Shown here: positions 1-64,000 of the stretch, piece by piece | How positions within the stretch are numbered: the first letter of the stretch is position 1 | Layout: each line of letters opens with the position of its first letter | From: Chloropicon primus | Lineage: Eukaryota | Direction: 5' to 3' | DNA length: 64,000 bases | Assembly: GCA_023205875.1 (NCBI GenBank) | Contig: CP060763.1 | Coordinates: forward strand, 62,001 to 126,000 | The notes under the pieces: model-generated | Seen by the model: the letters and a program-made list of their open reading frames with translations, nothing else | What the model was told of the DNA's origin: nothing | Database searches by the model: none | Made by a program: the position numbers and the translations under genes

Positions 1-2065
1 ATCTCGGCTTCGCTCGCTGGGTCAATCGGGTGGTTCTGGTAATCCTGATCCCCGTCACCATGATCCTCAGGCAGACTGCTGAGTCGGTGCTGCTGCTGCT
101 GCGAAGGTCTCCGGTGGCGCTCCTGCAGGCGCTTCTGACGCTCCTGAGCGAGCTGAGAGTCGAGGATGCTCTCATTCACGTTCTTGAGTCTGTTGATCTC
201 GGCCGCAGACGCGGCGGACTCCCTCTGCATGCGTTGCAAAGTCCGGTCCAAGGTTTGCTGGGTGGACTTCAGCTCACCCTCGAGCCTCATCTTCTCGTGC
301 ACCAGGTGCTCAAGATCCTCCTTGCTCTGCTTCAGCTCCCTTCTGCACTGTGCCAAGCTGGTGTGGGCGTTGTCGTGCTCGTCCTGCAACCGGTGCAGCT
401 CTCTGGTCAGGGCCTCCTTCTCTGCTTGCAGAACCTTGGACTCCTTTTGGACATCGCTAAGCTCCGCCTTGTGCCTCGACCTTTCGCTCTCCACTTCCAG
501 TTTCCCCTGATGTTTGAAAGCGAAGCGAAGCACGTCAGTCCGTCCGTCGATCCGATTCAATTCGATGCAATCCCCAATCCCCAATCGGCTGCCGATGATG
601 GGCACCGTCCTTACCTCAGTCCCGGTCTTCTTGAGCTCGCTCTCGACCTCGGCCAACTTCATCATCACTGAGGTCTTCTCCTCAATGAGCCGATCCTTTG
701 CAGCCCTCAGCGTCTCGGCCTGCTGGCTCAGCCTCTTGTTGTCCTCCACCAATGTCTCGTGCTCCTTGTGAAGGCTCTTCAATTCGCTGGCGCGAACCCA
801 GGCATCCTGCTCCAGCTTGTGCATCTGTGACTCCATCACCTCCCTGCAAGTCATCGAGCGTGTGTGCGTGCGCGTGTGTGTGTTGTGTAAGAACATGATT
901 GAAAAGCCTAAACCAAACCCGCCAGCGTGTTTCACTCTTACCTGCTCGCTTTCTCCGTGGTGTGCTGACTGAGGGCTCTCTCGTGGACCACTTTCATGTC
1001 GTTGATCTTGGTCACCAACTCCTCCACTTGCTTTTGGTGCTTGTCCCTCTGCTCAGAAATTCTCTCCTGCTCCGCCTGTTTCAGCCAAACGTGCCACTGC
1101 TTCATGCGCTCGAGCTCCGACTCGGTGGAGGTCAGCTTCTGATGAATCTCCTCGAGAGACAACTTCTTTTGTCGGAGCTCCTCGGTCAGCTGGGCCTTCG
1201 AACGGACCAGCTCCTCGCACTGGACCCTAGTCTGCTGCAAGTCGTGCACCCTTGCCTCCAAGGCAGCCTCATTCTGCTTCAGAGAGATGGTCAACTCGTC
1301 GCACTTGGACCGGGACACCTCCAGCTTCTTGGTCGTCTCCTCGTTCGCGTCACCTGGATGACAAAGCAAACACTGGTCAGCAAAGAGAATTGGAACGGGC
1401 TTCCGCCAAGAACTTACTTTGCTCCTCGATCATGCTCTGGCACTCCTCAAGCTCTTTCTCCTTGCCGTTCAACGTTTTCTCCAGGCTCCTCTTGTATTCG
1501 AGGTTTTCGAGGTGGTTTCGCTCGAGCTCATCGAGCTGCGTCCTGAGTCCTTCCTTCTCCCTATCATCCTCGCTGTGCCTCACTTCATGCTTCTCCACTT
1601 CCTTCTCCAAGAACCGTAGTTTGCTCGTCAGCACCCTCACCTCCTTCTCCGAGGCCTGCAGTTGGTCTGAGCACGAGCGAAGAAGACGACGACGACGACG
1701 ACGAAGGGTCAGTCAGACTTGTGCTCCACGAGTGAGGAGTGTGTATCTCTTGACCTAAACGAATGAATGGAATGAGTTTCATCCTTGCCCTCCTCCTCCT
1801 CACCTGATAGGACGACGTTCTCGTGCTTGAGAGAGGTCACCTCCTTGTCCAGGGACTTGATAACGTCGCTCTGCTCCTTGCACTTCTCGGTCACTTGGGC
1901 ACTGGAAACCTTGAGAGAGGAGACGGCCTGACTCATGCCCGGCCAGCTTGGTGCCGCATCAGCATCCAGGATGCGAAGGAGCTGAAGCTGGTCGTCCAAA
2001 CCTTCCAGAGAGCTCTGGAAGGCTTCAAGCAGCTGACTCAAAGTGTAGATAGCCTCCTCCTGCAT
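1..2065 (-). CDS. Multi-exon coiled-coil protein, unknown function; 3' end runs off the window. Proposed exons 2065-1804, 1655-1418, 1353-942, 843-615, 506-<1
   Basis: Minus-strand ORF pieces are E/K/L/Q-rich heptad sequence (e.g. KLEVSRSKCDELTISLKQNEAALEARVHDLQQ). They are bounded by GTGAG/GTAAG donors (1803, 1417, 941, 614) and CAG acceptors. The true start is uncertain. Confidence 0.7.
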
Positions 2066-2461
2066 GATGTCTTCGTTGGATGAGGAGCTGAAGCCAGGAG
2101 AGAGGTCTTGACACCTTCCTCAGTCAATGTACCACCGAATTCCTCGGTCTTCCTCCCTCCCTCCTTCCAAAGATCCCGACCTTGGAGTTGCACTGACCCC
2201 ACCCCACCACACCTCCTGTTCAGAGGACAGACCTGACCTCTCTTCGCAGTGCCAAAGGTGAGGAGAGAATGTTTGTGGAAGGCAAAGTGAGGTGGGATGA
2301 GGTGAAGTGAAGTGAAGTGTCCCTCCAGCCTCCAGCCTCCTGCCTCTTGGACTGGCTCCGCTCCCTTGTGTGCTCTCTCTCCCTTGGCCACGCGGCCCTT
2401 CCTCCCTTGGACTGTCAGTAGTTTAAATTAAATTAATTCTGGAGGAGGGAGGAGGGAGGAG

Positions 2462-2907
2462 GGGGATGAATCATTGATGCAGGGCGAGGGTGAGGGTGGT
2501 GGGAGGGAAGGAGGCATGGGTGGACGCGTTGCTTCTTCCTCTTCCTCTTTCCAAGTAGTCCTCGTCTCTTTCAGAAAGAATCGTGGTGATGCAGGAGGAC
2601 CACCAAGGAGGAGGAGGAGGAGGATGGATGAATGGATTGTGGGGATGAATCATTGATGCAGGGCGAGGGTGAGGGTGGTGGGAGGGAAGGAGGCATGGGT
2701 GGACGCGTTGCTTCTTCCTCTTCCTCTTTCCAAGCAGTCCTCGTCTCTTTCAGAAAGAATCGTGGTGATGCAGGAGGACCACCAAGGAGGAGGAGGAGGA
2801 GGATGGATGAATGGATTGTGGGGATGAATCATTGATGCAGGGCGAGGGTGAGGGTGGTGGGAGGGAAGGAGGCATGGGTGGACGCGTTGCTTCTTCCTCT
2901 TTCCAAG
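2462..2907. repeat. Tandem array, 179-bp period, ~2.5 copies
   Basis: GGGGATGAATCATTGATGCAGGGCGAGGG starts at 2462, 2641 and 2820. Copies 1 and 2 differ at CCAAGTAG/CCAAGCAG. Confidence 0.95.
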
Positions 2908-3091
2908 GAGCCCTTACTTGCAAACTGGGAAGGTGATCGATGGTGGTCAACACACCAGCGCTATTCTTTGTCTACATCATCATTTGGTGTGCGTGACTCG
3001 TTACCTGCACGCTCCTTTGCTTGACTTTTATTGTTTACGTTACTATTTCACAGGTCGGGAGAGTCCAGTGTTGGACTGGCACGGCGTCCAG

Positions 3092-3864
3092 TCACCCGTC
3101 GTACCCCAAGTCCTCCTCCGTTGTCGTGGTGACTTCCTCGGACAGAACCCGCATGGTCGCCTCGGCGCTCACCATCATCCTCATCGCGACCTCCTCCTCC
3201 ACCGCGATCTCCTCCTCCACCGCGATCTCCTCCTCGTCCTCCGCGACCTCCTCCTCATCTTCCGCGACCTCCTGCACCGAGTAAAGCGGAGGCGGCGCGG
3301 AGGCAACGCTCCCTTGCTCCTCCTCCTGTTCCGCCCGAAGCTTGTAACGCTTCAGCCTGTTGGCAAGCTGGTACAATCCCTCGATGCCGCCCACCCTCAT
3401 GAGCATCTCCTCGTCCAGCATGTTGTCCTTGAAGAAGTACAAGGGCAAGAGAGAAGCGTACTCTCCCTCGGCCTCAAGAGCCAATGCTGTGGCCTCCTCG
3501 AGCGTCGTCGGCTCGGGCGCCTCCCTCGAGAGCCCCCCCCCCCGGTACATCGCTTCCTTCGCCTTCCGCAGCGCGCCGTCTTCATCAAGAAAAGAAACGA
3601 GGGGTCAGCGATGAGAAACGAGAGGTCATCGAGGTGACGCGGCGAGAGGACTGAGGACTGCCCACACCCGGGTTACCCACACTCACCTCGGACGATCTGG
3701 GAAAGGAACCCCCTCCCTCTGTGCGCTGCCGTGGCCTCGCAGTCCTCAGGTCCAACAACCACGAGGAACGCGAAGAGGAACACGAAGATGAACACCAAGA
3801 CCTCCACAAGTCTCGAGGACGATGTAGCCGTGGAGGAGGAGGAGTGCCACCATCGCGGTATCAT
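3092..3864 (-). CDS. Small putative secreted/membrane acidic protein, paralogue A; exons 3864-3687 and 3579-3092, ~221 aa
   Basis: Hydrophobic N-terminal stretch (LVEVLVFIFVFLFAFLVVVG). Phase-1 GTGAG intron 3686-3580 with a CTGAC branch-like site. Splicing gives RGRGFLSQIVR-DGALR in frame with the 3092..3550 ORF, which has a Glu-rich tail. Confidence 0.7.
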
Positions 3865-4776
3865 CTCTGCCCCCCTCTCCTCCTCTCTCTTCAGGGAGGA
3901 GAAGGAGAATAAAAAAAAAAAGCTTGTCTCAATTGCGGAGAGCGGCGAGTCCAATTGCAGTCCGAACCCCCTCCGGTCCACCCAGGCTCCCTCTCTTTCT
4001 CTCTCTCTGCTCCCTCTCGCCCGATGTCAGTCGCCGCTCGTCATGCCGTGTAGTCACCATGTAGTCATTGCCTCAAAGCCTTTGCCACATGGACCACAGC
4101 GCTGGATGAGAGAAGTAACTGCCCATGGAGGTGCTGCTGATGATGGTGATGGTGATGGTGATGATGATGGCGGGGAAGGAGGGGGACGGTGGGAGGTCGA
4201 AGGACAATGAATTCGTGCTCCTCTCCCTCTTTCCAAAGAACTCTCGCTTGATGGGGTAACCGGGAAAGAAAGTGATCAGGCCAAGGGGGGAGGAGGGAGG
4301 GTGATGGTGATGATGGTGATGATGATGGCGGGGAGGGAGGATTGGGAGGGGATTGTGCCTTGCATGGTCCCTTCCACTGGATCTTCATCCTTCTCCTTCC
4401 ACCTGCTCCTTCCAAAGAGAAGAGCCCTTTGATGGAGGGAGGGAGAGAAGGAGGAGGAGGAGGAGGCCACAACAATGAAGGAGCTTGCTTGCTCGCGTTG
4501 AAAGAACAATGCAATGTCATAAAAAAAAAAGATAAAAAAAACGTCCCGATCACGAGTCCCGATCCATTCCCTCCACCCGCATGCATCAACCTCTCCCTCA
4601 AGGTCTCTTCGGTCGATGCCTGCTTGTGGATGGGAGCGTCATCGGCGTTGGTGTCGGTGCCGTCACCTGGGCGCAAAAAAGGATCCTCAAAAATTTGCAC
4701 TGCCCCGGAATCCGAAGCGATTGCCTCCACCACCGCCACACCTTTGTCTCCCCCTCTCCCTCTCTCTCTCTCTCCC

Positions 4777-5345
4777 TCACCGACCACCCTCCTCCTCCTC
4801 CTCCTTTGCATGATCGGCAGGGGTCAACGCCGTTTGATCCAACGGGATCAGCACCAGGCCGCCCTCGGCCTCCTGGACCATCACCAGGCCGCCCGGAGCA
4901 CCGCCGCCGTCGTCCACGGCCAGGTGCTGGATGTCGCTCCCCCGCGGGCCGCTCGCGAGCGGGAGGAGGGACCGCAGGGCGTCTTCGTTAACGTCCTCGT
5001 GCCCCGCCCGGCGGTATCGAGCGGCGGCCCTCTTGACGCCGGCCGCCTTGGGGAGCAGCAACCGCAGGGCGTACTCGTCCAGGCCCTCGACCATGCGCAG
5101 CGCTCCATCTGCGCCAGGGAAAGATGAGAGGAAAGAAAAAAGTCAGGGCTCTGTGCTTGCGAGGCTCTCTTCCATCCGACTGCGTTCTGGCGCAAGCGTG
5201 CCTCCTCACCTCTCACGATCTGCGACAAATAGTCCCTCCCTCGGATCGCAGGAGCGTCGTCGCGCTCGCTCACGCAGGAGCAGCTCGAGCAAGCCATCCC
5301 CCACGCGAGGAGACCGCAGAGAAACCACGACAACCGCGGCATCAT
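4777..5345 (-). CDS. Small putative secreted protein, paralogue B; exons 5345-5210 and 5108-4777, ~155 aa (3' end uncertain)
   Basis: Signal-peptide-like MMPRLSWFLCGLLAWGMACSSC. Phase-1 GTGAG...CAG intron 5209-5109. Splicing gives RGRDYLSQIVR-DGALR in frame with the 4777..5094 ORF. Confidence 0.65.
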
Positions 5346-6238
5346 CTCTCTCCTTCGCAGCCCCTTCGACAACCTCGAAAGCGAGTGCGGCATGCAAATT
5401 GCGCGAAACCTTCCTTCTTCTGCGCGAACCTCTCGACCCTCCCTCGACCCTTTCTCGTGCTTCCGGCGGTCTCACGCCCACCTTATCGCCGAGCGATGAA
5501 GCCAACTCCACACAACAACCTCGTCGCCCACCCCCAAACCCAAGCGACCACTCTTTCGAAAGAGCACTGAGACCAGAGACGAAACCAGGAACACGAGATG
5601 CTCCGCCACAAACCTCCTCCCTTCTCCCTTGTCAAGGACTTGACCTCCTCGTCGTCCGTTTCCCTCGCTCGTAACGGTTTTTGGAAAGAAAAAAAACGAC
5701 GACGACCTCAGCCGTTACGTTCTCCTCCTCAGCCGTTACGTTACGGTTACGCCACGCGACGACGACGACGACGACGCCGGCGTCTGGTCTGGTCTGCGTG
5801 AGAGGGTGAGAGGCCTACCGCGGAAAGGAAAGGAAAGGACCACTGCCCTCGCCCTCGCCCTGGCGCTTCCTCCTCCTCTCTTGTCCTCGCCGTCGCCGAG
5901 CAAGCACAAGTCCTCTCGCTTCGTGTGTGGGCTCTTTCGAAAGAGCAAAGGGAGACGCTTCCCTTGAGACAAATCAAACGCTTCTCCGTCCCCTCTCTCT
6001 CCCTCTCTCTCCCTCTCTCTCCCTCGCGTCCTCCGCTCGCGTCCTCCGCCACAGCGCGCGCTTTTCTGTCTCAAATCGCGCGCCACGATCGACGACGTGG
6101 CCTTGGTAGAAGGTGAGGGAACGGCGACGGTGGAAAGGTTCAAATCGACGAGGGGACCGTCACGACGGGGAGGGGCTTCTCGAGAGCTTTCGAAAGAGCA
6201 CTCGCTCGTCCATTTTGGCGAAGATTGGAACGATCCAC

Positions 6239-6582
6239 GAAGAGGAGACTGACTTTGTGTCTTGCACTTTGCTCCTATGCTCATGGTCATCCTCCCTATT
6301 GGTGCTGGTTGTTCTGCACCGGTGGAAGGTTCGTGTGCACCGTGAAGAGGAGAGGAAGCGGCTTTCATCAAGCCCTCGCTCGCTCCGTTTTCATTTCAAG
6401 AAGAGGAGACTGACTTTGTGTCTTGCACTTTGCTCCTATGCTCATGGTCATCCTCCCTATTGGTGCTGGTTGTTCTGCACCGGTGGAAGGTTCGTGTGCA
6501 CCGTGAAGAGGAGAGGAAGCGGCTTTCATCAAGCCCTCGCTCGCTCCGTTTTCATTTCAAGAAGAGGAGACTGACTTTGTGT
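6239..6582. repeat. Tandem array, 161-bp period, ~2.1 copies
   Basis: GAAGAGGAGACTGACTTTGTGT starts at 6239, 6400 and 6561. Confidence 0.95.
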
Positions 6583-6693
6583 GTTTGCACTTTGATGGCT
6601 CATCCCTCATGCCTCATGGCCTCATGACTCCTTGCTCATCACGAAGGGTGTGTTGTGGATGTTGTGAAGGGGTGGGAGGTTTGTTCGCAGAGG

Positions 6694-7734
6694 ATGGCGA
6701 TGAGGAGGTCCAGACTTGTGAGCGCGGCGTGCGGGTCGGGGTGTCCCTTCGGAGGGGTTCGCCGGGGGAGGAGGGTGGAGAGGAAGCTCAGGCCGAGGAG
6801 GATGGTGTGTCGGAGTGGAGCCGGAGAGGGAGGGGAGCAGCCGGAGGAAGGGCCGAGGGAGCCGGAGGAGTCGGGGGACTACGCCTCGATGGAGGACTGG
6901 AGGTCCTTCAGAGCGCAGCTCATTCAGTCCGGGTTGAAGACGTCGGGGAGGAGAGAGGGCGAGCCTATGCCGACGACGCAGGGGGAAGGCCAAGAATCGA
7001 GCGAGGGGGACCCCAAGAAGGAGCAGGAGTCCAGGGATTTGCCATCGTCGTCGTCGATGTGGGCCCACGCCATTGGAAACCGGCCGGAGAAGGGCTGCCT
7101 GATCATCGCTCGGCCCGACGCCTTCCTCCAGTCGCAAAAGTACTTCCACGAGGCGGTGATATTCTTGGTGGACTACTCGCCGGAGAAGGGCGCGGTGGGC
7201 CTGATATTGAACAGGCCCACGCAGTTCACCCTGGGCGCGATCAGCTTCGACATCACCTCGCCGGAGGACGGCCAGGGCAAGATGCCCGAGGTGGAGGACA
7301 AGGACCTCGAGGAGAAGGTCAACATCCCGATGTTCCTTCGGGAGAATCGAGTCTACTTCGGAGGCGACGTCAAGAGCGCGGCCTCCACGCTGATGGCCGT
7401 CCACCCCTTCGACGAGACCATCATCCCAGATGCCCAAAAGGTCGTGGAGGGCGTGTACTGCAACGGCAAGTGGTTCGAGCTCGGCGAGGACAGGGGCCCC
7501 GCCGTGGCGATCGATGCTCCCAAGTACAAATTTTTCGCCCAGTACGCTGGGTGGGCGCCGGGACAGCTGGAGAGCGAGCTCGACACGGACCAAGTCTGGA
7601 TTGCGGCGGCATGCTCGCCGGAGCTCGTGCTCAAGCAGGTCATCCAGCTCCCCAAACCACTGTGGCGGGAGGTCTTGGAACTCATGGGAGGCGAGTACGC
7701 CACCATGTCGAAGGAGCAGTACGGCGAGCTTTGA
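6694..7734 (+). CDS. DUF179 (YqgE/AlgH-like) protein with an N-terminal extension resembling an organellar transit peptide
   Basis: DWRSFRAQLI, GCLIIA, YFHEAVIFL, GAVGLILNRP, VYFGGDV, FFAQYAGWAPGQLESEL and LWREVLELMGGEY match the plant/algal DUF179 pattern. Confidence 0.9.
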   Translation: MAMRRSRLVSAACGSGCPFGGVRRGRRVERKLRPRRMVCRSGAGEGGEQPEEGPREPEESGDYASMEDWRSFRAQLIQSGLKTSGRREGEPMPTTQGEGQESSEGDPKKEQESRDLPSSSSMWAHAIGNRPEKGCLIIARPDAFLQSQKYFHEAVIFLVDYSPEKGAVGLILNRPTQFTLGAISFDITSPEDGQGKMPEVEDKDLEEKVNIPMFLRENRVYFGGDVKSAASTLMAVHPFDETIIPDAQKVVEGVYCNGKWFELGEDRGPAVAIDAPKYKFFAQYAGWAPGQLESELDTDQVWIAAACSPELVLKQVIQLPKPLWREVLELMGGEYATMSKEQYGEL

Positions 7735-7821
7735 GCTGTTGTTTCTTTTTACATTACACACGGGCTGGGACCTTTGGTTGGCCTCCATCATTTAAGAAGT
7801 AACATTTCTCGACTTTGTTTT

Positions 7822-10096
7822 TTAGACTTTGGTGCACGACTCCAGGGCTTTCGTGAGCTTCTGCCTCTCGGCGTCATCCTTGAGCCACATCTCGATCATG
7901 ATCTTGTTCGCGTCTTGGATCTGGACGGGAAAGCCATTGGCAGAGGAGCCGAGGCCGATGATCTCCATCCCCGGGGTGATCCTGATCGACATGAATTCCC
8001 TCGAGCAAGTCAGGTCCTTGTAAATCACGAGCTGCTCATTGGCCAGCACGCAGTACCTCTCCTTGATCTGGTTCTTGAAGTACCCCCCCCTGGTGGTCAG
8101 CGGGCCCGTGTAGGTCCCCGAGGAGATGGTGTTCTGCCTGGACAGGGTCTTGGTCTTCTGCAGGGGAGGGGCGGGAGACGCGGGCGGGGAGCTAAGGTTT
8201 TTCCTCGACACCGTTCTCGGTAGCAGCTCATCACCTTCTTCGTTCAAGGCGGCCTTCACGTCCTGCACCTCGAAGGACTTCTTACTCTCCCGAGTCGTGG
8301 CATCTCCTGGTGCCGCATCATCACTACTGTCCCGCTCGGAACCGTCCGATCCACCTTGGGGCTCAGCCGTCCGGTTTCCTCCCGGGCCTGCTTGCTCCTC
8401 GTCCTCCTCCACTCCATCGCTCCTTTCCTGCTCCATGGCTTCCTCGAACTCCTCATCGTCCTCCAGCAGGCCCAGGTTGAACATCTCCAAGGAGATGTTC
8501 AGGGTGCCCCTCTGTCCGTACTCCACGCTGGAGAGGTCAAGCTCCAGCATGTGGGCCGTGCCGTCGAAGAGAGCCTCGAGGTCCACCACAGCTGACCCAA
8601 GGAGGGTGTTCTTTCCCACGATGTCGTGATCGAACACGGACAGCTTGACGGGCTTGTCCAAGTTTTGCAGCAAGAAAGTGAACTGCTCGTTCCACTTGGG
8701 ATTGCAAGTCATCCTCTTCACCTTGGTCTTCGCCCTCTTGTGACCCACATTGATGACCACGAAGGGGTCGCTCGTGTTCTTCCCAATCAAGTTCCGATCG
8801 GCGGCCGCGAGATTGTAGGCACGGAGGATCTCGATGTCGAGCTTCACCTTGGGCTCACCCAACGCAGCAGCATCTTCCACCCCCATCTCCTTACCGGTGT
8901 CAACGTTGATTATCTTCACGGCGGCGGCCTTCTCGTCTGGCTCCTCCGCGCTCATCTCGGCCAAGGGCACCTCGAGGACGTTCGGCAAAGCCAAGACCGT
9001 CAGTGCGCCCTTGACGAGGTCGCCGATCTGGTTGATCAGCGGCATCTGTGTGATATCCCCGAACAGCTTCGAGACGGGGCGAATCTGGAAGTCCAGATCA
9101 GGGAGAGTGGGGAGCGTGATGCCGAGCATGCCAACGTAAGGCGGCGCTCCCGTGAGATTGCTCAGTCGAATCCTGACGGTCCCCTCCAGGGAGAGCTTGC
9201 TGATGTGCAGGAAGAACGGCAGCTTCTCGAGCAAACCGGCGCTGATCTCGAATCTCATGTTCTCCGATGGAATGAACTGAATGTCGAGATCGATGTCGAC
9301 GCGGGACTCCTTCGAACCCTTTCTGGAAGGCCTCGAGGAGGTGGTCAAACGCCATGTGCTGCTTCTCGCTGTACACGTCCTCGCTGAAATCGCTGTACTT
9401 CTTCGAGCTCGCCTTGCCAGCCTTCTTCTTCGTCACCGCGACGTGCTCCTCGGGCAGGGACGTCCTGATGCGAAGAATTCGAAGGGGAATCTCTCCGAGG
9501 GACACGCTCTCCACTTTGAGTCTCTTGATCACCGACTGGGTCTTGAGGAACTCGTCGAAGATGAACTGAACGTTCTCCAGAACGATCTCGCTGACCATGG
9601 GCTCGATGGCGTTGGGCCAGAGCCTGACCATTGCTCTGTTCAGCCAAGCCGCGGTGTCTCCGATGGTGTACTGGTCATCGTCCACGATGAGGAGCCGCCG
9701 CAAGTAGCGCTCGATGATCAGCTTGTTCGCCAGCCTCTCCGAGTCCGTTGACTTTATGATTTCCAGCCAAGGCACGGCCACCACGAGCACCAACCAGAAG
9801 GGGAACCCCCAACGACCCCAAAGGTAGCACGTGACAACAATGCAAAAGAAGTGGACCAGGCTCGGCGAGTTGCTCAGGACGAGTGCCGCGAATTGCCTTG
9901 CCTTGACCTCCAGCGACTCTCCCTCGCTCCCTGTCCCAAGGTCATCTCCGCCCTTGTGACCCCTTGCACCAGCAGGGCTTCTCCTCGAGCTGGTGTTGGT
10001 CCGCTTCCCCGTCAGCCGGTCGATCTGCCTCCTCAGCGCGATGTTCTCCAGGCTGAGCTCGGACAGGATCCTCTTCGCCTCCTCGTACGTGTTCAT
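7822..10096 (-). CDS. Synaptotagmin/extended-synaptotagmin-like protein (TM hairpin, SMP, C2, C-terminal PH-like), with an apparent 1-nt frameshift near 9348
   Basis: TM segment, then SMP motifs (DTAAWLNRAMVRLWP; VSLGEIPLRI; ISKLSLEGTVRIRL; PDLDF). C2 domain (RAYNLAAAD..SDPFVVI..NPKWNEQFTF..VFDHDIVGKNTLLG). PH-like tail (KERYCVLANEQLVIYKD). Two overlapping ORFs join inside the SMP domain. Confidence 0.85.
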
Positions 10097-10143
10097 CTCG
10101 CTATTTCACAACAGCAAAAGGAGGCAGGAAGACCACCCGAACC

Positions 10144-10661
10144 TCGTCCTCCTTGTCCTCCTTGTCCTGGTGCCCAAGATACGAAACTTTGCCGACACCC
10201 TCTTGCCTTGAGGAACGAGAGGTGGTTCCACAACGATCAGGAGGGACTCTTTCACCGGTCCTCGCACTCGTGCCCTCCGTCTTGGACTCAACAACCGCCG
10301 TGTGAACGCAAACCCAACCCAAGGTCGTCCTCCTTGTCCTCCTTGTCCTGGTGCCCAAGATACGAAACTTTGCCGACACCCTCTTGCCTTGAGGAACGAG
10401 AGGTGGTTCCACAACGATCAGGAGGGACTATTGCACCGGTCCTCGCACTCGTGCCCTCCGTCTTGGACTCAACAACCGCCGTGTGAACGCAAACCCAACC
10501 CAAGGTCGTCCTCCTTGTCCTCCTTGTCCTGGTGCCCAAGATACGAAACTTTGCCGACACCCTCTTGCCTTGAGGAACGAGAGGTGGTTCCACAACGATC
10601 AGGAGGGACTATTGCACCGGTCCTCGCACTCGTGCCCTCCGTCTTGGACTCAACAACCGCC
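10144..10661. repeat. Tandem array, 181-bp period, ~2.9 copies
   Basis: TCGTCCTCCTTGTCCTCCTTGTCCTGGTGCCCAAGATACG starts at 10144, 10325 and 10506. Copy 1 differs slightly (GACTCTTTCACC vs GACTATTGCACC). Confidence 0.95.
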
Positions 10662-10933
10662 AATCCCTCCCTCCCTCCCTCCTAAGTTCCCCCTGAGTGA
10701 GTGAGGTTGACTGCCTTGAGGAGAAACGGGGGATTTATAATTTCACGATCGACGTGGTGCGTGGCGGAGAAGGGGCGAGCACTTGGAGAGGCTTGGGTCG
10801 CAAGGGACGGCGGAGAGCGTACCATAGAGGTCAACAGGTGGAAAGTAGACCTCAAGGGCTTTCGAACGAGCTCTTACTTGAGGGATTTCGACCACGGGAA
10901 GACACGCTTGCTCCAGGGGAGGAGACGGTGGGT

Positions 10934-11776
10934 ATGGCTGGAGCAGGCCGAAGGGGTTTGAACCTCGCGGTGGTGGCGTTGGGCGTTTTCCTTCTCGTCG
11001 GGAGGGACTCCTTGAACGACGTCTTCGCACCCATCATTAAGGAAAAATCATTCAGGTCCGATGGCCTCTTTCAAGTCGGGGCAAACTTGAAGGAGGTCTT
11101 CACGGGAGAAGCCATGCTGCAGAACTACATGGAGCAAATGTCCAGAGGACCTAAGTCCGTGCACATGTCATTCTGTGCCTCGTGAGGCTACTCCAAGCTG
11201 GCGGAAAACGTAAGAACAAGAAGAAGCCAATCATTCACTCACTCGTTCGTTCGTTCGTTCTCGTTCTCGTGGGTGGGACTCTGACTCTTGAGCTTGACTT
11301 GTCTCTCTGTCTCTTGTCTTTTGGTGGATGGATGGGTGATGACTGGCGTGTTTCATGGTGTGCAGTTGAAGCAGCAATACCTCCAAAATCATCCAGAGTT
11401 GGAGGTAACTTTTTCCATTTATCCCACTGCTCCTTGGAAGGAGAAGTTGGCCATGGTGATCAACGTCTTGTCGTGGGTCGCTATCGTGCTTTTGTTCTGG
11501 GGCGACTCGATATTTGCCAAGCTTGGCATGAGGCCGCCCGCCCTCTACGAGTTCTTCATGAACTTTGAGGACGTCAGGAACAGCAAGATGCTTGTCACCC
11601 TGGCAATATTCTTTTTGAACTCGTTCGCGCAGGGAAACTTGCACAAGACCGGAGCTTTCGAGGTCTACTACAACTCGACGCCAGTGTATTCGAAGCTCGC
11701 GCAGGGGGTGGGGAAGAGGGTGGTCATGAAAGACATGCTCGACGGTCTTGAGGCGGCGATGGGTGCCTCAAAGTAG
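10934..11776 (+). CDS. SELENOT: Selenoprotein T-like (Rdx family); exons 10934-11209 and 11366-11776, Sec at TGA 11183-11185, ~228 aa
   Basis: Signal/anchor N-terminus, then HMSFCAS-TGA-GYSK, the CxxU-GY motif of SelT. A phase-0 GTAAG...TGCAG intron is followed by YP, two hydrophobic segments and TGAFEVYYN..VYSKL. A SECIS lies downstream. Confidence 0.92.
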
Positions 11777-11925
11777 GACTGCGGCATCGGGGAGAAGCGC
11801 CCCGGGCTATCGGCGCCGAATCAAACTTGAGAGGGGCTGCACCGCCCTTTTTTGGTTCAAGGCGCCCGGGCTTTCCCGCCCGCTCCTTGTGGCGCACGCA
11901 CTCGCCATCCTTTGGTGTGCTTTGC

Positions 11926-12003
11926 TGGTGGGTTGATATTACATGACGAGCGGATTCTGAAACTTTCACAAAGTGGTTTCCCTCCGAAGAAGAAGAGCCA
12001 GGT
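11926..12003 (+). promoter_or_regulatory. SECIS element (form II) in the SelT 3' UTR
   Basis: ATGAC (11943-11947), 12-nt helix-II arm GAGCGGATTCTG, AAA, apical mini-stem CTTT-CAC-AAAG, return arm GGTTTCCCTC and CGAA (11985-11988). Folded by eye. Confidence 0.8.
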
Positions 12004-12320
12004 CCCGCAATTCTGGAATGGAGTCGGTGCCGTCGCTCGCTCGAGCGACGCGCTCCGGCTCGTTGCGGCCTGGAGACATGTTCAACAAGCAGCACTGGGT
12101 GCACACCCGAAGGAGAAGGCAGTCGTTTGCACGGGGACAGCGCGGGGGCACGCCCCCGGCGACCACCTTTCTATAATATGAACAAGATGCAAGACAAAAA
12201 GCTTTTGTTTACCCGAGATCTTTTCTTTCCCTTTCTATCCGCGGTGGCTTGGGGCCATCCCCCCCCGGTTTCCTCAAGAAACCACGCGGCCTCGCTCGCC
12301 CGCCGGGTGCACACACTTCC

Positions 12321-12923
12321 TCAGCCCAGGGACTTGATGAGCTTGTTCAGGTTCTGGACAAACTGCTCGCACTCGAACGGCTCGCCGACTGTGTACAGGG
12401 GGTTCTTGACGACGTACTCGCAGTACAGGTTGGAGTATATCTGCCACATGTGCTTCTCCAGGTTGCCGAGGTCCGTGCTCGTGTTCAGCACGATCTTGAT
12501 GCCGGAGGGCGAGTCCAAGTAGTGCAGCTTGTAGCAGTCCGTCGTGAACGACCGGAAGGAGCAACCCTCGCCGTGCGGAGTCGGCGCACCTAGAGGACGT
12601 TTCACCTCCCTGGATGCCAATCGTTAGAGGCAACATCACAAAGAAGAAGAAGAAGCAAGAACAAAAAGCAACCCGGTCAGTTCAGTCCGAGCGAACTGCT
12701 TTTTGAATTCAGTCGAGTTGAGTTGCCTTGGGTTGAAGAAGACTCACCTGGTGGGGTCGATGGCGGTGCAGACGTTTTTGAGACTGAACAGGAGTCCGAA
12801 CATCATCTTGGCGTCATCTACGAGGGTCCCCGCCCCGTCCTTGACATGCTTCGGCCGGGACCACTCCTGGTAGTGCAAGCACACCCCATCCCTGTTGAAG
12901 ATATACATGTTGTAACACACCAT
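12321..12923 (-). CDS. BET5: TRAPP complex subunit 1 (Bet5, sybindin/longin fold); exons 12923-12748 and 12609-12321, ~154 aa
   Basis: MYIFNRDGVCLHYQEW..KMMFGLLFSLK and SFTTDCYKLHYLDSPSGIKIVLNT..LYCEYVVKNPLY are Bet5/TRAPPC1 motifs. The phase-2 GT-AG intron keeps the frame. Confidence 0.92.
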
Positions 12924-12965
12924 GCTCTTCCTTCCTTCCTTCCTCGCTGGATGGAACCACAGTGA

Positions 12966-13066
12966 ACGACGCCGATGCCGATGCCGATGCCAATGAAGAT
13001 GATGATGAAGATGCCGATGAAGATGATGACGCTGGTGGCGATGCTGGTGGCGATGCTGGTGCCTGT
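12966..13066. repeat. Low-complexity GAT/GCCGAT/GGCGATGCTGGT micro-repeats upstream of BET5
   Basis: Directly visible tri-, hexa- and dodecanucleotide repeats. Confidence 0.7.
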
Positions 13067-14326
13067 CTTGATGCAAAGGAGGAAGAGAGTTCCAGTCCAA
13101 GGGATCACCTCTCTCTGGTCCTAAATCCTCACCAGAACGTCGTAATCTTTCGAGCGAGGGGTCAAACGAAAGAGAATGAGATGAAGATTATAATAATGAC
13201 CCTCAATCACTTCCTCCTTCCCCCGCCGAACGACAAACTCCCGCCGAACCACGCCGTCCTTTCCCTCCCTCGCCCTGGTTTGGCGCCAAACCGCTCGACA
13301 CTCTGAGTCAGGAAGAGTAACTTCACAACTGAATGGGTAAAATTGTAGGCACGATCCGAACAATTAACGTCAAAAAGAGAACCTTAATACGACGATGAGA
13401 GACGTCACATTCGAACGTCCCGTTTAATGTCTCTCATAAAACTAGGGATTTGAATGAAAATGATTTTGATTGTTTATGAGGGTTAGATATTCAAGTAGGA
13501 GACATTACCTTTCGAAAATGTCTCATGTAGAAATGGTCCCCTGAGATGGAAACACTACTGGGGACCCTCGTCGTTTGCCGCGGGGTTTGGTGGTTCGGCT
13601 TCTTTGGTCCGCGGCCTGGCCCTATTCCCTTAATCGATGCCAAGGTTTGCCTCGGAGACCGCGTCTTTCCCTCCGCCACCTTCAAAACCGCTTCCCTCCT
13701 CCTCCTCCTCACTCCTCTTTCTCCAAGGTGAAGCCGAGGTAAGGAATTCATTCCCTTCACCTTGCTTGCTTGAAACGACAACGACGGAGGAGAAAGGTCG
13801 AGTGAAGGATGGCATCACGATATTCTTCGTCTCTTGCTCTTTCCAAAGAGTGTACTCTTGTCGAATTCGACGCAGTGGAGAGGAATCCAGACCAGTGGAC
13901 TCGTCTTGGGTTCCCATCCCTTCCCTGGAACCCAAGACGAGTGAAGAGTGAAGTGAATGCCTCACTTCACTCTTCACTTCACTTCACTTCACTTCACTGC
14001 TCGGAAGACTGCAGGGAGGAACGAACCCGAAATGAACCTCGTCTCTTGCTCTTTTCGAAGCATGGGTCCCGAGGATGGTACTTTGTCCTGATACTGATAC
14101 AACTTTGTTTCCTGCAATGGCGTATGTTTCATGTTTCATGTTTCATGGTTTTCCAAAGGACAGACAGACAGGCACTGAGGTGTGAGGAAGCACAAGAGTG
14201 TGTTCGTTCGTGTCTGCTTGATCACAGAGGTTGGATCCATTGGTGTCTCGTGAGAACTCGAACTCGAACTCACCAACCCACGCCAACCCAAGCAGCTTGA
14301 GTTGTGTGTCAGCTTGACTTGTTCCT

Positions 14327-14370
<44 letters not shown>

Positions 14371-14622
14371 TGTGACGTTGCTGCTTGCTGGTGACATGAA
14401 TTGAATCGAATTGCGTCGTGTTTCGTTGTGTGAAAGAAAAGTATGAGTCTTGCCGTGGTTGCTTGGTTGGGTTGCGGGTCAACCTGAAGGAAGGGAAGGG
14501 AGACAGAAGGTATACGAGGGAGTAGGATGAGTTGTGAGGGAAAGGGTGTCCTGAGGGCACCAGCGAGGACGAGGATGGGGAGGAAATCGAGGAATGGTCT
14601 GAAGCAGGAGGGACGAAGGACC

Positions 14623-17600
14623 ATGGCCAAGAGCCTTCTCTCGGGAACCTACGCGTTGACGCTTTGTATATTAGTACTACTATTGTCGCCCACCAAGGTT
14701 GGAGCTTGGATCACCTTGGACGGAGGCGAGAACGTTACGCTCCACGGGAACACGAACGTGGGGCCCCCGGACACGATGGAGAAGTACGATCTGAACGTGT
14801 ACGGAGACGTGAGAGTGGGAAGAACAGAGAGCCTGGACCCGTTTGCGGTGACGCCGGGCATGCTAGTCGAGGGAGCTATCACTGCTTCGAGGATTGTGCT
14901 CAAGGACAGCGGCAGCGGTGACGCCGAGCTCGACGAGGCTAGCTCCCTCTTGTCGTCCATGGCAGGGGACACCGTGCCCGACTTCGTCTTTGTGGCGACG
15001 GCGGCGGACGTGTCTTCCATGGGGTTCACCGAGAACCACACGGTGGGTTTTTACAGGCAAGAAGGCTCTGAGAGCGATCCGGAGAACATCGCTTTGTCCG
15101 ACATCTTCACGGTGAAGCTTGGCGTCAGGGACCTCGAGGATGGCACGCCGAACAAGGGCCACGTCGACATCAACGTTGCTGGTGACACGTCCAAGTTCGG
15201 ACTCAGGGCCAAGATGGGGGACGGCAACTCGGCGACGTTGACTTTCTCGGAGCAACAGGAGCAGGAGGATCCAGCGAGCGAGGAAGAGCCCATTGGTTTT
15301 CAGTACAGCTTGGGGACGGACAATAGCATGCTTAGCGTGGGGGGAAACTATTCTCTGTTCTCATTCGTGGACGAGAGGCCAAAAGATGAGATGGAAATCA
15401 GGTCAGACCACCTCGCGTCGTACATCGAGGTGCCGAGGGCCAAGCTCAATGCCAGCGCGGACGGAAGCACGACGCTCACGCTGCAGGCGCCCCAATCGAG
15501 TAGGTTGTCCCCGGAATTCAGGCCGGGCGAGGCTGGCGCGAGGATGGAAATGGTCCAAGGGGACACGACCTTTTTCATCGCAAACGTGCCAGAGGCGGAG
15601 CAGGATGTGATCAAGTTTGGCGTCAATGATCACATGGCCATGACGACCGAGGACGGCGATGGCGAGGTCTCCTTCATGGAGGTGTACAAGTCAGCGATAC
15701 AGCTGATTCCTCAAGAGAAGGCTGGCGCAGTGGTGATCGGTGCAGAGGACGCTGACACGGGGAGTGGGGGCTCTGACTACAAAGGCGCGACCTTGAGCAT
15801 AGGAAAGTTGGAAGTTATGCACCAATCGGACGAGCAGTCTCCTTACGGCGAGTACGTCGAAGGGATGGTCCAGAACTTTGGGGTGATGGAGCTCACAACA
15901 AAGTATACGACTGGCAATTACCCTCTCTACATGTCGAGCGGTAACCATGTCAAGGTTCATGCTCCAAACTTGTATGTCGGGGATGGCCTCGTCAGTGAGA
16001 TTCCATCGCCGGGGGCAGAGCCGGGAGCTGTCGTCCTCGGGGGAGGGGCGATCCAGCTGAACGGCACAGGAGTCACGCAGACGGGCGCTGACTTTCCTCT
16101 GTACCTTCATTCAGAAAATACCGAAGGCAATTTGGCTTCTTCGGGTGTCAGGCTGAGCGGAACGTATAAATTTGGTGTTGGGGACATCAATGTTATCGAC
16201 GACGCCTCTGCTGGCGCCGACGAGTCTTCTGAGGTCGAAAGATCGCCAAGGAGGATCACATCCGCGGGCTCACTGAGAATCACCGCCTTTGACCAGGAGC
16301 ACTCCCCGGACGAGATTCCAAGCTACGGGAGTGGAGAGGCACAGGAGGCAGATGGAAACATGTTCGGTTACGAGCTCTACGTGGATGGTAACGAGGTCAC
16401 AGGAAAGGCCAGGATGAGGGTCGGGAATGCAGTTTGGCACGATGGCTACGAAGAGACGTTCACTGATGTAGTGATGGACGGCGTCTCCATAGTAGAAGAA
16501 GCCCCCTCGGGTCCTGCCACCCTCATCGCTGTAGGCTCAGACCTGGGAAGTGTCAGCGGCGCACCCACAGAGGACCAGTCTGTGGACCCAGTGCCTCAGC
16601 ACCACTCTGGACTTTTAGTGATTCGTTCCAAGAGGGAAGTCAGGATGGACGATGGCTCCAAGCTCAGGATCGGTGTTCCCTCGAACTCTATTCACATCAA
16701 TGGTACAGATCAGTCCATGTACGGTGACGACGAGTCAGAGCCCTTGAAGTTTCACGCGCACTTGGGCCTTGAAGTCGGGTCTGCAGAGGGAGCCATGAGA
16801 TCAGCAATCAGGGAGAGAGTCACCAAGGAATCCAACCCAGAACTCGGTACGTTTGGTCACCCAAGCGTTTTGCTGAGGGACATCGAAGTCGATGGGTGCA
16901 GCATTCCAAATGCAACAGCAGATCTTGGAGACGACTACACGAAAAGCATCTATGCTGCCAGGAAAAGCTGTGTTTCCAGGATTGGAATTGTGCCTCCCCC
17001 AGAAGGAGAAACACCAAACAAGGAATTGCAGGCTTCGATGGGACGATACGAGGAGGACGGCGAGTTCAAAGAGCTTTATCTGACGTCCAATAATTATGTT
17101 GATATTGATGGGAGGTCCAGGCTGAAAATTGGAGGGATGTTCTTTGATGGAGCTGGTGCTCACCCGGATGACTACGAGAACGCTTTCAGTGAGTCGTCTG
17201 ATCGCCAGCCTTCTGATCAGTGGGATTACTCGAAGGGAGATAGGAAGAATACCCTTCGTGGAGACTCTGGCTTGTTCATCGACGGTGGTCGCCAGAGTGG
17301 CAACGTCAGCATCTCTGGCGGATCAAGCAGAGAGGATGCAGTAACAGGAGGAAACGTCATTATCAGCTCAGGTGGAAGCGGTGCTGCTGGACTATGGTCA
17401 GGTGACTCGGGCGACGTTTCCATCGCTACTAGTCCAGGAGGAGAAGATTTCGGAAAGAGTGGTACCGCGTCTTTTGCAAGTGGAAACACAACAGATGGGC
17501 ACACCGGAGAGGTCGTGATATCGTCTGGATTTGCGCATGGGCAAGCTTCTGACTCGGGGAGCATCTCTCTCACCGTTGGAGCATCTGAGGGCGGAAAAGC

Positions 17601-20600
17601 TGGTAACATGAATTTCCGGATTCAGCCCTCTCAAGGCTCTGGGAGAGACGGGGGAAGTACTTACTTGACCTCTGGATCAGCCCAAGGTAGGGGTGGTGCT
17701 GGAGGCAGCGTCTTCATAGCGTCCGGTTCTGCTGCAGAAACGGCAGAGGCCGCTGGGGGTGACATTAACATCAACGCCGGGGATTCGCTAACAGCGAAAG
17801 ATAAGCTGGGTGCCCACGGTGGTCAGGTTGTCATCAGAAGTGGCCATTCCGCTGGAAACTCTGGCGGCGAAATAATAATCGTCTCTGGGAACACCACTGC
17901 AATGAACGAGGGGCAAGCAACTGACATTGATGGCGGATACACAAGAAGTGGAAACATCAACATCACGTCTAGTTATGTTGACAATGCATACACAGGGTCT
18001 GTCTCCATGACTACCGGGGATTCGCTTACTGGAATCTCTGGGGATGTGAAGATTGGTGCAGGCTCAGGTATGCAGAGTGGGGCTAATGTCACTATTTCTG
18101 CTGGAGGCGCCCACGACAATACTGCCAGTCCTGTTGCTGTACAATCTGGAACGAGCTACTACAAAGAGATGAGGGAGCTAGCTGATGTTGAGGCTGCACC
18201 AATGGCAGGATCTGTCCAGCTCGTCGGTGGAAGGGCAGCAAATGGCATTTATGGCCACGGAGGAAACGTTACAACTTCTGGCGGTCAAGGAGCATCCTAT
18301 GGAGGTCACGCCCATCTCATTGGTGGAAATGTCAATGATGGATCTGGTGCACACACGAGGTTGCACGGAGGCTCCTTGTTTCTTTCCTCAGGTTCCGGGA
18401 CATCTGGGAAAGTTCATTCCGGAAGCATTGAGATGAAAACATCGGATGGAGGAAGTGCTGGAGGAGCAGGTTATGTAAACATAACTACGGGGGTCTCCAA
18501 CAGCATGTTTAACTGCGCTGGGCAATACGGCGTGGAAGAATGCATCGGAGGAAATATTACGATGGCCTCTGGGGATAATTTGGCATCAGACGGGGCATTC
18601 CTGGTTCTCAATGCAGGTAGCACGAAAACCTTTTCAGCTCTGACTGAGAACACTGAGCGTGAAACGCCTATTGGTGGACCTATTCTAATGAATGCTGGGT
18701 CTGCATCCTTTGGAGTGGGAGGACAAATAAACATCACTGCAGGTTCTGGGTCTGCCCAGCCTGAGAGGGAAATATTTGGAACTAGGTATGGCGCAGATCA
18801 CAGCCTTCTTGACGAAGCAGGCAAAGTCGGCTACGGTGGTAATGTGACCATCCGAGGCGGAGCTTCTGCATATGATCACGGAGGCAGCGTCAACTTGGTT
18901 TCTGGTGAACCAGGACTTGGTGTTTACTCAACATCAGGAAATATTACCATGACTACTCCGGATGCCACAAACTCAAAGCCAGCTGGTGCAATTCCAGATG
19001 GACCTGACAAGGGTATTAGTGGTAGCATATTCATGAGGACAGGAGAGGGAAAGGAAAGCTCAGGGAATGTTTCAATTTTCACTGGAAATTCAACGGAAGA
19101 TAATACGGGCCATATTTTGCTTCACGGTGGATTTTCCACGTTTGGTGATGGAGGGAGTCTTAATTTCACGTCTGGGCACGGTGGCATAATCAACAATGGA
19201 ACAGACGCTGATGCAAGACTTGATGATGGGGATATCAATCTCGAGGCAGGAAGAAGAGTTGTCATGACAGGTGATTTTGCTGTCGAATTGTATGGTGGAA
19301 ATGCCCTCGATGACACCTACGTAGAATCAACGGAGGAATCAACCCTGAAATATGGTTCAGTAAATGGCAAATACAACGGTGGATATTTGTACTTCCAAGG
19401 AGGAGACTCCGAGCATGCATCCGGGGGAAACGTCACAATGAGGGGTGGAAAGGGTTTGAGCAACAATGGAGGTGATATTAGCCTGGTTACAGGTGTTGGA
19501 AACTCTACAACACAAGTGGAGACCTACAATTCTGAGTACTACTCCCATGACCCAAGTCTTTATAGCAGAGCCAATTCTAACTATGAACACGACAGAGATG
19601 GTCATATTAGAGCAACAAATAACCTTGCATCAAGTGGAGAGTTGAGTCTTGCCACAGCTGATGCCTTTCCTCATATGAACAGAAACTTTTCATCCGGAGT
19701 AAGTGGATCAGCATCACTTCGAACTGGTGCCTCAGGAAGGGGTGATTCTGGGTCACTCACATTTTCAACTGGGGATGCAGTCATGGGTGTTGGTGGAAAC
19801 ATCTCCTTCAGCATCGGCAATGGAACTGATTCAACTGGATATGGAGAATCGGCTGGAAAAGACGGCGGTAGTTTTGTTGTTCGTGCGGGCACTGGCACTG
19901 CTGCAGATCAAAGTGGAGGCCATGTCAATCTCTCTGCGGGATTGGGCGTCTCCTCTTCAAACTCTACGACAAGGGGAGGAAATGTTGTGATAGCTGGGGG
20001 TAATGCAGAAGCTGCAAAGGAGAGGGCGCTCCTGATGTCCCAGGAACCATGGCTTCCGTATGAACGTTTCATCAATGACAACTCAAGCATTGGATACCGA
20101 AGGAACAACGAGAGTCACTCATCTCATGGAAACGAAGATGGCGGAAAAGTCCAACTTCGTGGTGGAGATTCTGACAGAGGTATTGGAGGATCAATTACGC
20201 TTACTGCTGGTGAAAGTCAAATGAACGATGGAGGGAACATCTTACTTACTGGAGGAAAATCAAATGGTGTCCTTGGCGTATGCAATGATTCTATGACTGA
20301 TTGTGACAATGGTGGACACATATATATCTCTGGAGGACAAGCTTTGGCTGCACCTGGAGGTAGCATTGCCCTCACCAGTGGGTTCAGCACATCCACATCT
20401 TCTGGTGACATCACGATAGCTACGCCCACATCTGGCTTTTACGGCATCAGTGGATCCCTCGAACTCCTCTCAGGAAACACAACTGGAGGCAATTCTGGAT
20501 CGTTCTCGTTTGAATCTGGCCAGGCTACAAATGGTGCTGGCGGGATCATTTCACTTAAAGTTGGCGCAGGTGACACAGGTGACGGTGGTAATGTTCTCAT

Positions 20601-23600
20601 CGCTGCAGGTGAGACCACCGATGCTGACTCCGCTGGTGGCAAGATTGCACTCACTGGTGGCATGGGTTCTGATGATTCATCTCCTCATGGTGGTGTTGGT
20701 GGAGACATCGTGTTGACTGGTGGCGAGGCCCTCGGTAATGATGATCAGCATGACGTGGGTGGTGACATCTACTTGTCTGGTGGTCAGGCAGCCTCTGCCC
20801 GCGGTGGTGATCTCGAATTCAACACTGGTTACAGTGAGTCCACCAACAGTGGTTCCATGAGATTGAGCACCGTTGACTCTGGTTCTTCTGGTGTGAGTGG
20901 ATCCATGTCTCTCAGGACGGGTAACACTACCTTAGGAGAGTCTGGTGCGATTGAGCTTGAGACTGGTGTTGGCACTGGAGGCTCTGGTGGCGACCTTCGT
21001 TTCAAGGTTGGTACCGGTAACTCTGGTGACGGTGGTGATATCCTGTTCAGGGCAGGTGAGACCACTGATGCTGACTCTGCTGGTGGCAAGATTGCACTTA
21101 GTGGAGGCAAGGGTTCTAGCAATTCCTCTGATCATGGTGGTGTTGGTGGAGACATCTTGTTGACTGGTGGTGAGGCCCTCGGCAATGATGACCAGCATGA
21201 CGTGGGTGGTGACATCTACTTGTCTGGTGGTCAGGCAGCCTCTGCCCGCGGTGGTGACATTGAATTCAACACTGGTTACAGTGAGTCCACCAACAGTGGC
21301 TCCATGAGATTGAGTACTGTGAATTCTGGTTCTTCTGGTGTGAGTGGATCCATGTCTCTCAGGACGGGTAACACTACCTTAGGAGAGTCTGGTGCGATTG
21401 CTCTTGAGACTGGTGTTGGCACTGGAGGCTCTGGTGGCGACCTTCGTTTCAAGGTTGGTACCGGTAACTCTGGTGACGGTGGTGATATCCTGTTCAGGGC
21501 AGGTGAGACCACCGATGCTGACTCTGCTGGTGGCAAGATTGCACTCACTGGTGGCGAAGGCTCAGATGGTCTGTCTGCGTATGGTGGTCGTGGTGGAGAA
21601 ATTATTGTGAATGGAGGCGAAGCGTTTGGACTCAATAGCGAAACCGATATTGGAGGCGACATCCATATTTCTGGTGGTCAAGCCTCCTCTGCCCGTGGTG
21701 GTGACATTGAGGTGAACACAGGATACAGTGAGTCCACCAACAGTGGCTCCATGAGGTTGAGCACTCAAGAATCGGGTTACACGGGTGTTAGTGGGAATAT
21801 CAGTTTAGCAACTGGGAACGCATATGATGGTGGGTCTGGCTTGATTGAGCTTGAGACTGGTGAGGGTATTGGAGGGTCTGGTGGCGACCTTCGTTTCAAG
21901 GTTGGTACCGGTTACTCTGGTGACGGTGGTGATATCCTGTTCAGGGCAGGTGAGACCACTGATGACGATTCTGCTGGTGGCAAGATTGCACTCACTGGAG
22001 GCAAGGGTTTGAGTCCTGTTGATTTTGGAGGTGTTGGTGGAGACATCTTGTTGACTGGTGGTGAAGCACTAGGACAATCATCAACTTCTGATTTTGGTGG
22101 TGACATCTACTTGTCTGGTGGTCAGGCAGCCTCTGCCCGCGGTGGTGACATTGAATTCAACACTGGTTACAGTGAGTCCACCAACAGTGGCTCCATGAGA
22201 TTGAGTACTGTGAATTCTGGTTCTTCTGGTGTGAGTGGATCCATGTCTCTCAGGACGGGCAACACCACAAACGGAGAGTCTGGTGCGATTTCTCTTGAGA
22301 CCGGTGAGGGTGTTGATGGTTCTGGTGGCGACCTTCGTTTCAAGGTTGGTACCGGAGATGCTGAGAAAGGTGGTGATATCCTTTTAAATGCTGGAGAATC
22401 TAGTGCTCCTTTTGATGGAGTGGGTGGAAACATCAATTTGACAGCAGGAGCTCAAACCAATAATGGCATGCTTTCTTACAAAAAAAGTGGCGGTGGAATC
22501 ATATCTTTAAGGGGAGGAGAAGCACATGCTACTGCGCCCGGAGAAGGTGTTGGTGGGGATATTTTCTTGACAGGAGGTCGAGCACAAATGGACCGTGGTG
22601 GTGACATTGCGATCAGCACTGGATACAGTAAGTCCACCAACAGTGGTTCCATGAGATTACGCACAGACGACGCTGGAAATCTTGGTGGTATCAGTGGCAA
22701 CATAAGTGTAAAAACTGGAAGCACGTCATCCGGAGAGTCTGGCTTGATTGAGCTTGAAACTGGTGAGGGTGTTGATGGTTCTGGTGGTGACCTTCGTTTC
22801 AAGGTTGGTACCGGTAACTCTGGTGACGGTGGTGATATCCTGTTCAGGGCAGGTGAGACCACCGATGCTGACTCCGCTGGTGGCAAGATTGCACTTAGTG
22901 GAGGCATGGGTTCTGATGATTCCACTCCTGATGGTGGTATGGGCGGTGACATCTTGTTGACTGGTGGCGAGGCCCGTGGCAGCTATAAACATAATGACGT
23001 GGGTGGCGACATCTACTTGTCTGGTGGTCAGGCAGCCTCTGCCCGCGGTGGTGACATTGAATTCAACACAGGATTCAGTGAGTCCACGGACAGTGGTTCC
23101 ATGAGATTGAGCACTGTCAACGCTGGTTCTTCTGGTGTGAGCGGCAACATAAGTGTCAAAACTGGAACCACGACATCCGGAGAGTCTGGTGTGATTGAGC
23201 TTGAGACTGGTGTTGGCAATGGAGGTTCTGGTGGCGACCTTCGTTTCAAGGTTGGTACCGGTAACTCTGGTGACGGTGGTGACATCCTGTTCAGGGCAGG
23301 TGAGACCACCGATGCTGACTCTGCTGGTGGCAAGATTGCACTTAGTGGAGGCAAGGGTTCTGATGATTCATCTCCTCATGGTGGTGTTGGTGGAGACATC
23401 TTGTTGACTGGTGGCGAGGCCCTCGGTAATGATGACCAGCATGACGTGGGTGGTGACATCTACTTGTCTGGTGGTCAGGCAGCCTCTGCCCGCGGTGGTG
23501 ACATTGAATTCAACACTGGTTACAGTCAATCCACGGACAGTGGTTCCATGAGATTGAGTACTGTGAATTCTGGTTCTTCTGGTGTGAGTGGATCCATGTC

Positions 23601-26600
23601 TCTCAGGACGGGTAACACCACATCAGGAGAGTCTGGCTTGATTGCTCTTGAGACTGGTGAGGGCGTTGATGGTTCTGGTGGCGACCTTCGTTTCAAGGTT
23701 GGTACCGGTAACTCTGGTGACGGTGGTGATATCCTGTTCAGGGCAGGTGAGACCACCGATGCTGACTCTGCTGGTGGCAAGATTGCACTTAGTGGAGGCA
23801 AGGGCTCTAGTGATCACACTTATCATGGTGGTGTTGGTGGAGACATCCTGTTGACTGGTGGTGAGGCCCTCGGCAATGATGACCAGCATGACGTGGGTGG
23901 TGACATCTACTTGTCTGGTGGTCAGGCAGCATCTGCCCGTGGTGGTGATATCGAATTCAACACTGGTTACAGTCAATCCACCAACAGTGGTTCCATGAGA
24001 TTGAGCACCGTTGACTCTGGTTTTTACGGTGTGAGCGGATCCATGTCTCTCAGGACGGGCAAGACCACATCTGGAGAGTCTGGTGCGATTGCTCTTGAGA
24101 CTGGTGAGGGTGTTGACGGTTCTGGTGGCGACCTTCGTTTCAAGGTTGGTACCGGTAACTCTGGTGACGGTGGTGACATCCTGTTCAGGGCAGGTGAGAC
24201 CACCGATGCTGACTCTGCTGGTGGCAAGATTGCACTTAGTGGAGGCAAGGGTTCTGATGATTCCTCCGCTCATGGTGGTGTTGGTGGAGACATCTTGTTG
24301 ACTGGTGGCGAGGCCCTCGGCAATGATGACCATCATGACGTGGGTGGTGACATCTACTTGTCTGGTGGTCAAGCAGCATCTGCCCGCGGTGGTGACATTG
24401 AATTCAACACAGGATACAGTGCGTCCACCGACAGTGGCTCGATGAGAATGAGCACCGTTGACTCTGGTTCTTCTGGTGTGAGTGGCAATATCAGTATAGC
24501 AACTGGCAAAACCACATCTGGAGAGTCTGGCTTGATTGTTCTTGAGACTGGTGAGGGTGTTGATGGTTCTGGTGGCGACCTTCGTTTCAAGGTTGGTACC
24601 GGTAACTCTGGTGACGGTGGTGATATCCTGTTCAGGGCAGGTGAGACCACTGATGCTGACTCCGCTGGTGGCAAGATTGCACTTAGTGGAGGCAAGGGAA
24701 CTGATGATTCCTCCGCTCATGGTGGTGTTGGTGGAGACATCCTGTTGACTGGTGGCCAGGCGCTCGGCTCTGATAATCAGACTGACGTTGGTGGTGACAT
24801 CTACTTGTCTGGTGGTCAAGCAGCATCTGCCCGCGGTGGTGACATTGAATTCAACACAGGATACAGTGCGTCCACCAACAGTGGCTCGATGAGAATGAGC
24901 ACCGTTGACTCTGGTTCTTCTGGTGTGAGTGGGTCCATGTCTCTCAGGACGGGCAAGACCACATCTGGAGAGTCTGGATTTATTGCTCTTGAGACTGGTG
25001 AGGGCGTTGATGGTTCTGGTGGCGACCTTCGTTTCAAGGTTGGTACCGGTAACTCTGGCCATGGCGGTGATATCCTTTTCAGGGCAGGTGAGACCACTGA
25101 TGCTGACTCTGCTGGAGGTAATATTGCACTCACTGGTGGCGAAGGCTCAGATGGTCTGTCTGCGTATGGTGGTCGTGGTGGAGAAATTATTGTGAATGGA
25201 GGCGAAGCGTTTGGACTCAATAGCGAAACCGATATTGGAGGCGACATCCATATTTCTGGTGGTCAAGCCTCCTCTGCCCGTGGTGGTGACATTGAGGTGA
25301 ACACAGGATACAGTGAGTCCACCAACAGTGGCTCCATGAGATTGAGCACCGTTGACTCTGGTTCCTCTGGTGTGAGTGGATCCATGTCTCTTAGGACGGG
25401 TAACACCACATCAGGAGAGTCTGGCTTGATTGCTCTTGAGACTGGTGAAGGTGTCGGAGGCTCTGGTGGCGATGTCCACGTTTCAGTTGGTGCTGGAGAC
25501 TTTGGAGATGGCGGTGAGATCAAGCTTACTGCAGGATCCACTGTCCACGATGGTTCCACTGGAGGAAAGATCACCCTCCACGCAGGAGCTGGCGAAAATG
25601 AAGAAGCTGGCCCCTTGGGCATCTCTGGTGGCGACATTGAGTTGATTGCCGGAGAAGCTTTTTACGGACTGGGTGGCACCAATGATTTTGGTGGTAATAT
25701 CCTTGTGTCTGGTGGTGAGTCTGAGATGGGCATTGGTGGCAACATAGAGTTGAAGAGTGGTTACGGTGTTGCCCAGACTAGTGGTCAAATCGACATCCAC
25801 ACGGCTGATGCTGGTTTGTCTGGTGTAAGTGGTCTTATGAGCATGAGCACCGGCAACACCACCAATGGCGATTCTGGCGTAGTCGATGTGAGCACAGGCA
25901 GTGCCATCAATGGTGCTGGAGGTCACATCGCTGCGAGCGTTGGAACAGGCAACAAGGGCAATGGAGGCGATGTGTATGTCCGTGCCGGTGAGACCACTGA
26001 TGCGGCATCTTCCGGCGGCAACATTAAGTTAGTCGGCGGCATGGGTAGCAGCACTGCTCACACCGGTGGCGGTGTTGGCGGCGACATCTTGTTGACCGGT
26101 GGCAAGGCCCTTGGCTCTAATGACCAGACTGACGTGGGTGGTGACATCTACTTGTCTGGTGGTCAAGCGTCCTCTGCCCGCGGCGGGGACGTTGAGGTGA
26201 GCACAGGATACAGTGAGTCCACGGACAGTGGCTCGATGAGAATGAGCACCGTTGACTCTGGTTCTTCTGGTGTGAGCGGATCCATGTCGCTCAGGACGGG
26301 CAACACCACATCAGGAGAGTCTGGCTTGATTGCTCTTGAGACTGGTAGAGGCAATGGAGGCTCTGGTGGTGATCTTCGTTTCAAGGTTGGTACCGGTAAC
26401 TTTGGTGACGGTGGTGATATCCTGTTCAGGGCAGGTGAGACCACCGATGCTGACTCCGCTGGTGGCAAGATTGCACTTAGTGGAGGCAAGGGAACTGATG
26501 ATTCCTCCTCTCATGGTGGTGTTGGTGGAGACATCTTGTTGACTGGTGGTGAGGCCCTCGGCAATGATAATCAGACTGACGTGGGTGGTGACATCTACTT

Positions 26601-29600
26601 GTCTGGTGGTCAAGCAGCATCTGCCCGCGGTGGTGACATTGAATTCAACACAGGATACAGTGCGTCCACCAACAGTGGTTCCGATGAGAATGAGCACCGT
26701 TGACTCTGGTTCTTCTGGTGTGAGTGGGTCCATGTCTCTCAGGACGGGCAAGACCACATCTGGAGAGTCTGGATTTATTGCTCTTGAGACTGGTGAGGGT
26801 GTCGGAGGTTCTGGTGGCGACCTTCGTTTCAAGGTTGGTACCGGTAACTCTGGCCATGGCGGTGATATCCTTTTCAGGGCAGGTGAGACCACCGATGCTG
26901 ACTCTGCTGGAGGTAATATTGCACTCACTGGTGGCGAAGGCTCAGATGGTCTGTCTGCGTATGGTGGTCGTGGTGGAGAAATTATTGTGAATGGAGGCGA
27001 AGCGTTTGGACTCAATAGCGAAACCGATATTGGAGGCGACATCCATATTTCTGGTGGTCAAGCCTCCTCTGCCCGTGGTGGTGACATTGAGGTGAGCACA
27101 GGATACAGTGAGTCCACCAACAGTGGCTCCATGAGATTGAGCACCGTTGACTCTGGTTCCTCTGGTGTGAGCGGATCCATGTCCCTTTACACGGGCAAGA
27201 CCACTGCCGGCACGTCTGGCTTGATTGAGCTTGAGACTGGTGAAGGTGTCGGAGGCTCTGGTGGCGATGTCCACGTTTCAGTTGGTGCTGGAGACTTTGG
27301 AGATGGCGGTGAGATCAAGCTTACTGCAGGATCCACTGTCCACGATGGTTCCACTGGAGGAAAGATCACCCTCCACGCAGGAGCTGGCGAGAATGAAGAA
27401 GCTGGCCCCTTGGGCATCTCTGGTGGCGACATTGAGTTGATTGCCGGAGAAGCTTTTTACGGACTGGGTGGCACCAATGATTTTGGTGGTAATATCCTTG
27501 TGTCTGGTGGTGAGTCTGAGATGGGCATTGGTGGCAACATAGAGTTGAAGAGTGGTTACGGTGTTGCCCAGACTAGTGGTCAAATCGACATCCACACGGC
27601 TGATGCTGGTTTGTCTGGTGTAAGTGGTCTTATGAGCATGAGCACCGGCAACACCACCAATGGCGATTCTGGCGTAGTCGATGTGAGCACAGGCAGTGCC
27701 ATCAATGGTGCTGGAGGTCACATCGCTGCGAGCGTTGGAACAGGCAACAAGGGCAATGGAGGCGATGTGTATGTCCGTGCCGGTGAGACCACTGATGCGG
27801 CATCTTCCGGCGGCAACATTAAGTTAGTCGGCGGCGCGGGTAGCAGCACTGCTCACACCGGTGGTGGTGTTGGCGGCGACATCTTGTTGACCGGTGGCGA
27901 GGCCCTTGGCTCTAATGACCAGACTGACGTGGGTGGTGATATCTACTTGTCTGGTGGTCAAGCGTCCTCTGCCCGCGGCGGGGACGTTGAGGTGAGCACA
28001 GGATACAGTGAGTCCACCAACAGTGGCTCCATGAGAATGAGCACCGTTGACTCTGGTTCTTCTGGTGTGAGCGGATCCATGTCGCTCAGGACGGGCAAGA
28101 CCACATCAGGAGAGTCTGGCTTGATTGAGCTTGAGACTGGTGAAGGCGATGGAGGCTCTGGTGGTGATCTTCGTTTCAAGGTTGGTACCGGTAACTTTGG
28201 TGACGGTGGTGATATCCTGTTCAGGGCAGGTGAGACCACCGATGCTGACTCTGCTGGTGGCAAGATTGCCCTTAACGGTGGCAAGGGAATTGATGATTCC
28301 TCCTCTCATGGTGGTGTTGGTGGAGACATCTTGTTGACTGGTGGCGAGGCCCTTGGCAATGATGACCAGCATGACGTGGGTGGTGACATCTACTTGTCTG
28401 GTGGTCAGGCAGCCTCTGCCCGCGGTGGTGATATCGAATTCAACACTGGTTACAGTGAATCCACGGACAGTGGCTCCATGCGATTGAGCACCGTTGACTC
28501 TGGTTCTTCTGGTGTGAGCGGATCCATGTCCCTTTACACGGGCAAGACCACTGCCGGCACGTCTGGCTTGATTGAGCTTGAGTCTGGTGAAGGCGATGGA
28601 GGCTCTGGTGGTGACCTTCGTTTCAAGGTTGGTACCGGTAACTCTGGCCATGGCGGTGATATCCTGTTTAGGGCAGGTGAGACCACCGATGCTGACTCTG
28701 CTGGAGGTAATATTGCACTCACTGGTGGCGAAGGCTCAGATGGTCTGTCTGCGTATGGTGGTCGTGGTGGAGAAATAATTTTGACTGGTGGTGTTGCTGC
28801 TGGTCAAAATTCTGATACTGATACTGGAGGTGATATCTTGGTTGCTGGTGGTCAGGCAGCCTCTGCCCGCGGTGGTGATCTTGACATGCGCACTGGATAC
28901 AGTGAGTCCACGGACAGTGGTTCCATGAGATTGAGCACTGTCAACGCTGGTTCTTCTGGTGTGAGTGGATCCATGTCTCTCAGGACGGGGAAGACCACAT
29001 CTGGAGAGTCTGGTGTGATTGAGCTTGAGACTGGTGAGGGTGTTGACGGTTCTGGTGGCGACCTTCGTTTCAAGGTTGGTACCGGTAACTCTGGTGACGG
29101 TGGTGACATCCTGTTTAGGGCAGGTGAGACCACCGATGCTGACTCCGCTGGTGGCAAGATTGCACTTAGTGGAGGCATGGGTTCTGATGATTCCTCCTCT
29201 CATGGTGGAGTTGGTGGAGACATCTTGTTGACTGGTGGCGAGGCCCTCGGTAATGATGACCAGCATGACGTGGGTGGTGACATCTACTTGTCTGGTGGTC
29301 AGGCAGCCTCTGCCCGCGGTGGTGATCTCGAATTCAACACTGGTTACAGTGAGTCCACCAACAGTGGCTCCATGAGAATGAGCACCGTTGACTCTGGTTC
29401 TTCTGGTGTGAGTGGATCCATGTCTCTCAGGACGGGCAACACCACATCAGGAAAATCTGGCTTGATATCTGTTGAGACTGGTGAGGGTGTTGATGGTTCT
29501 GGTGGCGACCTTCGTTTCAAGGTTGGTACCGGTAACTCTGGTGACGGTGGTGACATCCTGTTTAGGGCAGGTGAGACCACCGATGCTGACTCTGCTGGTG

Positions 29601-32600
29601 GCAAGATTGCACTTAGTGGAGGCAAGGGCTCTGATGATTCCTCTGATCATGGTGGTGTTGGTGGAGACATCTTGCTGACTGGTGGCGAGGCCCTCGGCAA
29701 TGATGACCAGCATGACGTGGGTGGTGACATCTACTTGTCTGGTGGTCAGGCGTCCTCTGCCCGCGGTGGTGATCTCGAATTCAACACTGGTTACAGTGAA
29801 TCCACCAACAGTGGCTCCATGCGATTGACTACTGTGAATTCTGGTTCTTCTGGTGTGAGTGGCAATATCAGTATATCAACTGGCAACACCACATCAGGAG
29901 AGTCTGGATTTATTGCTCTTGAGACTGGTGAGGGCGTTGATGGTTCTGGTGGCGACCTTCGTTTCAAGGTTGGTACCGGTAACTTTGGTGACGGCGGTGA
30001 TATCCTGTTCAGGGCAGGTGAGACCACCGATGCTGACTCTGCTGGTGGCAAGATTGCACTTAGTGGAGGCAAGGGAACTGATGATTCCTCCGCTCATGGT
30101 GGTGTTGGTGGAGACATCTTGTTGACTGGTGGTGAGGCCCTCGGCAATGATGACCAGCATGACGTGGGTGGTGACATCTACTTGTCTGGTGGTCAGGCAG
30201 CCTCTGCCCGCGGTGGTGATATCGAATTCAAAACTGGTTACAGTGAATCCACCAACAGTGGCTCCATACGATTGAGCACCGTTGACTCTGGTTCTTCTGG
30301 TGTGAGTGGCAATATCAGTATATCAACTGGCAAAACCACATCTGGAGAGTCTGGTGCGATTGAGCTGGAGACTGGTGAGGGTGTTGACGGTTCTGGTGGT
30401 GACCTTCGTTTCAAGGTTGGTACCGGTAACTCTGATGACGGTGGTGATATCCTGTTCAGGGCAGGTGAGACCACTGATGCTGACTCTGCTGGTGGTATGA
30501 TTGAACTCATTGGCGGAAAGGGTTTTGACGACACTGGAGATTCCTCAAGCGGTTCTAGTGACGCAGAGCCATGGATCGAGGTTACTGATTTCTTTGACAT
30601 GTACTTTGGGACCTGTGACCACAATGTAGCTGGAAGCACAATGTTGTATGAGGATGACCCCCATGATGGTTGCACTTCTGCAGAATTCTGCTTGGACTAC
30701 TGTGCAACAAATTATCCGGCTACAACACATGTTGACTACTACTTGAAATGGAGTTTCTCTGATACTCAGTGTGGTTGCAGATGTTACGATGGATGCGCGT
30801 CTCACACTATCAAGCATAATCGAGCACTTGAGGTTTACCAAAGGAATCCGGACTACACATCAGGCCCAAGTCATGGTGGTCGTGGTGGTAAGATTCGGAT
30901 TGGAGGTGGTGAAGCTCGTGGATCCAACAACCAGACTGACGTGGGTGGTGACATCTACTTGTCTGGTGGTCAGGCAGCCTCTGCCCGCGGTGGTGACGTT
31001 GAGGTAAGCACTGGATACAGTGAGTCCACCAACAGTGGTTCCATGAGAATGAGCACCGTCGACTCTGGTTTTTACGGTGTGAGTGGATCCATGTCTCTCA
31101 GGACGGGCAACACCACAAACGGAGAGTCTGGCTTGATTGAGCTTGAGACTGGTGAGGGTGTCGGAGGCTCTGGTGGCGACCTTCGTTTCAAGGTTGGTAC
31201 CGGTAACTCTGGTGACGGTGGTGATGTTCTTATTGCTGCCGGTGAGACCACATCCAATTCTGCTGTCGGAGGTAGAGTTTCTGTGGTTTCTGGTGCTGCT
31301 TCTGATGGAGCTGGTGGAGACATTTCTCTGAGAGTTGGTCTTGGAAATAGTGGCAAAGGTGGTGATGTTCTTATTGCTGCTGGAGAGACCACTGATGACG
31401 ACTCTGCTGGTGGCAAGATTGCACTCACTGGAGGCAAGGGCTCTGATGATTCCTCTGATCATGGTGGTGTTGGTGGAGACATCTTGTTGACTGGTGGCGA
31501 GGCCCTCGGCAATGATGACCAGCATGACGTGGGTGGTGACATCTACTTGTCTGGTGGTCAGGCAGCCTCTGCCCGCGGCGGTGACATTCATTTGTCTGGA
31601 GGTCAAGGTGCCCTTTCCCGCGGTGGTGATCTTGACATTCGCACTGGATACAGTGAGTCCACCAACAGTGGCTCCATGAGATTGAGCACCGTTGACTCTG
31701 GTTCTTCTGGTGTGAGTGGATCCATGTCTCTCAGGACGGGTAACACCACATCAGGAGAGTCTGGTGCGATTGCTCTTGAGACTGGTCAAGGTGATGGAGG
31801 TTCTGGTGGCGACCTTCGTTTCAAGGTTGGTACCGGTAATTCTGGTGACGGTGGTGACATCCTGTTTAGGGCAGGTGAGACCACCGATGCTGACTCTGCT
31901 GGTGGCAAGATTGCACTTAGTGGAGGCAAGGGTTCTGATGATTCCTCCGCTCATGGTGGTGTTGGTGGAGACATCTTGTTGACTGGTGGTGAGGCCCTCG
32001 GCAATGATGACCAGCATGACGTGGGTGGCGACATCTACTTGTCTGGTGGTCAGGCGTCCTCTGCCCGCGGTGGTGACATTGAATTCAACACAGGATACAG
32101 TCAATCCACGGACAGTGGTTCCATGCGATTGAGCACCGTTGACTCTGGTTCTTCTGGTGTGAGTGGATCCATGTCTCTCAGAACGGGCAACACCACAAAC
32201 GGAGAGTCTGGTGTGATTGAGCTTGAGACTGGTGAGGGCGTTGATGGTTCTGGTGGCGACCTTCGTTTCAAGGTTGGTACCGGTAACTCTGGTGACGGTG
32301 GTGACATCCTGTTCAGGGCAGGTGAGACCACTGATGCTGACTCTGCTGGTGGCAAGATTGCACTTAGTGGAGGCAAGGGAACTGATGATTCATCTCCTCA
32401 TGGTGGAGTTGGTGGAGACATCTTGTTGACTGGTGGCGAGGCCCTCGGCAATGATGACCAGCATGACGTGGGTGGCGACATCTACTTGTCTGGTGGTCAA
32501 GCAGCATCTGCCCGCGGTGGTGATATCGAATTCAACACTGGTTACAGTGAGTCCACCAACAGTGGCTCCATGCGATTGAGCACCGTTGACTCTGGTTCTT

Positions 32601-35600
32601 CTGGTGTGAGTGGATCCATGTCTCTCAGGACGGGCAACACCACATCAGGAAAATCTGGCTTGGTATCTGTTGAGACTGGTGAGGGTGTTGATGGTTCTGG
32701 TGGCGACCTTCGTTTCAAGGTTGGTACCGGTAACTCTGGTGACGGTGGTGACATCCTGTTCAGGGCAGGTGAGACCACCGATGCTGACTCTGCTGGTGGC
32801 AAGATTGCACTTAGTGGAGGCATGGGTTCTGATGATTCCTCCTCTCATGGTGGTGTTGGTGGAGACATCTTGTTGACTGGTGGTGAGGCCCTCGGCAATG
32901 ATAATCAGACTGACGTGGGTGGCGACATCTACTTGTCTGGTGGTCAAGCAGCATCTGCCCGCGGTGGTGATATCGAATTCAACACTGGTTACAGTGAGTC
33001 CACCAACAGTGGTTCCATGAGATTGAGCACCGTTGACTCTGGTTTTTACGGTGTGAGCGGATCCATGTCTCTCAGGACGGGCAAGAGTACAAACGGAGAG
33101 TCTGGCTTGATTGAGCTTGAGACTGGTGAGGGTGTCGGAGGTTCTGGTGGTGACCTTCGTTTCAAGGTTGGTACCGGTAACTCTGGTGACGGTGGTGATG
33201 TTCTTATTGCTGCCGGTGAGACCACATCCAATTCTGCTGTCGGAGGTAGAGTTTCTGTGGTTTCTGGTGCTGCTTCTGATGGAGCTGGTGGAGACATTTC
33301 TCTGAGAGTTGGTCTTGGAAATAGTGGCAAAGGTGGTGATGTTCTTATTGCTGCTGGAGAGACTACGGATTCAGATTCCACAGGAGGTAACGTCGTTCTT
33401 GAAGGAGGAATGGGAAGCAGTGACGATGGAGTAGGAGGTGGAGTTGGTGGCGACCTCTCCTTTACAGGTGGTGACGCTCTTGGTGCTGCTGGTGCTTCTG
33501 ATGATGGTGGCGACATATCATTGACTGGAGGTCAAGCAGCTGCAGCCAAGGGTGGTTCCATTTCAATCATGAGTGGATATAGTCAATCTTCTACAAGTGG
33601 TGGAATTTTGATTGGAACTGACAATGCTGGCGTGTCTGGTGTGAGTGGATCCATGTCCCTATCGACAGGAAATGCTACTGCTGGAATGTCGGGCAAGATT
33701 GAGATTGAGACCGGTGAGGGTGTTGGAGGCTCTGGTGGCGACATTAGCTTCGCTGTTGGCACTGGTAATCTCGGTGATGGTGGTGGAGTGTACGTGACTG
33801 CTGGAGAGTCCACAGACTCTCGCAGTCAGGGTGGCAATATCACTATGACAGCTGGCCGCGGATCAGGTAACAGTGTGACCGGAGGTGACATTGTGCTGAC
33901 TGCCGGTGAGTCTCATAATGAAAACTCTTCTGCAGATCAAAGCGAGATGTATGGCGGATCTGTTTACATTCAGAGTGGACACAGCACTGGAATCACGAGC
34001 GGTGACGTTAGTATCAGCACAGACAACGCAGGCGTTTCCGGTGTGAGCGGATCCATGTCCCTTTACACGGGCAAGACCACTGCCGGCACGTCTGGCTTGA
34101 TTGAGCTTGAGACTGGTGAAGGTGTCGGAGGCTCTGGTGGCGATGTCCACGTTTCAGTTGGTGCTGGAGACTTTGGAGATGGCGGTGAGATCAAGCTTAC
34201 TGCAGGATCCACTGTCCACGATGGTTCCACTGGAGGAAAGATCACCCTCCACGCAGGAGCTGGCGAGAATGAAGAAGCTGGCCCCTTGGGCATCTCTGGT
34301 GGCGACATTGAGTTGATTGCCGGAGAAGCTTTTTACGGACTGGGTGGCACCAATGATTTTGGTGGTAATATCCTTGTGTCTGGTGGTGAGTCTGAGATGG
34401 GCATTGGTGGCAACATAGAGTTGAAGAGTGGTTACGGTGTTGCCCAGACTAGTGGTCAAATCGACATCCACACGGCTGATGCTGGTTTGTCTGGTGTAAG
34501 TGGTCTTATGAGCATGAGCACCGGCAACACCACCAATGGAGATTCTGGCGTAGTCGATGTGAGCACAGGCAGTGCCATCAATGGTGCTGGAGGTCACATC
34601 GCTGCGAGCGTTGGAACAGGCAACAAGGGCAATGGAGGCGATGTGTATGTCCGTGCCGGTGAGACCACTGATGCGGCATCTTCCGGCGGCAACATTAAGT
34701 TAGTCGGCGGCATGGGTAGCAGCACTGCTCACACCGGTGGCGGTGTTGGCGGCGACATCTTGTTGACCGGTGGCGAGGCCCTTGGCTCTAATGACCAGAC
34801 TGACGTGGGTGGTGATATCTACTTGTCTGGTGGTCAAGCCTCCACTGCCCGCGGCGGGGACGTTGAAGTGAGCACAGGATACAGTGAGTCCACCAACAGT
34901 GGCTCCATGAGATTGAGCACCGTTGACTCTGGTTCCTCTGGTGTGAGCGGATCCATGTCCCTTTACACGGGCAAGACCACTGCCGGCACGTCTGGCTTGA
35001 TTGAGCTTGAGACTGGTGAAGGTGTCGGAGGCTCTGGTGGCGATGTCCACGTTTCAGTTGGTGCTGGAGACTTTGGAGATGGCGGTGAGATCAAGCTTAC
35101 TGCAGGATCCACTGTCCACGATGGTTCCACTGGAGGAAAGATCACCCTCCACGCAGGAGCTGGCGAGAATGAAGAAGCTGGCCCCTTGGGCATCTCTGGT
35201 GGCGACATTGAGTTGATTGCCGGAGAAGCTTTTTACGGACTGGGTGGCACCAATGATTTTGGTGGTAATATCCTTGTGTCTGGTGGTGAGTCTGAGATGG
35301 GCATTGGTGGCAACATAGAGTTGAAGAGTGGTTACGGTGTTGCCCAGACTAGTGGTCAAATCGACATCCACACGGCTGATGCTGGTTTGTCTGGTGTAAG
35401 TGGTCTTATGAGCATGAGCACCGGCAACACCACCAATGGCGATTCTGGCGTAGTCGATGTGAGCACAGGCAGTGCCATCAATGGTGCTGGAGGTCACATC
35501 GCTGCGAGCGTTGGAACAGGCAACAAGGGCAATGGAGGCGATGTGTATGTCCGTGCCGGTGAGACCACTGATGCGGCATCTTCCGGCGGCAACATTAAGT

Positions 35601-38600
35601 TAGTCGGCGGCATGGGTAGCAGCACTGCTCACACCGGTGGCGGTGTTGGCGGCGACATCTTGTTGACCGGTGGCGAGGCCCTTGGCTCTAATGACCAGAC
35701 TGACGTGGGTGGTGATATCTACTTGTCTGGTGGTCAAGCCTCCACTGCCCGCGGCGGGGACGTTGAAGTGAGCACAGGATACAGTGAGTCCACCAACAGT
35801 GGCTCCATGAGATTGAGCACCGTTGACTCTGGTTCTTCTGGTGTGAGCGGATCCATGTCTCTCAGGACGGGCGACACCACATCAGGAGAGTCTGGCTTGA
35901 TTGAGCTTGAGACTGGTGAGGGTGTTGATGGTTCTGGTGGTGACCTTCGTTTCAAGGTTGGTACCGGTAACTCTGGTGACGGTGGTGACATCCTGTTCAG
36001 GGCAGGTGAGACCACCGATGCTGACTCTGCTGGTGGCAAGATTGCACTTAGTGGAGGCAAGGGCTCTAGTGATCACACTTATCATGGTGGAGTTGGTGGA
36101 GACATCTTGTTGACTGGTGGTGAGGCCCTCGGCAATGATGACCAGCATGACGTGGGTGGTGACATCTACTTGTCTGGTGGTCAGGCGTCCTCTGCCCGCG
36201 GTGGTGATATCGAATTCAAAACTGGTTACAGTGAGTCCACCAACAGTGGCTCCATGAGATTGAGCACCGTTGATTCTGGTTCTTCTGGTGTGAGCGGATC
36301 CATGTCTCTCAGGACGGGCGGCACCACATCAGGAGAGTCTGGTGCGATTGAACTTAACACTGGTGAGGGTGTTGATGGTTCTGGTGGTGACCTTCGTTTC
36401 AAGGTTGGTACCGGTAACTCTGGTGACGGTGGTGATATCTTGTTCAGGGCAGGTGAGACCACCGATGCTGACTCTGCTGGTGGCAAGATTGCACTTAGTG
36501 GAGGCAAGGGCTCTAGTGATCACACTTATCATGGTGGAGTTGGTGGAGACATCTTGTTGACTGGTGGTGAGGCCCTCGGCAATGATGACCAGCATGACGT
36601 GGGTGGTGACATCTACTTGTCTGGTGGTCAGGCAGCCTCTGCCCGCGGTGGTGATATCGAATTCAAAACTGGTTACAGTGAGTCCACCAACAGTGGCTCC
36701 ATGAGAATGAGCACCGTTGACTCTGGTTCTTCTGGTGTGAGCGGATCCATGTCTCTCAGGACGGGCAACACCTCATCAGGAGAGTCTGGTGCGATTGAAC
36801 TTGAGACTGGTGAGGGTGTTGACGGTTCTGGTGGCGACCTTCGTTTCAAGGTTGGTACCGGTAACTCTGGTGACGGTGGTGACATCCTGTTCAGGGCAGG
36901 TGAGACCACGGATGCTAGACTCTGCTGGTGGCAAGATTGCACTTAGTGGAGGCAAGGGTTCTGATGAGTCCTCCTCTCATGGTGGTGTTGGTGGAGACAT
37001 CTTGTTGACTGGTGGCGAGGCCCTCGGCAATGATGACCAGCATGACGTGGGTGGTGACATCTACTTGTCTGGTGGTCAAGCAGCCTCTGCCCGCGGTGGT
37101 GACATTGAATTCAACACAGGATACAGTCAATCCACGGACAGTGGTTCCATGAGATTGAGCACCGTTGACTCTGGTTCTTCTGGTGTGAGCGGATCCATGT
37201 CTCTCAGGACGGGCAACACCACATCAGGAGAGTCTGGTGCGATTGAGCTTGAGACTGGTGAGGGTGTTGACGGTTCTGGTGGTGACCTTCGTTTCAAGGT
37301 TGGTACCGGTAACTCTGGTGACGGTGGTGACATCCTGTTCAGGGCAGGTGAGACCACCGATGCTGACTCTGCTGGTGGCAAGATTGCACTTAGTGGAGGC
37401 AAGGGTTCTGATGATTCCTCCTCTCATGGTGGAGTTGGTGGAGACATCTTGTTGACTGGTGGCGAGGCCCTCGGCAATGATGACCAGCATGACGTGGGTG
37501 GTGACATCTACTTGTCTGGTGGTCAGGCGTCCTCTGCCCGCGGTGGTGATATCGAATTCAACACAGGATACAGTCAATCCACGGACAGTGGTTCCATGCG
37601 ATTGAGCACCGTTGACTCTGGTTCCTCTGGTGTGAGTGGCAATATCAGTATATCAACTGGCAACACCACATCAGGAGAGTCTGGCTTAATTGAGCTTGAG
37701 ACTGGTGAGGGTGTTGATGGTTCTGGTGGTGACCTTCGTTTCAAGGTTGGTACCGGTAACTCTGGTGACGGTGGTGACATCCTGTTCAGGGCAGGTGAGA
37801 CCACCGATGCTGACTCTGCTGGTGGCAAGATTGCACTTAGTGGAGGCAAGGGCTCTAGTGATCACACTTATCATGGTGGTGTTGGTGGAGACATCTTGTT
37901 GACTGGTGGCGAGGCCCTTGGCAATGATGACCAGCATGACGTTGGTGGTGACATCTACTTGTCTGGTGGTCAGGCGTCCTCTGCCCGCGGTGGTGACATT
38001 GAATTCAACACAGGATACAGTGAGTCCACGGACAGTGGCTCCATGCGATTGAGCACCGTTGACTCTGGTTCTTCTGGTGTGAGTGGCAATATCAGTATAT
38101 CAACTGGCAACACCACATCAGGAGAGTCTGGTGCGATTGAGCTTGAGACTGGTGAGGGTGTTGATGGTTCTGGTGGTGACCTTCGTTTCAAGGTTGGTAC
38201 CGGTAACTCTGGTGACGGTGGTGACATCCTGTTCAGGGCAGGTGAGACCACCGATGCTGACTCTGCTGGTGGCAAGATTGCACTTAGTGGAGGCAAGGGC
38301 TCTAGTAATCACACTTATCGTGGTGGTGTTGGTGGAGACATCTTGTTGACTGGTGGCGAGGCCCTCGGCAATGATGATCAGCATGACGTTGGTGGTGACA
38401 TCTACTTGTCTGGTGGTCAGGCACCCTCTGCCCGCGGTGGTGATATCGAATTCAAAACTGGTTACAGTGAGTCCACCAACAGTGGTTCCATGAGATTGAG
38501 CACCGTTGACTCTGGTTCTTCTGGTGTGAGTGGATCTATGTCTCTCAGGACGGGTAACACCACATCAGGAGAGTCTGGTGCGATTGCTCTTGAGACTGGT

Positions 38601-41600
38601 GAGGGTGTTGACGGTTCTGGTGGTGACCTTCGTTTCAAGGTTGGTACCGGTAACTCTGGTGACGGTGGTGACATCCTGTTCAGGGCAGGTGAGACCACGG
38701 ATACGGACTCTGCTGGTGGCAAGATTGCACTTAGTGGAGGCAAGGGCTCTAGTAATCACACTTATCATGGTGGAGTTGGTGGAGACATCTTGTTGACCGG
38801 TGGCGAGGCCCTCGGTAATGATGACCAGCATGACGTGGGTGGTGACATCTACTTGTCTGGTGGTCAGGCAGCCTCTGCCCGCGGTGGTGATCTCGAATTC
38901 AACACAGGATACAGTCAATCCACGGACAGTGGCTCCATGAGAATGAGCACCGTCGACTCTGGTTTTTATGGTGTGAGTGGATCCATGTCTTTCCGGACGG
39001 GCAAGACTACAAACGGAGAGTCTGGTGCGATTGAGCTTGAGACTGGTGAGGGTGTCGGAGGCTCTGGTGGCGACCTTCGTTTCAAGGTTGGTACCGGTAA
39101 CTCTGGTGACGGTGGTGATGTTCTTATTGCTGCCGGTGAGACCACATCCAATTCTGCTGTCGGAGGTAGAGTTTCTGTGGTTTCTGGTGCTGCTTCTGAT
39201 GGAGCTGGTGGAGACATTTCTCTGAGAGTTGGTCTTGGAAATCATGGCAAAGGTGGTGATGTTCTCATTGCTGCTGGAGAGACCACTGATGACGACTCCG
39301 CTGGTGGCAAGATTGCACTTAGTGGAGGCAAGGGCTCTAGTGATCACACTTATCATGGTGGTGTTGGTGGAGACATCTTGTTGACTGGTGGTGAGGCCCT
39401 CGGCAATGATGACCAGCATGACGTGGGTGGTGACATCTACTTGTCTGGTGGTCAGGCAGCCTCTGCCCGCGGCGGTGACATTCATTTGTCTGGAGGTCAA
39501 AGTGCCCTTTCCCGCGGTGGTGACATTGAATTCAAGACTGGATACAGTCAATCCACGGACAGTGGCTCCATGCGATTGAGCACCGTTGACTCTGGTTCTT
39601 CTGGTGTGAGTGGATCCATGTCTCTCAGGACGGGCAACACCTCATCAGGAGAGTCTGGCTTAATTGAGCTTGAGACTGGTCAAGGTGATGGAGGTTCTGG
39701 TGGTGACCTTCGTTTCAAGGTTGGTACCGGTAACTCTGGTGACGGTGGTGATATCCTGTTCAGGGCAGGTGAGACCACCGATGCTGACTCTGCTGGTGGC
39801 AAGATTGCACTTAGTGGAGGCAAGGGCTCTAGTGATCACACTTATCATGGTGGTGTTGGTGGAGACATCGTGTTGACTGGTGGTGAGGCCCTCGGTAATG
39901 ATGACCAGCATGACGTGGGTGGTGATATCTACTTGTCTGGAGGTCAGGCAGCCTCTGCCCGCGGTGGTGACATTGAATTCAAAACTGGTTACAGTGAGTC
40001 CACCAACAGTGGCTCCATGCGATTGAGCACCGTTGACTCTGGTTCTTCTGGTGTGAGTGGATCCATGTCTCTCAGGACGGGTAACACCACATCAGGAGAG
40101 TCTGGTGCGATTGAACTTGAGACTGGTGAGGGTGTTGATGGTTCTGGTGGTGACCTTCGTTTCAAGGTTGGTACCGGTAACTCTGGTGACGGTGGTGACA
40201 TCCTGTTCAGGGCAGGTGAGACCACCGATGCTGACTCTGCTGGTGGCAAGATTGCACTTAGTGGAGGCAAGGGTTCTGATGATTCCTCCGCTCATGGTGG
40301 TGTTGGTGGAGACATCTTGTTGACTGGTGGTGAGGCCCTCGGCAATGATGACCAGCATGACGTGGGTGGTGACATCTACTTGTCTGGTGGTCAGGCAGCC
40401 TCTGCCCGCGGTGGTGACATTGAATTCAAAACTGGTTACAGTGAGTCCACCAACAGTGGATCCATGCGATTGAGCACCGTTGACTCTGGTTCTTCTGGTG
40501 TGAGCGGATCCATGTCTCTTTGGACGGGTAACACCACATCAGGAGAGTCTGGCTTGATTGCTCTTGAGACTGGTGAGGGTGTTGATGGTTCTGGTGGTGA
40601 CCTTCGTTTCAAGGTTGGTACCGGTAACTCTGGTGACGGTGGTGACATCCTGTTCAGGGCAGGTGAGACCACCGATGCTGACTCTGCTGGTGGCAAGATT
40701 GCACTTAGTGGAGGCAAGGGTTCTGATGATTCCTCCTCTCATGGTGGTGTTGGTGGAGACATCGTGTTGACTGGTGGCGAGGCCCTCGGCAAGGATAATC
40801 ATACTGACGTTGGTGGTGACATCTACTTGTCTGGTGGTAAAGCGTCCTCTGCCCGCGGTGGTGATATCGAATTCAACACTGGTTACAGTGAGTCCACCAA
40901 CAGTGGTGCCATGCGATTGAGCACCGTTGACTCTGGTTTTTATGGTGTGAGCGGATCCATGTCTCTCAGGACGGGCAAGACTACAAACGGAGAGTCTGGC
41001 TTGATTGAGCTTGAGACTGGTGAGGGTGTCGGAGGCTCTGGTGGCGACCTTCGTTTCAAGGTTGGTACCGGTAACTCTGGTGACGGTGGTGATGTTCTTA
41101 TTGCTGCCGGTGAGACCACATCCAATTCTGCTGTCGGAGGTAGAGTTTCTGTGGTTTCTGGTGCTGCTTCTGATGGAGCTGGTGGAGACATTTCTCTGAG
41201 AGTTGGTCTTGGAAATAGTGGCAAAGGTGGTGATGTTCTTATTGCTGCTGGAGAGACTACGGATTCAGATTCCACAGGAGGTAACGTCGTTCTTGAAGGA
41301 GGAATGGGAAGCAGTGACGATGGAGTAGGAGGTGGAGTTGGTGGCGACCTCTCCTTTACAGGTGGTGACGCTCTTGGTGCTGCTGGTGCTTCTGATGATG
41401 GTGGCGACATATCATTGACTGGAGGTCAAGCAGCTGCAGCCAAGGGTGGTTCCATTTCAATCATGAGTGGATATAGTCAATCTTCTACAAGTGGTGGAAT
41501 TTTGATTGGAACTGACAATGCTGGCGTGTCTGGTGTGAGTGGATCCATGTCCCTATCGACAGGAAATGCTACTGCTGGAATGTCGGGCAAGATTGAGATT

Positions 41601-44600
41601 GAGACCGGTGAGGGTGTTGGAGGCTCTGGTGGCGACATTAGCTTCGCTGTTGGCACTGGTAATCTCGGTGATGGTGGTGGAGTGTACGTGACTGCTGGAG
41701 AGTCCACAGACTCTCGCAGTCAGGGTGGCAATATCACTATGACAGCTGGCCGCGGATCAGGTAACAGTGTGACCGGAGGTGACATTGTGCTGACTGCCGG
41801 TGAGTCTCATAATGAAAACTCTTCTGCAGATCAAAGCGAGATGTATGGCGGATCTGTTTACATTCAGAGTGGACACAGCACTGGAATCACGAGCGGTGAC
41901 GTTAGTATCAGCACAGACAACGCAGGCGTTTCCGGTGTGAGCGGATCCATGTCCCTTTACACGGGCAAGACCACTGCCGGCACGTCTGGCTTGATTGAGC
42001 TTGAGACTGGTGAAGGTGTCGGAGGCTCTGGTGGCGATGTCCACGTTTCAGTTGGTGCTGGAGACTTTGGAGATGGCGGTGAGATCAAGCTTACTGCAGG
42101 ATCCACTGTCCACGATGGTTCCACTGGAGGAAAGATCACCCTCCACGCAGGAGCTGGCGAGAATGAAGAAGCTGGCCCCTTGGGCATCTCTGGTGGCGAC
42201 ATTGAGTTGATTGCCGGAGAAGCTTTTTACGGACTGGGTGGCACCAATGATTTTGGTGGTAATATCCTTGTGTCTGGTGGTGAGTCTGAGATGGGCATTG
42301 GTGGCAACATAGAGTTGAAGAGTGGTTACGGTGTTGCCCAGACTAGTGGTCAAATCGACATCCACACGGCTGATGCTGGTTTGTCTGGTGTAAGTGGTCT
42401 TATGAGCATGAGCACCGGCAACACCACCAATGGCGATTCTGGCGTAGTCGATGTGAGCACAGGCAGTGCCATCAATGGTGCTGGAGGTCACATCGCTGCG
42501 AGCGTTGGAACAGGCAACAAGGGCAATGGAGGCGATGTGTATGTCCGTGCCGGTGAGACCACTGATGCGGCATCTTCCGGCGGCAACATTAAGTTAGTCG
42601 GCGGCATGGGTAGCAGCACTGCTCACACCGGTGGCGGTGTTGGCGGCGACATCTTGTTGACCGGTGGCGAGGCCCTTGGCTCTAATGACCAGACTGACGT
42701 GGGTGGTGATATCTACTTGTCTGGTGGTCAAGCCTCCACTGCCCGCGGCGGGGACGTTGAAGTGAGCACAGGATACAGTGAGTCCACCAACAGTGGCTCC
42801 ATGAGATTGAGCACCGTTGACTCTGGTTCTTCTGGTGTGAGCGGATCCATGTCCCTTTACACGGGCAAGACCACTGCCGGCACGTCTGGCTTGATTGAGC
42901 TTGTGACTGGTGAAGGTGTCGGAGGCTCTGGTGGCGATGTCCACGTTTCAGTTGGTGCTGGAGACTTTGGAGATGGCGGTGAGATCAAGCTTACTGCAGG
43001 ATCCACTGTCCACGATGGTTCCACTGGAGGAAAGATCACCCTCCACGCAGGAGCTGGCGAGAATGAAGAAGCTGGCCCCTTGGGCATCTCTGGTGGCGAC
43101 ATTGAGTTGATTGCCGGAGAAGCTTTTTACGGACTGGGTGGCACCAATGATTTTGGTGGTAATATCCTTGTGTCTGGTGGTGAGTCTGAGATGGGCATTG
43201 GTGGCAACATAGAGTTGAAGAGTGGTTACGGTGTTGCCCAGACTAGTGGTCAAATCGACATCCACACGGCTGATGCTGGTTTGTCTGGTGTAAGTGGTCT
43301 TATGAGCATGAGCACCGGCAACACCACCAATGGCGATTCTGGCGTAGTCGATGTGAGCACAGGCAGTGCCATCAATGGTGCTGGAGGTCACATCGCTGCG
43401 AGCGTTGGAACAGGCAACAAGGGCAATGGAGGCGATGTGTATGTCCGTGCCGGTGAGACCACTGATGCGGCATCTTCCGGCGGCAACATTAAGTTAGTCG
43501 GCGGCATGGGTAGCAGCACTGCTCACACCGGTGGCGGTGTTGGCGGCGACATCTTGTTGACCGGTGGCGAGGCCCTTGGCTCTAATGACCAGACTGACGT
43601 GGGTGGTGATATCTACTTGTCTGGTGGTCAAGCCTCCTCTGCCCGCGGCGGGGACGTTGAAGTGAGCACAGGATACAGTGAGTCCACCAACAGTGGCTCG
43701 ATGAGATTGAGCACCGTTGACTCTGGTTCTTCTGGTGTGAGCGGATCTATGTTTCTCATGACGGGCAACACCACATCAGGAGAGTCGGGAATGATTGCTC
43801 TTGTGACTGGTGAGGGTGTTGGAGGTTCTGGTGGTGACCTTCGTTTCAAGGTTGGTACCGGTAACTCTGGTGACGGTGGTGATATCCTGTTCATGGCAGG
43901 TGAGACCACTGATGCTGACTCTGCTGGTGGCAAGATTGCACTTAGTGGAGGCAAGGGCTCTAGTGATCACACTTATCATGGTGGTGTTGGTGGAGACATC
44001 GTGTTGATTGGTGGCGAGGCCCTTGGCAATGATGATCAGCATGACGTGGGTGGTGACATCTACTTGTCTGGTGGTCAGGCAGCCTCTGCCCGCGGTGGTG
44101 ATATCGAATTCAAAACTGGTTACAGTGAGTCCACCAACAGTGGCTCCATGAGTTTGAGCACTCAAGAATCGGGTTACACGGGTGTAAGTGGGAATATCAG
44201 TTTAGCAACTGGTCTCGCACATGATGGTGAGTCTGGCTTGATTGAGCTTGAGACTGGTGAGGGTGTCGGAGGCTCTGGTGGCGACCTTCGTTTCAAGGTT
44301 GGTACCGGTAACTCTGGTGATGGTGGTGATGTTCTTATTGCTGCCGGTGAGACCACATCCAATTCTGCTGTCGGAGGTAGAGTTTCTGTGGTTTCTGGTG
44401 CTGCTTCTGATGGAGCTGGTGGAGACATTTCTCTGACAGTTGGTCTTGGAAATAGTGGCAAAGGTGGTGATGTTCTCATTGCTGCTGGAGAAAGCACTGA
44501 TGACGACTCCGCTGGTGGCAAGATTGCACTTAGTGGAGGCAAGGGCTCTAGCAATTCCTCTGATCATGGTGGTGTTGGTGGAGACATCTTGTTGACTGGT

Positions 44601-47600
44601 GGTGAGGCCCTCGGCAATGATGACCAGCATGACGTTGGTGGTGATATCTACTTGTCTGGTGGTCAGGCAGCCTCTGCCCGCGGTGGTGATATCGAATTCA
44701 ACACAGGATACAGTGAGTCCACCAACAGTGGCTCCATGCGATTGAGCACCGTTGACGCTGGTTCTTCTGGTGTGAGTGGATCCATGTCTCTCAAGACAGG
44801 CAGCACGACATCAGGAGAGTCTGGTGCGATTGCTCTTGAGACTGGTGAGGGTGTTGACGGTTCTGGTGGTGACCTTCGTTTCAAGGTTGGTACCGGTAAC
44901 TCTGGTGACGGTGGTGATATCCTGTTCAGGGCAGGTGAGACAACTGATGGTAACTCCGCTGGTGGCAAGATTGCACTCACTGGTGGCATGGGCTCTACTG
45001 TTGATGGTGGTGTTGGTGGAGACATCTTGTTGACTGGTGGCGAGGCCCTCGGCTTTGACGACGAGACTGACGTTGGTGGTGACATCTACTTGTCTGGTGG
45101 TCAGGCAGCCTCTGCCCGCGGTGGTGATATCGAATTCAACACAGGATACAGTCAATCCACCAACAGTGGCTCCATGCGATTGAGCACCGTTGACTCTGGT
45201 TCTTCTGGTGTGAGTGGATCCATGTCTCTCAGGACGGGCAACACCACATCAGGAGAGTCTGGCTTAATTGAGCTTGAGACTGGTCAAGGTGATGGAGGTT
45301 CTGGTGGTGACCTTCGTTTCAAGGTTGGTACCGGTAACTCTGGTGACGGTGGTGACATCCTGTTCAGGGCAGGTGAGACCACGGATATAGACTCTGCTGG
45401 TGGCAAGATTGCACTTAGTGGAGGCAAGGGCTCTAGTGATCACACTTATCATGGTGGTGTTGGTGGAGACATCGTGTTGACTGGTGGTGAGGCCCTCGGC
45501 AATGATGACCAGCATGACGTGGGTGGTGACATCTACTTGTCTGGTGGTCAGGCAGCCTCTGCCCGCGGTGGTGACATTGAATTCAAAACTGGATACAGTG
45601 AATTTAGTGACAGTGGCTCCATGCGATTGAGTACTGTCAACGCTGGTGACTATGGTGTGAGTGGCAATATCAGTATATCAACTGGCAACACCACATTAGG
45701 CGAGTCTGGCTTCATCGAGCTTGAGACTGGTCAAGGTGTTGATGGTTCTGGTGGCGACCTTCGTTTCAAAGTTGGTACCGGTAACTCTGATGACGGTGGT
45801 GATATGCTGTTCAGGGCAGGTGAGACTACCGATGCTGACTCTGCTGGTGGCAAGATTGCACTTAGTGGAGGCAAGGGCTCTAGTGATCACACTTATCATG
45901 GTGGTGTTGGTGGAGACATCTTGTTGACTGGTGGCGAGGCCCTCGGCAATGATGACCAGCATGACGTGGGTGGTGACATCTACTTGTCTGGAGGTCAGGC
46001 AGCCTCTGCCCGCGGTGGGGATATGGAATTCAACACAGGATACAGTCAATCCACCAACAGTGGTTCCATGAGATTGAGCACCGTTGACTCTGGTTTCTCT
46101 GGTGTGAGCGGATCCATGTCTCTTAGGACGGGTAACACCACATCAGGAGAGTCTGGCTTGATTGAGCTTGAGACTGGTGAGGGTGTTGGAGGTTCTGGCG
46201 GCGACCTTCGTTTCAAGGCTGGTACCGGTAATTCTGGTGACGGTGGTGACATCCTGTTCAGGGCAGGTGAGACCACCGATGCTGACTCTGCTGGTGGCAA
46301 GATTGCACTTAGTGGAGGCAAGGGCTCTAGTGAGTCCTCCGCTCATGGTGGTGTTGGTGGAGACATCGTGTTGACTGGTGGCGAGGCCCTCGGCAATGAT
46401 GACCATCATGACGTTGGTGGTGACATCTACTTGTCTGGTGGTCAGGCAGCCTCTGCCCGCGGTGGGGATATGGAATTCAACACAGGATACAGTCAATCCA
46501 CGGACAGTGGTTCCATGCGATTGAGCACCGTTGACTCTGGTTCTTCTGGTGTGAGCGGATCCATGTCTCTCAGGACGGGCAACACCACATCAGGAGAGTC
46601 TGGCTTAATTGAGCTTGAGACTGGTGAGGGTGTCGGAGGTTCTGGTGGCGACCTTCGTTTCAAGGTTGGTACCGGTAACTCTGGTGACGGTGGTGATGTT
46701 CTTATTGCTGCCGGTGAGACCACATCCAATTCTGCTGTCGGAGGTAGAGTTTCTGTGGTTTCTGGTGCTGCTTCTGATGGAGCTGGTGGAGACATTTCTC
46801 TGACAGTTGGTCTTGGAAATAGTGGCAAAGGTGGTGATGTTCTTATTGCTGCTGGAGAGACCACTGATGACGACTCCGCTGGTGGCAAGATTGCACTTAG
46901 TGGAGGCAAGGGCTCTAGCAATTCCTCTGATCATGGTGGTGTTGGTGGAGACATCTTGTTGACTGGTGGTGAGGCCCTTGGCAATGATGACCAGCATGAC
47001 GTGGGTGGTGACATCTACTTGTCTGGTGGTCAGGCAGCCTCTGCCCGCGGCGGTGACATTCATTTGTCTGGTGGTCAAGGTGCCCTTTCCCGCGGTGGTG
47101 ACATTGAATTCAAAACTGGATACAGTCAATCCACCAACAGTGGTTCCATGCGATTGAGTACTGTCAACGCTGGTCAATATGGTGTGAGTGGATCCATGTC
47201 TCTTAGGACGGGTAACACCACATCAGGAGAGTCTGGCTTGATTGAGCTTGAGACTGGTAAGGGTGTCGGAGGCTCTGGTGGCGACCTTCGTTTCAAGGTT
47301 GGTACCGGTAACTCTGGTGACGGTGGTGACATCCTGTTCAGGGCAGGTGAGACCACCGATGCTGACTCTGCTGGTGGCAAGATTGCACTTAGTGGAGGCA
47401 AGGGTTCTGATGAGTCCTCCGCTCATGGTGGTGTTGGTGGAGACATCTTGTTGACTGGTGGCGAGGCCCTCGGCAATGATGACCATCATGACGTGGGTGG
47501 TGACATCTACTTGTCTGGTGGTCAGGCAGCCTCTGCCCACGGTGGGGATATGGAATTCAACACAGGATACAGTCAATCCACGGACAGTGGCTCCATGCGA

Positions 47601-49361
47601 TTGAGCACCGTTGACTCTGGTTCTTCTGGTGTGAGTGGATCCATGTCTCTCAGGACGGGCAACACCACATCAGGAGAGTCTGGCTTGATTACTCTTGAGA
47701 CTGGTGAGGGTGTTGGAGGTTCTGGTGGCGACCTTCGTTTCAAGGTTGGTACCGGTAACTCTGGTGACGGTGGTGACATCCTGTTCAGGGCAGGTGAGAC
47801 TACCGATGCTGACTCTGCTGGTGGCAAGATTGCACTTAGTGGAGGCAAGGGCTCTAGTGATCACACTTATCATGGTGGTGTTGGTGGAGACATCGTGTTG
47901 ACTGGTGGTGAGGCCCTCGGCAATGATGATCAGCATGACGTTGGTGGTGACATCTACTTGTCTGGTGGTCAGGCAGCCTCTGCCCGCGGTGGGGATATGG
48001 AATTCAACACTGGATACAGTGAGTCCACCAACAGTGGCTCCATGCGATTGAACACTGTTGACTCTGGTTCTTCTGGTGTGAGTGGATCCATGTCTCTCAA
48101 GACAGGCAGCACGACATCAGGAGAGTCTGGCTTGATTGCTCTTGAGACTGGTGAGGGTGTTGACGGTTCTGGTGGTGACCTTCGTTTCAAGGTTGGTACC
48201 GGTAACTCTGGTGACGGTGGTGACATCCTGTTTAGGGCAGGTGAGACCACCGATGCTGACTCTGCTGGTGGTAAGATTGCACTTAGTGGAGGCAAGGGCT
48301 CTAGCAATTCCTCTGATCATGGTGGTGTTGGTGGAGACATCTTGTTGACTGGTGGTGAGGCCCTCGGCAATGATGACCAGCATGACGTGGGTGGTGATAT
48401 CTACTTGTCTGGTGGTCAGGCAGCCTCTGCCCGCGGTGGTGATATCGAATTCAACACAGGATACAGTGAGTCCACCAACAGTGGCTCCATGCGATTGAAC
48501 ACTGTTGACTCTGGTTCTTCTGGTGTGAGTGGATCCATGTCTCTCAAGACAGGCAGCACGACATCAGGAGAGTCTGGTGCGATTGAGCTTGAGACTGGTG
48601 GTGATTCGCTGATGAGTGGTGATGTTCACTTGTTTTCTGGAGATGTTTACGGTGGAAAGTCAGGTAATGTCGTTTTAGAAACTGGCGAATCTTCTGGCGG
48701 TAGAAGTGGAAGCATACAACTTCTTGCTGGAGTTAGTAGCTATGATAAGGGTGGTGATGTCGAGGTCAATGCAGGGCAATCAACATCAGACAGTGATGGT
48801 GCTGGCGGTGACATTTCCTTGACATCAGGCCGAGGACACAGGGGTGGAAAAGGTGGAGACTTAAATATTGTTGGAGGTATAAGTGGAGAGCTTTATGGAA
48901 GAGGAGGGGACGTTTCAATTGATGGTGGCCACAGTGAAAGTGGAGTGCATGGCCAAGTTCGAATTGGAACAAAGAGTGATGAAGTTTACATGGGTGAAAT
49001 TGACTACTCTTCAGATCTTTTCTTCTATGGGCACAGCTTTGCTTATGGAGCAATGAGTGTTGGAGAAGAAAGAGGTACACCGGTAACAGAGCACTTCTCG
49101 TACATGACGGAAGAAGTTACGATTGGTACTCTGTTGCCTTCTCAATCTGTATCCTTAGTTTTACAGGTTGATGGTGTGAGAGTGGAGGACAATGTGAGTG
49201 TAAACTTCAGTGGTAGACTTGGAGGAAGAATTATAATGTCTTCCTCTATCATTGCAGACGGCGAAGTCGAGATTAATCTGGTGCATTCAGGATCTCCACC
49301 TGTTCCCTATGACATACCTAGCGGTACCTTCAGGGTGAATGTGTTCCAGTATCGCGACTAG
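14623..49361 (+). CDS. Giant intronless putative secreted Gly/Ser/Asp/Thr-rich repeat protein, ~11,578 aa after removing two 1-nt insertions (~26683 and 36917)
   Basis: ORFs of 4058, 3466 and 4190 aa carry the same repeat and switch frame at single extra bases relative to the repeat consensus. (34739-2)/3 = 11579 codons. Signal peptide MAKSLLSGTYALTLCILVLLLSPTKVGA. Unique C-terminal domain ending TFRVNVFQYRD*. Confidence 0.88.
20340..48600 (+). repeat. Intragenic coding tandem repeat: 447-bp/149-aa basic unit, 900-bp modules and a ~7.9-kb higher-order duplication
   Basis: Offsets of homologous ORF-track entries: 447 (20945/21392; 37127/37574), 900 (34063/34963; 41957/42857), 1795 (24929/26724) and 7894 (33046/40940; 34063/41957). 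Confidence 0.97.
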
Positions 49362-50040
49362 ATCGTCTGAGCATGGCGGTGAGCTTTGTTGAGGCCTTGA
49401 TGGTATTTTGGACCGAGATTGGAGACGAGGCCTTGGTGATGCATGTTCCAGGGTCCCCCCTCGTCTCAAACCGACACGTGACTGGATTGCTTCCAGAATG
49501 CAAACACACAGAGGAAGCTTGTGCGACGCCTTTCCCCCATTTTTAAAAGGACTAGCAAAGTTTCTTCGGGCTGGCCTTCGAAGACGTTGTTTCCTTCCTG
49601 TTCCCCCATTTATTTTGGAAGAAGCAGTGGACTCAAAGGCCCAAGCTAGAAGTGCATTTCCTAGCGTGTTTGCGGTGTGAAGAACTGGGTGCTTACAATG
49701 CAGCTCAAGTACATAAGAATGCAGCTCAGCCGGACCATGTGTTTTGCGTATTTTATAGCATTGGCGGCTATCGAGAGAGAGAGAGTCAATGCAGGAAAGA
49801 AAAAAAAGAGAAAAAAAAGAAGCAAACGGGTCATCGTCGTATGACTTATTGTTTGCCTGCAAGTGTAATATAAACTATATCGATTACTATCATTCAATTC
49901 TCCTCTCCTTTTGTCTTGACAGCAAGTGTCATTCGAGGTTCATCGGGATTCATTCGTCAAGAGTAATTTGTATAGTTCTTTCTTTCTCTTCTATTTAGGA
50001 TGACCCTCCAACCTGTTGGTCGATTCATCATAAAAAGAAC

Positions 50041-50838
50041 TTAGGAAGTCTCAGTGGCCTTGAAGGCATCGAGGACGTTAACCTTGAGCACCATGTCAGC
50101 GAACTTGGTCCTTGTGATGCTGCCCTTCTGGATAATCCTTCCAATCCTGGCACTCTCCTTCTCGATGTATCCCTCTCCCTTGGCAATGATCTTAGTCATC
50201 AACAAGTAGTAGGTCTCCCCTTCAAGGTGCTTTTCAGTCTCCGCCTTGGCCTTGTTCAACAAAAACGCCTCCTTGTCATCCGACGCCATGAATTCTTGGG
50301 CAAGCTTGTCGAGGTCCTCGTGCCTTCCAACAAGCTTATCCTGAACGAGAGCGAAGGAAAAACGAGTCCAGGGCATGATACGACGAAGAAAAAGTTGAGT
50401 CAGTACCAAAGCGCAAGCAACGCCAAAGGAGGAGAGGCACGAGCCCCCCCCCATAGTAGTCTGTGAACGAACAAATTCTAGTCACGCACCTGCTCCACAA
50501 AGCCCTTCAACTTTTTGAACATCTCCTCAGCCGTCCTTGGCCCGTTGTAGTCAAATGCAGAGTCAGCCTCCTCGATGCCAATGCCCCTGGAAAGGATCTT
50601 CAAGGTCGGGAAGCCGGTCACACCGAAGGGCTCTCCGAGAGACCTGTGCTTGTCGCAGTCCGCCTTCACAACCTGCACGAAGTTCGCCGTCATCGGATCG
50701 TTCTGAATCATCTCCGCAAGCTTCGTGTACTCGGGGGTCAACCTCTTGCAGTGTCCGCACCACGGAGCGTAGAACTCCGCTATCGTGATCTTCATGCCAT
50801 TCAATACCTCCTTCACGTTCGAAGGATCTAACACAAAA

Positions 50839-50875
<37 letters not shown>

Positions 50876-51167
50876 AAACAAAAACAAAAACAAAAACGCG
50901 TCAGCCGCCACCACCACCACCGTTACCGTCACCTCTCTCTACGTGTGCGGAAGCGGAGAAGCGTCGTAGCCATGGCACGCCTTCCTTTCCTTGCTTTCCT
51001 CGCAACCCAACCCAGCCCAACCCAACCCAAATGGTCTTTCCATGGTCCTTACCGAGATCAATGACGCCTGGAATGGCAACAGAAGGGTCTTGCGCTTTGG
51101 CGACGTGAGGAGCCACCACCGCCAGCATGGCGAGGGTCACCACCAAGGTCTTCGTGCTGTGCTTCAT
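50041..51167 (-). CDS. Protein disulfide isomerase-like (signal peptide, one WCGHC thioredoxin domain, ERp29 C-terminal domain); exons 51167-51053, 50827-50490, 50340-50041, ~250 aa
   Basis: EFYAPWCGHCKRLTPEY and FGVTGFPTLK. The helical C-terminus (GRHEDLDKLAQEF..YYLLMTKI..GEGYIEKESARIGRI..NVLDAF) is typical of ERp29c. Both introns are GT-AG and phase-consistent. Confidence 0.9.
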
Positions 51168-51264
51168 CGTCCTCGTCCTCGTTCTCGTCGTCGTTCTCGT
51201 CCTCGTTCTCGTCCTCGTCTTCGTCTTCAGCCGTCAGAAAAAAAATCTTTTCTCTGCTCTCTCG

Positions 51265-51296
51265 AGGTTTTTAGGTTTTTAGGTTTTAGGTTTTAG
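51265..51296. repeat. Short interstitial telomere-like tract (TTTT[T]AGG x ~4)
   Basis: AGG TTTTTAGG TTTTTAGG TTTTAGG TTTTAG. Confidence 0.6.
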
Positions 51297-51301
51297 CGGA
51301 G

Positions 51302-52276
51302 TTTGATCTGTCCGTGTGGCTCTGGAAGGATTGTCCTGGCCAAGGGCAAGCCGGTGCACTCGAAGGGACGGGACAGGGAGGAGGAAGGAAGGAGGATACA
51401 ATTTGTATTCATTCATCGAGTCGTCACGAGTCCTTGCTTTCCCTGAGTTTTCTCTCTTTCAGGATGGAGTTTGGACTTTGGACTTTGATCCGTCCGTGTG
51501 GCTCTGGAAGGATTGTCCTGGCCAAGGGCAAGCCGGTGCATTGGAAGGGGTGGGACAGGGAGGAGGAAGGAAGGAGGATACAATTTGTATTCATTCATCG
51601 AGTCGTCACGAGTCCTTGCTTTCCCTGAGTTTTCTCTCTTTCAGGATGGAGTTTGGAGTTTGGACTTTGATCCGTCCGTGTGGCTCTGGAAGGATTGTCC
51701 TGGCCAAGGGCAAGCCGGTGCATTGGAAGGGGTGGGACAGGGAGGAGGAAGGAAGGAGGATACAATTTGTATTCATTCATCGAGTCGTCACGAGTCCTTG
51801 CTTTCCCTGAGTTTTCTCTCTTTCAGGATGGAGTTTGGAGTTTGGACTTTGATCCGTCCGTGTGGCTCTGGAAGGATTGTCCTGGCCAAGGGCGGGACAG
51901 GGAGGAGGAAGGAAGGAGGATACAATTTGTATTCATTCATCGAGTCGTCACGAGTCCTTGCTTTCCCTGAGTTTTCTCTCTTTCAGGATGGAGTTTGGAG
52001 TTTGGACTTTGATCCGTCCGTGTGGCTCTGGAAGGATTGTCCTGGCCAAGGGCAAGCCGGTGCATTGGAAGGGGTGGGACAGGGAGGAGGAAGGAAGGAG
52101 GATACAATTTGTATTCATTCATCGAGTCGTCACGAGTCCTTGCTTTCCCTGAGTTTTCTCTCTTTCAGGATGGAGTTTGGAGTTTGGACTTTGATCTGTC
52201 CGTGTGGCTCTGGAAGGATTGTCCTGGCCAAGGGCAAGCCGGTGCATTGGAAGGGACGGGACAGGGAGGAGGAAGG
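51302..52276. repeat. Tandem array, 182-bp period, ~5.5 copies (one unit shortened to 160 bp)
   Basis: TTTGATC[TC]GTCCGTGTGGCTCTGGAAGG starts at 51302, 51484, 51666, 51848, 52008 and 52190. The fourth unit has a 22-bp deletion. Confidence 0.96.
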
Positions 52277-52303
52277 CACGAGGGAAAGACGGACGAAGCA
52301 GAA

Positions 52304-52559
52304 GGCGAGATCGCAGAGGGAAAGGGTCGAGCGACGGACCATTCGAAAGAGCGTCTCGAGATCTTTCCGTCGATACCTTGGTCGCTTCGTTTGGCACACG
52401 GAGTGAGCGGCGGGAGTCGCATGAAGAGGTGAGCTGCCTGATCGAGGTGAGGAGAGAGGAGGTTTTCGACGCGAGTGGGGAGCGAGGCGGGAAGGGAGAG
52501 GTACGAGAGGCGGTGAAGGCTGAAGGTTCGTCTCGCGATCTCTCGGAAGAGCCGGCGCT
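52304..52559 (+). repeat. Dispersed duplication, copy 1 (copy 2 at 54547-54802)
   Basis: Colinear at offset 2243, with about 8 substitutions counted by eye in ~255 bp. Confidence 0.93.
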
Positions 52560-52630
52560 CGAGTGGTGAGGACCACGGCGAAGGAAGAACGGGAGAGGAA
52601 GAGGGATGAGGTTCTAGCTCGAGTCTGGTG

Positions 52631-53464
52631 ATGGTGCTGGCCATGAGGGACGTCGCCGCGAGGGCAGGGAGAGGGAGAGGTGACATGCCGACGAGGAGGA
52701 GGAAGTGGACCAGTGGCTACGGACTGAAGACCTGCAGGAAGGTTGTCATCGACGGCGCGAACTTGTGCTGGACATTTGGCCGGAGGCATCAGCAGGAGGA
52801 GGCGGAGGGGTCGGACAAGGCGAGGCCCGACATGGAGGGTCTGAGGGTGGCGTTGTCGTGTCCCGTCTGGAGAGAGCTCGGTGTGGAGCCCGTGGTGTTC
52901 CTTCCGACGAGTTGCGAGGGTTACGAGAGGTGGGACGCGTACGCGTGCTCGCTGGACGACCAGCTCCTGTTCGAGTCACACAAGCTGATCTCCGTCGAGA
53001 ATGGCACTATTACGGAGACGAGGTCTTGCGGGTTCACCTCCTCCAGTGGCACGAGGTCCGGCCCTGAGGGTTCGCCCCGGACGCACCTGAGGCACAAGGT
53101 GCAGCGCGCGCAGGCGGCCGGTGCCGGGAGGGGTCGCCGCCCAAAGCGAAGAGACTCGGGACTCCGCTCCAGGGACGATATTCTTTTGCTGAGGTACGCG
53201 CAGAAGAACAACGCTTGGGTCCTGAGCAACGACAGGTTCCGGGACCATTCCGTGGTGCAACGGCGCGGCTGGAGAGGCTGGCTCACGGAGAGGCGGATCG
53301 GATACGAGTTCGCCAAGGAGGCGACCGGCTTCGAGCTGGAGGTCTTGCCCGGCGCGAGTCAGTGGGAAGTCTTCTGCGCTCACAGGAGGCTGGTTCGGGG
53401 GGAGGGGGGCACGTCAGGTGCAACCGATGATCCTGCGGTTCTCGCCCCGCTTGCCACAGAGTGA
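52631..53464 (+). CDS. NYN/PIN-domain ribonuclease (Zc3h12a/Regnase/N4BP1-like), intronless
   Basis: KVVIDGANLCW, DDILLLRYAQKNNAWVLSNDRFRDH and WLTERRIGYEF contain the conserved catalytic Asp motifs of the RNase_Zc3h12a family. Confidence 0.85.
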   Translation: MVLAMRDVAARAGRGRGDMPTRRRKWTSGYGLKTCRKVVIDGANLCWTFGRRHQQEEAEGSDKARPDMEGLRVALSCPVWRELGVEPVVFLPTSCEGYERWDAYACSLDDQLLFESHKLISVENGTITETRSCGFTSSSGTRSGPEGSPRTHLRHKVQRAQAAGAGRGRRPKRRDSGLRSRDDILLLRYAQKNNAWVLSNDRFRDHSVVQRRGWRGWLTERRIGYEFAKEATGFELEVLPGASQWEVFCAHRRLVRGEGGTSGATDDPAVLAPLATE

Positions 53465-53563
53465 ACCTCTCTCTCTCTCTTTCTCTTTCTCTCTCTTGTT
53501 ATCGCTTTGGGTGAACATATATGTATAATAATAAACGGAGCTCCAGGGGGGTTTCCTTCTTCC

Positions 53564-53914
53564 CTACTCGTTCTCGTTCTCGATGTGAGGCTTCAGTCCC
53601 CCAAAGGACGAAGACTTTTGCGCGTTCCTCTTCATGAACTTGGGCAGGCTCCTTCCCCTAGCGTCCAGGTCCTTGGAAGACTTGGCCCTGCCCGCGACGT
53701 TCTCCTTCTGCTGCAGACTCACCTGGTAGAAGGCTTCGGACTGAGCCTTGATCGTCATTCGACCGAAGACCTGGTAGTCGTCCTCCTCGTTCCCATCGCT
53801 GTCCGAGTCGTCCCAATCTGCAACAAGAGCAAAGAGCAAGCGCGTCCCAGCGCGTCAGTCGAGAGTCTATTTCCGTCCCTTCACACCACAGTGTGAGTCA
53901 ACAACACCGAGGTG

Positions 53915-53956
<42 letters not shown>

Positions 53957-54132
53957 GTACCAGAATCGTTGTCACTGAGAGCACGGGACCCCTCGGCATC
54001 GTTGGCGCTCTTGTGACGCATCTGATACCTCTGCACTTGGGCCAGCACGGAAGAGTTATCCTCTGACTTGTCCTTCACCTGAGCCTCTGTTCGGAGGTTA
54101 TCCACCTCCTTCTCCGCGACACCTTCGGCCAT
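53564..54132 (-). CDS. Hypothetical hydrophilic protein; exons 54132-53961 and 53817-53564, ~141 aa (could start at 54216)
   Basis: Two ORF pieces are joined in frame by a phase-1 GTACG...GCAG intron containing a CT microsatellite. Confidence 0.55.
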
Positions 54133-54546
54133 ACCCCTCTCCACCTCGCCACCCTGGACCTTCCTCGCCTCCTCTTCCACAAAGTCGCTCCTGCGCCCCT
54201 CAAATCCCTCCCTCATCGCCGCTAGCCCTCCCTACTGTCTCTCGGTCCTGCTGGCCCTGCTCCCTGGGTACACACCTTTGTTGGGACAAATCTTTCGCAA
54301 TACTCGTCCAAATCAAGCAAGCGAACGCTCTTTCGAAAGGTCTTGATCTCCTCTTTTGAATAATATCACCTTTGCGCACAGAACTTTCCTCTGCTTCCGT
54401 CAGTCTTTCGTTGATTGCGCCACTCCTGTCACCTTGTCCACCCAAGTCGTCTGTCAGTCGTACAGATTGATTCGAATTGGTCCAACGGGCAAAGGGCAAA
54501 GGTGCGTGAAGAGAAGAAGAAGAGGAGCACGTTCGAGGGTGAGGAG

Positions 54547-54802
54547 GGCGAGATTGCAGAGGGAAAGGGTCGACTGACGGACCATTTGAAAGAGCGTCTC
54601 GAGATCTTTCCGTCGATACCTTGGTCGCTTCGTTTGGCACACGGAGTGAGCGGCGGGAGTCGCATGAAGAGGTGAGCTGCCTGATCGAGGAGAGGAGAGA
54701 GGAGGTTTTCGACGCGAGTGGGGAGCGAGGCGGGAAGGGAGAGGCACGAGAGGCGGTGAAGGCGGAAGGTTCGTCTCGCGATCTCTCGGAAGAGCCTGCG
54801 CT
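54547..54802 (+). repeat. Dispersed duplication, copy 2, immediately upstream of the NIPA-like gene
   Basis: Near-identical to 52304-52559. Confidence 0.93.
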
Positions 54803-54827
54803 TGAAGGAAAAGATCGAGAATCGAGG

Positions 54828-56275
54828 ATGGATCGAGCACAGAAGATCCTGGACCAGCTGGTCTACATGGAGGGGAAGGGGAGGACGGAGGAGGCAGGAG
54901 GGAGCGCGGAAGGGAAGAGGAAGCGAAAGCCGGTGGTGAAGCGAACGTCGTTGCCCGAGGAGGGGCAATCCGGGAACGTGTGCAGGCCGTGGAGCAGGGA
55001 CGACCTGTTGAGAAGGTTGAAGACGTACTCCACCCGAACGTGGTTCTGCAAGCTGGAGAAGGTTTCCGCCATGAAGTGCGCTTCTAAAGGTTGGGTCAAC
55101 ACCGGGATAGACACGATCGAATGCGAGTCATGCAGGGCGAGGGCGATCTACCCAAAGTGCGCGTCCGCACTGCCCAAGGACGTGGCCTCCGTCGCGGAAA
55201 AGTAAGTGATCACTCTTCTTCTCTCTCTCTTCTTCTCTCTTGTTTGCTTGCTCACACACCACTTTGCTCCTCTGCTTGGGAAACGAAAAAACAAACGAAC
55301 AGGTTCGTCCCGCTCCTGGACTCTCTGCACGACAAGTTCTGCCCGTGGAAAGGGAGGGAGTGCGACGACGGTCTGATGAAGTTCCCGCCAGCCACACCGA
55401 GCAAGCTCTTGGACCAGCTCAAGTCAAGAATGGAGACTTTGTGCACCCTGAGGCAGTTGCCTTCGATAGAGGCCGCGTTTCTGGAAGAGGGGGGTGGATT
55501 GGAAGCGGAGGCCCGCAAGAAGATTGCCGAGATCCTCGAGGGAAACTGCAAGGTCGCCATGAAGGACAAGGTCCTGAGCAACATGCTTTACAACAGCAAG
55601 ACGAACAAGAAGGTTGAGGTGGACTCTTACGAGTGCAGCCTGCTCCTCCTCGCTTTGTGTGGCTGGGACAGGGAAGCTTCTGCTGGAGGTGAAGGTGGTT
55701 CGCCGTCCAGGAGCTTTGTTCTTCAGTGCGAGATGTGCGGCTCGAGGGCAGGAATCTGGAACTTTGAGAAGAAGGTGCAGCGGCCCAGTCATTTGGACTA
55801 CGTCTCTTGGAAGCAGGGGGGCTCCGAGGAGGCCATGACGCAGGGCGAGGAGGGCCTGCCGACCCAGTCGCTGAGAGGGGCCGCGAAAGCCACGGGGTAT
55901 ACGTGCATCACCTCTCCCCTCTACGTGGCGAGCCCTGTGATGGTGAACCTGTACAAAACGATCGCTGGAGGAAACACGGCGATCTCTTCGGGCATAGAGC
56001 CTGACGCGGACTCGGGCAAGGGAGGGGGGGGTCCTCACTCGACCAAGAGGCCCAAGGTCGAGCTGGGCAACCCGAGGTCGTGCAGGAGCGCTTGCATGAA
56101 CCCGTTCAACACTCACAAGAGGTACTGCCCCTGGAGGTTTCAACAAGGCTGGAGGGTGCTGCAGATCTTGGAAGCTCTCCTTCCCAACGAGGAGGCGACG
56201 AAGAGCGGGGGCTTCCCAACGAGTCAGGAAGACGTCGTCAGCATGTTGAACAAGGTCCAGAAGGTGATTGGGTAA
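54828..56275 (+). CDS. NIPA/ZC3HC1-like protein (zf-C3HC plus Rsm1-like); exons 54828-55201 and 55303-56275, ~448 aa
   Basis: CRPWSRDDLLRRLKTY..WF.K...SAMKCASKGW..C..C..H..FCPW, then LALCGW..CEMC and FNTHKRYCPW. Phase-2 GTAAG...CAG intron. Confidence 0.88.
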
Positions 56276-56413
56276 TAGGGTAATCTCTCTCTATCTCTCT
56301 ACATTGTGTTTATTATAAAATTGCTCGGGATGATACCACCTCCCTCTCTCCCTCTCTCTCCCTCTCTCTCTCTCTCTCCCTGTCGTTGTCCGTCGTCGTC
56401 GTCGTCGTCGTCG

Positions 56414-57454
56414 TCACCCCTCTGACTTGAGCAAGCTGTTCATCTTGGGGTCCTTGTTCGAGGCCAGGTTGTACTTCTCCAGGAACTTCTGCTGGCCTGA
56501 CTTTGGATTGAGCTTGTCCCTCGCGCTCGAGGACATGTGGGACATGGCTTCCCTCTTCTCCGCCTTGGTCAGAGGCTGGGGACTTAGGGCGCCCCCCGCT
56601 TGCAGGACGCCCGGGGCTTCGTCGTCGCCGAGCAGCTTCTCGCCGCTCAGGGTTCGCGTCACTTGCTCGACCCCCTCCTCGACCGAAGCTTGGTCGGCGT
56701 CTCCTCCTTCCTCGGACGGTGGCGTAGCCTCCTCCTCCGAGTCCTCTGGAGAGACCGGGCTCTTAAGGTGCTCCTCGATGAGGGCCCTGATCGCGGAGCT
56801 CACCGCGACGTCCTGGGGCAGCTTGTCCTCCGAGTTGGCGGTCACCTCCTTGGTGCCTTGGAATCGAAGGAGCTCCTCGACGCAGACCTGCTTCCCGCTG
56901 GAAGCGGCAACGTGCAGGGGCGTGTCTCCCTTGTTGTTCTTGGCGTCAACCTTGGCGCCCCTCTTGACCAGGAGCTTGATGCACTCCCTCGTGTCTCCTC
57001 TCGCGGCCGCGTGAAGCACGGTGTCTCCGGCCTTGTTGGCCTTGCTCAGCAGGATCTTGGCATCGCAATGGTCCAGAAGAAGCTCCAGGACGCCGAGCTT
57101 GCTGTTCCCGGCAGCCCAGTGGTGGGCCAAGTTCCCGTCCGCGTCCTGCTTGTCGACGTACGCGCCCTTGGCCAACAGCGTCTGCGCAACCTCCAGGTGT
57201 CCCCTCAGGCTGCAGTAGTGAAGCGGCGTCCCCCTGTCCTTGTCTTGTGCATTCATGTTCGCACCCATCTTGATCAGCGTGTTCAGGGACTCCACCTTGT
57301 TCTTCTCGGCAGCCTCGTGAAGCAAGGACTGCTCCATCATACCTATCTTCGCATTCAAGCTCCCTGGACGAGCCTTCAGCTCCTTGGCAAGGAACTCCGT
57401 GCTCTCCTGGATCACAAGCTCCCTCAAGCTCGCCGCCGCATCACTAGCAGCCAT
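56414..57454 (-). CDS. Ankyrin-repeat protein (~5 repeats) with an acidic C-terminal tail
   Basis: SLLHEAA, GTPLHYCS..GHLEVAQTLL..GA, GDTVLHAAA and GDTPLHVAA. Confidence 0.9.
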   Translation of the reverse strand: MAASDAAASLRELVIQESTEFLAKELKARPGSLNAKIGMMEQSLLHEAAEKNKVESLNTLIKMGANMNAQDKDRGTPLHYCSLRGHLEVAQTLLAKGAYVDKQDADGNLAHHWAAGNSKLGVLELLLDHCDAKILLSKANKAGDTVLHAAARGDTRECIKLLVKRGAKVDAKNNKGDTPLHVAASSGKQVCVEELLRFQGTKEVTANSEDKLPQDVAVSSAIRALIEEHLKSPVSPEDSEEEATPPSEEGGDADQASVEEGVEQVTRTLSGEKLLGDDEAPGVLQAGGALSPQPLTKAEKREAMSHMSSSARDKLNPKSGQQKFLEKYNLASNKDPKMNSLLKSEG

Positions 57455-58315
57455 CTCTCTCAGCAGTCTCTCAGCAGTCTCTCTCTCTGTGTGGGTGTGA
57501 GTTATCCTCTTGGGAATGGGATGTCTCGTGCAAGGCAGAGGACCAGCTACTCAAGCGTCTGAGACTTCCTGGAGTGCGTTTGACTGGTTGTCAAAAAGGG
57601 TAAGCGGCGTCTCCCGCCACTACACACAAGCGGAACAGCAAAAATGGCAAACGAAGTGAAGTCCCAACCAAGCAAGCGAGCAAGGAGGAGACCAAACCAA
57701 GCCAAGCCCCAAGCCAAGCCAAGCCCCAAGCTAAGCCAAGCTAAGCCAAGCGAGGAAGGAAACAAAAAAGAAGAAAAAAATTACGCAAGGGTGGTGGACG
57801 ATGAGTAATAATGATAATGGATTGGATGGATTCCCCAGTCCTCCTCCTCCTCCTCCTCCTCTCTCTCTCTCTCTTCGCTCTGGTCCGTGGGCAAGTCCCT
57901 TGTCCTGCCGGTCAAAATCCTTTCCTCTGTCTGCAGCGCTGACTCAGATTTTAACTTCTCTCGATGAATCACATTTTTTCCGTTGAGAACAAAGCGACAG
58001 ATGAAAAAAAGAAAACAGAAAAAAATCAAAAAAAACGATCGATCGATCGGACGAGAACGACGCGACGGACGAGGACGAGGACGACGAGGACTGACGCGCC
58101 GGGGTTGAGAAGAAGTGATCCACGTCTTCGGGTTTCCTTCGCCCTCCTTTCCGACTTTTTTTTTCTCGTTCAATTCCCTGCACGAACGGCTGAGAACAAC
58201 CAAATTCCATTCACAACACAACAACAGCCAAGCCAAGACAGAGTCCATTGCAGTGCCTTGCTCGTTGGTTTTGGTTCCTTTGCGGAGGCGTTACGTTTTT
58301 TGTAGGCGTTACGTT

Positions 58316-61261
58316 ATGGAGCAGAACAAGATGTACGGCTCGCGGATCCCCCGTGCGCCGAAGAGGGCGCTGAAAACGTTGACGGAGAACGACGTGAAGG
58401 CGAAAGCAAACGAAGAGAACGTTGAGAGCATTGCTGTGAAGAAGCCGAGGCTTGAGGAGAGCAAGAAGGGGAGTCACGGTGGGGAGGAGGCGGAGTGGCT
58501 GGAGATGTGCGACAAGGGAAACATGACGATCGATGGCCTCCTTGGTTTGAAGATGACTGGAAAGGGGAAGTGGGACCACAAGGGAAGGTGCGAGCAGATG
58601 ATGCCGTACATCAGGCAGCTCCGTGCGTGCACGAGGTACCTTCGATCCTGCGTGGGCAAGGCGGATGGCGTGAAGGAGGCCATGGTGGCGGAGCACGAGA
58701 AGGAGATCTCGGAGAGGGAGGCGGAGCTCGAGAAGTTGAGCGAGAAGGTCACTGAGCTCGGGGAGCAGTTCGCCGAGTCCAAGGAGAGCGTCTCCGAGAT
58801 GAAGGAGAGGAACGCCGAGCTGAGGAAGGAGATGGAGCACAAGCACGAGGTCGAGATGGGGCACAAGGTGGAGATCTCGACTCTCACGAACGACCTGGCC
58901 CATCAGAAGAAGGTGGTCGGGGAGAAGACGGAGGAGATCGCAAAAATCCAGGACAACTACGTCAAGTCCCAGGAGTACGCCCAGAACTTGCAGGACTTTG
59001 TGAAGAAGCTCAAGGAGGACACCCAGAAGATGAACGACAGCTTGCTGAAGATCCAGGAGGAGAAGTCCGAGCTCGTGAGCGACTTGAACCTGTCCAAGGG
59101 GAACGCCGCGCAGCTGGAGGAGAGGCTGCAGGACTCCAAGGGCCTCGTCGAGCAGCTGCAGAAGCAGAAGGACGCCTTGAACGAGACCCTCGAGGCCATG
59201 AAGGAGCGGCACGGCAAGGCCATCGAGGAGATGACGAGCACCTTGAAGGCGAACGAGGCCGAGGCGAAGGAGAGGTTGGACGCCCTCAAGGGCGAGAAGA
59301 AGCTGAAGGAGGAGGAGCTTGCTCGCATGGAGGGAAAGCACAAGGAGGTCTGCGAGACTCTCGAAAAGTGCGAGATGGACTTGAAGGAGAACGTCGAGTC
59401 CCTGAAAGAGTCCGAGTCCAAGTGCGAGGGCCTGCAGACCACGATCAAGGAGATGGAGGCCCAGCACCAGCAGGAGCTTCAGGCCAAGGTCGACCAAGCC
59501 CAAGCCGACAAGGAATGCTTCGAGAAGGAGAAGGCCGCTCTTGAGACCTCAATCGAGCAAAAGGTAAGCGATCTCGCCGAAACGGCAAGCAAGCTTTCTG
59601 AAACTAGCGCCCTCCTCGAGAGCACCAAGGCCGAGCTGCAGCAAGTCACGAGCCAGTTCGAGAGCACCAAGGCGGACCTCAGCGCGAAGACCGCCGAGTA
59701 CGGGAATGCGATGACAGAGCTCAAGGGCGTAACGAGCAAGCTCTCTGAGACCAGCGCCCTCCTCGAGAGCAACCAAAGCGAGCTGCAAGAGGTCACCAAC
59801 CAATTCGAGAGCACGAGGACTGACCTTCGATCTAAGACCACCGAATGCGAGAACGCGGTTTCGGAGCTCCAGAAAGCCAAGGAGGAGATCAACAGGTACC
59901 ATGAAATCACGGGCCAGAGTGCCGAGAACATGGAGAAGCTCATGGAGAAGAGCAAGAGTCTGGAGGATCAGAACGCTACCCAGAACGAGGTCTTGGAGGC
60001 CATCAAAGCTCAGTACGAGATGGTGAAGCAGAAGTTGTCGCTCTACGAGGTTCAGAACGGCAGCGTCCAGGAGCAGTACCAGAGCGTGATGAAGCAGCTG
60101 GACATGAAGGACCAGCTGCTGAGGGAGGCTGAGCAGAAGATCCACGATGGGGAAACGTTGAGGAAGCAGCTGCACAACCAGATTCTGGAGCTCAAGGGCA
60201 ACATCAGAGTGTTCTGCAGGACGAGGCCTCTGAGCGAGGAGGAGGTGAACCAGGAGCTGTCCCAGAGCATCCCAACCATTTCCTACACCACGCAGGGCGA
60301 GAAGACCGGAAAGGGCCTTCAGCTCCACCTGACCACCAACCCGAAGAGCAAGAAGAGGTCGAGCAACGGCGAGACCCACTATAACTTTGACTTTGACAGG
60401 TCTTTCCAAGAGAATGCTTCCCAGGAGGAGGTGTTCGAGGAGATCTCTCAGCTCGTCCAGAGCGCCTTGGATGGCTATAAGGTCTGCATCTTTGCCTATG
60501 GCCAGACGGGTAGCGGCAAGACCCACACCATGATCGGAAACTCGGAGGCTCCTGGGATGATCCCAAGGTCCCTCGAGCAGATCTTCACCAGCGGCGAGAA
60601 GATGAAGGAGCAGGGCTGGCAGTACTCCATCAGCGTGTCCATGATGGAGATCTACAACGAGGAGTACAAGGACCTCCTCGGGAAGAAGAAGCTGCCAGCT
60701 GGGAAGCAGCACACCGTGAAGCATGACCAGCAAGGGAAGACCTCGATCACCTACATGACGGATGTCAAGGTCACTTCCATGGACAAGGTGAACTCCCTTT
60801 TGAACAAGGCAATGTCCGTTCGCAGTGTCGCCTCCACCCAATGCAACGAGCACTCGAGCAGAAGCCACTTCGTGTTCAGGTTGAACATCGAGGGCACCAA
60901 CGAGGCCCTGGGTCAGAGCGTGAATGGCGTTCTCAACCTCGTAGATCTCGCTGGAAGCGAGAGGCTCTCCAAGTCCCAGGCCACCGGCGACAGGCTCAAG
61001 GAGACCCAGAGCATCAACAAGAGCTTGAGCGCCCTCGGGGATGTCATCATGGCGATCAACAACGGCGACTCTCACATTCCGTACAGGAACAGCAAGCTCA
61101 CCTGGCTGCTGCAGCCTTGCCTGGGCAACCAGTCCAAGGCCCTCATGTTTGTCAACGTTGCGCCTTCGCAAGGGTCTGCGCAAGAAACCTTGTGCTCCCT
61201 GCGATTCGCCTCGAAGGTGAACGCTTGCGAGATTGGCACGGCCAAACGATTTGTATCCTAA
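58316..61261 (+). CDS. Kinesin-14 (C-terminal motor, ATK1/NCD/HSET-like), ~981 aa
   Basis: Long coiled coil, then neck [24 protein letters not shown]-loop [42 protein letters not shown] and [13 protein letters not shown]. Confidence 0.97.
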
Positions 61262-61393
61262 AAACCAGCAAGAGAGAGCTAATTGATTCATGTAGAAAAC
61301 AAAACCATTTTACGAGACTTGTGTGTTGTCCTTCTCTAAACTCCTCCTTGGACTTGGCGGCTTGCTCCTGCTGTGCCATCCAAGCGGGCAGTT

Positions 61394-62284
61394 TCACACT
61401 CGAAAGCTTTTCTGTATCGTCAGAAGCTTGTCTTCGTTCTGGGCCCACTGCTTGTTGGTCGCGCTGACGGCCAAGACGAAGACGGCGTTGTCCTTGGCCG
61501 CAATCGAAGCCACTTGGTGCTGCCCCGTTTTGGCGTACGGCGTGTCGAGGACGTACCAGTAGTACGTGACCCCGTCGATCGTCTTTGCCTCGGCCACCGT
61601 GACTTCCTCCTCCTCGATCGTGTTTCCGGTGATGTTCGGCCCCAGGGCGTTGATGATCCCGTCCAGGGTTCCGACCGCGTCGATGGACTCGTTCTTCTCA
61701 AGGGACCTCCTGCTGAGCTTGTTCAGGGGAGAAACGATTACTTGCAAGCTGCCTTCCTTGGGCCCCTGGAACAGGACTTCGGTCCAAGGCTCGTCGCACC
61801 TCGGCTGGCAATAGTTACCGCTCAGAATGTTCGCCACCGTCCTCCTGACCCACGTCCCAGGCATGGCGAACTTGTACTTTCCGATTGTCCCCGCCCTGAT
61901 CGCGGGGGTCTCCTGGCTGCTCGGCACGAACTCGTAAAAGCCTTCTATCCCCTTAGCCGCCTCCAGGTAGGTGCCGACCTCGACCGGCCTCTCCACTCCC
62001 GTGGCCGCGTGCGGGGCTCCGAGAACCTCTCCAGCAGCCAACATCGACGCCGCCATCCCGTAAAGCGCTCCCCTTCTCGTCGGTTGGCCCGAGCCACCAC
62101 CACCACCACGAGTCGTCGTCGTCGTCGTCGAGCAGCTGCTCGAGTCCTCCCTCCTCCCGTCGTCGTTCGGGGATCGACCCAAAGCGAGGACTCGAGTGGC
62201 TCTGCCTCTGGACCTCGATGCCCTCCCCCTCGACCCCTGCGCTCTCGCCTGGGTCCTGCTCACTCGCTGCTGCTTCATCATCAT
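61394..62284 (-). CDS. PPD6: PsbP-domain thylakoid lumen protein, PPD6-like, ~296 aa
   Basis: Transit peptide and twin-arginine TRRGAL. VEVGTYL..TPAIRAG..ANILSGNYCQPRCDEPW..LGPNITGN..YVLDTPYAKTG match plant PPD6 as I recall it. Confidence 0.85.
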   Translation of the reverse strand: MMMKQQRVSRTQARAQGSRGRASRSRGRATRVLALGRSPNDDGRREDSSSCSTTTTTTRGGGGGSGQPTRRGALYGMAASMLAAGEVLGAPHAATGVERPVEVGTYLEAAKGIEGFYEFVPSSQETPAIRAGTIGKYKFAMPGTWVRRTVANILSGNYCQPRCDEPWTEVLFQGPKEGSLQVIVSPLNKLSRRSLEKNESIDAVGTLDGIINALGPNITGNTIEEEEVTVAEAKTIDGVTYYWYVLDTPYAKTGQHQVASIAAKDNAVFVLAVSATNKQWAQNEDKLLTIQKSFRV

Positions 62285-62803
62285 CAGGACTCTCTCTCTC
62301 TCTCTCTCTCTCTCGAACGTTGTTTTGGATGCCACGCGCACGCACGACCTCAAGCGAGGTATCGATGGAAAGATCTCGAAGAGCTCTGGATGAAGCACGG
62401 TTCCGTCCCCTCGGAGCTCCTCGGACCCGCCTGCTCTGTCCCCGAAAACATGGGTTGCGAGCCAAAAAAAATAAAAAAGAGAAAGAAAGAAAGAAAGAAT
62501 CAGTCCTGGATTCCTCCCCAGCGCTCCAATCCTTTCGAGCGACGGCTTGAAAGAAAGAGCAAGAGATGAGGAACACAGCCTGCTCGCCTTCCTCGTCTCC
62601 ACCCTCCCTCCCCACCCTCCCCACCGCCTCAAACCCACCTGTCTCTTGTGGTCGATCACAGGGATAAGGCGCCTTATCCTCAAATCTCTCTCTCTCTCTC
62701 TCTTGAAATTTACTCACGAATTCGAAAGTAGAGGCCGTCTCAAAAAGTAACGGCTGAAAACTGAAACCGTCGAGGCAGGCGTTACGAGAAAGAAGGCTTG
62801 ACC

Positions 62804-62892
62804 ATGACGACGATCATCGACATCAGCGGGGTGAACAATGGTGCGTGGTGAGGACGAGAGTGTTGCCCAAGCCGATGCCGATGCCGATGCTG

Positions 62893-62928
<36 letters not shown>

Positions 62929-63526
62929 GAGATGGAGATGGAGATGGAGATGAAGGTTTCTCCTGAGGACGCTCTCGCTCTCCGGGAAAGCGGTTGCTAC
63001 CCCTCGGCCTCGGCTGCGTGTGGCCTGACCTGACCCTTGGCCTGACGCGTGACTGGCTTCGCTGTTCTTCATCTTCATCTCTCCTCCCATCTCTTTTTTG
63101 TTTGTTTGTTTGTTTGTTTGTTTGTTTGTTTGGTGTGTTTGGACAAAGTTTGCCAAAACTTGTTGACGTACGGTGAGTTGGGTCCTCTCCCTCGACGAGG
63201 CACGCAAACTGACCGCCCGTTCTCTCCTCTCCTCCTCCTCCTCCACTCCTCCTCCATCTTCTTCTTCTTCTTCTCTTCACCCGGTGGGTGGCAAAGACCT
63301 GCACGGCGGCGAGAGGATCAGCGCGCTGCAGACGGACTACGCGGACCAGGACAGGGACACTTACAAGGCCAAGGCTTCGAACATCGCACCGAGGCCAAAG
63401 GGCTGGAAGCCCACCAAGTCCAACACCCAGATGCCTCCCGTCCAGGGCAAGGGGTCGGATGAGGTGCCCGAGGCAAAGACCAGGAGAGGCCCAAAGTACT
63501 ATGGAAAGTTGAGCAAAATCTTGTAG
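62804..63526 (+). CDS. Small hypothetical basic protein; proposed exons 62804-62840, 63149-63172 and 63297-63526, ~96 aa
   Basis: Two phase-1 GT-AG introns give the continuous frame MTTIIDISGVNN-VCQNLLTY-DLHGGERIS...LSKIL*. The last exon has host-like GC3. Confidence 0.5.
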
Positions 63527-63601
63527 AGCGAGCGGACGCTCCCGGAAAGCAAAGCTGTAAAACCCGAACACTCTGCATCAACAAAAACAACGACATTCTT
63601 T

Positions 63602-63871
63602 TTAAGGTTTCGCTTTCTTGCTCTTCGCCACTCCGGCCGCGGCGTCCAACTCCCTGAGGTCGCTCGAGCTGAGTTTCTTTGCGTCCGTGTTCTGGCGGGT
63701 GGCGCCAACCAGATTGACGGAGATGACGACGAGGGGCTCGTACCCCAAGGTCGCCCTCTCGTCGTTGATGGCCGTGGCTCCAGACACGGTCTCCCTGGAC
63801 ACGACAATGCCGTCCATGCTCTCGCTGGTGATGGCGAGGGGCTTGCCCGCGTTCAACTCACCGCTGTCGAC
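63602..63871 (-). CDS. Phosphopantetheine adenylyltransferase (eukaryotic PPAT), last exon only
   Basis: MDGIVVSRETVSGATAINDERATLGYEPL..KKLSSSDLR matches the IVVSxET..N..R..GL..KxSS..LR pattern. GCAG acceptor at 63872. Confidence 0.82.
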   Translation of the reverse strand, partial: VDSGELNAGKPLAITSESMDGIVVSRETVSGATAINDERATLGYEPLVVISVNLVGATRQNTDAKKLSSSDLRELDAAAGVAKSKKAKP

Positions 63872-63897
63872 CTGCACGCGGCGGACGGAAGGGTCAG

Positions 63898-63938
<41 letters not shown>

Positions 63939-64000
63939 GGAGGGAGGAAGAGCGAGTCAGTTTTGTGGCGGCCAGCCAACCAAAAAAATCTTCTCCGAGA

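Follow-up and report, generated by a model that had tools for sequence, protein, structure and literature searches.

Four short tandem arrays of 161-182-bp period in non-coding DNA of Chloropicon primus and a likely genome-wide gain and loss of about 180 bases

Background

Our interest in this stretch of Chloropicon primus DNA (the window, 64,000 bp at its full length) was aroused by an earlier note describing four tandem arrays with periods close to one nucleosome repeat. Nucleosome length is a familiar property of satellite monomers (171 bp in alpha satellite, 178 bp in Arabidopsis) and is usually explained by selection, either for packaging or for a role at the centromere. Here, a variety of sequences, each from a single locus, occur at nucleosome length in two to five copies with no evident centromere near, and a culturable alga with a 17-Mb genome makes the choice between mutation bias and selection for monomer size directly testable. 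The question raised by this locus is what gave four different non-coding sequences so similar a period.

Results

Tandem repeats were located over the whole window by TRF together with an exact self-match scan at lags of 10-3000, and both confirmed the four arrays with their described periods and the single 160-bp unit (Table 1). The arrays measure 344-975 bp, contain 2.1-5.4 near-identical copies and lie within 400 bp of start codons. Array 1, followed to 2901, holds 2.46 copies with 1/261 mismatches, its end at 2907 being reached across a 6-bp gap; array 2, followed to 6582, holds 2.14 copies with 0/183 mismatches, and array 3 holds 2.86 copies with 2/337. The short unit of array 4 (51848-52007) arose from a 22-bp deletion between AAGGG repeats, and the outer copies of this array have variants in common that are absent from its inner copies. 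Partial copies of 22-156 bp at the array ends conceal where the original junctions lay. Array 4 also adjoins a telomere-like tract; the telomere unit of C. primus is given as CCTAAAAA in the portion of PMC6731263 drawn on here. According to the 86 TRF rows, these arrays are the only non-coding tandem repeats in the window with a period of 40-500 bp, the other such periods all being coding (45 and 447 bp in a giant ORF, 147 bp in a kinesin gene). The chance of four periods falling this close together within 40-500 bp is 4e-4 to 2e-3 under four null shapes, uncorrected for the choice of this window among many.

Table 1 Positions of the arrays and related features, counted from the first letter of the window
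Feature	Position	Strand	Details
Array 1	2462..2907	.	179-bp unit, 2.5 copies; breaks at 2490 and 2872 in X1, X2
Net 186-bp deletion allele	3167..3358	.	non-repeated, probably coding DNA; joint 3166 to 3359
Decayed two-copy repeat	4127..4470	.	lag about 160-179; related to array-1 unit
Decayed extra copy left of array 2	6128..6216	.	carries palindromic motif; score 39
Array 2	6239..6594	.	161-bp unit, 2.1-2.2 copies; TRF, self-match, junction contig
Decayed extra copy right of array 2	6585..6708	.	score 37 after shared 33 bp removed
Array 3	10144..10661	.	181-bp unit, 2.9 copies; breaks at 10173 and 10632 in X1, X2, X4
Telomere-like TTTTTAGG tract	51265..51296	+	abuts left edge of array 4; TRF
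Array 4	51302..52276	.	182-bp unit, 5.4 copies, one 160-bp unit; TRF and self-match

The possibility that the repeats were an assembly artefact, which the earlier note had allowed for, is contradicted for arrays 1-3 by short-read assembly graphs. In the DNA runs X1 and X2, contigs stop precisely where these arrays begin and end, and depth within the arrays is 1.6-3 times that of the flanks. Array 1 reaches a depth of 412 in X2 (against about 140), and the junction of array 2 is present there in a loop contig of 191 bp that spans 6392-6582 at a depth of 233, compared with about 143. Pieces of array 3 have a depth of 5-6.5 against 2 in X4, a run in which array 2 appears one unit shorter, an ambiguous reading at a depth of 2. 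The window also carries a deletion allele in DNA that is not repeated. Its joint, with 6 letters between the two sides, was found in X1, X2, X5 and X6, and its depth of 60-66 in the DNA runs is about half.

The gene context proved to be as first described. Arrays 2, 3 and 4 each lie between divergent genes, and array 1 has on one side the 3' end of a minus-strand gene and on the other the start of its neighbour, a coiled-coil gene on the same strand whose ATG (2065) is 397 bp away. The ATG (6694) of a DUF179 gene follows array 2 at a distance of 100 bp. Array 3 precedes an SMP/C2 gene (minus) by 48 bp and an Rdx-family gene (plus) by about 270 bp; array 4 precedes a thioredoxin/ERp29 gene (minus) by 135 bp and an NYN nuclease gene (plus) by 355 bp. 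In the runs guessed to be RNA, the Rdx gene is covered from about 10763-10823, beyond array 3; one run of this kind extends into array 2, and contigs cannot fix start sites. The suggested enrichment at promoters is unsupported, because 7639 of the 9478 intergenic bases in the window (81%) are upstream of genes anyway, giving a probability of 0.42 that all four arrays would be so placed by chance, and because all five periods would shift the frame in coding sequence.

As a stand-in for a genome-wide repeat histogram, we used Supplementary Data 8 of PMC6731263, which lists 221 heterozygous indels in C. primus, 73 of them measuring at least 100 bp; the lengths were transcribed by hand, and the transcription reproduces the paper's count of 73. 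Sizes of 160-195 bp account for 25 of the 73 (median 180, SD 8) where 7-11 are expected, with a scan-corrected p of 2e-4 to 4e-3 over eight null fits; the neighbouring bins hold 7 (124-159) and 8 (196-231). The genome-wide peak at 160-185 bp anticipated from the window is likewise present, with 20 of the 73 inside it against 5.5-8.3 expected. The 25 peak indels comprise 16 insertions and 9 deletions, are spread over 12 of 20 chromosomes and do not form one family by eye. They are standing variants, already filtered by selection, and as single units they may be tandem gains or losses. Several larger indels (336, 361, 386, 559 and 665) appeared by eye to be 2-4 tandem copies of 166-193-bp units; the 340-375 bin holds 4 indels against 2 in each neighbour, and exchange also explains multi-unit tandem indels. 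By eye, the table also contains tandem units of about 72, 100 and 110 bp, and 5 of its indels measure 210-219 bp. Probes of 12-13 letters from the four arrays gave 0 matches to the table on either strand. Every one of the 221 calls is heterozygous and has reads supporting each allele, so homologues differ in copy number.

Attributing 180 bp to one nucleosome is an assumption carried over from other eukaryotes, because our literature search found no published nucleosome map or repeat length for Chloropicon; the main text of the indel paper (PMC6731263) nowhere mentions nucleosomes. The proposed link to Dnmt5 linker methylation gained no clear support. CpG showed no periodicity at 160-200 bp in about 32 kb (block shuffles, p 0.27), a length of sequence whose power is uncertain, and PMC12636532 (section 16) places the linker 5mC of algae within gene bodies rather than at start sites. 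DNMT5 is not named among the entries listed from the gene table (Supplementary Data 2), and our literature search found no paper naming both 'Chloropicon' and 'DNMT5'. Among ten composition classes, G+C (broad, 190-240, p 0.01) and GA/TC (180, p 0.02) stood out, both uncorrected.

Tandem non-coding RNA genes were rejected on 0 Rfam matches in the window at the gathering score and on folds no better than shuffles (z -1.44 to +1.62; 150 nt of each unit, both strands). Introner- or MITE-type dispersed elements were rejected as well: no terminal inverted repeats were found at both unit ends in five regions, the longest pairs shown being 71-87% low-complexity, and by depth arrays 1-3 do not occur in many dispersed copies, high copy number being confined in this comparison to a portion of the decayed repeat around 4215. 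Metagenome contigs scanned for the motif gave 0 matches, and a protein-based metagenome scan found no tandem duplications of lag 40-1000 in 5 loci (19 kb, too little short-read sequence to be informative).

Discussion

The four arrays are genuine head-to-tail copies of local non-coding DNA in Chloropicon. We conclude, with a probability of roughly 55%, that they likely stem from a genome-wide mutation process of gain and loss in steps of about 180 bases, probably with one nucleosome per step. A one-nucleosome mutation process is favoured because all four non-coding arrays have periods of 161-182 bp, because the indel peak arises at independent loci, and because the window itself carries the net 186-bp deletion allele. 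The initiating lesion would be nicks or breaks on opposite strands in two neighbouring linkers, where fill-in and joining would duplicate the DNA between them and trimming of the ends would delete it. Equal sizes would result if a nucleosome-sized Okazaki fragment slipped or if an excised circle of nucleosome size were put back, and these routes are indistinguishable here. Unequal exchange or slippage between the copies would then change their number, with inner copies homogenised and outer copies decaying; exchange fits the variant pattern of array 4 and the decayed flanks of array 2, which give this step its outline. Finally, events in coding DNA would be removed by selection, leaving intergenic survivors that are mostly upstream of genes because most intergenic DNA of this compact genome is so placed. 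An adaptive role is not needed for the arrays, and the idea that promoter spacing is adaptively tuned gained no support.

An unlikely account, which nevertheless survives best among the alternatives, is that promoters here were assembled out of an ancient dispersed repeat, about 170-180 bp long and composed of a purine-rich tract and the palindrome CTCTTTSSAAAGAG, whose spaced remnants seed unequal exchange, so that the period comes from the ancestral unit and is not set anew by chromatin. The unit of array 1 can be aligned to the decayed pair at 4127-4470 with a score of 77-97; the pair itself scores 83 against a background maximum of 39, or 32 without its TGA run (reached by 4% of background). 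Part of this pair is high-copy (summed contig depth 6562 at 4215 in X2, against about 140) and by eye resembles a 274-bp deletion of the published table. Two motif matches, at 4227 and 4406, have a spacing of 179. Both decayed copies flanking array 2 outscore every one of the 514 background windows from intergenic DNA and of the 500 shuffles, and the exact palindrome core occurs in six table rows (153, 171, 183, 274, 361 and 386). Some units may thus have inherited their length, as the kinship of array 1 with a partly high-copy repeat suggests. Against a common origin, units 2, 3 and 4 show no mutual alignment (p 0.12-0.27), arrays 1-3 are locus-specific by depth, and the exact core is missing from 23 of the 25 peak indels (present in 2), its density in the table sequences being about equal to that in intergenic DNA of the window by a rough count. 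Much of the similarity consists of simple GGA/TGA runs. Matches between the four units are microsatellite-like and at most about 30 bp, and shuffle p values of 0.01-0.025 (uncorrected) in three of six pairs all involve the GGA/CCT-rich unit 1. The description of the units as unrelated holds among the four, although a decayed relative of array 1 lies 1.3 kb from it. No decayed copies were found at six of the eight array flanks. A wider scan for decayed local repeats, suggestive only, gave 13 matches from 377 queries against about 9 expected, at 8 loci with lags of 153, 158-169, 175, 182, 207-212, 29, 62 and 390, two of them in one duplicated segment.

It is also quite unlikely that selection acts as the size filter, with indels of all sizes arising and only whole-nucleosome changes near start sites preserving phasing and being tolerated. 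This is a neutral version of the earlier note's tuning of spacing in whole-nucleosome steps. The distances of 48-397 bp between the arrays and a start codon agree with it, as does the standing, rather than newly mutated, state of the tabulated heterozygous variants; a model in the part of PMC13344279 consulted predicts effective selection on 100-bp indels in Chloropicon, with steps at nucleosome gain or loss. The local excess (25 against 7 in the equal-width bin below) would however demand strong purging of most neighbouring sizes even in heterozygotes. The deletion allele is present in probably coding DNA too, and array 4 tolerates a phase-breaking 160-bp unit and partial copies.

We consider it improbable that excision and return of nucleosome-sized circles, with rolling-circle copying, is the main route over in-place repair. 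Gains and losses of equal size (16 and 9), jumps of 2-4 copies and partial end copies would suit such a route, and small circles elsewhere have a 180-bp periodicity (review PMC11660679, in part). Circles in Chloropicon are nevertheless purely hypothetical, return to the same locus requires homologous recombination on a very short substrate, and unequal exchange is the simpler account of multi-unit jumps. Least probable is an artefact of assembly or variant calling, or chance: the window shows errors of an assembly type (a surplus base near 9316 that X1, X2 and X4 lack, and two frame breaks in the giant ORF), its assembly may derive from the best DNA runs, read support covers arrays 1-3 and the indel lengths are hand-transcribed, but array copies are distinguished by point changes, X4, a separate sample, branches at array 3 too, and the graph junctions, indel count and two-allele reads given above argue the same way.

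The duplication and deletion process favoured here has partial likenesses elsewhere. Nucleosome-length satellites share the monomer length (about 150-190 bp, head-to-tail) and the homogenised inner and decayed outer copies. They form long arrays of one family, kilobases in length and in gene-poor DNA, whereas the Chloropicon arrays have 2-5 copies of different single-locus sequences beside genes, aligning with one another only in simple runs, and are more like satellite seeds than satellites. Introner elements and linker methylation in Micromonas and other compact algae have in common with the process proposed here that nucleosome linkers shape heritable sequence change (PMC9860276 and PMC12636532, as excerpted). 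Introners, however, are dispersed transposons spliced from genes, and linker 5mC lies in gene bodies in these excerpts; the Chloropicon arrays are duplicated locally and have no terminal inverted repeats, and no CpG periodicity was seen. Paired opposite-strand nicks have been shown to yield tandem duplications of the intervening DNA in the portion of PMC5730883 used here, which cites Schiml 2016 and Vaughn and Bennetzen 2014 for plants. The likeness lies in the head-to-tail copying of unique local DNA and in duplications and deletions from one kind of lesion; in that system sizes are set by engineered nicks or are small and unpeaked, whereas natural sizes in Chloropicon peak at about 180 bp. 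MicroDNA is of unique sequence, has a periodicity of about 180 bp ascribed to cutting between nucleosomes and is described as enriched at 5' UTRs (PMC11660679, in part). It is extrachromosomal and mostly somatic, whereas the Chloropicon arrays are heritable and chromosomal and no circle was observed. A size peak of one repeat across unrelated loci, the mark of rearrangement templated by nucleosomes, is found in the indel table, the repeat length being assumed.

Conclusions

It is possible, at somewhat less than even odds, that mutation in Chloropicon is quantised by nucleosomes, with unique DNA, one nucleosome length at a time, being gained by duplication or lost by deletion from linker to linker at hundreds of loci, intergenic DNA continually rebuilt in 180-bp steps and each event a potential seed of a nucleosome-length satellite. 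If true, chromatin spacing would leave a heritable mutational signature across the whole genome, which would offer a mutational answer to the frequent match between satellite monomers and the nucleosome. The promoters and 5' regions of a compact genome would also be subject to a further, size-specific class of structural mutation.

The arrays and their structure

Tandem Repeats Finder and an exact self-match scan reproduced the four head-to-tail arrays at the positions and periods claimed in the earlier note, and the near-identity of copies held in arrays 1-3, where copies differ at 0-2 letters. In array 4, the 160-bp unit corresponds to a 182-bp unit that has lost 22 bp between short repeats, and it does not form a size class of its own. 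Across the 86 Tandem Repeats Finder rows for the window, no other non-coding repeat of period 40-500 bp was detected, and the chance of four periods so close is 4e-4 to 2e-3 (uncorrected for window choice).

Coordinates of the arrays and of other features in the window
Feature	Position	Period or length (bp)	Copies	Remarks
Array 1	2462-2901	179	2.46	To 2907 across a 6-bp gap
Array 2	6239-6582	161	2.14
Array 3	10144-10661	181	2.86
Array 4	51302-52276	182	5.4
Decayed pair	4127-4470	~160-179 (lag)
Deletion allele	3167-3358	186 (net)		Frame-preserving; in non-repeated DNA
CTCTTTSSAAAGAG matches	2161, 2545, 2724, 2897, 4227, 4406, 5551, 5932, 6185, 11430, 13837, 54328
Telomere-like TTTTTAGG tract	51265-51296			Abuts left edge of array 4
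Duplicated segment	52301-52562; 54544-54805	260	2	96% identity; copies 2243 bp apart
Giant reading frame (+)	14527-49361	~35 kb		447-bp (149-residue) Gly/Ser/Thr-rich repeats
SMP/C2 gene	~9316			Position is that of one extra base, which divides the gene into two ORFs
Rdx-family gene (+)	10934-11776			Intron 11210-11365; in-frame TGA within a C-x-x-stop motif
Kinesin gene repeat	59588-59872	147 (49 residues)	2	78% identity; in coiled-coil part

The first and last copies of array 4 hold common variants that are missing from its inner copies. Decayed copies flank array 2 left and right, and each scores higher than all 514 intergenic background windows; none were seen at the remaining six array flanks. 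These copy variants and decayed edges are consistent with exchange between copies and decay towards the margins, which also accounts for the partial copies of 22-156 bp at the array ends. Because the arrays end in partial copies, the original junctions are hidden. No known RNA gene matched the units, which fold no better than shuffled sequences, and terminal inverted repeats were not found in them. The arrays resemble satellite seeds, yet they do not belong among the satellites, nor among dispersed elements or RNA gene arrays.

The fifth, decayed pair aligns with the repeat unit of array 1 at scores of 77-97, with much of the similarity in simple runs. One part of the pair is high-copy, with a summed depth of 6562 at 4215. 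The palindrome CTCTTTSSAAAGAG has 12 matches at no more than 2 mismatches in the window (11 of them intergenic) against 1.3 expected. It may serve as a binding site for a promoter factor or be what is left of a dispersed repeat.

Read support

Assembled contigs of 8 sequencing runs (17 listed) were compared over 1-12500, which covers arrays 1-3. Runs X1 and X2 come from one sample that may be the window's own source; X4 is a different sample. The contigs of the DNA runs X1 and X2 end at 2490/2872, 6553 and 10173/10632, and such breaks at array edges are expected, since a graph of 31-letter words must branch where reads hold a repeat junction. X2 further yielded a 191-bp contig over 6392-6582 (161 + 30) at depth 233 versus ~143, and its depth over array 1 reached 412. 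In X4, whose depth is only 2, the graph also branches at array 3 and the inner pieces reach depth 5-6.5; array 2 is one unit shorter there, which at such depth may be either a true allele or a lost junction. The contig breaks, the junction contig and the raised depth support arrays 1-3 as true repeats rather than an assembly artefact. The 186-bp deletion allele was present in X1, X2, X5 and X6; its depth in the DNA runs is roughly half, and two of the runs that show it are presumed to be RNA.

Gene context and neighbouring features

Divergent gene pairs flank arrays 2-4, and array 1 is upstream of a minus-strand gene, in line with the earlier note. The DUF179 protein beside array 2 has 63% identity to a Chloropicon laureae protein. 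One copy of the 260-bp duplicate lies upstream of a zf-C3HC gene and the other directly after array 4, upstream of a NYN nuclease gene; the latter is possibly a borrowed promoter. The TTTTTAGG tract, the only tandem tract of this motif in the window, matches the C. primus telomere unit; it could be the scar of a repaired break or a promoter element of the telo-box type. Together with the GC content, this match suggests that the window comes from C. primus or a very close relative.

Two frame shifts, which may be assembly errors, split the giant frame into three ORFs (4058, 3460 and 4149 aa), and three pieces of it had no Pfam match. The extra base in the SMP/C2 gene is likely an assembly error, because X1, X2 and X4 are without it. 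The Rdx-family gene is likely a SelT-like selenoprotein.

An indel size peak in C. primus

Supplementary Data 8 of PMC6731263 holds 221 heterozygous PacBio indels of at least 20 bp. All lengths were transcribed by hand; 73 are at least 100 bp, the count that the paper states. Counts per 36-bp bin were 17 (88-123), 7 (124-159), 25 (160-195), 8 (196-231) and 1 (232-267). The 25 peak indels (median 180, SD 8; 16 insertions and 9 deletions) occur on 12 of 20 chromosomes; power-law or exponential models fitted to four size ranges predict 7.3-11.0 such indels (scan-corrected p 2e-4 to 4e-3). The 160-185-bp range set beforehand by the earlier note likewise showed an excess, with 20 indels against 5.5-8.3 expected (scan-corrected p 2e-4 to 1.3e-2). 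This peak is one of indel lengths; tandem structure was read by eye in larger indels, where those of 336, 361, 386, 559 and 665 bp comprise 2-4 tandem copies of 166-193-bp units. Further indels, also judged by eye, are tandem copies of ~72, 100 or 110 bp, or coding repeats.

In table sequences covered up to 400 letters per cell, probes from arrays 1-4 matched no row, so the size peak does not depend on the loci from which the idea arose. The exact core of CTCTTTSSAAAGAG occurs in 6 rows, of which 2 belong to the 25 peak indels. The word nucleosome has 0 uses in the main text and two PDF supplements of PMC6731263. The table also contains three insertions of ~2.66-2.71 kb on chromosomes 3, 6 and 17, two of which start with identical sequence by eye; they are probably an active mobile element.

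Chromatin and mechanism

The arrays are real and their size is supported genome-wide; we infer the mechanism, with its link to chromatin drawn from size alone. CpG periodicity at 160-200 bp was absent in ~32 kb (p 0.27), and 2 of 10 composition classes gave p 0.01-0.02, uncorrected. DNMT5 had no match in the searched portion of the C. primus gene table. According to PMC12636532, 5mC in compact related algae marks gene-body linkers and is missing near start sites, while 6mA marks the first two linkers there; Dnmt5 linker methylation, invoked in the earlier note, is therefore a weak candidate to explain what happens next to start sites. Full-text searches of the openly accessible literature, judged by titles, abstract openings and selected passages, turned up no report of an indel or repeat peak of nucleosome size in Chloropicon, nor of such a signature in general.

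The proposed promoter enrichment was not supported: all four arrays lie upstream, but 7639 of the 9478 intergenic bases already fall in the upstream class under approximate gene models, which gives P = 0.42. An inherited promoter module of 170-180 bp is an unlikely source of the arrays. Every array period would shift a reading frame, which suffices to explain their absence from exons. A selection filter passing phase-preserving indels seems quite unlikely. Excised circles returning to the chromosome (compare PMC11660679) are improbable, and artefact or chance is highly improbable.

We favour, at a probability of roughly 0.55, a chromatin-templated mutation process. It would work like two known processes, microDNA sizing and paired-nick duplication, and paired nicks have been shown to duplicate the DNA lying between them (PMC5730883). 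Lesions in adjacent linkers would duplicate or delete the DNA of one nucleosome, exchange among copies would then change copy number, and selection would clear such events from exons.

Follow-up and report, generated by a model that had tools for sequence, protein, structure and literature searches.

Three long reading frames that follow one another on the forward strand of a Chloropicon primus contig raise the question of whether they belong to one gene and, if so, what its product would be. The window, i.e., the whole stretch of 64,000 nucleotides analysed here (GenBank assembly GCA_023205875.1, contig CP060763.1, positions 62,001 to 126,000), contains them in successive frames at 14488–26703 (with the ATG at 14623), 26543–36946 and 36741–49361. 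Read across two one-base breaks, they form a gene of ~11,580 codons at 14623..49361 (+). On balance, we favour the reading that this is one intact Chloropicon gene encoding a secreted homotrimer, in which ~600 repeats form a stiff triple-stranded β-helix rod that serves as a cell-surface fibre.

The gene and its proposed product

When the three ORFs are joined, with X at the breaks, the chain has ~11,580 aa, a mass of 1.12 MDa and a pI of 4.2, in agreement with the ~11,600 aa and ~1.1 MDa proposed in a first-pass annotation of the sequence. It is rich in Gly (23.6%) and Ser (13.5%; Ser+Thr 21%) and strongly acidic, with 1,513 D+E vs. 589 K+R. From the N-terminus, it consists of a predicted signal peptide, a unique stretch of 860 residues, ~600 copies of a ~15-aa repeat and a C-terminal domain of 90 aa. 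The gene is indeed more than ten times longer than any neighbour, since none of the neighbouring ORFs exceeds that of a kinesin, at most 1,050 codons long, and the neighbours (kinesin, PsbP and a spliced thioredoxin-domain gene) are eukaryotic. A streamlined genome of 17 Mb spends 35 kb (0.2%) on this one predicted fibre. The description of the gene as intronless stands in so far as the frames are open along both the window gene and L001, a Chloropicon roscoffensis-type orthologue; for the window gene, the open frames are its whole basis. No RNA record was listed for 14000–20600, and in two putative RNA runs the 3′ end of the gene had no contig, while the spliced neighbour is present at depth 509 in one of the two; contigs show presence and not absence, and these results count neither for nor against expression. 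No description of the gene or of the repeat family was found in the literature searched, and the text passages of the two Chloropicon genome papers do not mention the gene, while their supplements may bear on it. Seven exact versions of the ORFs are absent from a protein collection holding proteins of up to 5,000 aa.

The signal peptide noted earlier is predicted at aa 1–28 (14623..14706, +), ending in V-G-A before W29, on the basis of hydropathy and of the orthologue, which retains VGA/WITL and differs in the residues upstream. Alternative in-frame ATG starts lie at 14527 and 14575. Strongly hydrophobic 19-residue windows occur at the N-terminus only, and the last 200 aa reach a hydropathy of 1.08 at most, so that, as had been suggested, the chain has no C-terminal TM segment. 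The stretch of ~880 unique acidic residues described after the signal peptide corresponds to aa 29–890 (14707..17292, +), which match no family in Pfam, PHROGs or NCBIfam and are 66–90% identical to L001 per 100 aa; the relative P0004 does not align with the N-terminal region outside the repeats. Given that no membrane anchor is present, this 860-aa region may attach the rod to the wall or to another structure of the cell surface, and the acidic rod could work as a spacer or as a stalk for recognition. The roles named in the first-pass annotation (adhesion, grazer defence or virus shielding) are conjectures.

Where such a fibre would be displayed is a question in itself. Chloropicon is diagnosed by a smooth wall surface and lacks flagella in culture, according to passages of its description (PMC5656628), and a dense constitutive coat does not fit this smooth wall. 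Expression would perhaps be confined to a stage that does not appear in culture. These features, together with the almost full flagellar gene set retained by Chloropicon (in a passage of PMC6731263), the alternation of another prasinophyte between a coccoid diploid and a scaly flagellate haploid (in a passage of PMC13213038) and the origin of the named distant homologue in a zoospore-forming oomycete, are consistent with the alternative that the same fibre belongs to flagellar hairs, or to scales, in a cryptic flagellate stage (haploid or gamete), and not to the vegetative wall. However, no direct link to such a stage was found, most homologues have no known taxon, and giants of the alveolate TLP-12 type (see below) likewise have no assigned structure; we rate this alternative as possible but doubtful. 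The locus offers a concrete way into the surface biology of this picoalga, which is abundant in the oceans, and into a hidden stage of its life.

The two frame breaks

Each junction between the ORFs contains one extra base relative to sister copies of the repeat, at 26683 (+), after which ORF1 stops at 26703, and at 36917 (+), after which ORF2 stops at 36946. The context of the first break is found a single time, whereas five sister variants together account for 44 copies; that of the second is also found once, against 34 sister copies. Among 6,414 alignments within the array, 379 change frame, and 346 of these span the two breaks. Lone one-base insertions in a repeat beyond the reach of short-read polishing are what errors in a long-read consensus typically look like. 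Judged from the sequence, the two breaks are likely assembly errors. Programmed frameshifting was rejected, as no slippery heptamer lies within 40 bases, and introns are unneeded because a single base accounts for the difference between each site and its sister copies.

Selection was assessed among 27 copies of the repeat unit, giving pN/pS values of 0.34, 0.28 and 0.33 for ORF1, ORF2 and ORF3, respectively; all three ORFs are under purifying selection in frame (pN/pS ~0.3). L001 is intronless and open for 2,050 codons to the end of its contig, with pN 0.148 vs. pS 0.744 relative to the window gene (dN 0.165, dS saturated). Selection in all three frames and this conserved orthologue support the claim of one long coding gene. 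The two species keep the gene under selection, each homogenising its own repeat. Over the C-terminal 330 aa of the window protein, the relative P0012 shows 80% identity, and its cluster contains C. roscoffensis WZN60019.1; public annotation misses the gene, in that the C. roscoffensis record covers the last 319 aa only and is called a hypothetical protein. No long orthologue was found among proteins of 4,201–5,000 aa, the upper end of the collection, and no tip orthologue among those of 444–2,000 aa.

An unlikely alternative is that this strain or haplotype truly has the two breaks and hence a recently broken allele, whose chain of at most 4,026 aa would lack the trimerisation tip. Neither of two short-read runs agrees with the window throughout, the differing sites lying away from the breaks and not being the same in the two, so that real alleles are possible; either heterozygosity or imperfect polishing of the source seems to be at work. 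Arrays of repeats are prone to change, and cultured cells may be able to do without a gene of 35 kb. At the breaks, 31-mers lacking the extra base would be found in these copies and nowhere else. Against a broken allele stand the absence of any in-frame stop in 11,500 codons, the equal pN/pS on either side of the breaks and the error signature itself; conservation of the gene in the sister species holds in both cases.

The repeat array and its predicted fold

The GG-x-I/V-x-L-x-x-G repeats, first placed from ~17270, begin as the motif [GS]G-x-h-x-h-x-x-G at aa 891 (~17293), with 591 regex matches in total, or ~614 when misses are counted. By motif scan, degenerate strand repeats of ~15 aa with long unique loops occupy aa 891–1990 (17293..20592, +), a region colinear with the unnamed proteins P0046 and P0001–P0003. 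They are followed by a homogenised array of 447-bp (149-aa, nine-repeat) units and variant blocks (20593..48600, +) and by the last unique repeats, with the final motif at ~48900, and a neck (48601..49088, +). The 447-bp period, corresponding to the 149-aa units noted earlier, is real, but the units are not near-identical (mean DNA identity 89% among 27 exact 149-aa units), and each is a higher-order block of nine basic repeats of ~15 aa. The array is a mosaic of variant blocks with a 5.5-kb duplication, whose copies at 30930..36462 and 38824..44356 (both +) are 96% identical and share 1,187 bp exactly, and a single insert of ~120 aa at 30518..30883 (+), which occupies the loop slot of a single repeat and carries eight Cys (30614–30796). 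The insert matches no family and has a counterpart in P0012; inserts occupy the loop slot in all five parsable proteins with Cys-rich inserts (the window protein, P0001–P0003 and P0060). Array length would change by unequal crossing-over.

NxS/T sequons, which had been described as abundant, occur at chance level along the whole chain (96 vs. 94 expected) and number 61 in the array (72.6 ± 7.2 expected), being enriched only in aa 891–1990 (26 vs. 15 ± 3.2). Ser+Thr reach 35–45% at several strand-end and loop positions, with no invariant Ser, and the loops may carry O-glycans and occasional Cys-rich modules. The repeat period is 15–21 residues with a variable loop, and the hydrophobic autocorrelation is 0.31 at lag 15, −0.04 at lag 12 and −0.10 at lag 9. 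In the proposed rod, each repeat would contribute one short strand (x-h-x-h-x-x) between Gly turns, with two hydrophobic residues pointing into a shared core, and an outward loop of 6–13 residues rich in Ser, Thr and Asp. At 4.8 Å per side, the rod would be ~0.3 μm long, or 0.6 μm if a repeat spans two sides, as in TLP-12. A Chloropicon cell measures 2–4 μm.

The first-pass annotation proposed either a β-solenoid or a triple-β fibre. The AF2 monomer model of the repeats has a pLDDT of 81, DSSP assigns it no secondary structure, and neither of the two monomer models contains an intrachain sheet in the repeats. Compared with 48,161 chains, the repeat model reached Z ≥ 2 with four, three of which are triple-stranded β-helix hyaluronate lyases (2c3f and 6wv2 at Z 3.5, 4ufq at Z 3.0), weak matches with an rmsd of 6–8 Å that nevertheless rank highest. 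A weak HylP1-type match (Z 4.5) also appeared in the search that gave the tip-domain matches. No single-chain parallel β-helix enzyme domain scored above Z 2.0 against the repeat model, and Foldseek matched no PDB chain to it. A homotrimer model of the last 330 aa gave an ipSAE of 0.72, vs. 0.00 for the best control, a value reached in a two-copy calibration by 21 of 30 solved homo-pairs and by none of 23 single chains. Its three runs agree in 87% of contacts (pLDDT 58–60) and all form ~3,900 interchain contacts; the confident interface is confined to residues 181–330 of the modelled piece, and the model's pass may stem from likeness to solved tailspikes.

Three predictions, namely the repeat-model matches, the trimer model and the tip fold, support the triple-β option. 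It is improbable that the repeats form a single-chain, two- or three-sided β-solenoid, as in TpsA adhesins or RTX rolls, with the tip alone or nothing trimerising. Alternating hydrophobic strands and Gly turns suit solenoids in general, and the trimer model is confident near the tip only, but the monomer models lack intrachain sheets in the repeats, the interchain contacts recur in all three trimer runs, and S74 chaperones are found in homologues. The repeats also have a hydrophobic period of 15 with no signal at 9, unlike RTX β-roll adhesins, which have a nonapeptide period, and have no Pfam match.

The C-terminal tip, relatives and known systems

The C-terminus, previously given as ~130 unique residues, is unique over ~150 aa and contains a folded domain, modelled as a 90-aa β-sandwich (49089..49358, +) with the LEC fold of phage tailspikes and predicted to be a trimerisation tip. 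The tip model matched the C-terminal domain of KP32gp38 at Z 9.0 (rmsd 2.3 Å over 85 aa), LKA1 gp49 at Z 5.8, phi297 gp61 at Z 5.9 and AP22 gp54 at Z 5.1, and gave 34 matches at E ≤ 0.001 in BFVD; Foldseek on the PDB gave none at that threshold, and Pfam, including Peptidase_S74 (ICA), none in the last 253 aa. By passages of the KP32gp38 study, that domain is both required and sufficient for trimerisation (PMC13082707). The LEC-like domain would bring the three chains into register, from where folding would proceed like a zipper towards the N-terminus, as in phage fibres. This poses a testable folding problem, in that three 1.1-MDa chains would have to linger in the ER until their C-termini arrive.

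The window protein resembles these tailspikes (KP32gp38 9qrm, 6tku; LKA1 gp49; phi297 gp61; AP22 gp54) in the fold, C-terminal position and predicted trimer interface of the tip, but shares at most 16% identity with them, has a signal peptide in place of a virion anchor, ~600 structural repeats and a eukaryotic chromosomal context, and matches no PHROG. The solved matches to the repeat model are triple-stranded β-helix fibres, weak at Z 3.0–3.5, and a three-chain helix is predicted as in the PL16 hyaluronate lyases (HylP1, HylP, Hyal_Sk) and the T4 gp5 spike; unlike these, the acidic window chain has no PDB or Pfam sequence match, and its fibre would be ~30 times longer than the 100-Å helix of gp5 (in a passage of PMC4576200). 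H-type lectins and discoidin are trimeric β-sandwiches that the tip matches at Z 5.1–6.4 (discoidin I, HPA, SLL-2), below the trust mark of 8. It is highly improbable that the cell releases the fibre as a decoy binding glycans or as a rod degrading polysaccharides, like a phage hyaluronate lyase or H-type lectin, as the HylP1 and lectin fold matches and the missing anchor might suggest, since the PL16 enzymes use basic grooves (in a passage of PMC11669647) and this chain is strongly acidic, the best-matching LEC domain shows no autonomous capsule binding (in passages of PMC13082707), and hundreds of near-identical units fit a spacer better than an enzyme.

Related in sequence are unnamed GG-x-I-x-L-x-x-G repeat proteins with the same motif at the same 15-residue spacing, five or more motifs being present in 149 of 154 stored matches; the same tip occurs in P0060 and P0012 and, by inspection, in P0004. 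Unlike the window protein, the stored members have 100–2,250 aa and are mostly fragments, carrying PSI, EGF, Kringle or S74 modules, none characterised. Peptidase_S74, a triple-β-helix chaperone, was found in 4 of 27 homologues scanned. Relatives occur in oomycetes, other protists and uncultured tailed phages, with Atlas clusters labelled Oomycota and Uroviricota and BFVD phage models matching at E 1e-7 to 1e-4; many Gly-rich matches in the protein search may be compositional, and no close relative was found in the viral contigs, GenBank phages or prokaryote genomes searched. The view that no characterised family is involved holds for Pfam (nothing below E 0.03 for 7 pieces of the protein and no match for 75 aligned repeats), NCBIfam, PHROGs and PDB sequences, but not for the known tailspike tip fold or the TLP-12 precedent. 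None of Pfam, NCBIfam and PHROGs has a name for the repeat family, which extends to oomycetes and phages.

A broader and rather speculative proposal is that the window protein is the giant, well-assembled member of an unnamed fibre family of green algae, stramenopiles and tailed phages, with a triple-β-helix stalk, a loop slot that accepts add-on modules (Kringle, Cys-rich) and foldons that can be swapped (LEC-like or S74), serving in Chloropicon as a surface hair of a never-observed flagellate or sexual stage. If so, its transcript would directly mark that stage, and the still unidentified filaments that form hairs on swimming protists would have a candidate in this family.

The known system that comes closest is the alveolate glycofibril TLP-12, described in passages of a preprint (bioRxiv 10.1101/2025.09.30.679562) as a giant (10,000–20,000 aa) Gly/Ser-rich protist protein with short repeats and unknown function, in which three chains interweave into a triple β-helix with a 12-residue GSxxSx7 repeat, a C-terminal ICA (Peptidase_S74) domain and a dense O-glycan shell on fixed Ser; the candidates come from Amoebophrya and other alveolates. 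Judged against those passages, the window protein is likewise a Gly/Ser-rich chain of more than 10,000 residues (if read across the two breaks) with short repeats and a C-terminal folding module, and a three-chain triple β-helix is predicted for it. Unlike TLP-12, it has no tandem G[ST]xx[ST]x7 pairs, a period of 15–21 with a variable loop, an LEC-like tip in place of ICA, and a green algal rather than an alveolate host. Since the 12-mer repeat and the ICA chaperone are both absent, it is a variant distinct from TLP-12, and would bring green algae, besides alveolates, into the range of giant triple-β-helix fibres, its repeat being a different one and its foldon of the phage-tailspike type.

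Gene structure and conservation

Three long open frames lie on the forward strand, ORF1 (14623-26703), ORF2 (26543-36946) and ORF3 (36741-49361), each in the frame successive to the one before. Comparison of the repeat copies showed that one base is extra relative to every sister copy at ~26683 and again at ~36917. Translation through both breaks, with X at each, gives a chain of ~11,580 aa, 1.12 MDa and pI 4.2, in agreement with the giant single protein of the first-pass annotation. The signal peptide proposed there is supported by an N-terminal hydrophobic stretch ending in V-G-A, an end kept in the orthologue on the metagenome contig L001. Hydropathy analysis of the whole chain revealed no further membrane-like segment, and thus no C-terminal TM segment, as had been noted. 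The repeats are preceded by 860 unique residues. Across 14623-49361, the GC skew is strongly positive (about 0.2) and G+C is lower (47-55%) than in the flanks (mostly 55-60%), both because of the Gly codons.

When the repeat units, which are non-independent copies, were compared with their consensus, pN/pS was 0.34 in ORF1 (8 units), 0.28 in ORF2 (7) and 0.33 in ORF3 (12), and 95 of the 215 distinct variant codons among these 27 units are synonymous, versus about a quarter of sites. Among 6,414 array-tile alignments, 379 change frame, 346 of which cross one of the two breaks; most of the remaining 33 trace to a single tile with an open frame. The unique gene ends are matched (97-98% of words) by two short-read runs of the organism, whose contigs cross the 3' end; these runs may be the window's own source. 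Both breaks are quite probably assembly errors.

L001, the one contig confirmed among 121 metagenome candidates, carries an orthologue whose frame stays open over 2,050 codons until the contig stops at the array start, with pN 0.148 and pS 0.744 against the fibre gene. The C-terminal end is 80% identical to P0012, whose cluster includes a hypothetical protein of Chloropicon roscoffensis (WZN60019.1, 319 aa) corresponding to the last part of the fibre only. These matches identify the host as a species of Chloropicon distinct from C. roscoffensis. This is a real, conserved giant fibre gene, and a search of the published literature returned no description of it or of its repeat family. Upstream pieces of L001 (308-848) match window positions 12342-12923 at 83-84%; therefore, the upstream neighbour, presumably TRAPP-subunit-like, is syntenic.

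The repeat array and its relatives

The motif [GS]G-x-h-x-h-x-x-G occurs 591 times by regular expression (about 614 counting misses), spaced mostly by 15 residues (307) or 17 (71), then by 21, 20 and 16, and nine such repeats form a 149-aa unit. The tandem units described earlier are real, but they are not near-identical: 27 exact units share a mean pairwise DNA identity of 89% within a mosaic that has variant blocks between units. A 5.5-kb block is present twice (96% identity), and an insert with eight Cys sits in one of the loops. NxS/T sequons, previously called abundant, occur overall at chance level. A unit is 92% identical to its own consensus and just 70% to the relative's unit, which indicates concerted evolution.

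Pfam, NCBIfam and PHROG hold no family covering the protein, consistent with the initial failure to recognise a characterised one. The repeat matches 651 cluster representatives at E<=0.001 and 192 at 1e-10 (best 150 listed); 149 of 154 stored hits carry at least five motifs, most often 15 residues apart, and some hits may be compositional. In the 27 longer hits scanned, Peptidase_S74 was found in four, PSI in five (two over the curated cut-off), and EGF and Kringle in one each. Species named among 30 members looked up are Aphanomyces astaci and C. roscoffensis, and Atlas neighbour clusters, themselves unnamed, bear the labels Oomycota, Bacillariophyta and Uroviricota based on few records.

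In the window and in the relatives P0001-P0003 and P0060, Cys-rich inserts occupy the loop that follows the closing Gly. P0001-P0003 are orthologue-like, with units ordered as in the window and an insert of 120-146 aa in nearly every one (three of four in P0001 score as Kringle); they amount to a decorated version of the fibre. Among C. roscoffensis-type sequences, the insert lies about one unit from the C-terminus in P0012, where P0169 and P0180 have a plain unit; in the window it lies about 6,200 aa upstream, a difference that stems either from true rearrangement of the array or from collapsed repeats in short-read assemblies.

Predicted fold of the repeats and tip

An AlphaFold2 model of 300 aa of repeats (75-row alignment) reached pLDDT 81 with zero DSSP assignment, and in a C-terminal model DSSP assigned strands in the tip and almost nothing in the repeats. 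Because each strand of T4 gp5 bonds with both other chains (PMC4576200), these strand-less monomers resemble a lone member of an interwoven trimer. Among 48,161 solved chains, just four matched the repeat model at Z 2 or more: HylP1, HylP and Hyal_Sk, all weak (Z 3.0-3.5, rmsd 6.0-7.8 Å), and one tailspike. The former three adopt a triple-stranded beta-helix (PMC11669647). The repeat model also matches three BFVD models from uncultured tailed phages (E 1e-7 to 1e-4).

The last 90 aa are predicted to form a beta-sandwich (pLDDT 73-90), best matched by the C-terminal domain of the Klebsiella phage tailspike KP32gp38 (Z 9.0, rmsd 2.3 Å, 85 aa). The next matches are discoidin I, other tailspike tips and H-type lectins (Z 5.1-6.4). 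Modelling three copies of the last 330 aa gave ipSAE 0.72, whereas none of three controls scored above 0.00. The model has about 3,900 interchain contacts at pLDDT 58-60, and its runs agreed to 87%. In calibration on two-copy microbial cases, 21 of 30 solved homo-pairs attained the ipSAE mark and 0 of 23 single chains did; the trimer score may gain from likeness to solved tailspikes. Of the two folds first suggested, the triple-beta fibre is thus favoured by the trimer model and the weak beta-helix matches, whereas the DSSP-strand-less monomer argues against a beta-solenoid.

Possible role and genomic surroundings

That the protein is itself a phage tailspike is ruled out by genomic context and N-terminus. 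Closer in plan is TLP-12, an alveolate glycofibril that cryo-EM resolved as three chains wound together and built on a GSxxSx7 repeat, whose candidate proteins (about 20,000 aa, from Amoebophrya and other alveolates) bear a C-terminal ICA domain (bioRxiv 10.1101/2025.09.30.679562). However, the fibre protein fails on two defining features of TLP-12: neither a 12-residue period nor an ICA domain was found in it.

The product would be a secreted homotrimer whose folding starts at the C-terminal tip and proceeds to the N-terminus, C-terminus-first folding being a common rule for beta-fibres (PMC4576200). The rod would measure ~0.29 µm with one strand per repeat (4.8 Å each), or ~0.59 µm if a repeat covers two sides, the TLP-12 arrangement (9.6 Å rise). 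Its Ser/Thr/Asp-rich loops would face outwards as candidate O-glycosylation sites, and since the protein lacks an anchor, docking probably falls to the conserved N-terminal region. Such a fibre may serve as a spacer at the surface or as a stalk for recognition. A role restricted to one life stage is a serious rival, because the genus is described as having a smooth wall (PMC5656628) and as retaining an almost complete set of flagellar genes, with no flagellate observed (PMC6731263, PMC12301720).

A convergent neighbour (50041-51170, reverse strand) encodes a secreted thioredoxin-domain, PDI-like protein and has a 149-base intron, seen via an RNA contig; the placement of an ER folding helper beside so large a secreted gene may be coincidental. 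Four intergenic tandem arrays (2462-2901, 6239-6594, 10144-10661 and 51298-52283) have units of 160-182 bp that are 88-99% identical within each array, and the similar periods suggest a common mechanism or small assembly duplications. A 262-bp segment, possibly a small dispersed element, occurs at 52301-52562 and 54544-54805 (96% identity), and translations suggest a related, reversed piece near 62300-62500.

Follow-up and report, generated by a model that had tools for sequence, protein, structure and literature searches.

The 64,000-nucleotide stretch of Chloropicon primus DNA analysed here (the window) contains a giant glycine-rich repeat gene in which one loop of one repeat unit is enlarged by an insert carrying eight cysteines. 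This raises the questions of whether the insert is a genuine part of the protein, what it folds into, and what a single such domain would do on a repetitive fibre. Our reading, to which we give a probability of about 0.6, is that it is a real eight-cysteine domain, likely of PAN/apple-type fold, carried in a loop of a predicted secreted beta-helical fibre and likely acting as a surface-displayed binding module.

Architecture and genomic setting of the repeat gene

The gene covers ~35 kb in all and is read in overlapping open reading frames of 4071, 3467 and 4206 codons. Its length of ~11,578 residues (about 11,600 aa) is counted without two single extra bases, at 26683 and 36917. The features used below are:

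14623..49361 (+): giant glycine-rich repeat gene, ~11,578 codons, three overlapping open frames
14623..14706 (+): start methionine and hydrophobic leader, signal-peptide-like as judged by eye
17370..20604 (+): GGxIxLxxG strands in irregular arrangement; the long loops are non-repeated, and cysteine pairs close two of them
20605..48600 (+): regular array; each unit measures 447 bp (149 residues) and has nine strand motifs, spaced 15-21 residues
26683 (+): extra base relative to the unit consensus (1 copy against 42), a frame shift upstream of the insert
30524..30871 (+): enlarged loop, with an acidic Ser/Gly linker (~30524-30571) followed by the eight-cysteine domain (~30572-30862)
36917 (+): second extra base relative to the unit consensus (1 copy against 34), a frame shift
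48600..49064 (+): capping strands, not repeated; identity with the orthologue is 76-77% in the segment compared
49065..49361 (+): C-terminal head of 98 residues, 93 of them identical in the orthologue

The N-terminal ~900 residues (14623-17370) were without Pfam or PHROG match. The irregular shaft that follows has many unique loops with 10-45 extra residues; several are conserved in a homologue (P0002, see below), so that small loop cargo appears to be an old feature. The regular array is composed of 25% Gly and 22% Ser plus Thr. Three of its units contain a 45-bp duplication (31535-31629, 39429-39527 and 47007-47105) that adds exactly one 15-residue strand, and the shaft therefore seems to tolerate 10 strands per unit. 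Subtypes of the unit form higher-order blocks that recur along the array, for example at ~33242-35900 and 41100-43700.

The surrounding genes are eukaryotic housekeeping and plastid-type genes (C2/SMP, DUF179, kinesin, ankyrin and PsbP), and GT..AG introns of neighbouring genes at 11210-11365 (+) and 12610-12747 (-) are bridged by contigs of run X16. The region 11285-13285 comprises a short Rdx-family (selenoprotein T-like) gene and its neighbours. Tandem duplications of 160-182 bp, near-perfect (98-99% matches in most), lie in the flanks at 2462-2901, 6239-6594, 10144-10661 and 51298-52283; they are either recent duplications or assembly effects.

The enlarged loop is a genuine part of the array

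In a pattern-based census of the loop at this unit position, 48 of the 49 loops measured 7-10 residues and one measured 120, about 110 residues above the normal length. The insert, in frame and between two strand motifs, occupies 116 codons flanked by GGKG and HGG; it lies 46% of the way along the coding sequence and 36% along the regular array. Its cysteine codons (30614, 30671, 30689, 30701, 30770, 30776, 30782 and 30794) give the spacing 19-6-4-23-2-2-4 and are the only ones among the 9,329 residues of the array (20605-48600). The first-pass annotation, made from the letters alone, had described one unit's loop as ~110 residues longer and its eight cysteines as standing in an otherwise cysteine-free array. 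Both observations are borne out, the second for the array proper: the less regular N-terminal part of the same protein has six further cysteines, including the two pairs that close loops (18514/18541 and 20281/20302). The probability that 116 codons of this base composition stay free of stops by chance is ~0.002, and the other five frames across the insert contain 2-13 stops.

A long array of near-identical units is the kind of place where assemblies fail, which would speak for a chimera. This explanation is refuted, and keeps practically no probability, since a single 492-base contig of DNA run X1 (30468-30959) crosses both junctions with 0 differences. The depth of this contig, 154.9 against 136.4-157.1 for the long contigs of the 5' flank in the same run, fits one insert copy per haploid genome, with the provisos that contig depth is not copy number, as the tool warns, and that X1 may be the source sample. 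Two marine metagenome runs, both from one other study, contain pieces of the insert at 99-100% identity, and one of them (X3) also covers both junctions; the right junction is moreover shared by an orthologue. The contig spanning both junctions without difference at single-copy-like depth shows that the insert is not an assembly artefact.

Run X3 contains almost the whole insert region (30380-31020) at 99-100% identity and none of the N-terminal part of the gene (10700-20600); these runs were picked by the presence of the insert sequence, and the pattern may reflect this selection or the presence of more than one insert copy in wild strains. A donor paralogue, for which the first-pass annotation had proposed a genome search, was not found within the 64-kb window.

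Frame breaks and candidate splice sites

The two extra bases, one of them upstream of the insert, had been overlooked in the first-pass annotation. If the one at 26683 is real, translation stops at 26703, before the insert, and this strain's copy would be truncated ahead of the domain. However, each extra base is unique among the unit copies compared (43 and 35, respectively), and both are therefore likely to be long-read errors in the array, that at 26683 an assembly error.

These frameshifts bear on the idea that the insert is not displayed but is an intron-like stretch, retained or alternatively spliced, or else a remnant within a gene that is broken in this strain. Five in-frame GT donors share the AG acceptor at 30863 and could remove the insert; a GTATGA donor at 30495 and this CAG acceptor are among the candidate splice sites that flank it, and the only named orthologue is annotated as no more than a C-terminal piece of the protein. 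Nevertheless, the stop-free frame, the conservation of the domain across species (below), the uniqueness of the extra bases, as expected for long-read errors in a repeat, and the length of the insert (342-372 bases, whereas the two bridged introns of neighbouring genes measure 156 and 138) make this explanation improbable. No RNA run is among those listed as containing the insert. In run X16, which shares its sample with X1 and shows spliced joints in neighbouring genes, there is no contig over 14.0-20.6 kb and almost none of the insert's words, a gap in coverage that, by the tool's own note, carries no weight on expression.

The same loop in Chloropicon roscoffensis

Searching protein representatives with the insert recovered the C-terminal fragment of an orthologue (P0006, E 7e-23), identical at 48 of 77 positions (~62%) and keeping all seven visible cysteines. 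P0006 starts within the domain and re-enters the shaft through the same HGGRGG, so that its right junction is that of the window. Its cluster has one named member, from Chloropicon roscoffensis, for which the annotation covers no more than 319 residues at the C-terminus. Two other matches of this search, the repeat proteins P0007 and P0008, lack the cysteine pattern and were rejected, as were two hits from collection scans (L001 and L002), chance CGCRC matches in frames that overlap other long open reading frames.

In the orthologue, the domain occupies the same loop as in the window, but in the final unit, next to the C-terminal cap, instead of 36% into the array. The same domain in the same loop of both species shows, as far as these sequences can tell, that it entered the loop before the two species split. 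Nine of the listed orthologue cluster members (15 of 22) reach the last loop; it holds the domain in four of these fragments and is a plain 10-residue loop in five, a variation in presence that the first-pass annotation had proposed to look for. The same cap variants occur in both states (P0014 with the domain, P0015 without). Between the four copies of the domain there are differences at 3-9 of 80 residues, against 0 of 98 between the heads, although the orthologue contigs end inside a repeat and errors at contig ends may inflate the differences between copies. The pattern of presence and absence may reflect alleles shuffled by recombination, or the assembler's choice among several units. In either case, a fixed single knob at the midpoint, as the first-pass annotation had placed it, finds no support in these sequences: that position holds for the window assembly only, and the orthologue fragments put the domain beside the C-terminal cap.

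A probable PAN-like core outside the defined families

The first-pass annotation had likened the cysteine spacing to WSC or PAN/apple modules and had proposed a family search. Pfam gave no family for the insert at E values up to 10, nor for P0006 at E 1, with HMMER filters that drop weak matches. Insert, repeat and head were without sequence match in PDB, PHROGs and GenBank phages, the head likewise in Pfam; a word-based protein search with the insert found nothing among proteins of 171-2000 and 1906-6068 residues; and neither insert nor repeat was found in viral contigs. In the ESM Atlas, a query of repeat plus insert came back blank. By features, the insert alone was closest to two unnamed clusters (0.94 and 0.93) and then to PAN-domain clusters (0.92 and 0.90; recognition 2321). 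The ten best atlas matches with a family all belong to the PAN clan, although the PAN matches share 147 and 123 features where true family members typically share 170.

Two AlphaFold models were compared. The first, from the single sequence, shows a-b3-b4-b5 at a mean pLDDT of 52.5, and the second, from five rows (four from the orthologue), has a mean of 54.8 and a strand-helix-strand-strand core (b2-a-b3-b4); neither has at confidence all five strands of the PAN/apple sheet, which surrounds one helix in the order b1-b2-a-b3-b4-b5. Both models are of low overall confidence, with the core of the second, residues 21-60, at 63-80. In the VIA comparison, the second model ranked the Sarcocystis lectin SML-2 first (Z 4.7, rmsd 2.1, 49 aligned). 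Seven of the 50 matches listed are PAN/apple-type, none reaching Z 5 and with defensin-like proteins tied with them; SML-2, kallikrein and NK1 are counted here as apple/PAN-type. The matches listed for the first model have no PAN row, Foldseek with the insert models gave no match at E 0.001, and WSC structures are absent from the fold matches listed, an absence that carries no weight against a WSC fold.

The helix CxxxC of the insert is CLDYC, in a predicted helix at 37-47, and CGCRC falls in a predicted strand. The helix CxxxC and CxC strand, joined by two bridges, form the core common to PAN and WSC domains (PMC9024836), and the insert has this arrangement of cysteines at the sequence level. 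It has neither the CGG motif nor the long L5 loop with two further bridges of WSC domains. The six-cysteine pattern of apple domains, with its core CX3CX5CX11C (PMC3261864), is also absent: after CX3C the next cysteine comes 23 residues on. PAN/apple and WSC Pfam profiles score nothing. Since its spacing matches only the shared helix-CxxxC/strand-CxC core, the insert is, on sequence criteria, a member of neither the WSC nor the canonical PAN/apple family. The resemblance claimed at first survives as a weakly supported PAN-like fold and not as a cysteine pattern. A PAN-type fold is probable, and the insert most likely works as PAN and WSC domains do, its small fold braced by disulfides and serving in recognition.

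If the insert is instead a cysteine-stabilised alpha-beta module of the defensin kind, or has a new fold, it would be displayed in the same manner. Plant defensins and their kin make up about nine of the 50 VIA rows listed, four of them by title, and they recur in several Foldseek rows; a cysteine pattern that fits neither PAN nor WSC would also suit this option. It is nonetheless unlikely, as the domain has ~95 residues, twice a defensin, the top VIA row is an apple-type lectin, and the family-bearing atlas matches point to the PAN clan.

Homologues that carry other cargo

The homologue P0002 is collinear with the non-repeated region of the window at 19408-20565 (42% over 391 columns). Four of its consecutive units carry one nine-cysteine insert and three Pfam kringles (E 1.6e-28), placed between two strand motifs in a loop two strands upstream of that in the window. 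Its sequence gives the strongest indication that folded domains can be accommodated in loops of this repeat, and in more than one of them. The first-pass annotation had proposed that the loop is exposed and accepts cargo, and this idea gains support both from the orthologue loop, found with and without the domain, and from the loop kringles of P0002. The nine-cysteine insert ahead of the kringles (residues ~395-505) is without Pfam match, another undescribed cargo domain. In a more distant repeat homologue, P0004, GG strands alternate with Peptidase_S74 chaperone domains, of which there are three, all internal; no Pfam domain was found in P0003 and P0005.

A structural role, in which the domain cross-links or spaces fibres or chains (by disulfides between chains, or as a node for folding or registration) and is not a receptor, should also be considered. 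Three cysteines on one strand (CxCxC) and the odd number in the P0002 insert leave room for inter-chain bridges, and a single copy in 28 kb of array would suit such a node. On the other hand, eight cysteines pair evenly within one chain, and the plain last loop in five of nine orthologue fragments (15 of 22 members listed) speaks against it. The domain also diverges faster between species than the head (62% against 95% identity) and varies among orthologue copies where the head does not, more like a recognition surface. Kringles, the cargo of P0002, are established binding modules. A structural role is thus rather unlikely.

A proposed mechanism of display

In the mechanism that we propose, every GGxIxLxxG motif would contribute one strand to the shaft, with the residues between motifs pointing outwards; the strands would stack into a beta-helical shaft, nine per unit being suited to a three-sided section. 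A domain with its ends close together could hang in such a loop and leave the shaft unbroken, its helix CxxxC bridging to two cysteines of the CxCxC strand as in PAN and WSC cores. Its candidate ligand would be a glycan or protein of the wall, of another cell, of a virus or of a grazer. Unequal recombination or gene conversion among near-identical units could move, keep or lose the cargo unit, so that its place along the fibre would not be fixed.

A trimer is suggested by the link to Peptidase_S74 and by the precedent of the TLP-12 fibril, in whose preprint Peptidase_S74 is tied to triple beta-helix folding (bioRxiv 10.1101/2025.09.30.679562). In the window protein, no Pfam match to a C-terminal Peptidase_S74/ICA domain was found in the last 306 residues or the other regions scanned. 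If the fibre is a trimer, the single insert would appear as three knobs arranged in a ring. By analogy, ~600 strands would correspond to a length of ~0.3 micrometres as a trimer, using the TLP-12 rise of 4.8 angstroms per strand, or ~0.1 micrometres as a single-chain helix.

Significance

The principle of placing domains in the loops of beta-solenoids and fibres is familiar from autotransporters and phage fibres. Such insertion has also been engineered (PMC7890094), and giant protist beta-helix fibrils have already been seen (bioRxiv 10.1101/2025.09.30.679562). A literature search, covering main texts in openly accessible journals, found no description of this protein, of algal fibres with loop cargo or of the cargo loops of this repeat, and the available main text of two Chloropicon genome papers has no mention that we could find of cell-wall or adhesion proteins. 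Such genes are under-annotated, as illustrated by the fragmentary record of the named orthologue.

More tentatively, and with the odds somewhat against it, picoalgae and other protists may possess a family of giant secreted Gly-rich beta-helix fibres that serve as modular display rods. Recognition domains would be plugged into particular loops (the eight-cysteine PAN-like domain in Chloropicon, kringles and a cysteine domain in a relative), and recombination would move, copy or drop the cargo unit between strains. Chloropicon, an abundant oceanic picoalga with cells of 2-4 micrometres, is described as lacking scales and flagella and as having a wall that is smooth and thin (PMC5656628). If the proposal is true, cargo shuffling would vary the cell surface that viruses, grazers or mating partners meet, and a 35-kb gene whose binding domains can be exchanged would be a candidate determinant, at the surface, of virus, grazer or mate recognition, as well as a natural model of a loop-display scaffold.

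Comparison with known systems

The nearest named feature clusters are those of PAN/apple domains (PF00024 and PF14295; TgMIC4, SML-2, the HGF N domain and MANEC). The insert resembles them as an extracellular cysteine domain of ~90 residues with a predicted strand-helix-strand-strand core and a CxxxC helix. It differs in having CxCxC instead of a cysteine five residues past the helix, as the consensus would have it (PMC3261864), in lacking a Pfam score, and in sitting inside a repeat loop and not strung in tandem. WSC domains (PF01822; yeast Wsc1, Kremen1) likewise have eight cysteines and a helix CxxxC followed by a CxC strand. In Wsc1, however, the cysteines at 27, 49, 53, 69, 71, 86, 90 and 98 are spaced 22-4-16-2-15-4-8, with a CGG motif and a long L5 loop (PMC9024836), whereas the insert has its own spacing, no CGG and no L5 cysteine pair.

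As for the whole fibre, the TLP-12 glycofibril and its candidate 20,000-residue alveolate proteins resemble the window protein in being giant eukaryotic Gly/Ser-rich repeats of short strands. TLP-12 is a trimeric beta-helical fibril, and Peptidase_S74/ICA occurs there and in P0004. It differs by its 12-residue repeat, compared with strands of 15-21 residues in 149-residue units in the window, and no loop cargo is described for it in the text available (bioRxiv 10.1101/2025.09.30.679562). Loop display itself is closest to BeSS, in which whole domains are inserted at the vertices of a beta-solenoid for display at set spacing (PMC7890094). BeSS is designed, small and apparently monomeric, whereas the window protein is natural, 11,600 residues long, and belongs to a repeat whose cargo varies between lineages.

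What the first reader, a model, noticed from the sequence alone, without database searches (positions are those of the whole stretch)
48950..49361. C-terminal domain of the giant protein resembles phage/bacterial tail-fibre tip domains
Seen: GTPVTEHFSYMTEEVTIGTLLPSQSVSLVLQVDGVRVEDNVSVNF...SSSIIADGEVEINLVH...YDIPSGTFRVNV. From memory, and not from a search, this fits a small beta-sandwich pattern (GT.I....D.GSI....VTV.GA.VGD.V.V....VSAANTVTV...D.ASGT.RV.V) found at the C-termini of phage tail and fibre proteins. Together with a Gly-rich shaft, it would suggest a domesticated virus-like fibre architecture fused to a eukaryotic signal peptide.
Basis: inference. Interest (0 to 1): 0.75.

Follow-up and report, generated by a model that had tools for sequence, protein, structure and literature searches.

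The report
Giant algal fibre with phage-type tip
A tiny marine green alga keeps a well-conserved gene for a protein of about 11,600 residues, likely secreted, whose last 90 residues are related to the end-caps of phage tail spikes and bacterial fibre-like proteins, and which is predicted to twist with two copies of itself into a long rod, a prokaryote-style fibre design in a eukaryote.

Summary
Direct Pfam, PHROG, PDB and phage searches with the last 140 residues found nothing. Five distant shaft-plus-tip homologues bridge to an unnamed C-terminal domain of phage tailspikes and fibres (hhalign 92-99%) and of large bacterial proteins. An AlphaFold2 model (pLDDT 90.6) best matches the lectin-like domain of phage KP32 gp38 (Z 9.1), which is required for trimers but does not bind capsule alone (PMC13082707). 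Tip, neck and five shaft units are predicted as a homotrimer with strands stacked between chains (ipSAE 0.91, controls 0.00). The gene is Chloropicon-type, syntenic and under strong purifying selection (tip dN 0.023, dS 1.17). One of its two frameshifts is an assembly error. Best reading: a secreted triple-beta-helix fibre of roughly 300 nm whose tip registers the three chains. 'Domesticated from a phage' is not shown: bacteria carry both modules, trees cannot name a donor, and no prokaryote or virus examined had this shaft fused to this tip.

The parts
14623..14706 (+). Start codon and signal-peptide-like N-terminus (28 residues; inferred)
   Evidence: only hydrophobic 19-residue windows in the three frames; no predictor run
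14707..17295 (+). N-terminal head of about 860 residues, no known family; candidate anchor or functional end
   Evidence: no Pfam hit, one PHROG hit at E 0.37, no phage or PDB match
17296..48938 (+). Glycine-rich shaft of about 600 units of 15-21 residues; from about 20540 a regular 149-residue (9-unit) super-repeat with long internal duplications; predicted triple beta-helix
   Evidence: last five units modelled as inter-chain stacked strands
26681..26683 (+). First frameshift (one extra base), an assembly error
   Evidence: all contig depth over the place lacks one base in two runs of one sample: 1769.7+140.4 of 1910.1 and 3513.6+502.9 of 4016.5
36917..36917 (+). Second frameshift (one extra base), likely an assembly error
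   Evidence: 24 of 25 copies of the repeat motif lack it; not checked against reads
48939..49088 (+). Neck between shaft and tip; predicted inter-chain beta-strands
   Evidence: conserved in all shaft-plus-tip homologues; densest low-error contacts in the trimer model
49089..49361 (+). C-terminal beta-sandwich tip (90 residues) and stop codon; homologue of an unnamed phage/bacterial fibre end-domain, fold like KP32gp38 lectin-like domain

Best explanation
The last 90 residues are a homologue of an unnamed end-domain of phage tailspikes and bacterial fibre-like proteins, and they likely act as the cap that brings three copies of a giant, likely secreted algal protein into register so that its 600 glycine-rich units would wind into a triple beta-helix rod. 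Shown: homology, C-terminal position, native chromosomal setting, purifying selection. Predicted: the beta-sandwich fold and the homotrimer with strands stacked between chains. Inferred: export through the ER; folding that starts at the tip and zips towards the N-terminus; a rod of roughly 300 nm (about 600 rungs at 4.8 A, a recalled strand spacing); display on or in the wall with the 860-residue head as anchor; a job as surface bristle or spacer. Sugar binding by the tip is possible but secondary. The modules come from the pool shared by phages and bacteria and were likely gained once, long ago, by an ancestor of the shaft-plus-tip family; the donor is open.
For: Homology chain: profile of six close sequences finds five distant proteins with the same shaft, neck and tip (5 of 11 hits; 2 were known; the other 4 match by many short stretches in long repetitive proteins); one of them hits 14 phage records at E<=0.01 of 22 listed, best 8e-11; in all 9 records fetched the match ends the protein; hhalign close-only profile vs 9 phage rows 92%, E 5.7e-7, wider profile 98.9%, E 2.6e-17; PHROG 25305 'tail fiber protein' and two unknown PHROGs hit at their C-ends; 115 of 119 non-algal hits have it within 15 residues of the end, 25 of the 120 listed carry PF12708. 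Fold: pLDDT 90.6; KP32gp38 488-578 Z 9.1, rmsd 2.4 A over 86 residues, next discoidin I 6.6, furin 6.2, R1 pyocin tip 6.0; 21 viral models at E<=0.001, the 13 named ones all phage. Function of the best match: needed and sufficient for trimers, no autonomous capsule binding (PMC13082707 abstract, passages, section 14). Trimer: ipSAE 0.91 in three runs, best of 3 controls 0.00, contacts agree >=95%, pLDDT 88; mark reached by 21 of 30 solved homodimers and 0 of 23 monomers; low-error pairs 54-71, 55-72, 56-73, 71-86 link one unit to the next unit of another chain. Viral proteins with the same shaft motif end in S74 chaperone, K1-lyase_C or weak C1q domains (3 of 20 scanned); the shaft profile's best PDB hit is a gp5/VgrG protein, E 0.01. 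Tip dN 0.023 vs dS 1.17, more conserved than the shaft end (dN 0.08).
Against: No direct hit of the window's own tip in Pfam, PHROGs, PDB or phages; the link needs intermediates. The confident model rests on an alignment with 74 of 85 prokaryote/phage-type rows; the single-sequence model was poor (pLDDT 45.8) and Foldseek on PDB gave nothing at E<=0.001 (best 0.033). The trimer pass may be from memory of solved phage trimers; calibration was on two copies and mostly microbes; only 5 of about 600 units were modelled; other copy numbers were not tried. Chloropicon is described with a smooth wall surface (PMC5656628 passages). The second frameshift is unchecked against reads.
Confidence: 0.68

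Rival explanations
1. The tip is mainly a sugar-binding adhesin head (H-type-lectin-like) that grips bacteria, other cells or particles; the shaft is its stalk.
For: Discoidin I, Helix pomatia agglutinin and SLL-2 are among the fold matches (Z 6.6, 5.3, 5.2); H_lectin clusters score 0.85 in the Atlas; Bdellovibrio MAT fibres bind glycans with varied trimeric tips (PMC10769870 passages); invariant C-terminal R, Q, Y are special to the shaft-plus-tip clade.
Against: Lectin matches lie below Z 8 with 6-9% identity; the best match does not bind capsule alone; the tip is nearly frozen between species, unlike a receptor binder under an arms race. A trimer cap and a binding site are not exclusive.
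Confidence: 0.3
2. Origin: the tip and shaft were taken directly from a tailed phage.
For: Most retrieved tips are tailspike-type; both modules exist in viral contigs; one viral protein joins 12 shaft units to the sister tip K1-lyase_C (L025); two short proteins carry two shaft units before this tip (P0089, P0125).
Against: 0 of 39 viral shaft segments carry this tip; 1 of 80 viral tip segments has three motif matches, in what looks like an ordinary beta-helix; the algal clade is not nested among tailspike rows; no viral gene among 23 flanking frames scanned.
Confidence: 0.35
3. Origin: the modules came from bacterial surface fibres (Bacteroidota- or CPR-type), themselves phage-like.
For: 22 matches in 13 of 401 genomes, in frames of 201-3594 residues, all ending within 7 residues of the stop; neck motif in 7 of 21 bacterial rows vs 2 of 25 tailspike rows and 6 of 9 shaft-plus-tip rows; three bacterial rows fall beside the algal clade (SH-aLRT 90, long branch); shaft motif in 32 segments of 47 bacterial loci (some are other repeat types).
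Against: 0 of 32 bacterial shaft segments carry the tip and the bacterial tip proteins show 0-1 shaft units in the 1.5 kb seen; the tree fork is open.
Confidence: 0.35
4. The family is an old eukaryotic inheritance, and prokaryote likeness reflects a very ancient shared fold or transfer the other way.
For: The 11 shaft-plus-tip rows form one side of a branch (99/96, before bacterial rows were added); an Atlas cluster like the shaft is mostly eukaryotic, commonest Oomycota; eukaryotes have same-fold H-type lectins.
Against: The tip is far more diverse and abundant in phages and bacteria; only one named eukaryote was found; the hosts of the five intermediates are unknown.
Confidence: 0.15
5. The gene is a decaying or recently inserted viral remnant, or three separate genes, so the tip is not joined to the signal peptide.
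For: Two frameshifts in the assembly; GC3 of 0.29-0.46 in shaft and tip against 0.73-0.84 in five neighbours; the public relative is annotated as only 319 residues.
Against: First break absent from read contigs; second break is a lone variant among 25 copies; dN/dS about 0.02 and five downstream genes syntenic in L001.
Confidence: 0.06

Closest known systems
Klebsiella phage KP32 gp38 C-terminal lectin-like (LEC) domain (PDB 9qrm; PMC13082707)
   Same: Best fold match (Z 9.1, rmsd 2.4 A, 86 residues); last domain of a trimeric appendage; trimer predicted here.
   Different: 15% identity, no sequence-level hit; follows an enzyme and a CBM, not a 600-unit shaft; virion protein, not secreted.
Unnamed C-terminal domain of phage tailspikes/fibres (PHROG 23388, 19253, 25305 ends; e.g. 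Escherichia phage HSE2 tailspike, Aeromonas phage 4_4512 gp24)
   Same: Homologous by profile; C-terminal in 115 of 119.
   Different: 16-22% identity to the nine phage rows; the PPS loop and Asn motif are altered; partners are mostly beta-helix enzymes; no Pfam model, no solved member by sequence.
Bdellovibrio MAT (mosaic adhesive trimer) fibres (PMC10769870)
   Same: Signal peptide, long intertwined trimeric beta shaft, swappable phage-like C-terminal tip in a cellular organism.
   Different: Bacterial, about 1000 residues and 55 nm, 21 paralogues with varied tips, conserved 130-residue N-domain; no sequence link to MATs was tested here.
H-type lectins (discoidin I, Helix pomatia agglutinin, SLL-2) and K1-lyase_C (PF24146)
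   Same: Similar small beta-sandwich (Z 5.2-6.6; Atlas 0.85-0.88); trimeric by recalled knowledge.
   Different: No Pfam hit to either; sugar site not demonstrated.
gp5/VgrG triple beta-helix
   Same: Shaft profile's best PDB hit (9gtr, E 0.01); inter-chain strand stacking predicted.
   Different: Weak hit; unit is 15-21 residues with long Gly loops; about 600 units.

Membership tests
Unnamed phage/bacterial fibre end-domain (PHROG 23388/19253/25305 C-end) | Profile-level sequence homology above chance | tested here: met
Unnamed phage/bacterial fibre end-domain (PHROG 23388/19253/25305 C-end) | Position at the extreme C-terminus | tested here: met
Unnamed phage/bacterial fibre end-domain (PHROG 23388/19253/25305 C-end) | Same beta-sandwich fold | tested here: met
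   predicted model vs predicted viral models, 21 at E<=0.001; alignment-dependent
Phage tail fibre / tailspike (virion protein) | Encoded in a phage or prophage gene module | tested here: not met
   flanks hold C2/SMP, AlgH-like, NYN, zf-C3HC, ankyrin, kinesin, PsbP genes, syntenic in L001
Phage tail fibre / tailspike (virion protein) | N-terminal virion-attachment domain | tested here: inconclusive
   head has no PHROG, phage or PDB match and starts with a hydrophobic leader
Phage tail fibre / tailspike (virion protein) | Homotrimeric beta-rich shaft with C-terminal cap | tested here: met
   prediction only: ipSAE 0.91, best control 0.00, for the last 219 residues
H-type lectin (PF09458) | Pfam match | tested here: not met
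H-type lectin (PF09458) | Fold | tested here: inconclusive
   Z 5.2-6.6, under the tool's Z 8 guide
H-type lectin (PF09458) | Gal/GalNAc binding between subunits (recalled) | not testable with these tools
   needs a binding assay
Bdellovibrio MAT fibres | Conserved 130-residue beta-rich domain after the signal peptide | not tested
   no MAT sequence was compared
Bdellovibrio MAT fibres | S74 chaperone at the end (13 of 21 MATs) | tested here: not met
   no Pfam hit in the last 253 residues; not required for NS74 MATs

The most novel reading that the evidence does not exclude
Marine picoeukaryotes build a so far undescribed class of extracellular fibre: megadalton triple-beta-helix rods about 300 nm long, assembled from a phage/bacterial shaft repeat and a phage-type trimer cap behind a eukaryotic signal peptide, hidden in databases as short C-terminal fragments; they would form a surface brush that shapes grazing, virus contact or attachment.
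Probability: 0.4. Interest if true: 0.85.

Novelty: new variant of a known kind. Interest (0 to 1): 0.68.

Why it matters
Trimeric beta-helix fibres with swappable tips are known from phages and from bacteria such as Bdellovibrio. A conserved one of about 11,600 residues in an abundant oceanic green alga would extend the design to eukaryotes and give a first candidate for what such picoplankton display outside the wall. It also defines an unnamed, widespread end-domain (no Pfam model) with a testable trimer-cap role, and shows that gene callers reduce the giant gene to a 319-residue fragment. Five literature searches and keyword look-ups in three Chloropicon papers showed no description of this protein; supplements were not read and subscription papers are not covered.

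Tried and rejected
Direct searches of the window's tip: Pfam and PHROGs 0 families; PDB by sequence only chance hits; phage tblastn E 4-6 or none. Single-sequence model pLDDT 45.8, fold search no Z>=5: discarded. Four of 11 hits (P0022, P0023, P0027, P0028) rejected as repeat-driven; three were read, P0028 judged from name and stretch count. Viral-contig scans with A1, A3 and P0030 found no relative; P0029 found 3 tip-only loci. No fusion of this shaft with this tip outside the 11-row clade in the viral and bacterial loci examined; these are samples, not proof of absence. Shaft likeness to viral proteins (18 of 21 above the best shuffle) is partly circular, as they were fetched by the motif. 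The donor could not be fixed by trees (95-99 columns, no root; near-copies and two thirds of tailspike rows left out). Small-share sequencing runs were not used as habitat or expression evidence. The N-terminal head matched nothing. No whole genome is held, so paralogues were not counted. Earlier-scan look-ups by sequence and place were empty.

Full report
Setting. The finding is the end of a 35-kb gene (14623-49361, + strand) lying in three long frames. Each junction is one extra base inside the repeat array. At the first, all contig depth from two runs of one sample lacks the base, so it is an assembly error; at the second, 24 of 25 motif copies lack it, but it was not checked against reads. 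The pieces add up to about 11,575 codons. The closest homologue (94% over the last 140 residues) clusters with a Chloropicon roscoffensis protein annotated at only 319 residues, so the host is taken to be a Chloropicon; the species was not determined. Flanking frames give ordinary eukaryotic families, and five downstream genes keep their order in metagenome locus L001.

Anatomy. A hydrophobic leader, an 860-residue head without any match, a shaft of 616 loose or 530 strict GGx-hydrophobic-x-hydrophobic units mostly 15-21 residues apart and grouped in nines (149 residues), a 50-residue neck and a 90-residue tip. Against L001 the tip has dN 0.023 and dS 1.17, the shaft end and neck dN 0.08: a working gene whose tip is its more constrained part.

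Is the tip phage-like? Not by direct search. The ESM Atlas gave unnamed, mostly viral clusters of about 95 residues at 0.93-0.94, with recognition under its guide value, a lead only. A six-sequence profile against 1.84 billion proteins returned 11 hits: two known, four repeat-driven, and five unnamed proteins of 30-34% identity that have the same shaft, neck and tip. One of these hit 22 phage records, 14 at E<=0.01; in the nine fetched the match is the last domain, in a tailspike, a tail fibre, a tailspike-like protein, five hypothetical proteins (one of 164 residues) and one unannotated frame. Profile comparison gave 92% (close-only) and 98.9% (wider). A joint profile found 235 proteins; of 119 non-algal ones listed, 115 carry the domain at the very end and 14 carry two or three copies. 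Non-algal models rank the window's tip far above shuffles. Viral contigs hold at least 288 relatives. The domain also ends bacterial proteins of up to 3594 residues in 13 of 401 genomes of the phylum of a Kapaibacterium genome ('Bacteroidota' is my recalled label).

Fold and assembly. With 85 aligned rows the model reaches pLDDT 90.6, an all-beta sandwich. Its best solved match is the last domain of phage KP32 gp38 (Z 9.1, rmsd 2.4 A, 86 residues), then discoidin I, furin, pyocin and tailspike tips and snail lectins at Z 5-6.6; Foldseek ranks the same kind of entries first but none at E<=0.001. [quoted passage not shown] The last 219 residues, folded as three copies without alignment, scored 0.91 against 0.00 for the best of three controls, runs agreeing in at least 95% of contacts, pLDDT 88; the mark was reached by 21 of 30 solved pairs and 0 of 23 single chains, on eukaryotes by 17 of 29 and 0 of 30 but only 1 of 7 without an older solved relative, so a pass from memory is possible. 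Contacts run along shaft and neck, and residues 54-56 of one chain pair with 71-73 of another: one unit stacked on the next unit of a neighbour, as in a triple beta-helix. Viral proteins fetched by the shaft motif end in S74, K1-lyase_C or a weak C1q domain (3 of 20 scanned), domains I recall as trimeric.

Mechanism. Most likely the chain is exported, three tips meet and set the register, and the shaft zips into a rod of roughly 300 nm (inferred from about 600 rungs at a recalled 4.8 A). The head would anchor it. A sugar-binding role for the tip remains possible. Against a visible coat: the genus is described with a smooth wall, the sister genus sometimes with fibrils (PMC5656628 passages); expression is untested.

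Origin. Without bacterial rows the 11 shaft-plus-tip sequences form one side of a well-supported branch (99/96); with them, three bacterial rows join in an open fork. Shaft and tip each occur in viruses and bacteria, but their fusion was seen in 0 of 39 viral and 0 of 32 bacterial shaft segments; only two short proteins have two units before the tip. An old gain from the phage-bacteria fibre pool fits best; phage and bacterial donors are equally open, and the hosts of the five intermediates are unknown.

Comparison and verdict. It works like a phage fibre or a Bdellovibrio MAT fibre (PMC10769870 passages) but is not a member of either: no viral context, no S74 domain, MAT N-domain untested. 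The tip is a true member of an unnamed fibre end-domain family. New variant of a known kind, in an unexpected host and at unusual size; no description found in five searches or in passages of PMC6731263 and PMC12301720, whose supplements were not read.

Noticed in passing
window 30930-36462 and 38824-44356: A 5.5-kb internal duplication at 96% identity inside the shaft, with several more of 2.6-4.1 kb: the array grows by large blocks, and its length may vary or be mis-assembled.
   Followed up: partly
P0002 N-terminal part; P0024, P0032, P0045, P0046: Homologues carry a cysteine-rich insert of about 60 residues within the shaft, a short way before the tip; the window's last shaft units have none. 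It suggests disulphide-bonded side domains and a eukaryotic, secreted setting.
   Followed up: no
window 17401-49358: GC3 is 0.29-0.46 in shaft and tip, 0.66 in the head and 0.73-0.84 in five neighbouring genes.
   Followed up: no
L005:1880-2374: In 'Dunaliella viridis virus SI2' (classed Caudoviricetes) the tip domain sits in a 164-residue protein right after a gene that looks like a major capsid protein: possibly a head decoration trimer.
   Followed up: no
L025:4600-7119, L051:5578-9198, L035:3000-9515, L049:3756-7697: An apparently unnamed GGxIxIxxG repeat shaft is common in viral-contig proteins with varied tips; no Pfam model covers it.
   Followed up: partly
L198, L199, L201, L202: Small (about 200 residue) bacterial proteins with a leader-like N-terminus end in a tip variant that groups beside the algal clade on a long branch.
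   Followed up: partly
window 49999-50900 (- strand): A protein-disulphide-isomerase-like gene (my reading of the L001 translation) lies tail-to-tail with the giant gene in both the window and L001.
   Followed up: no
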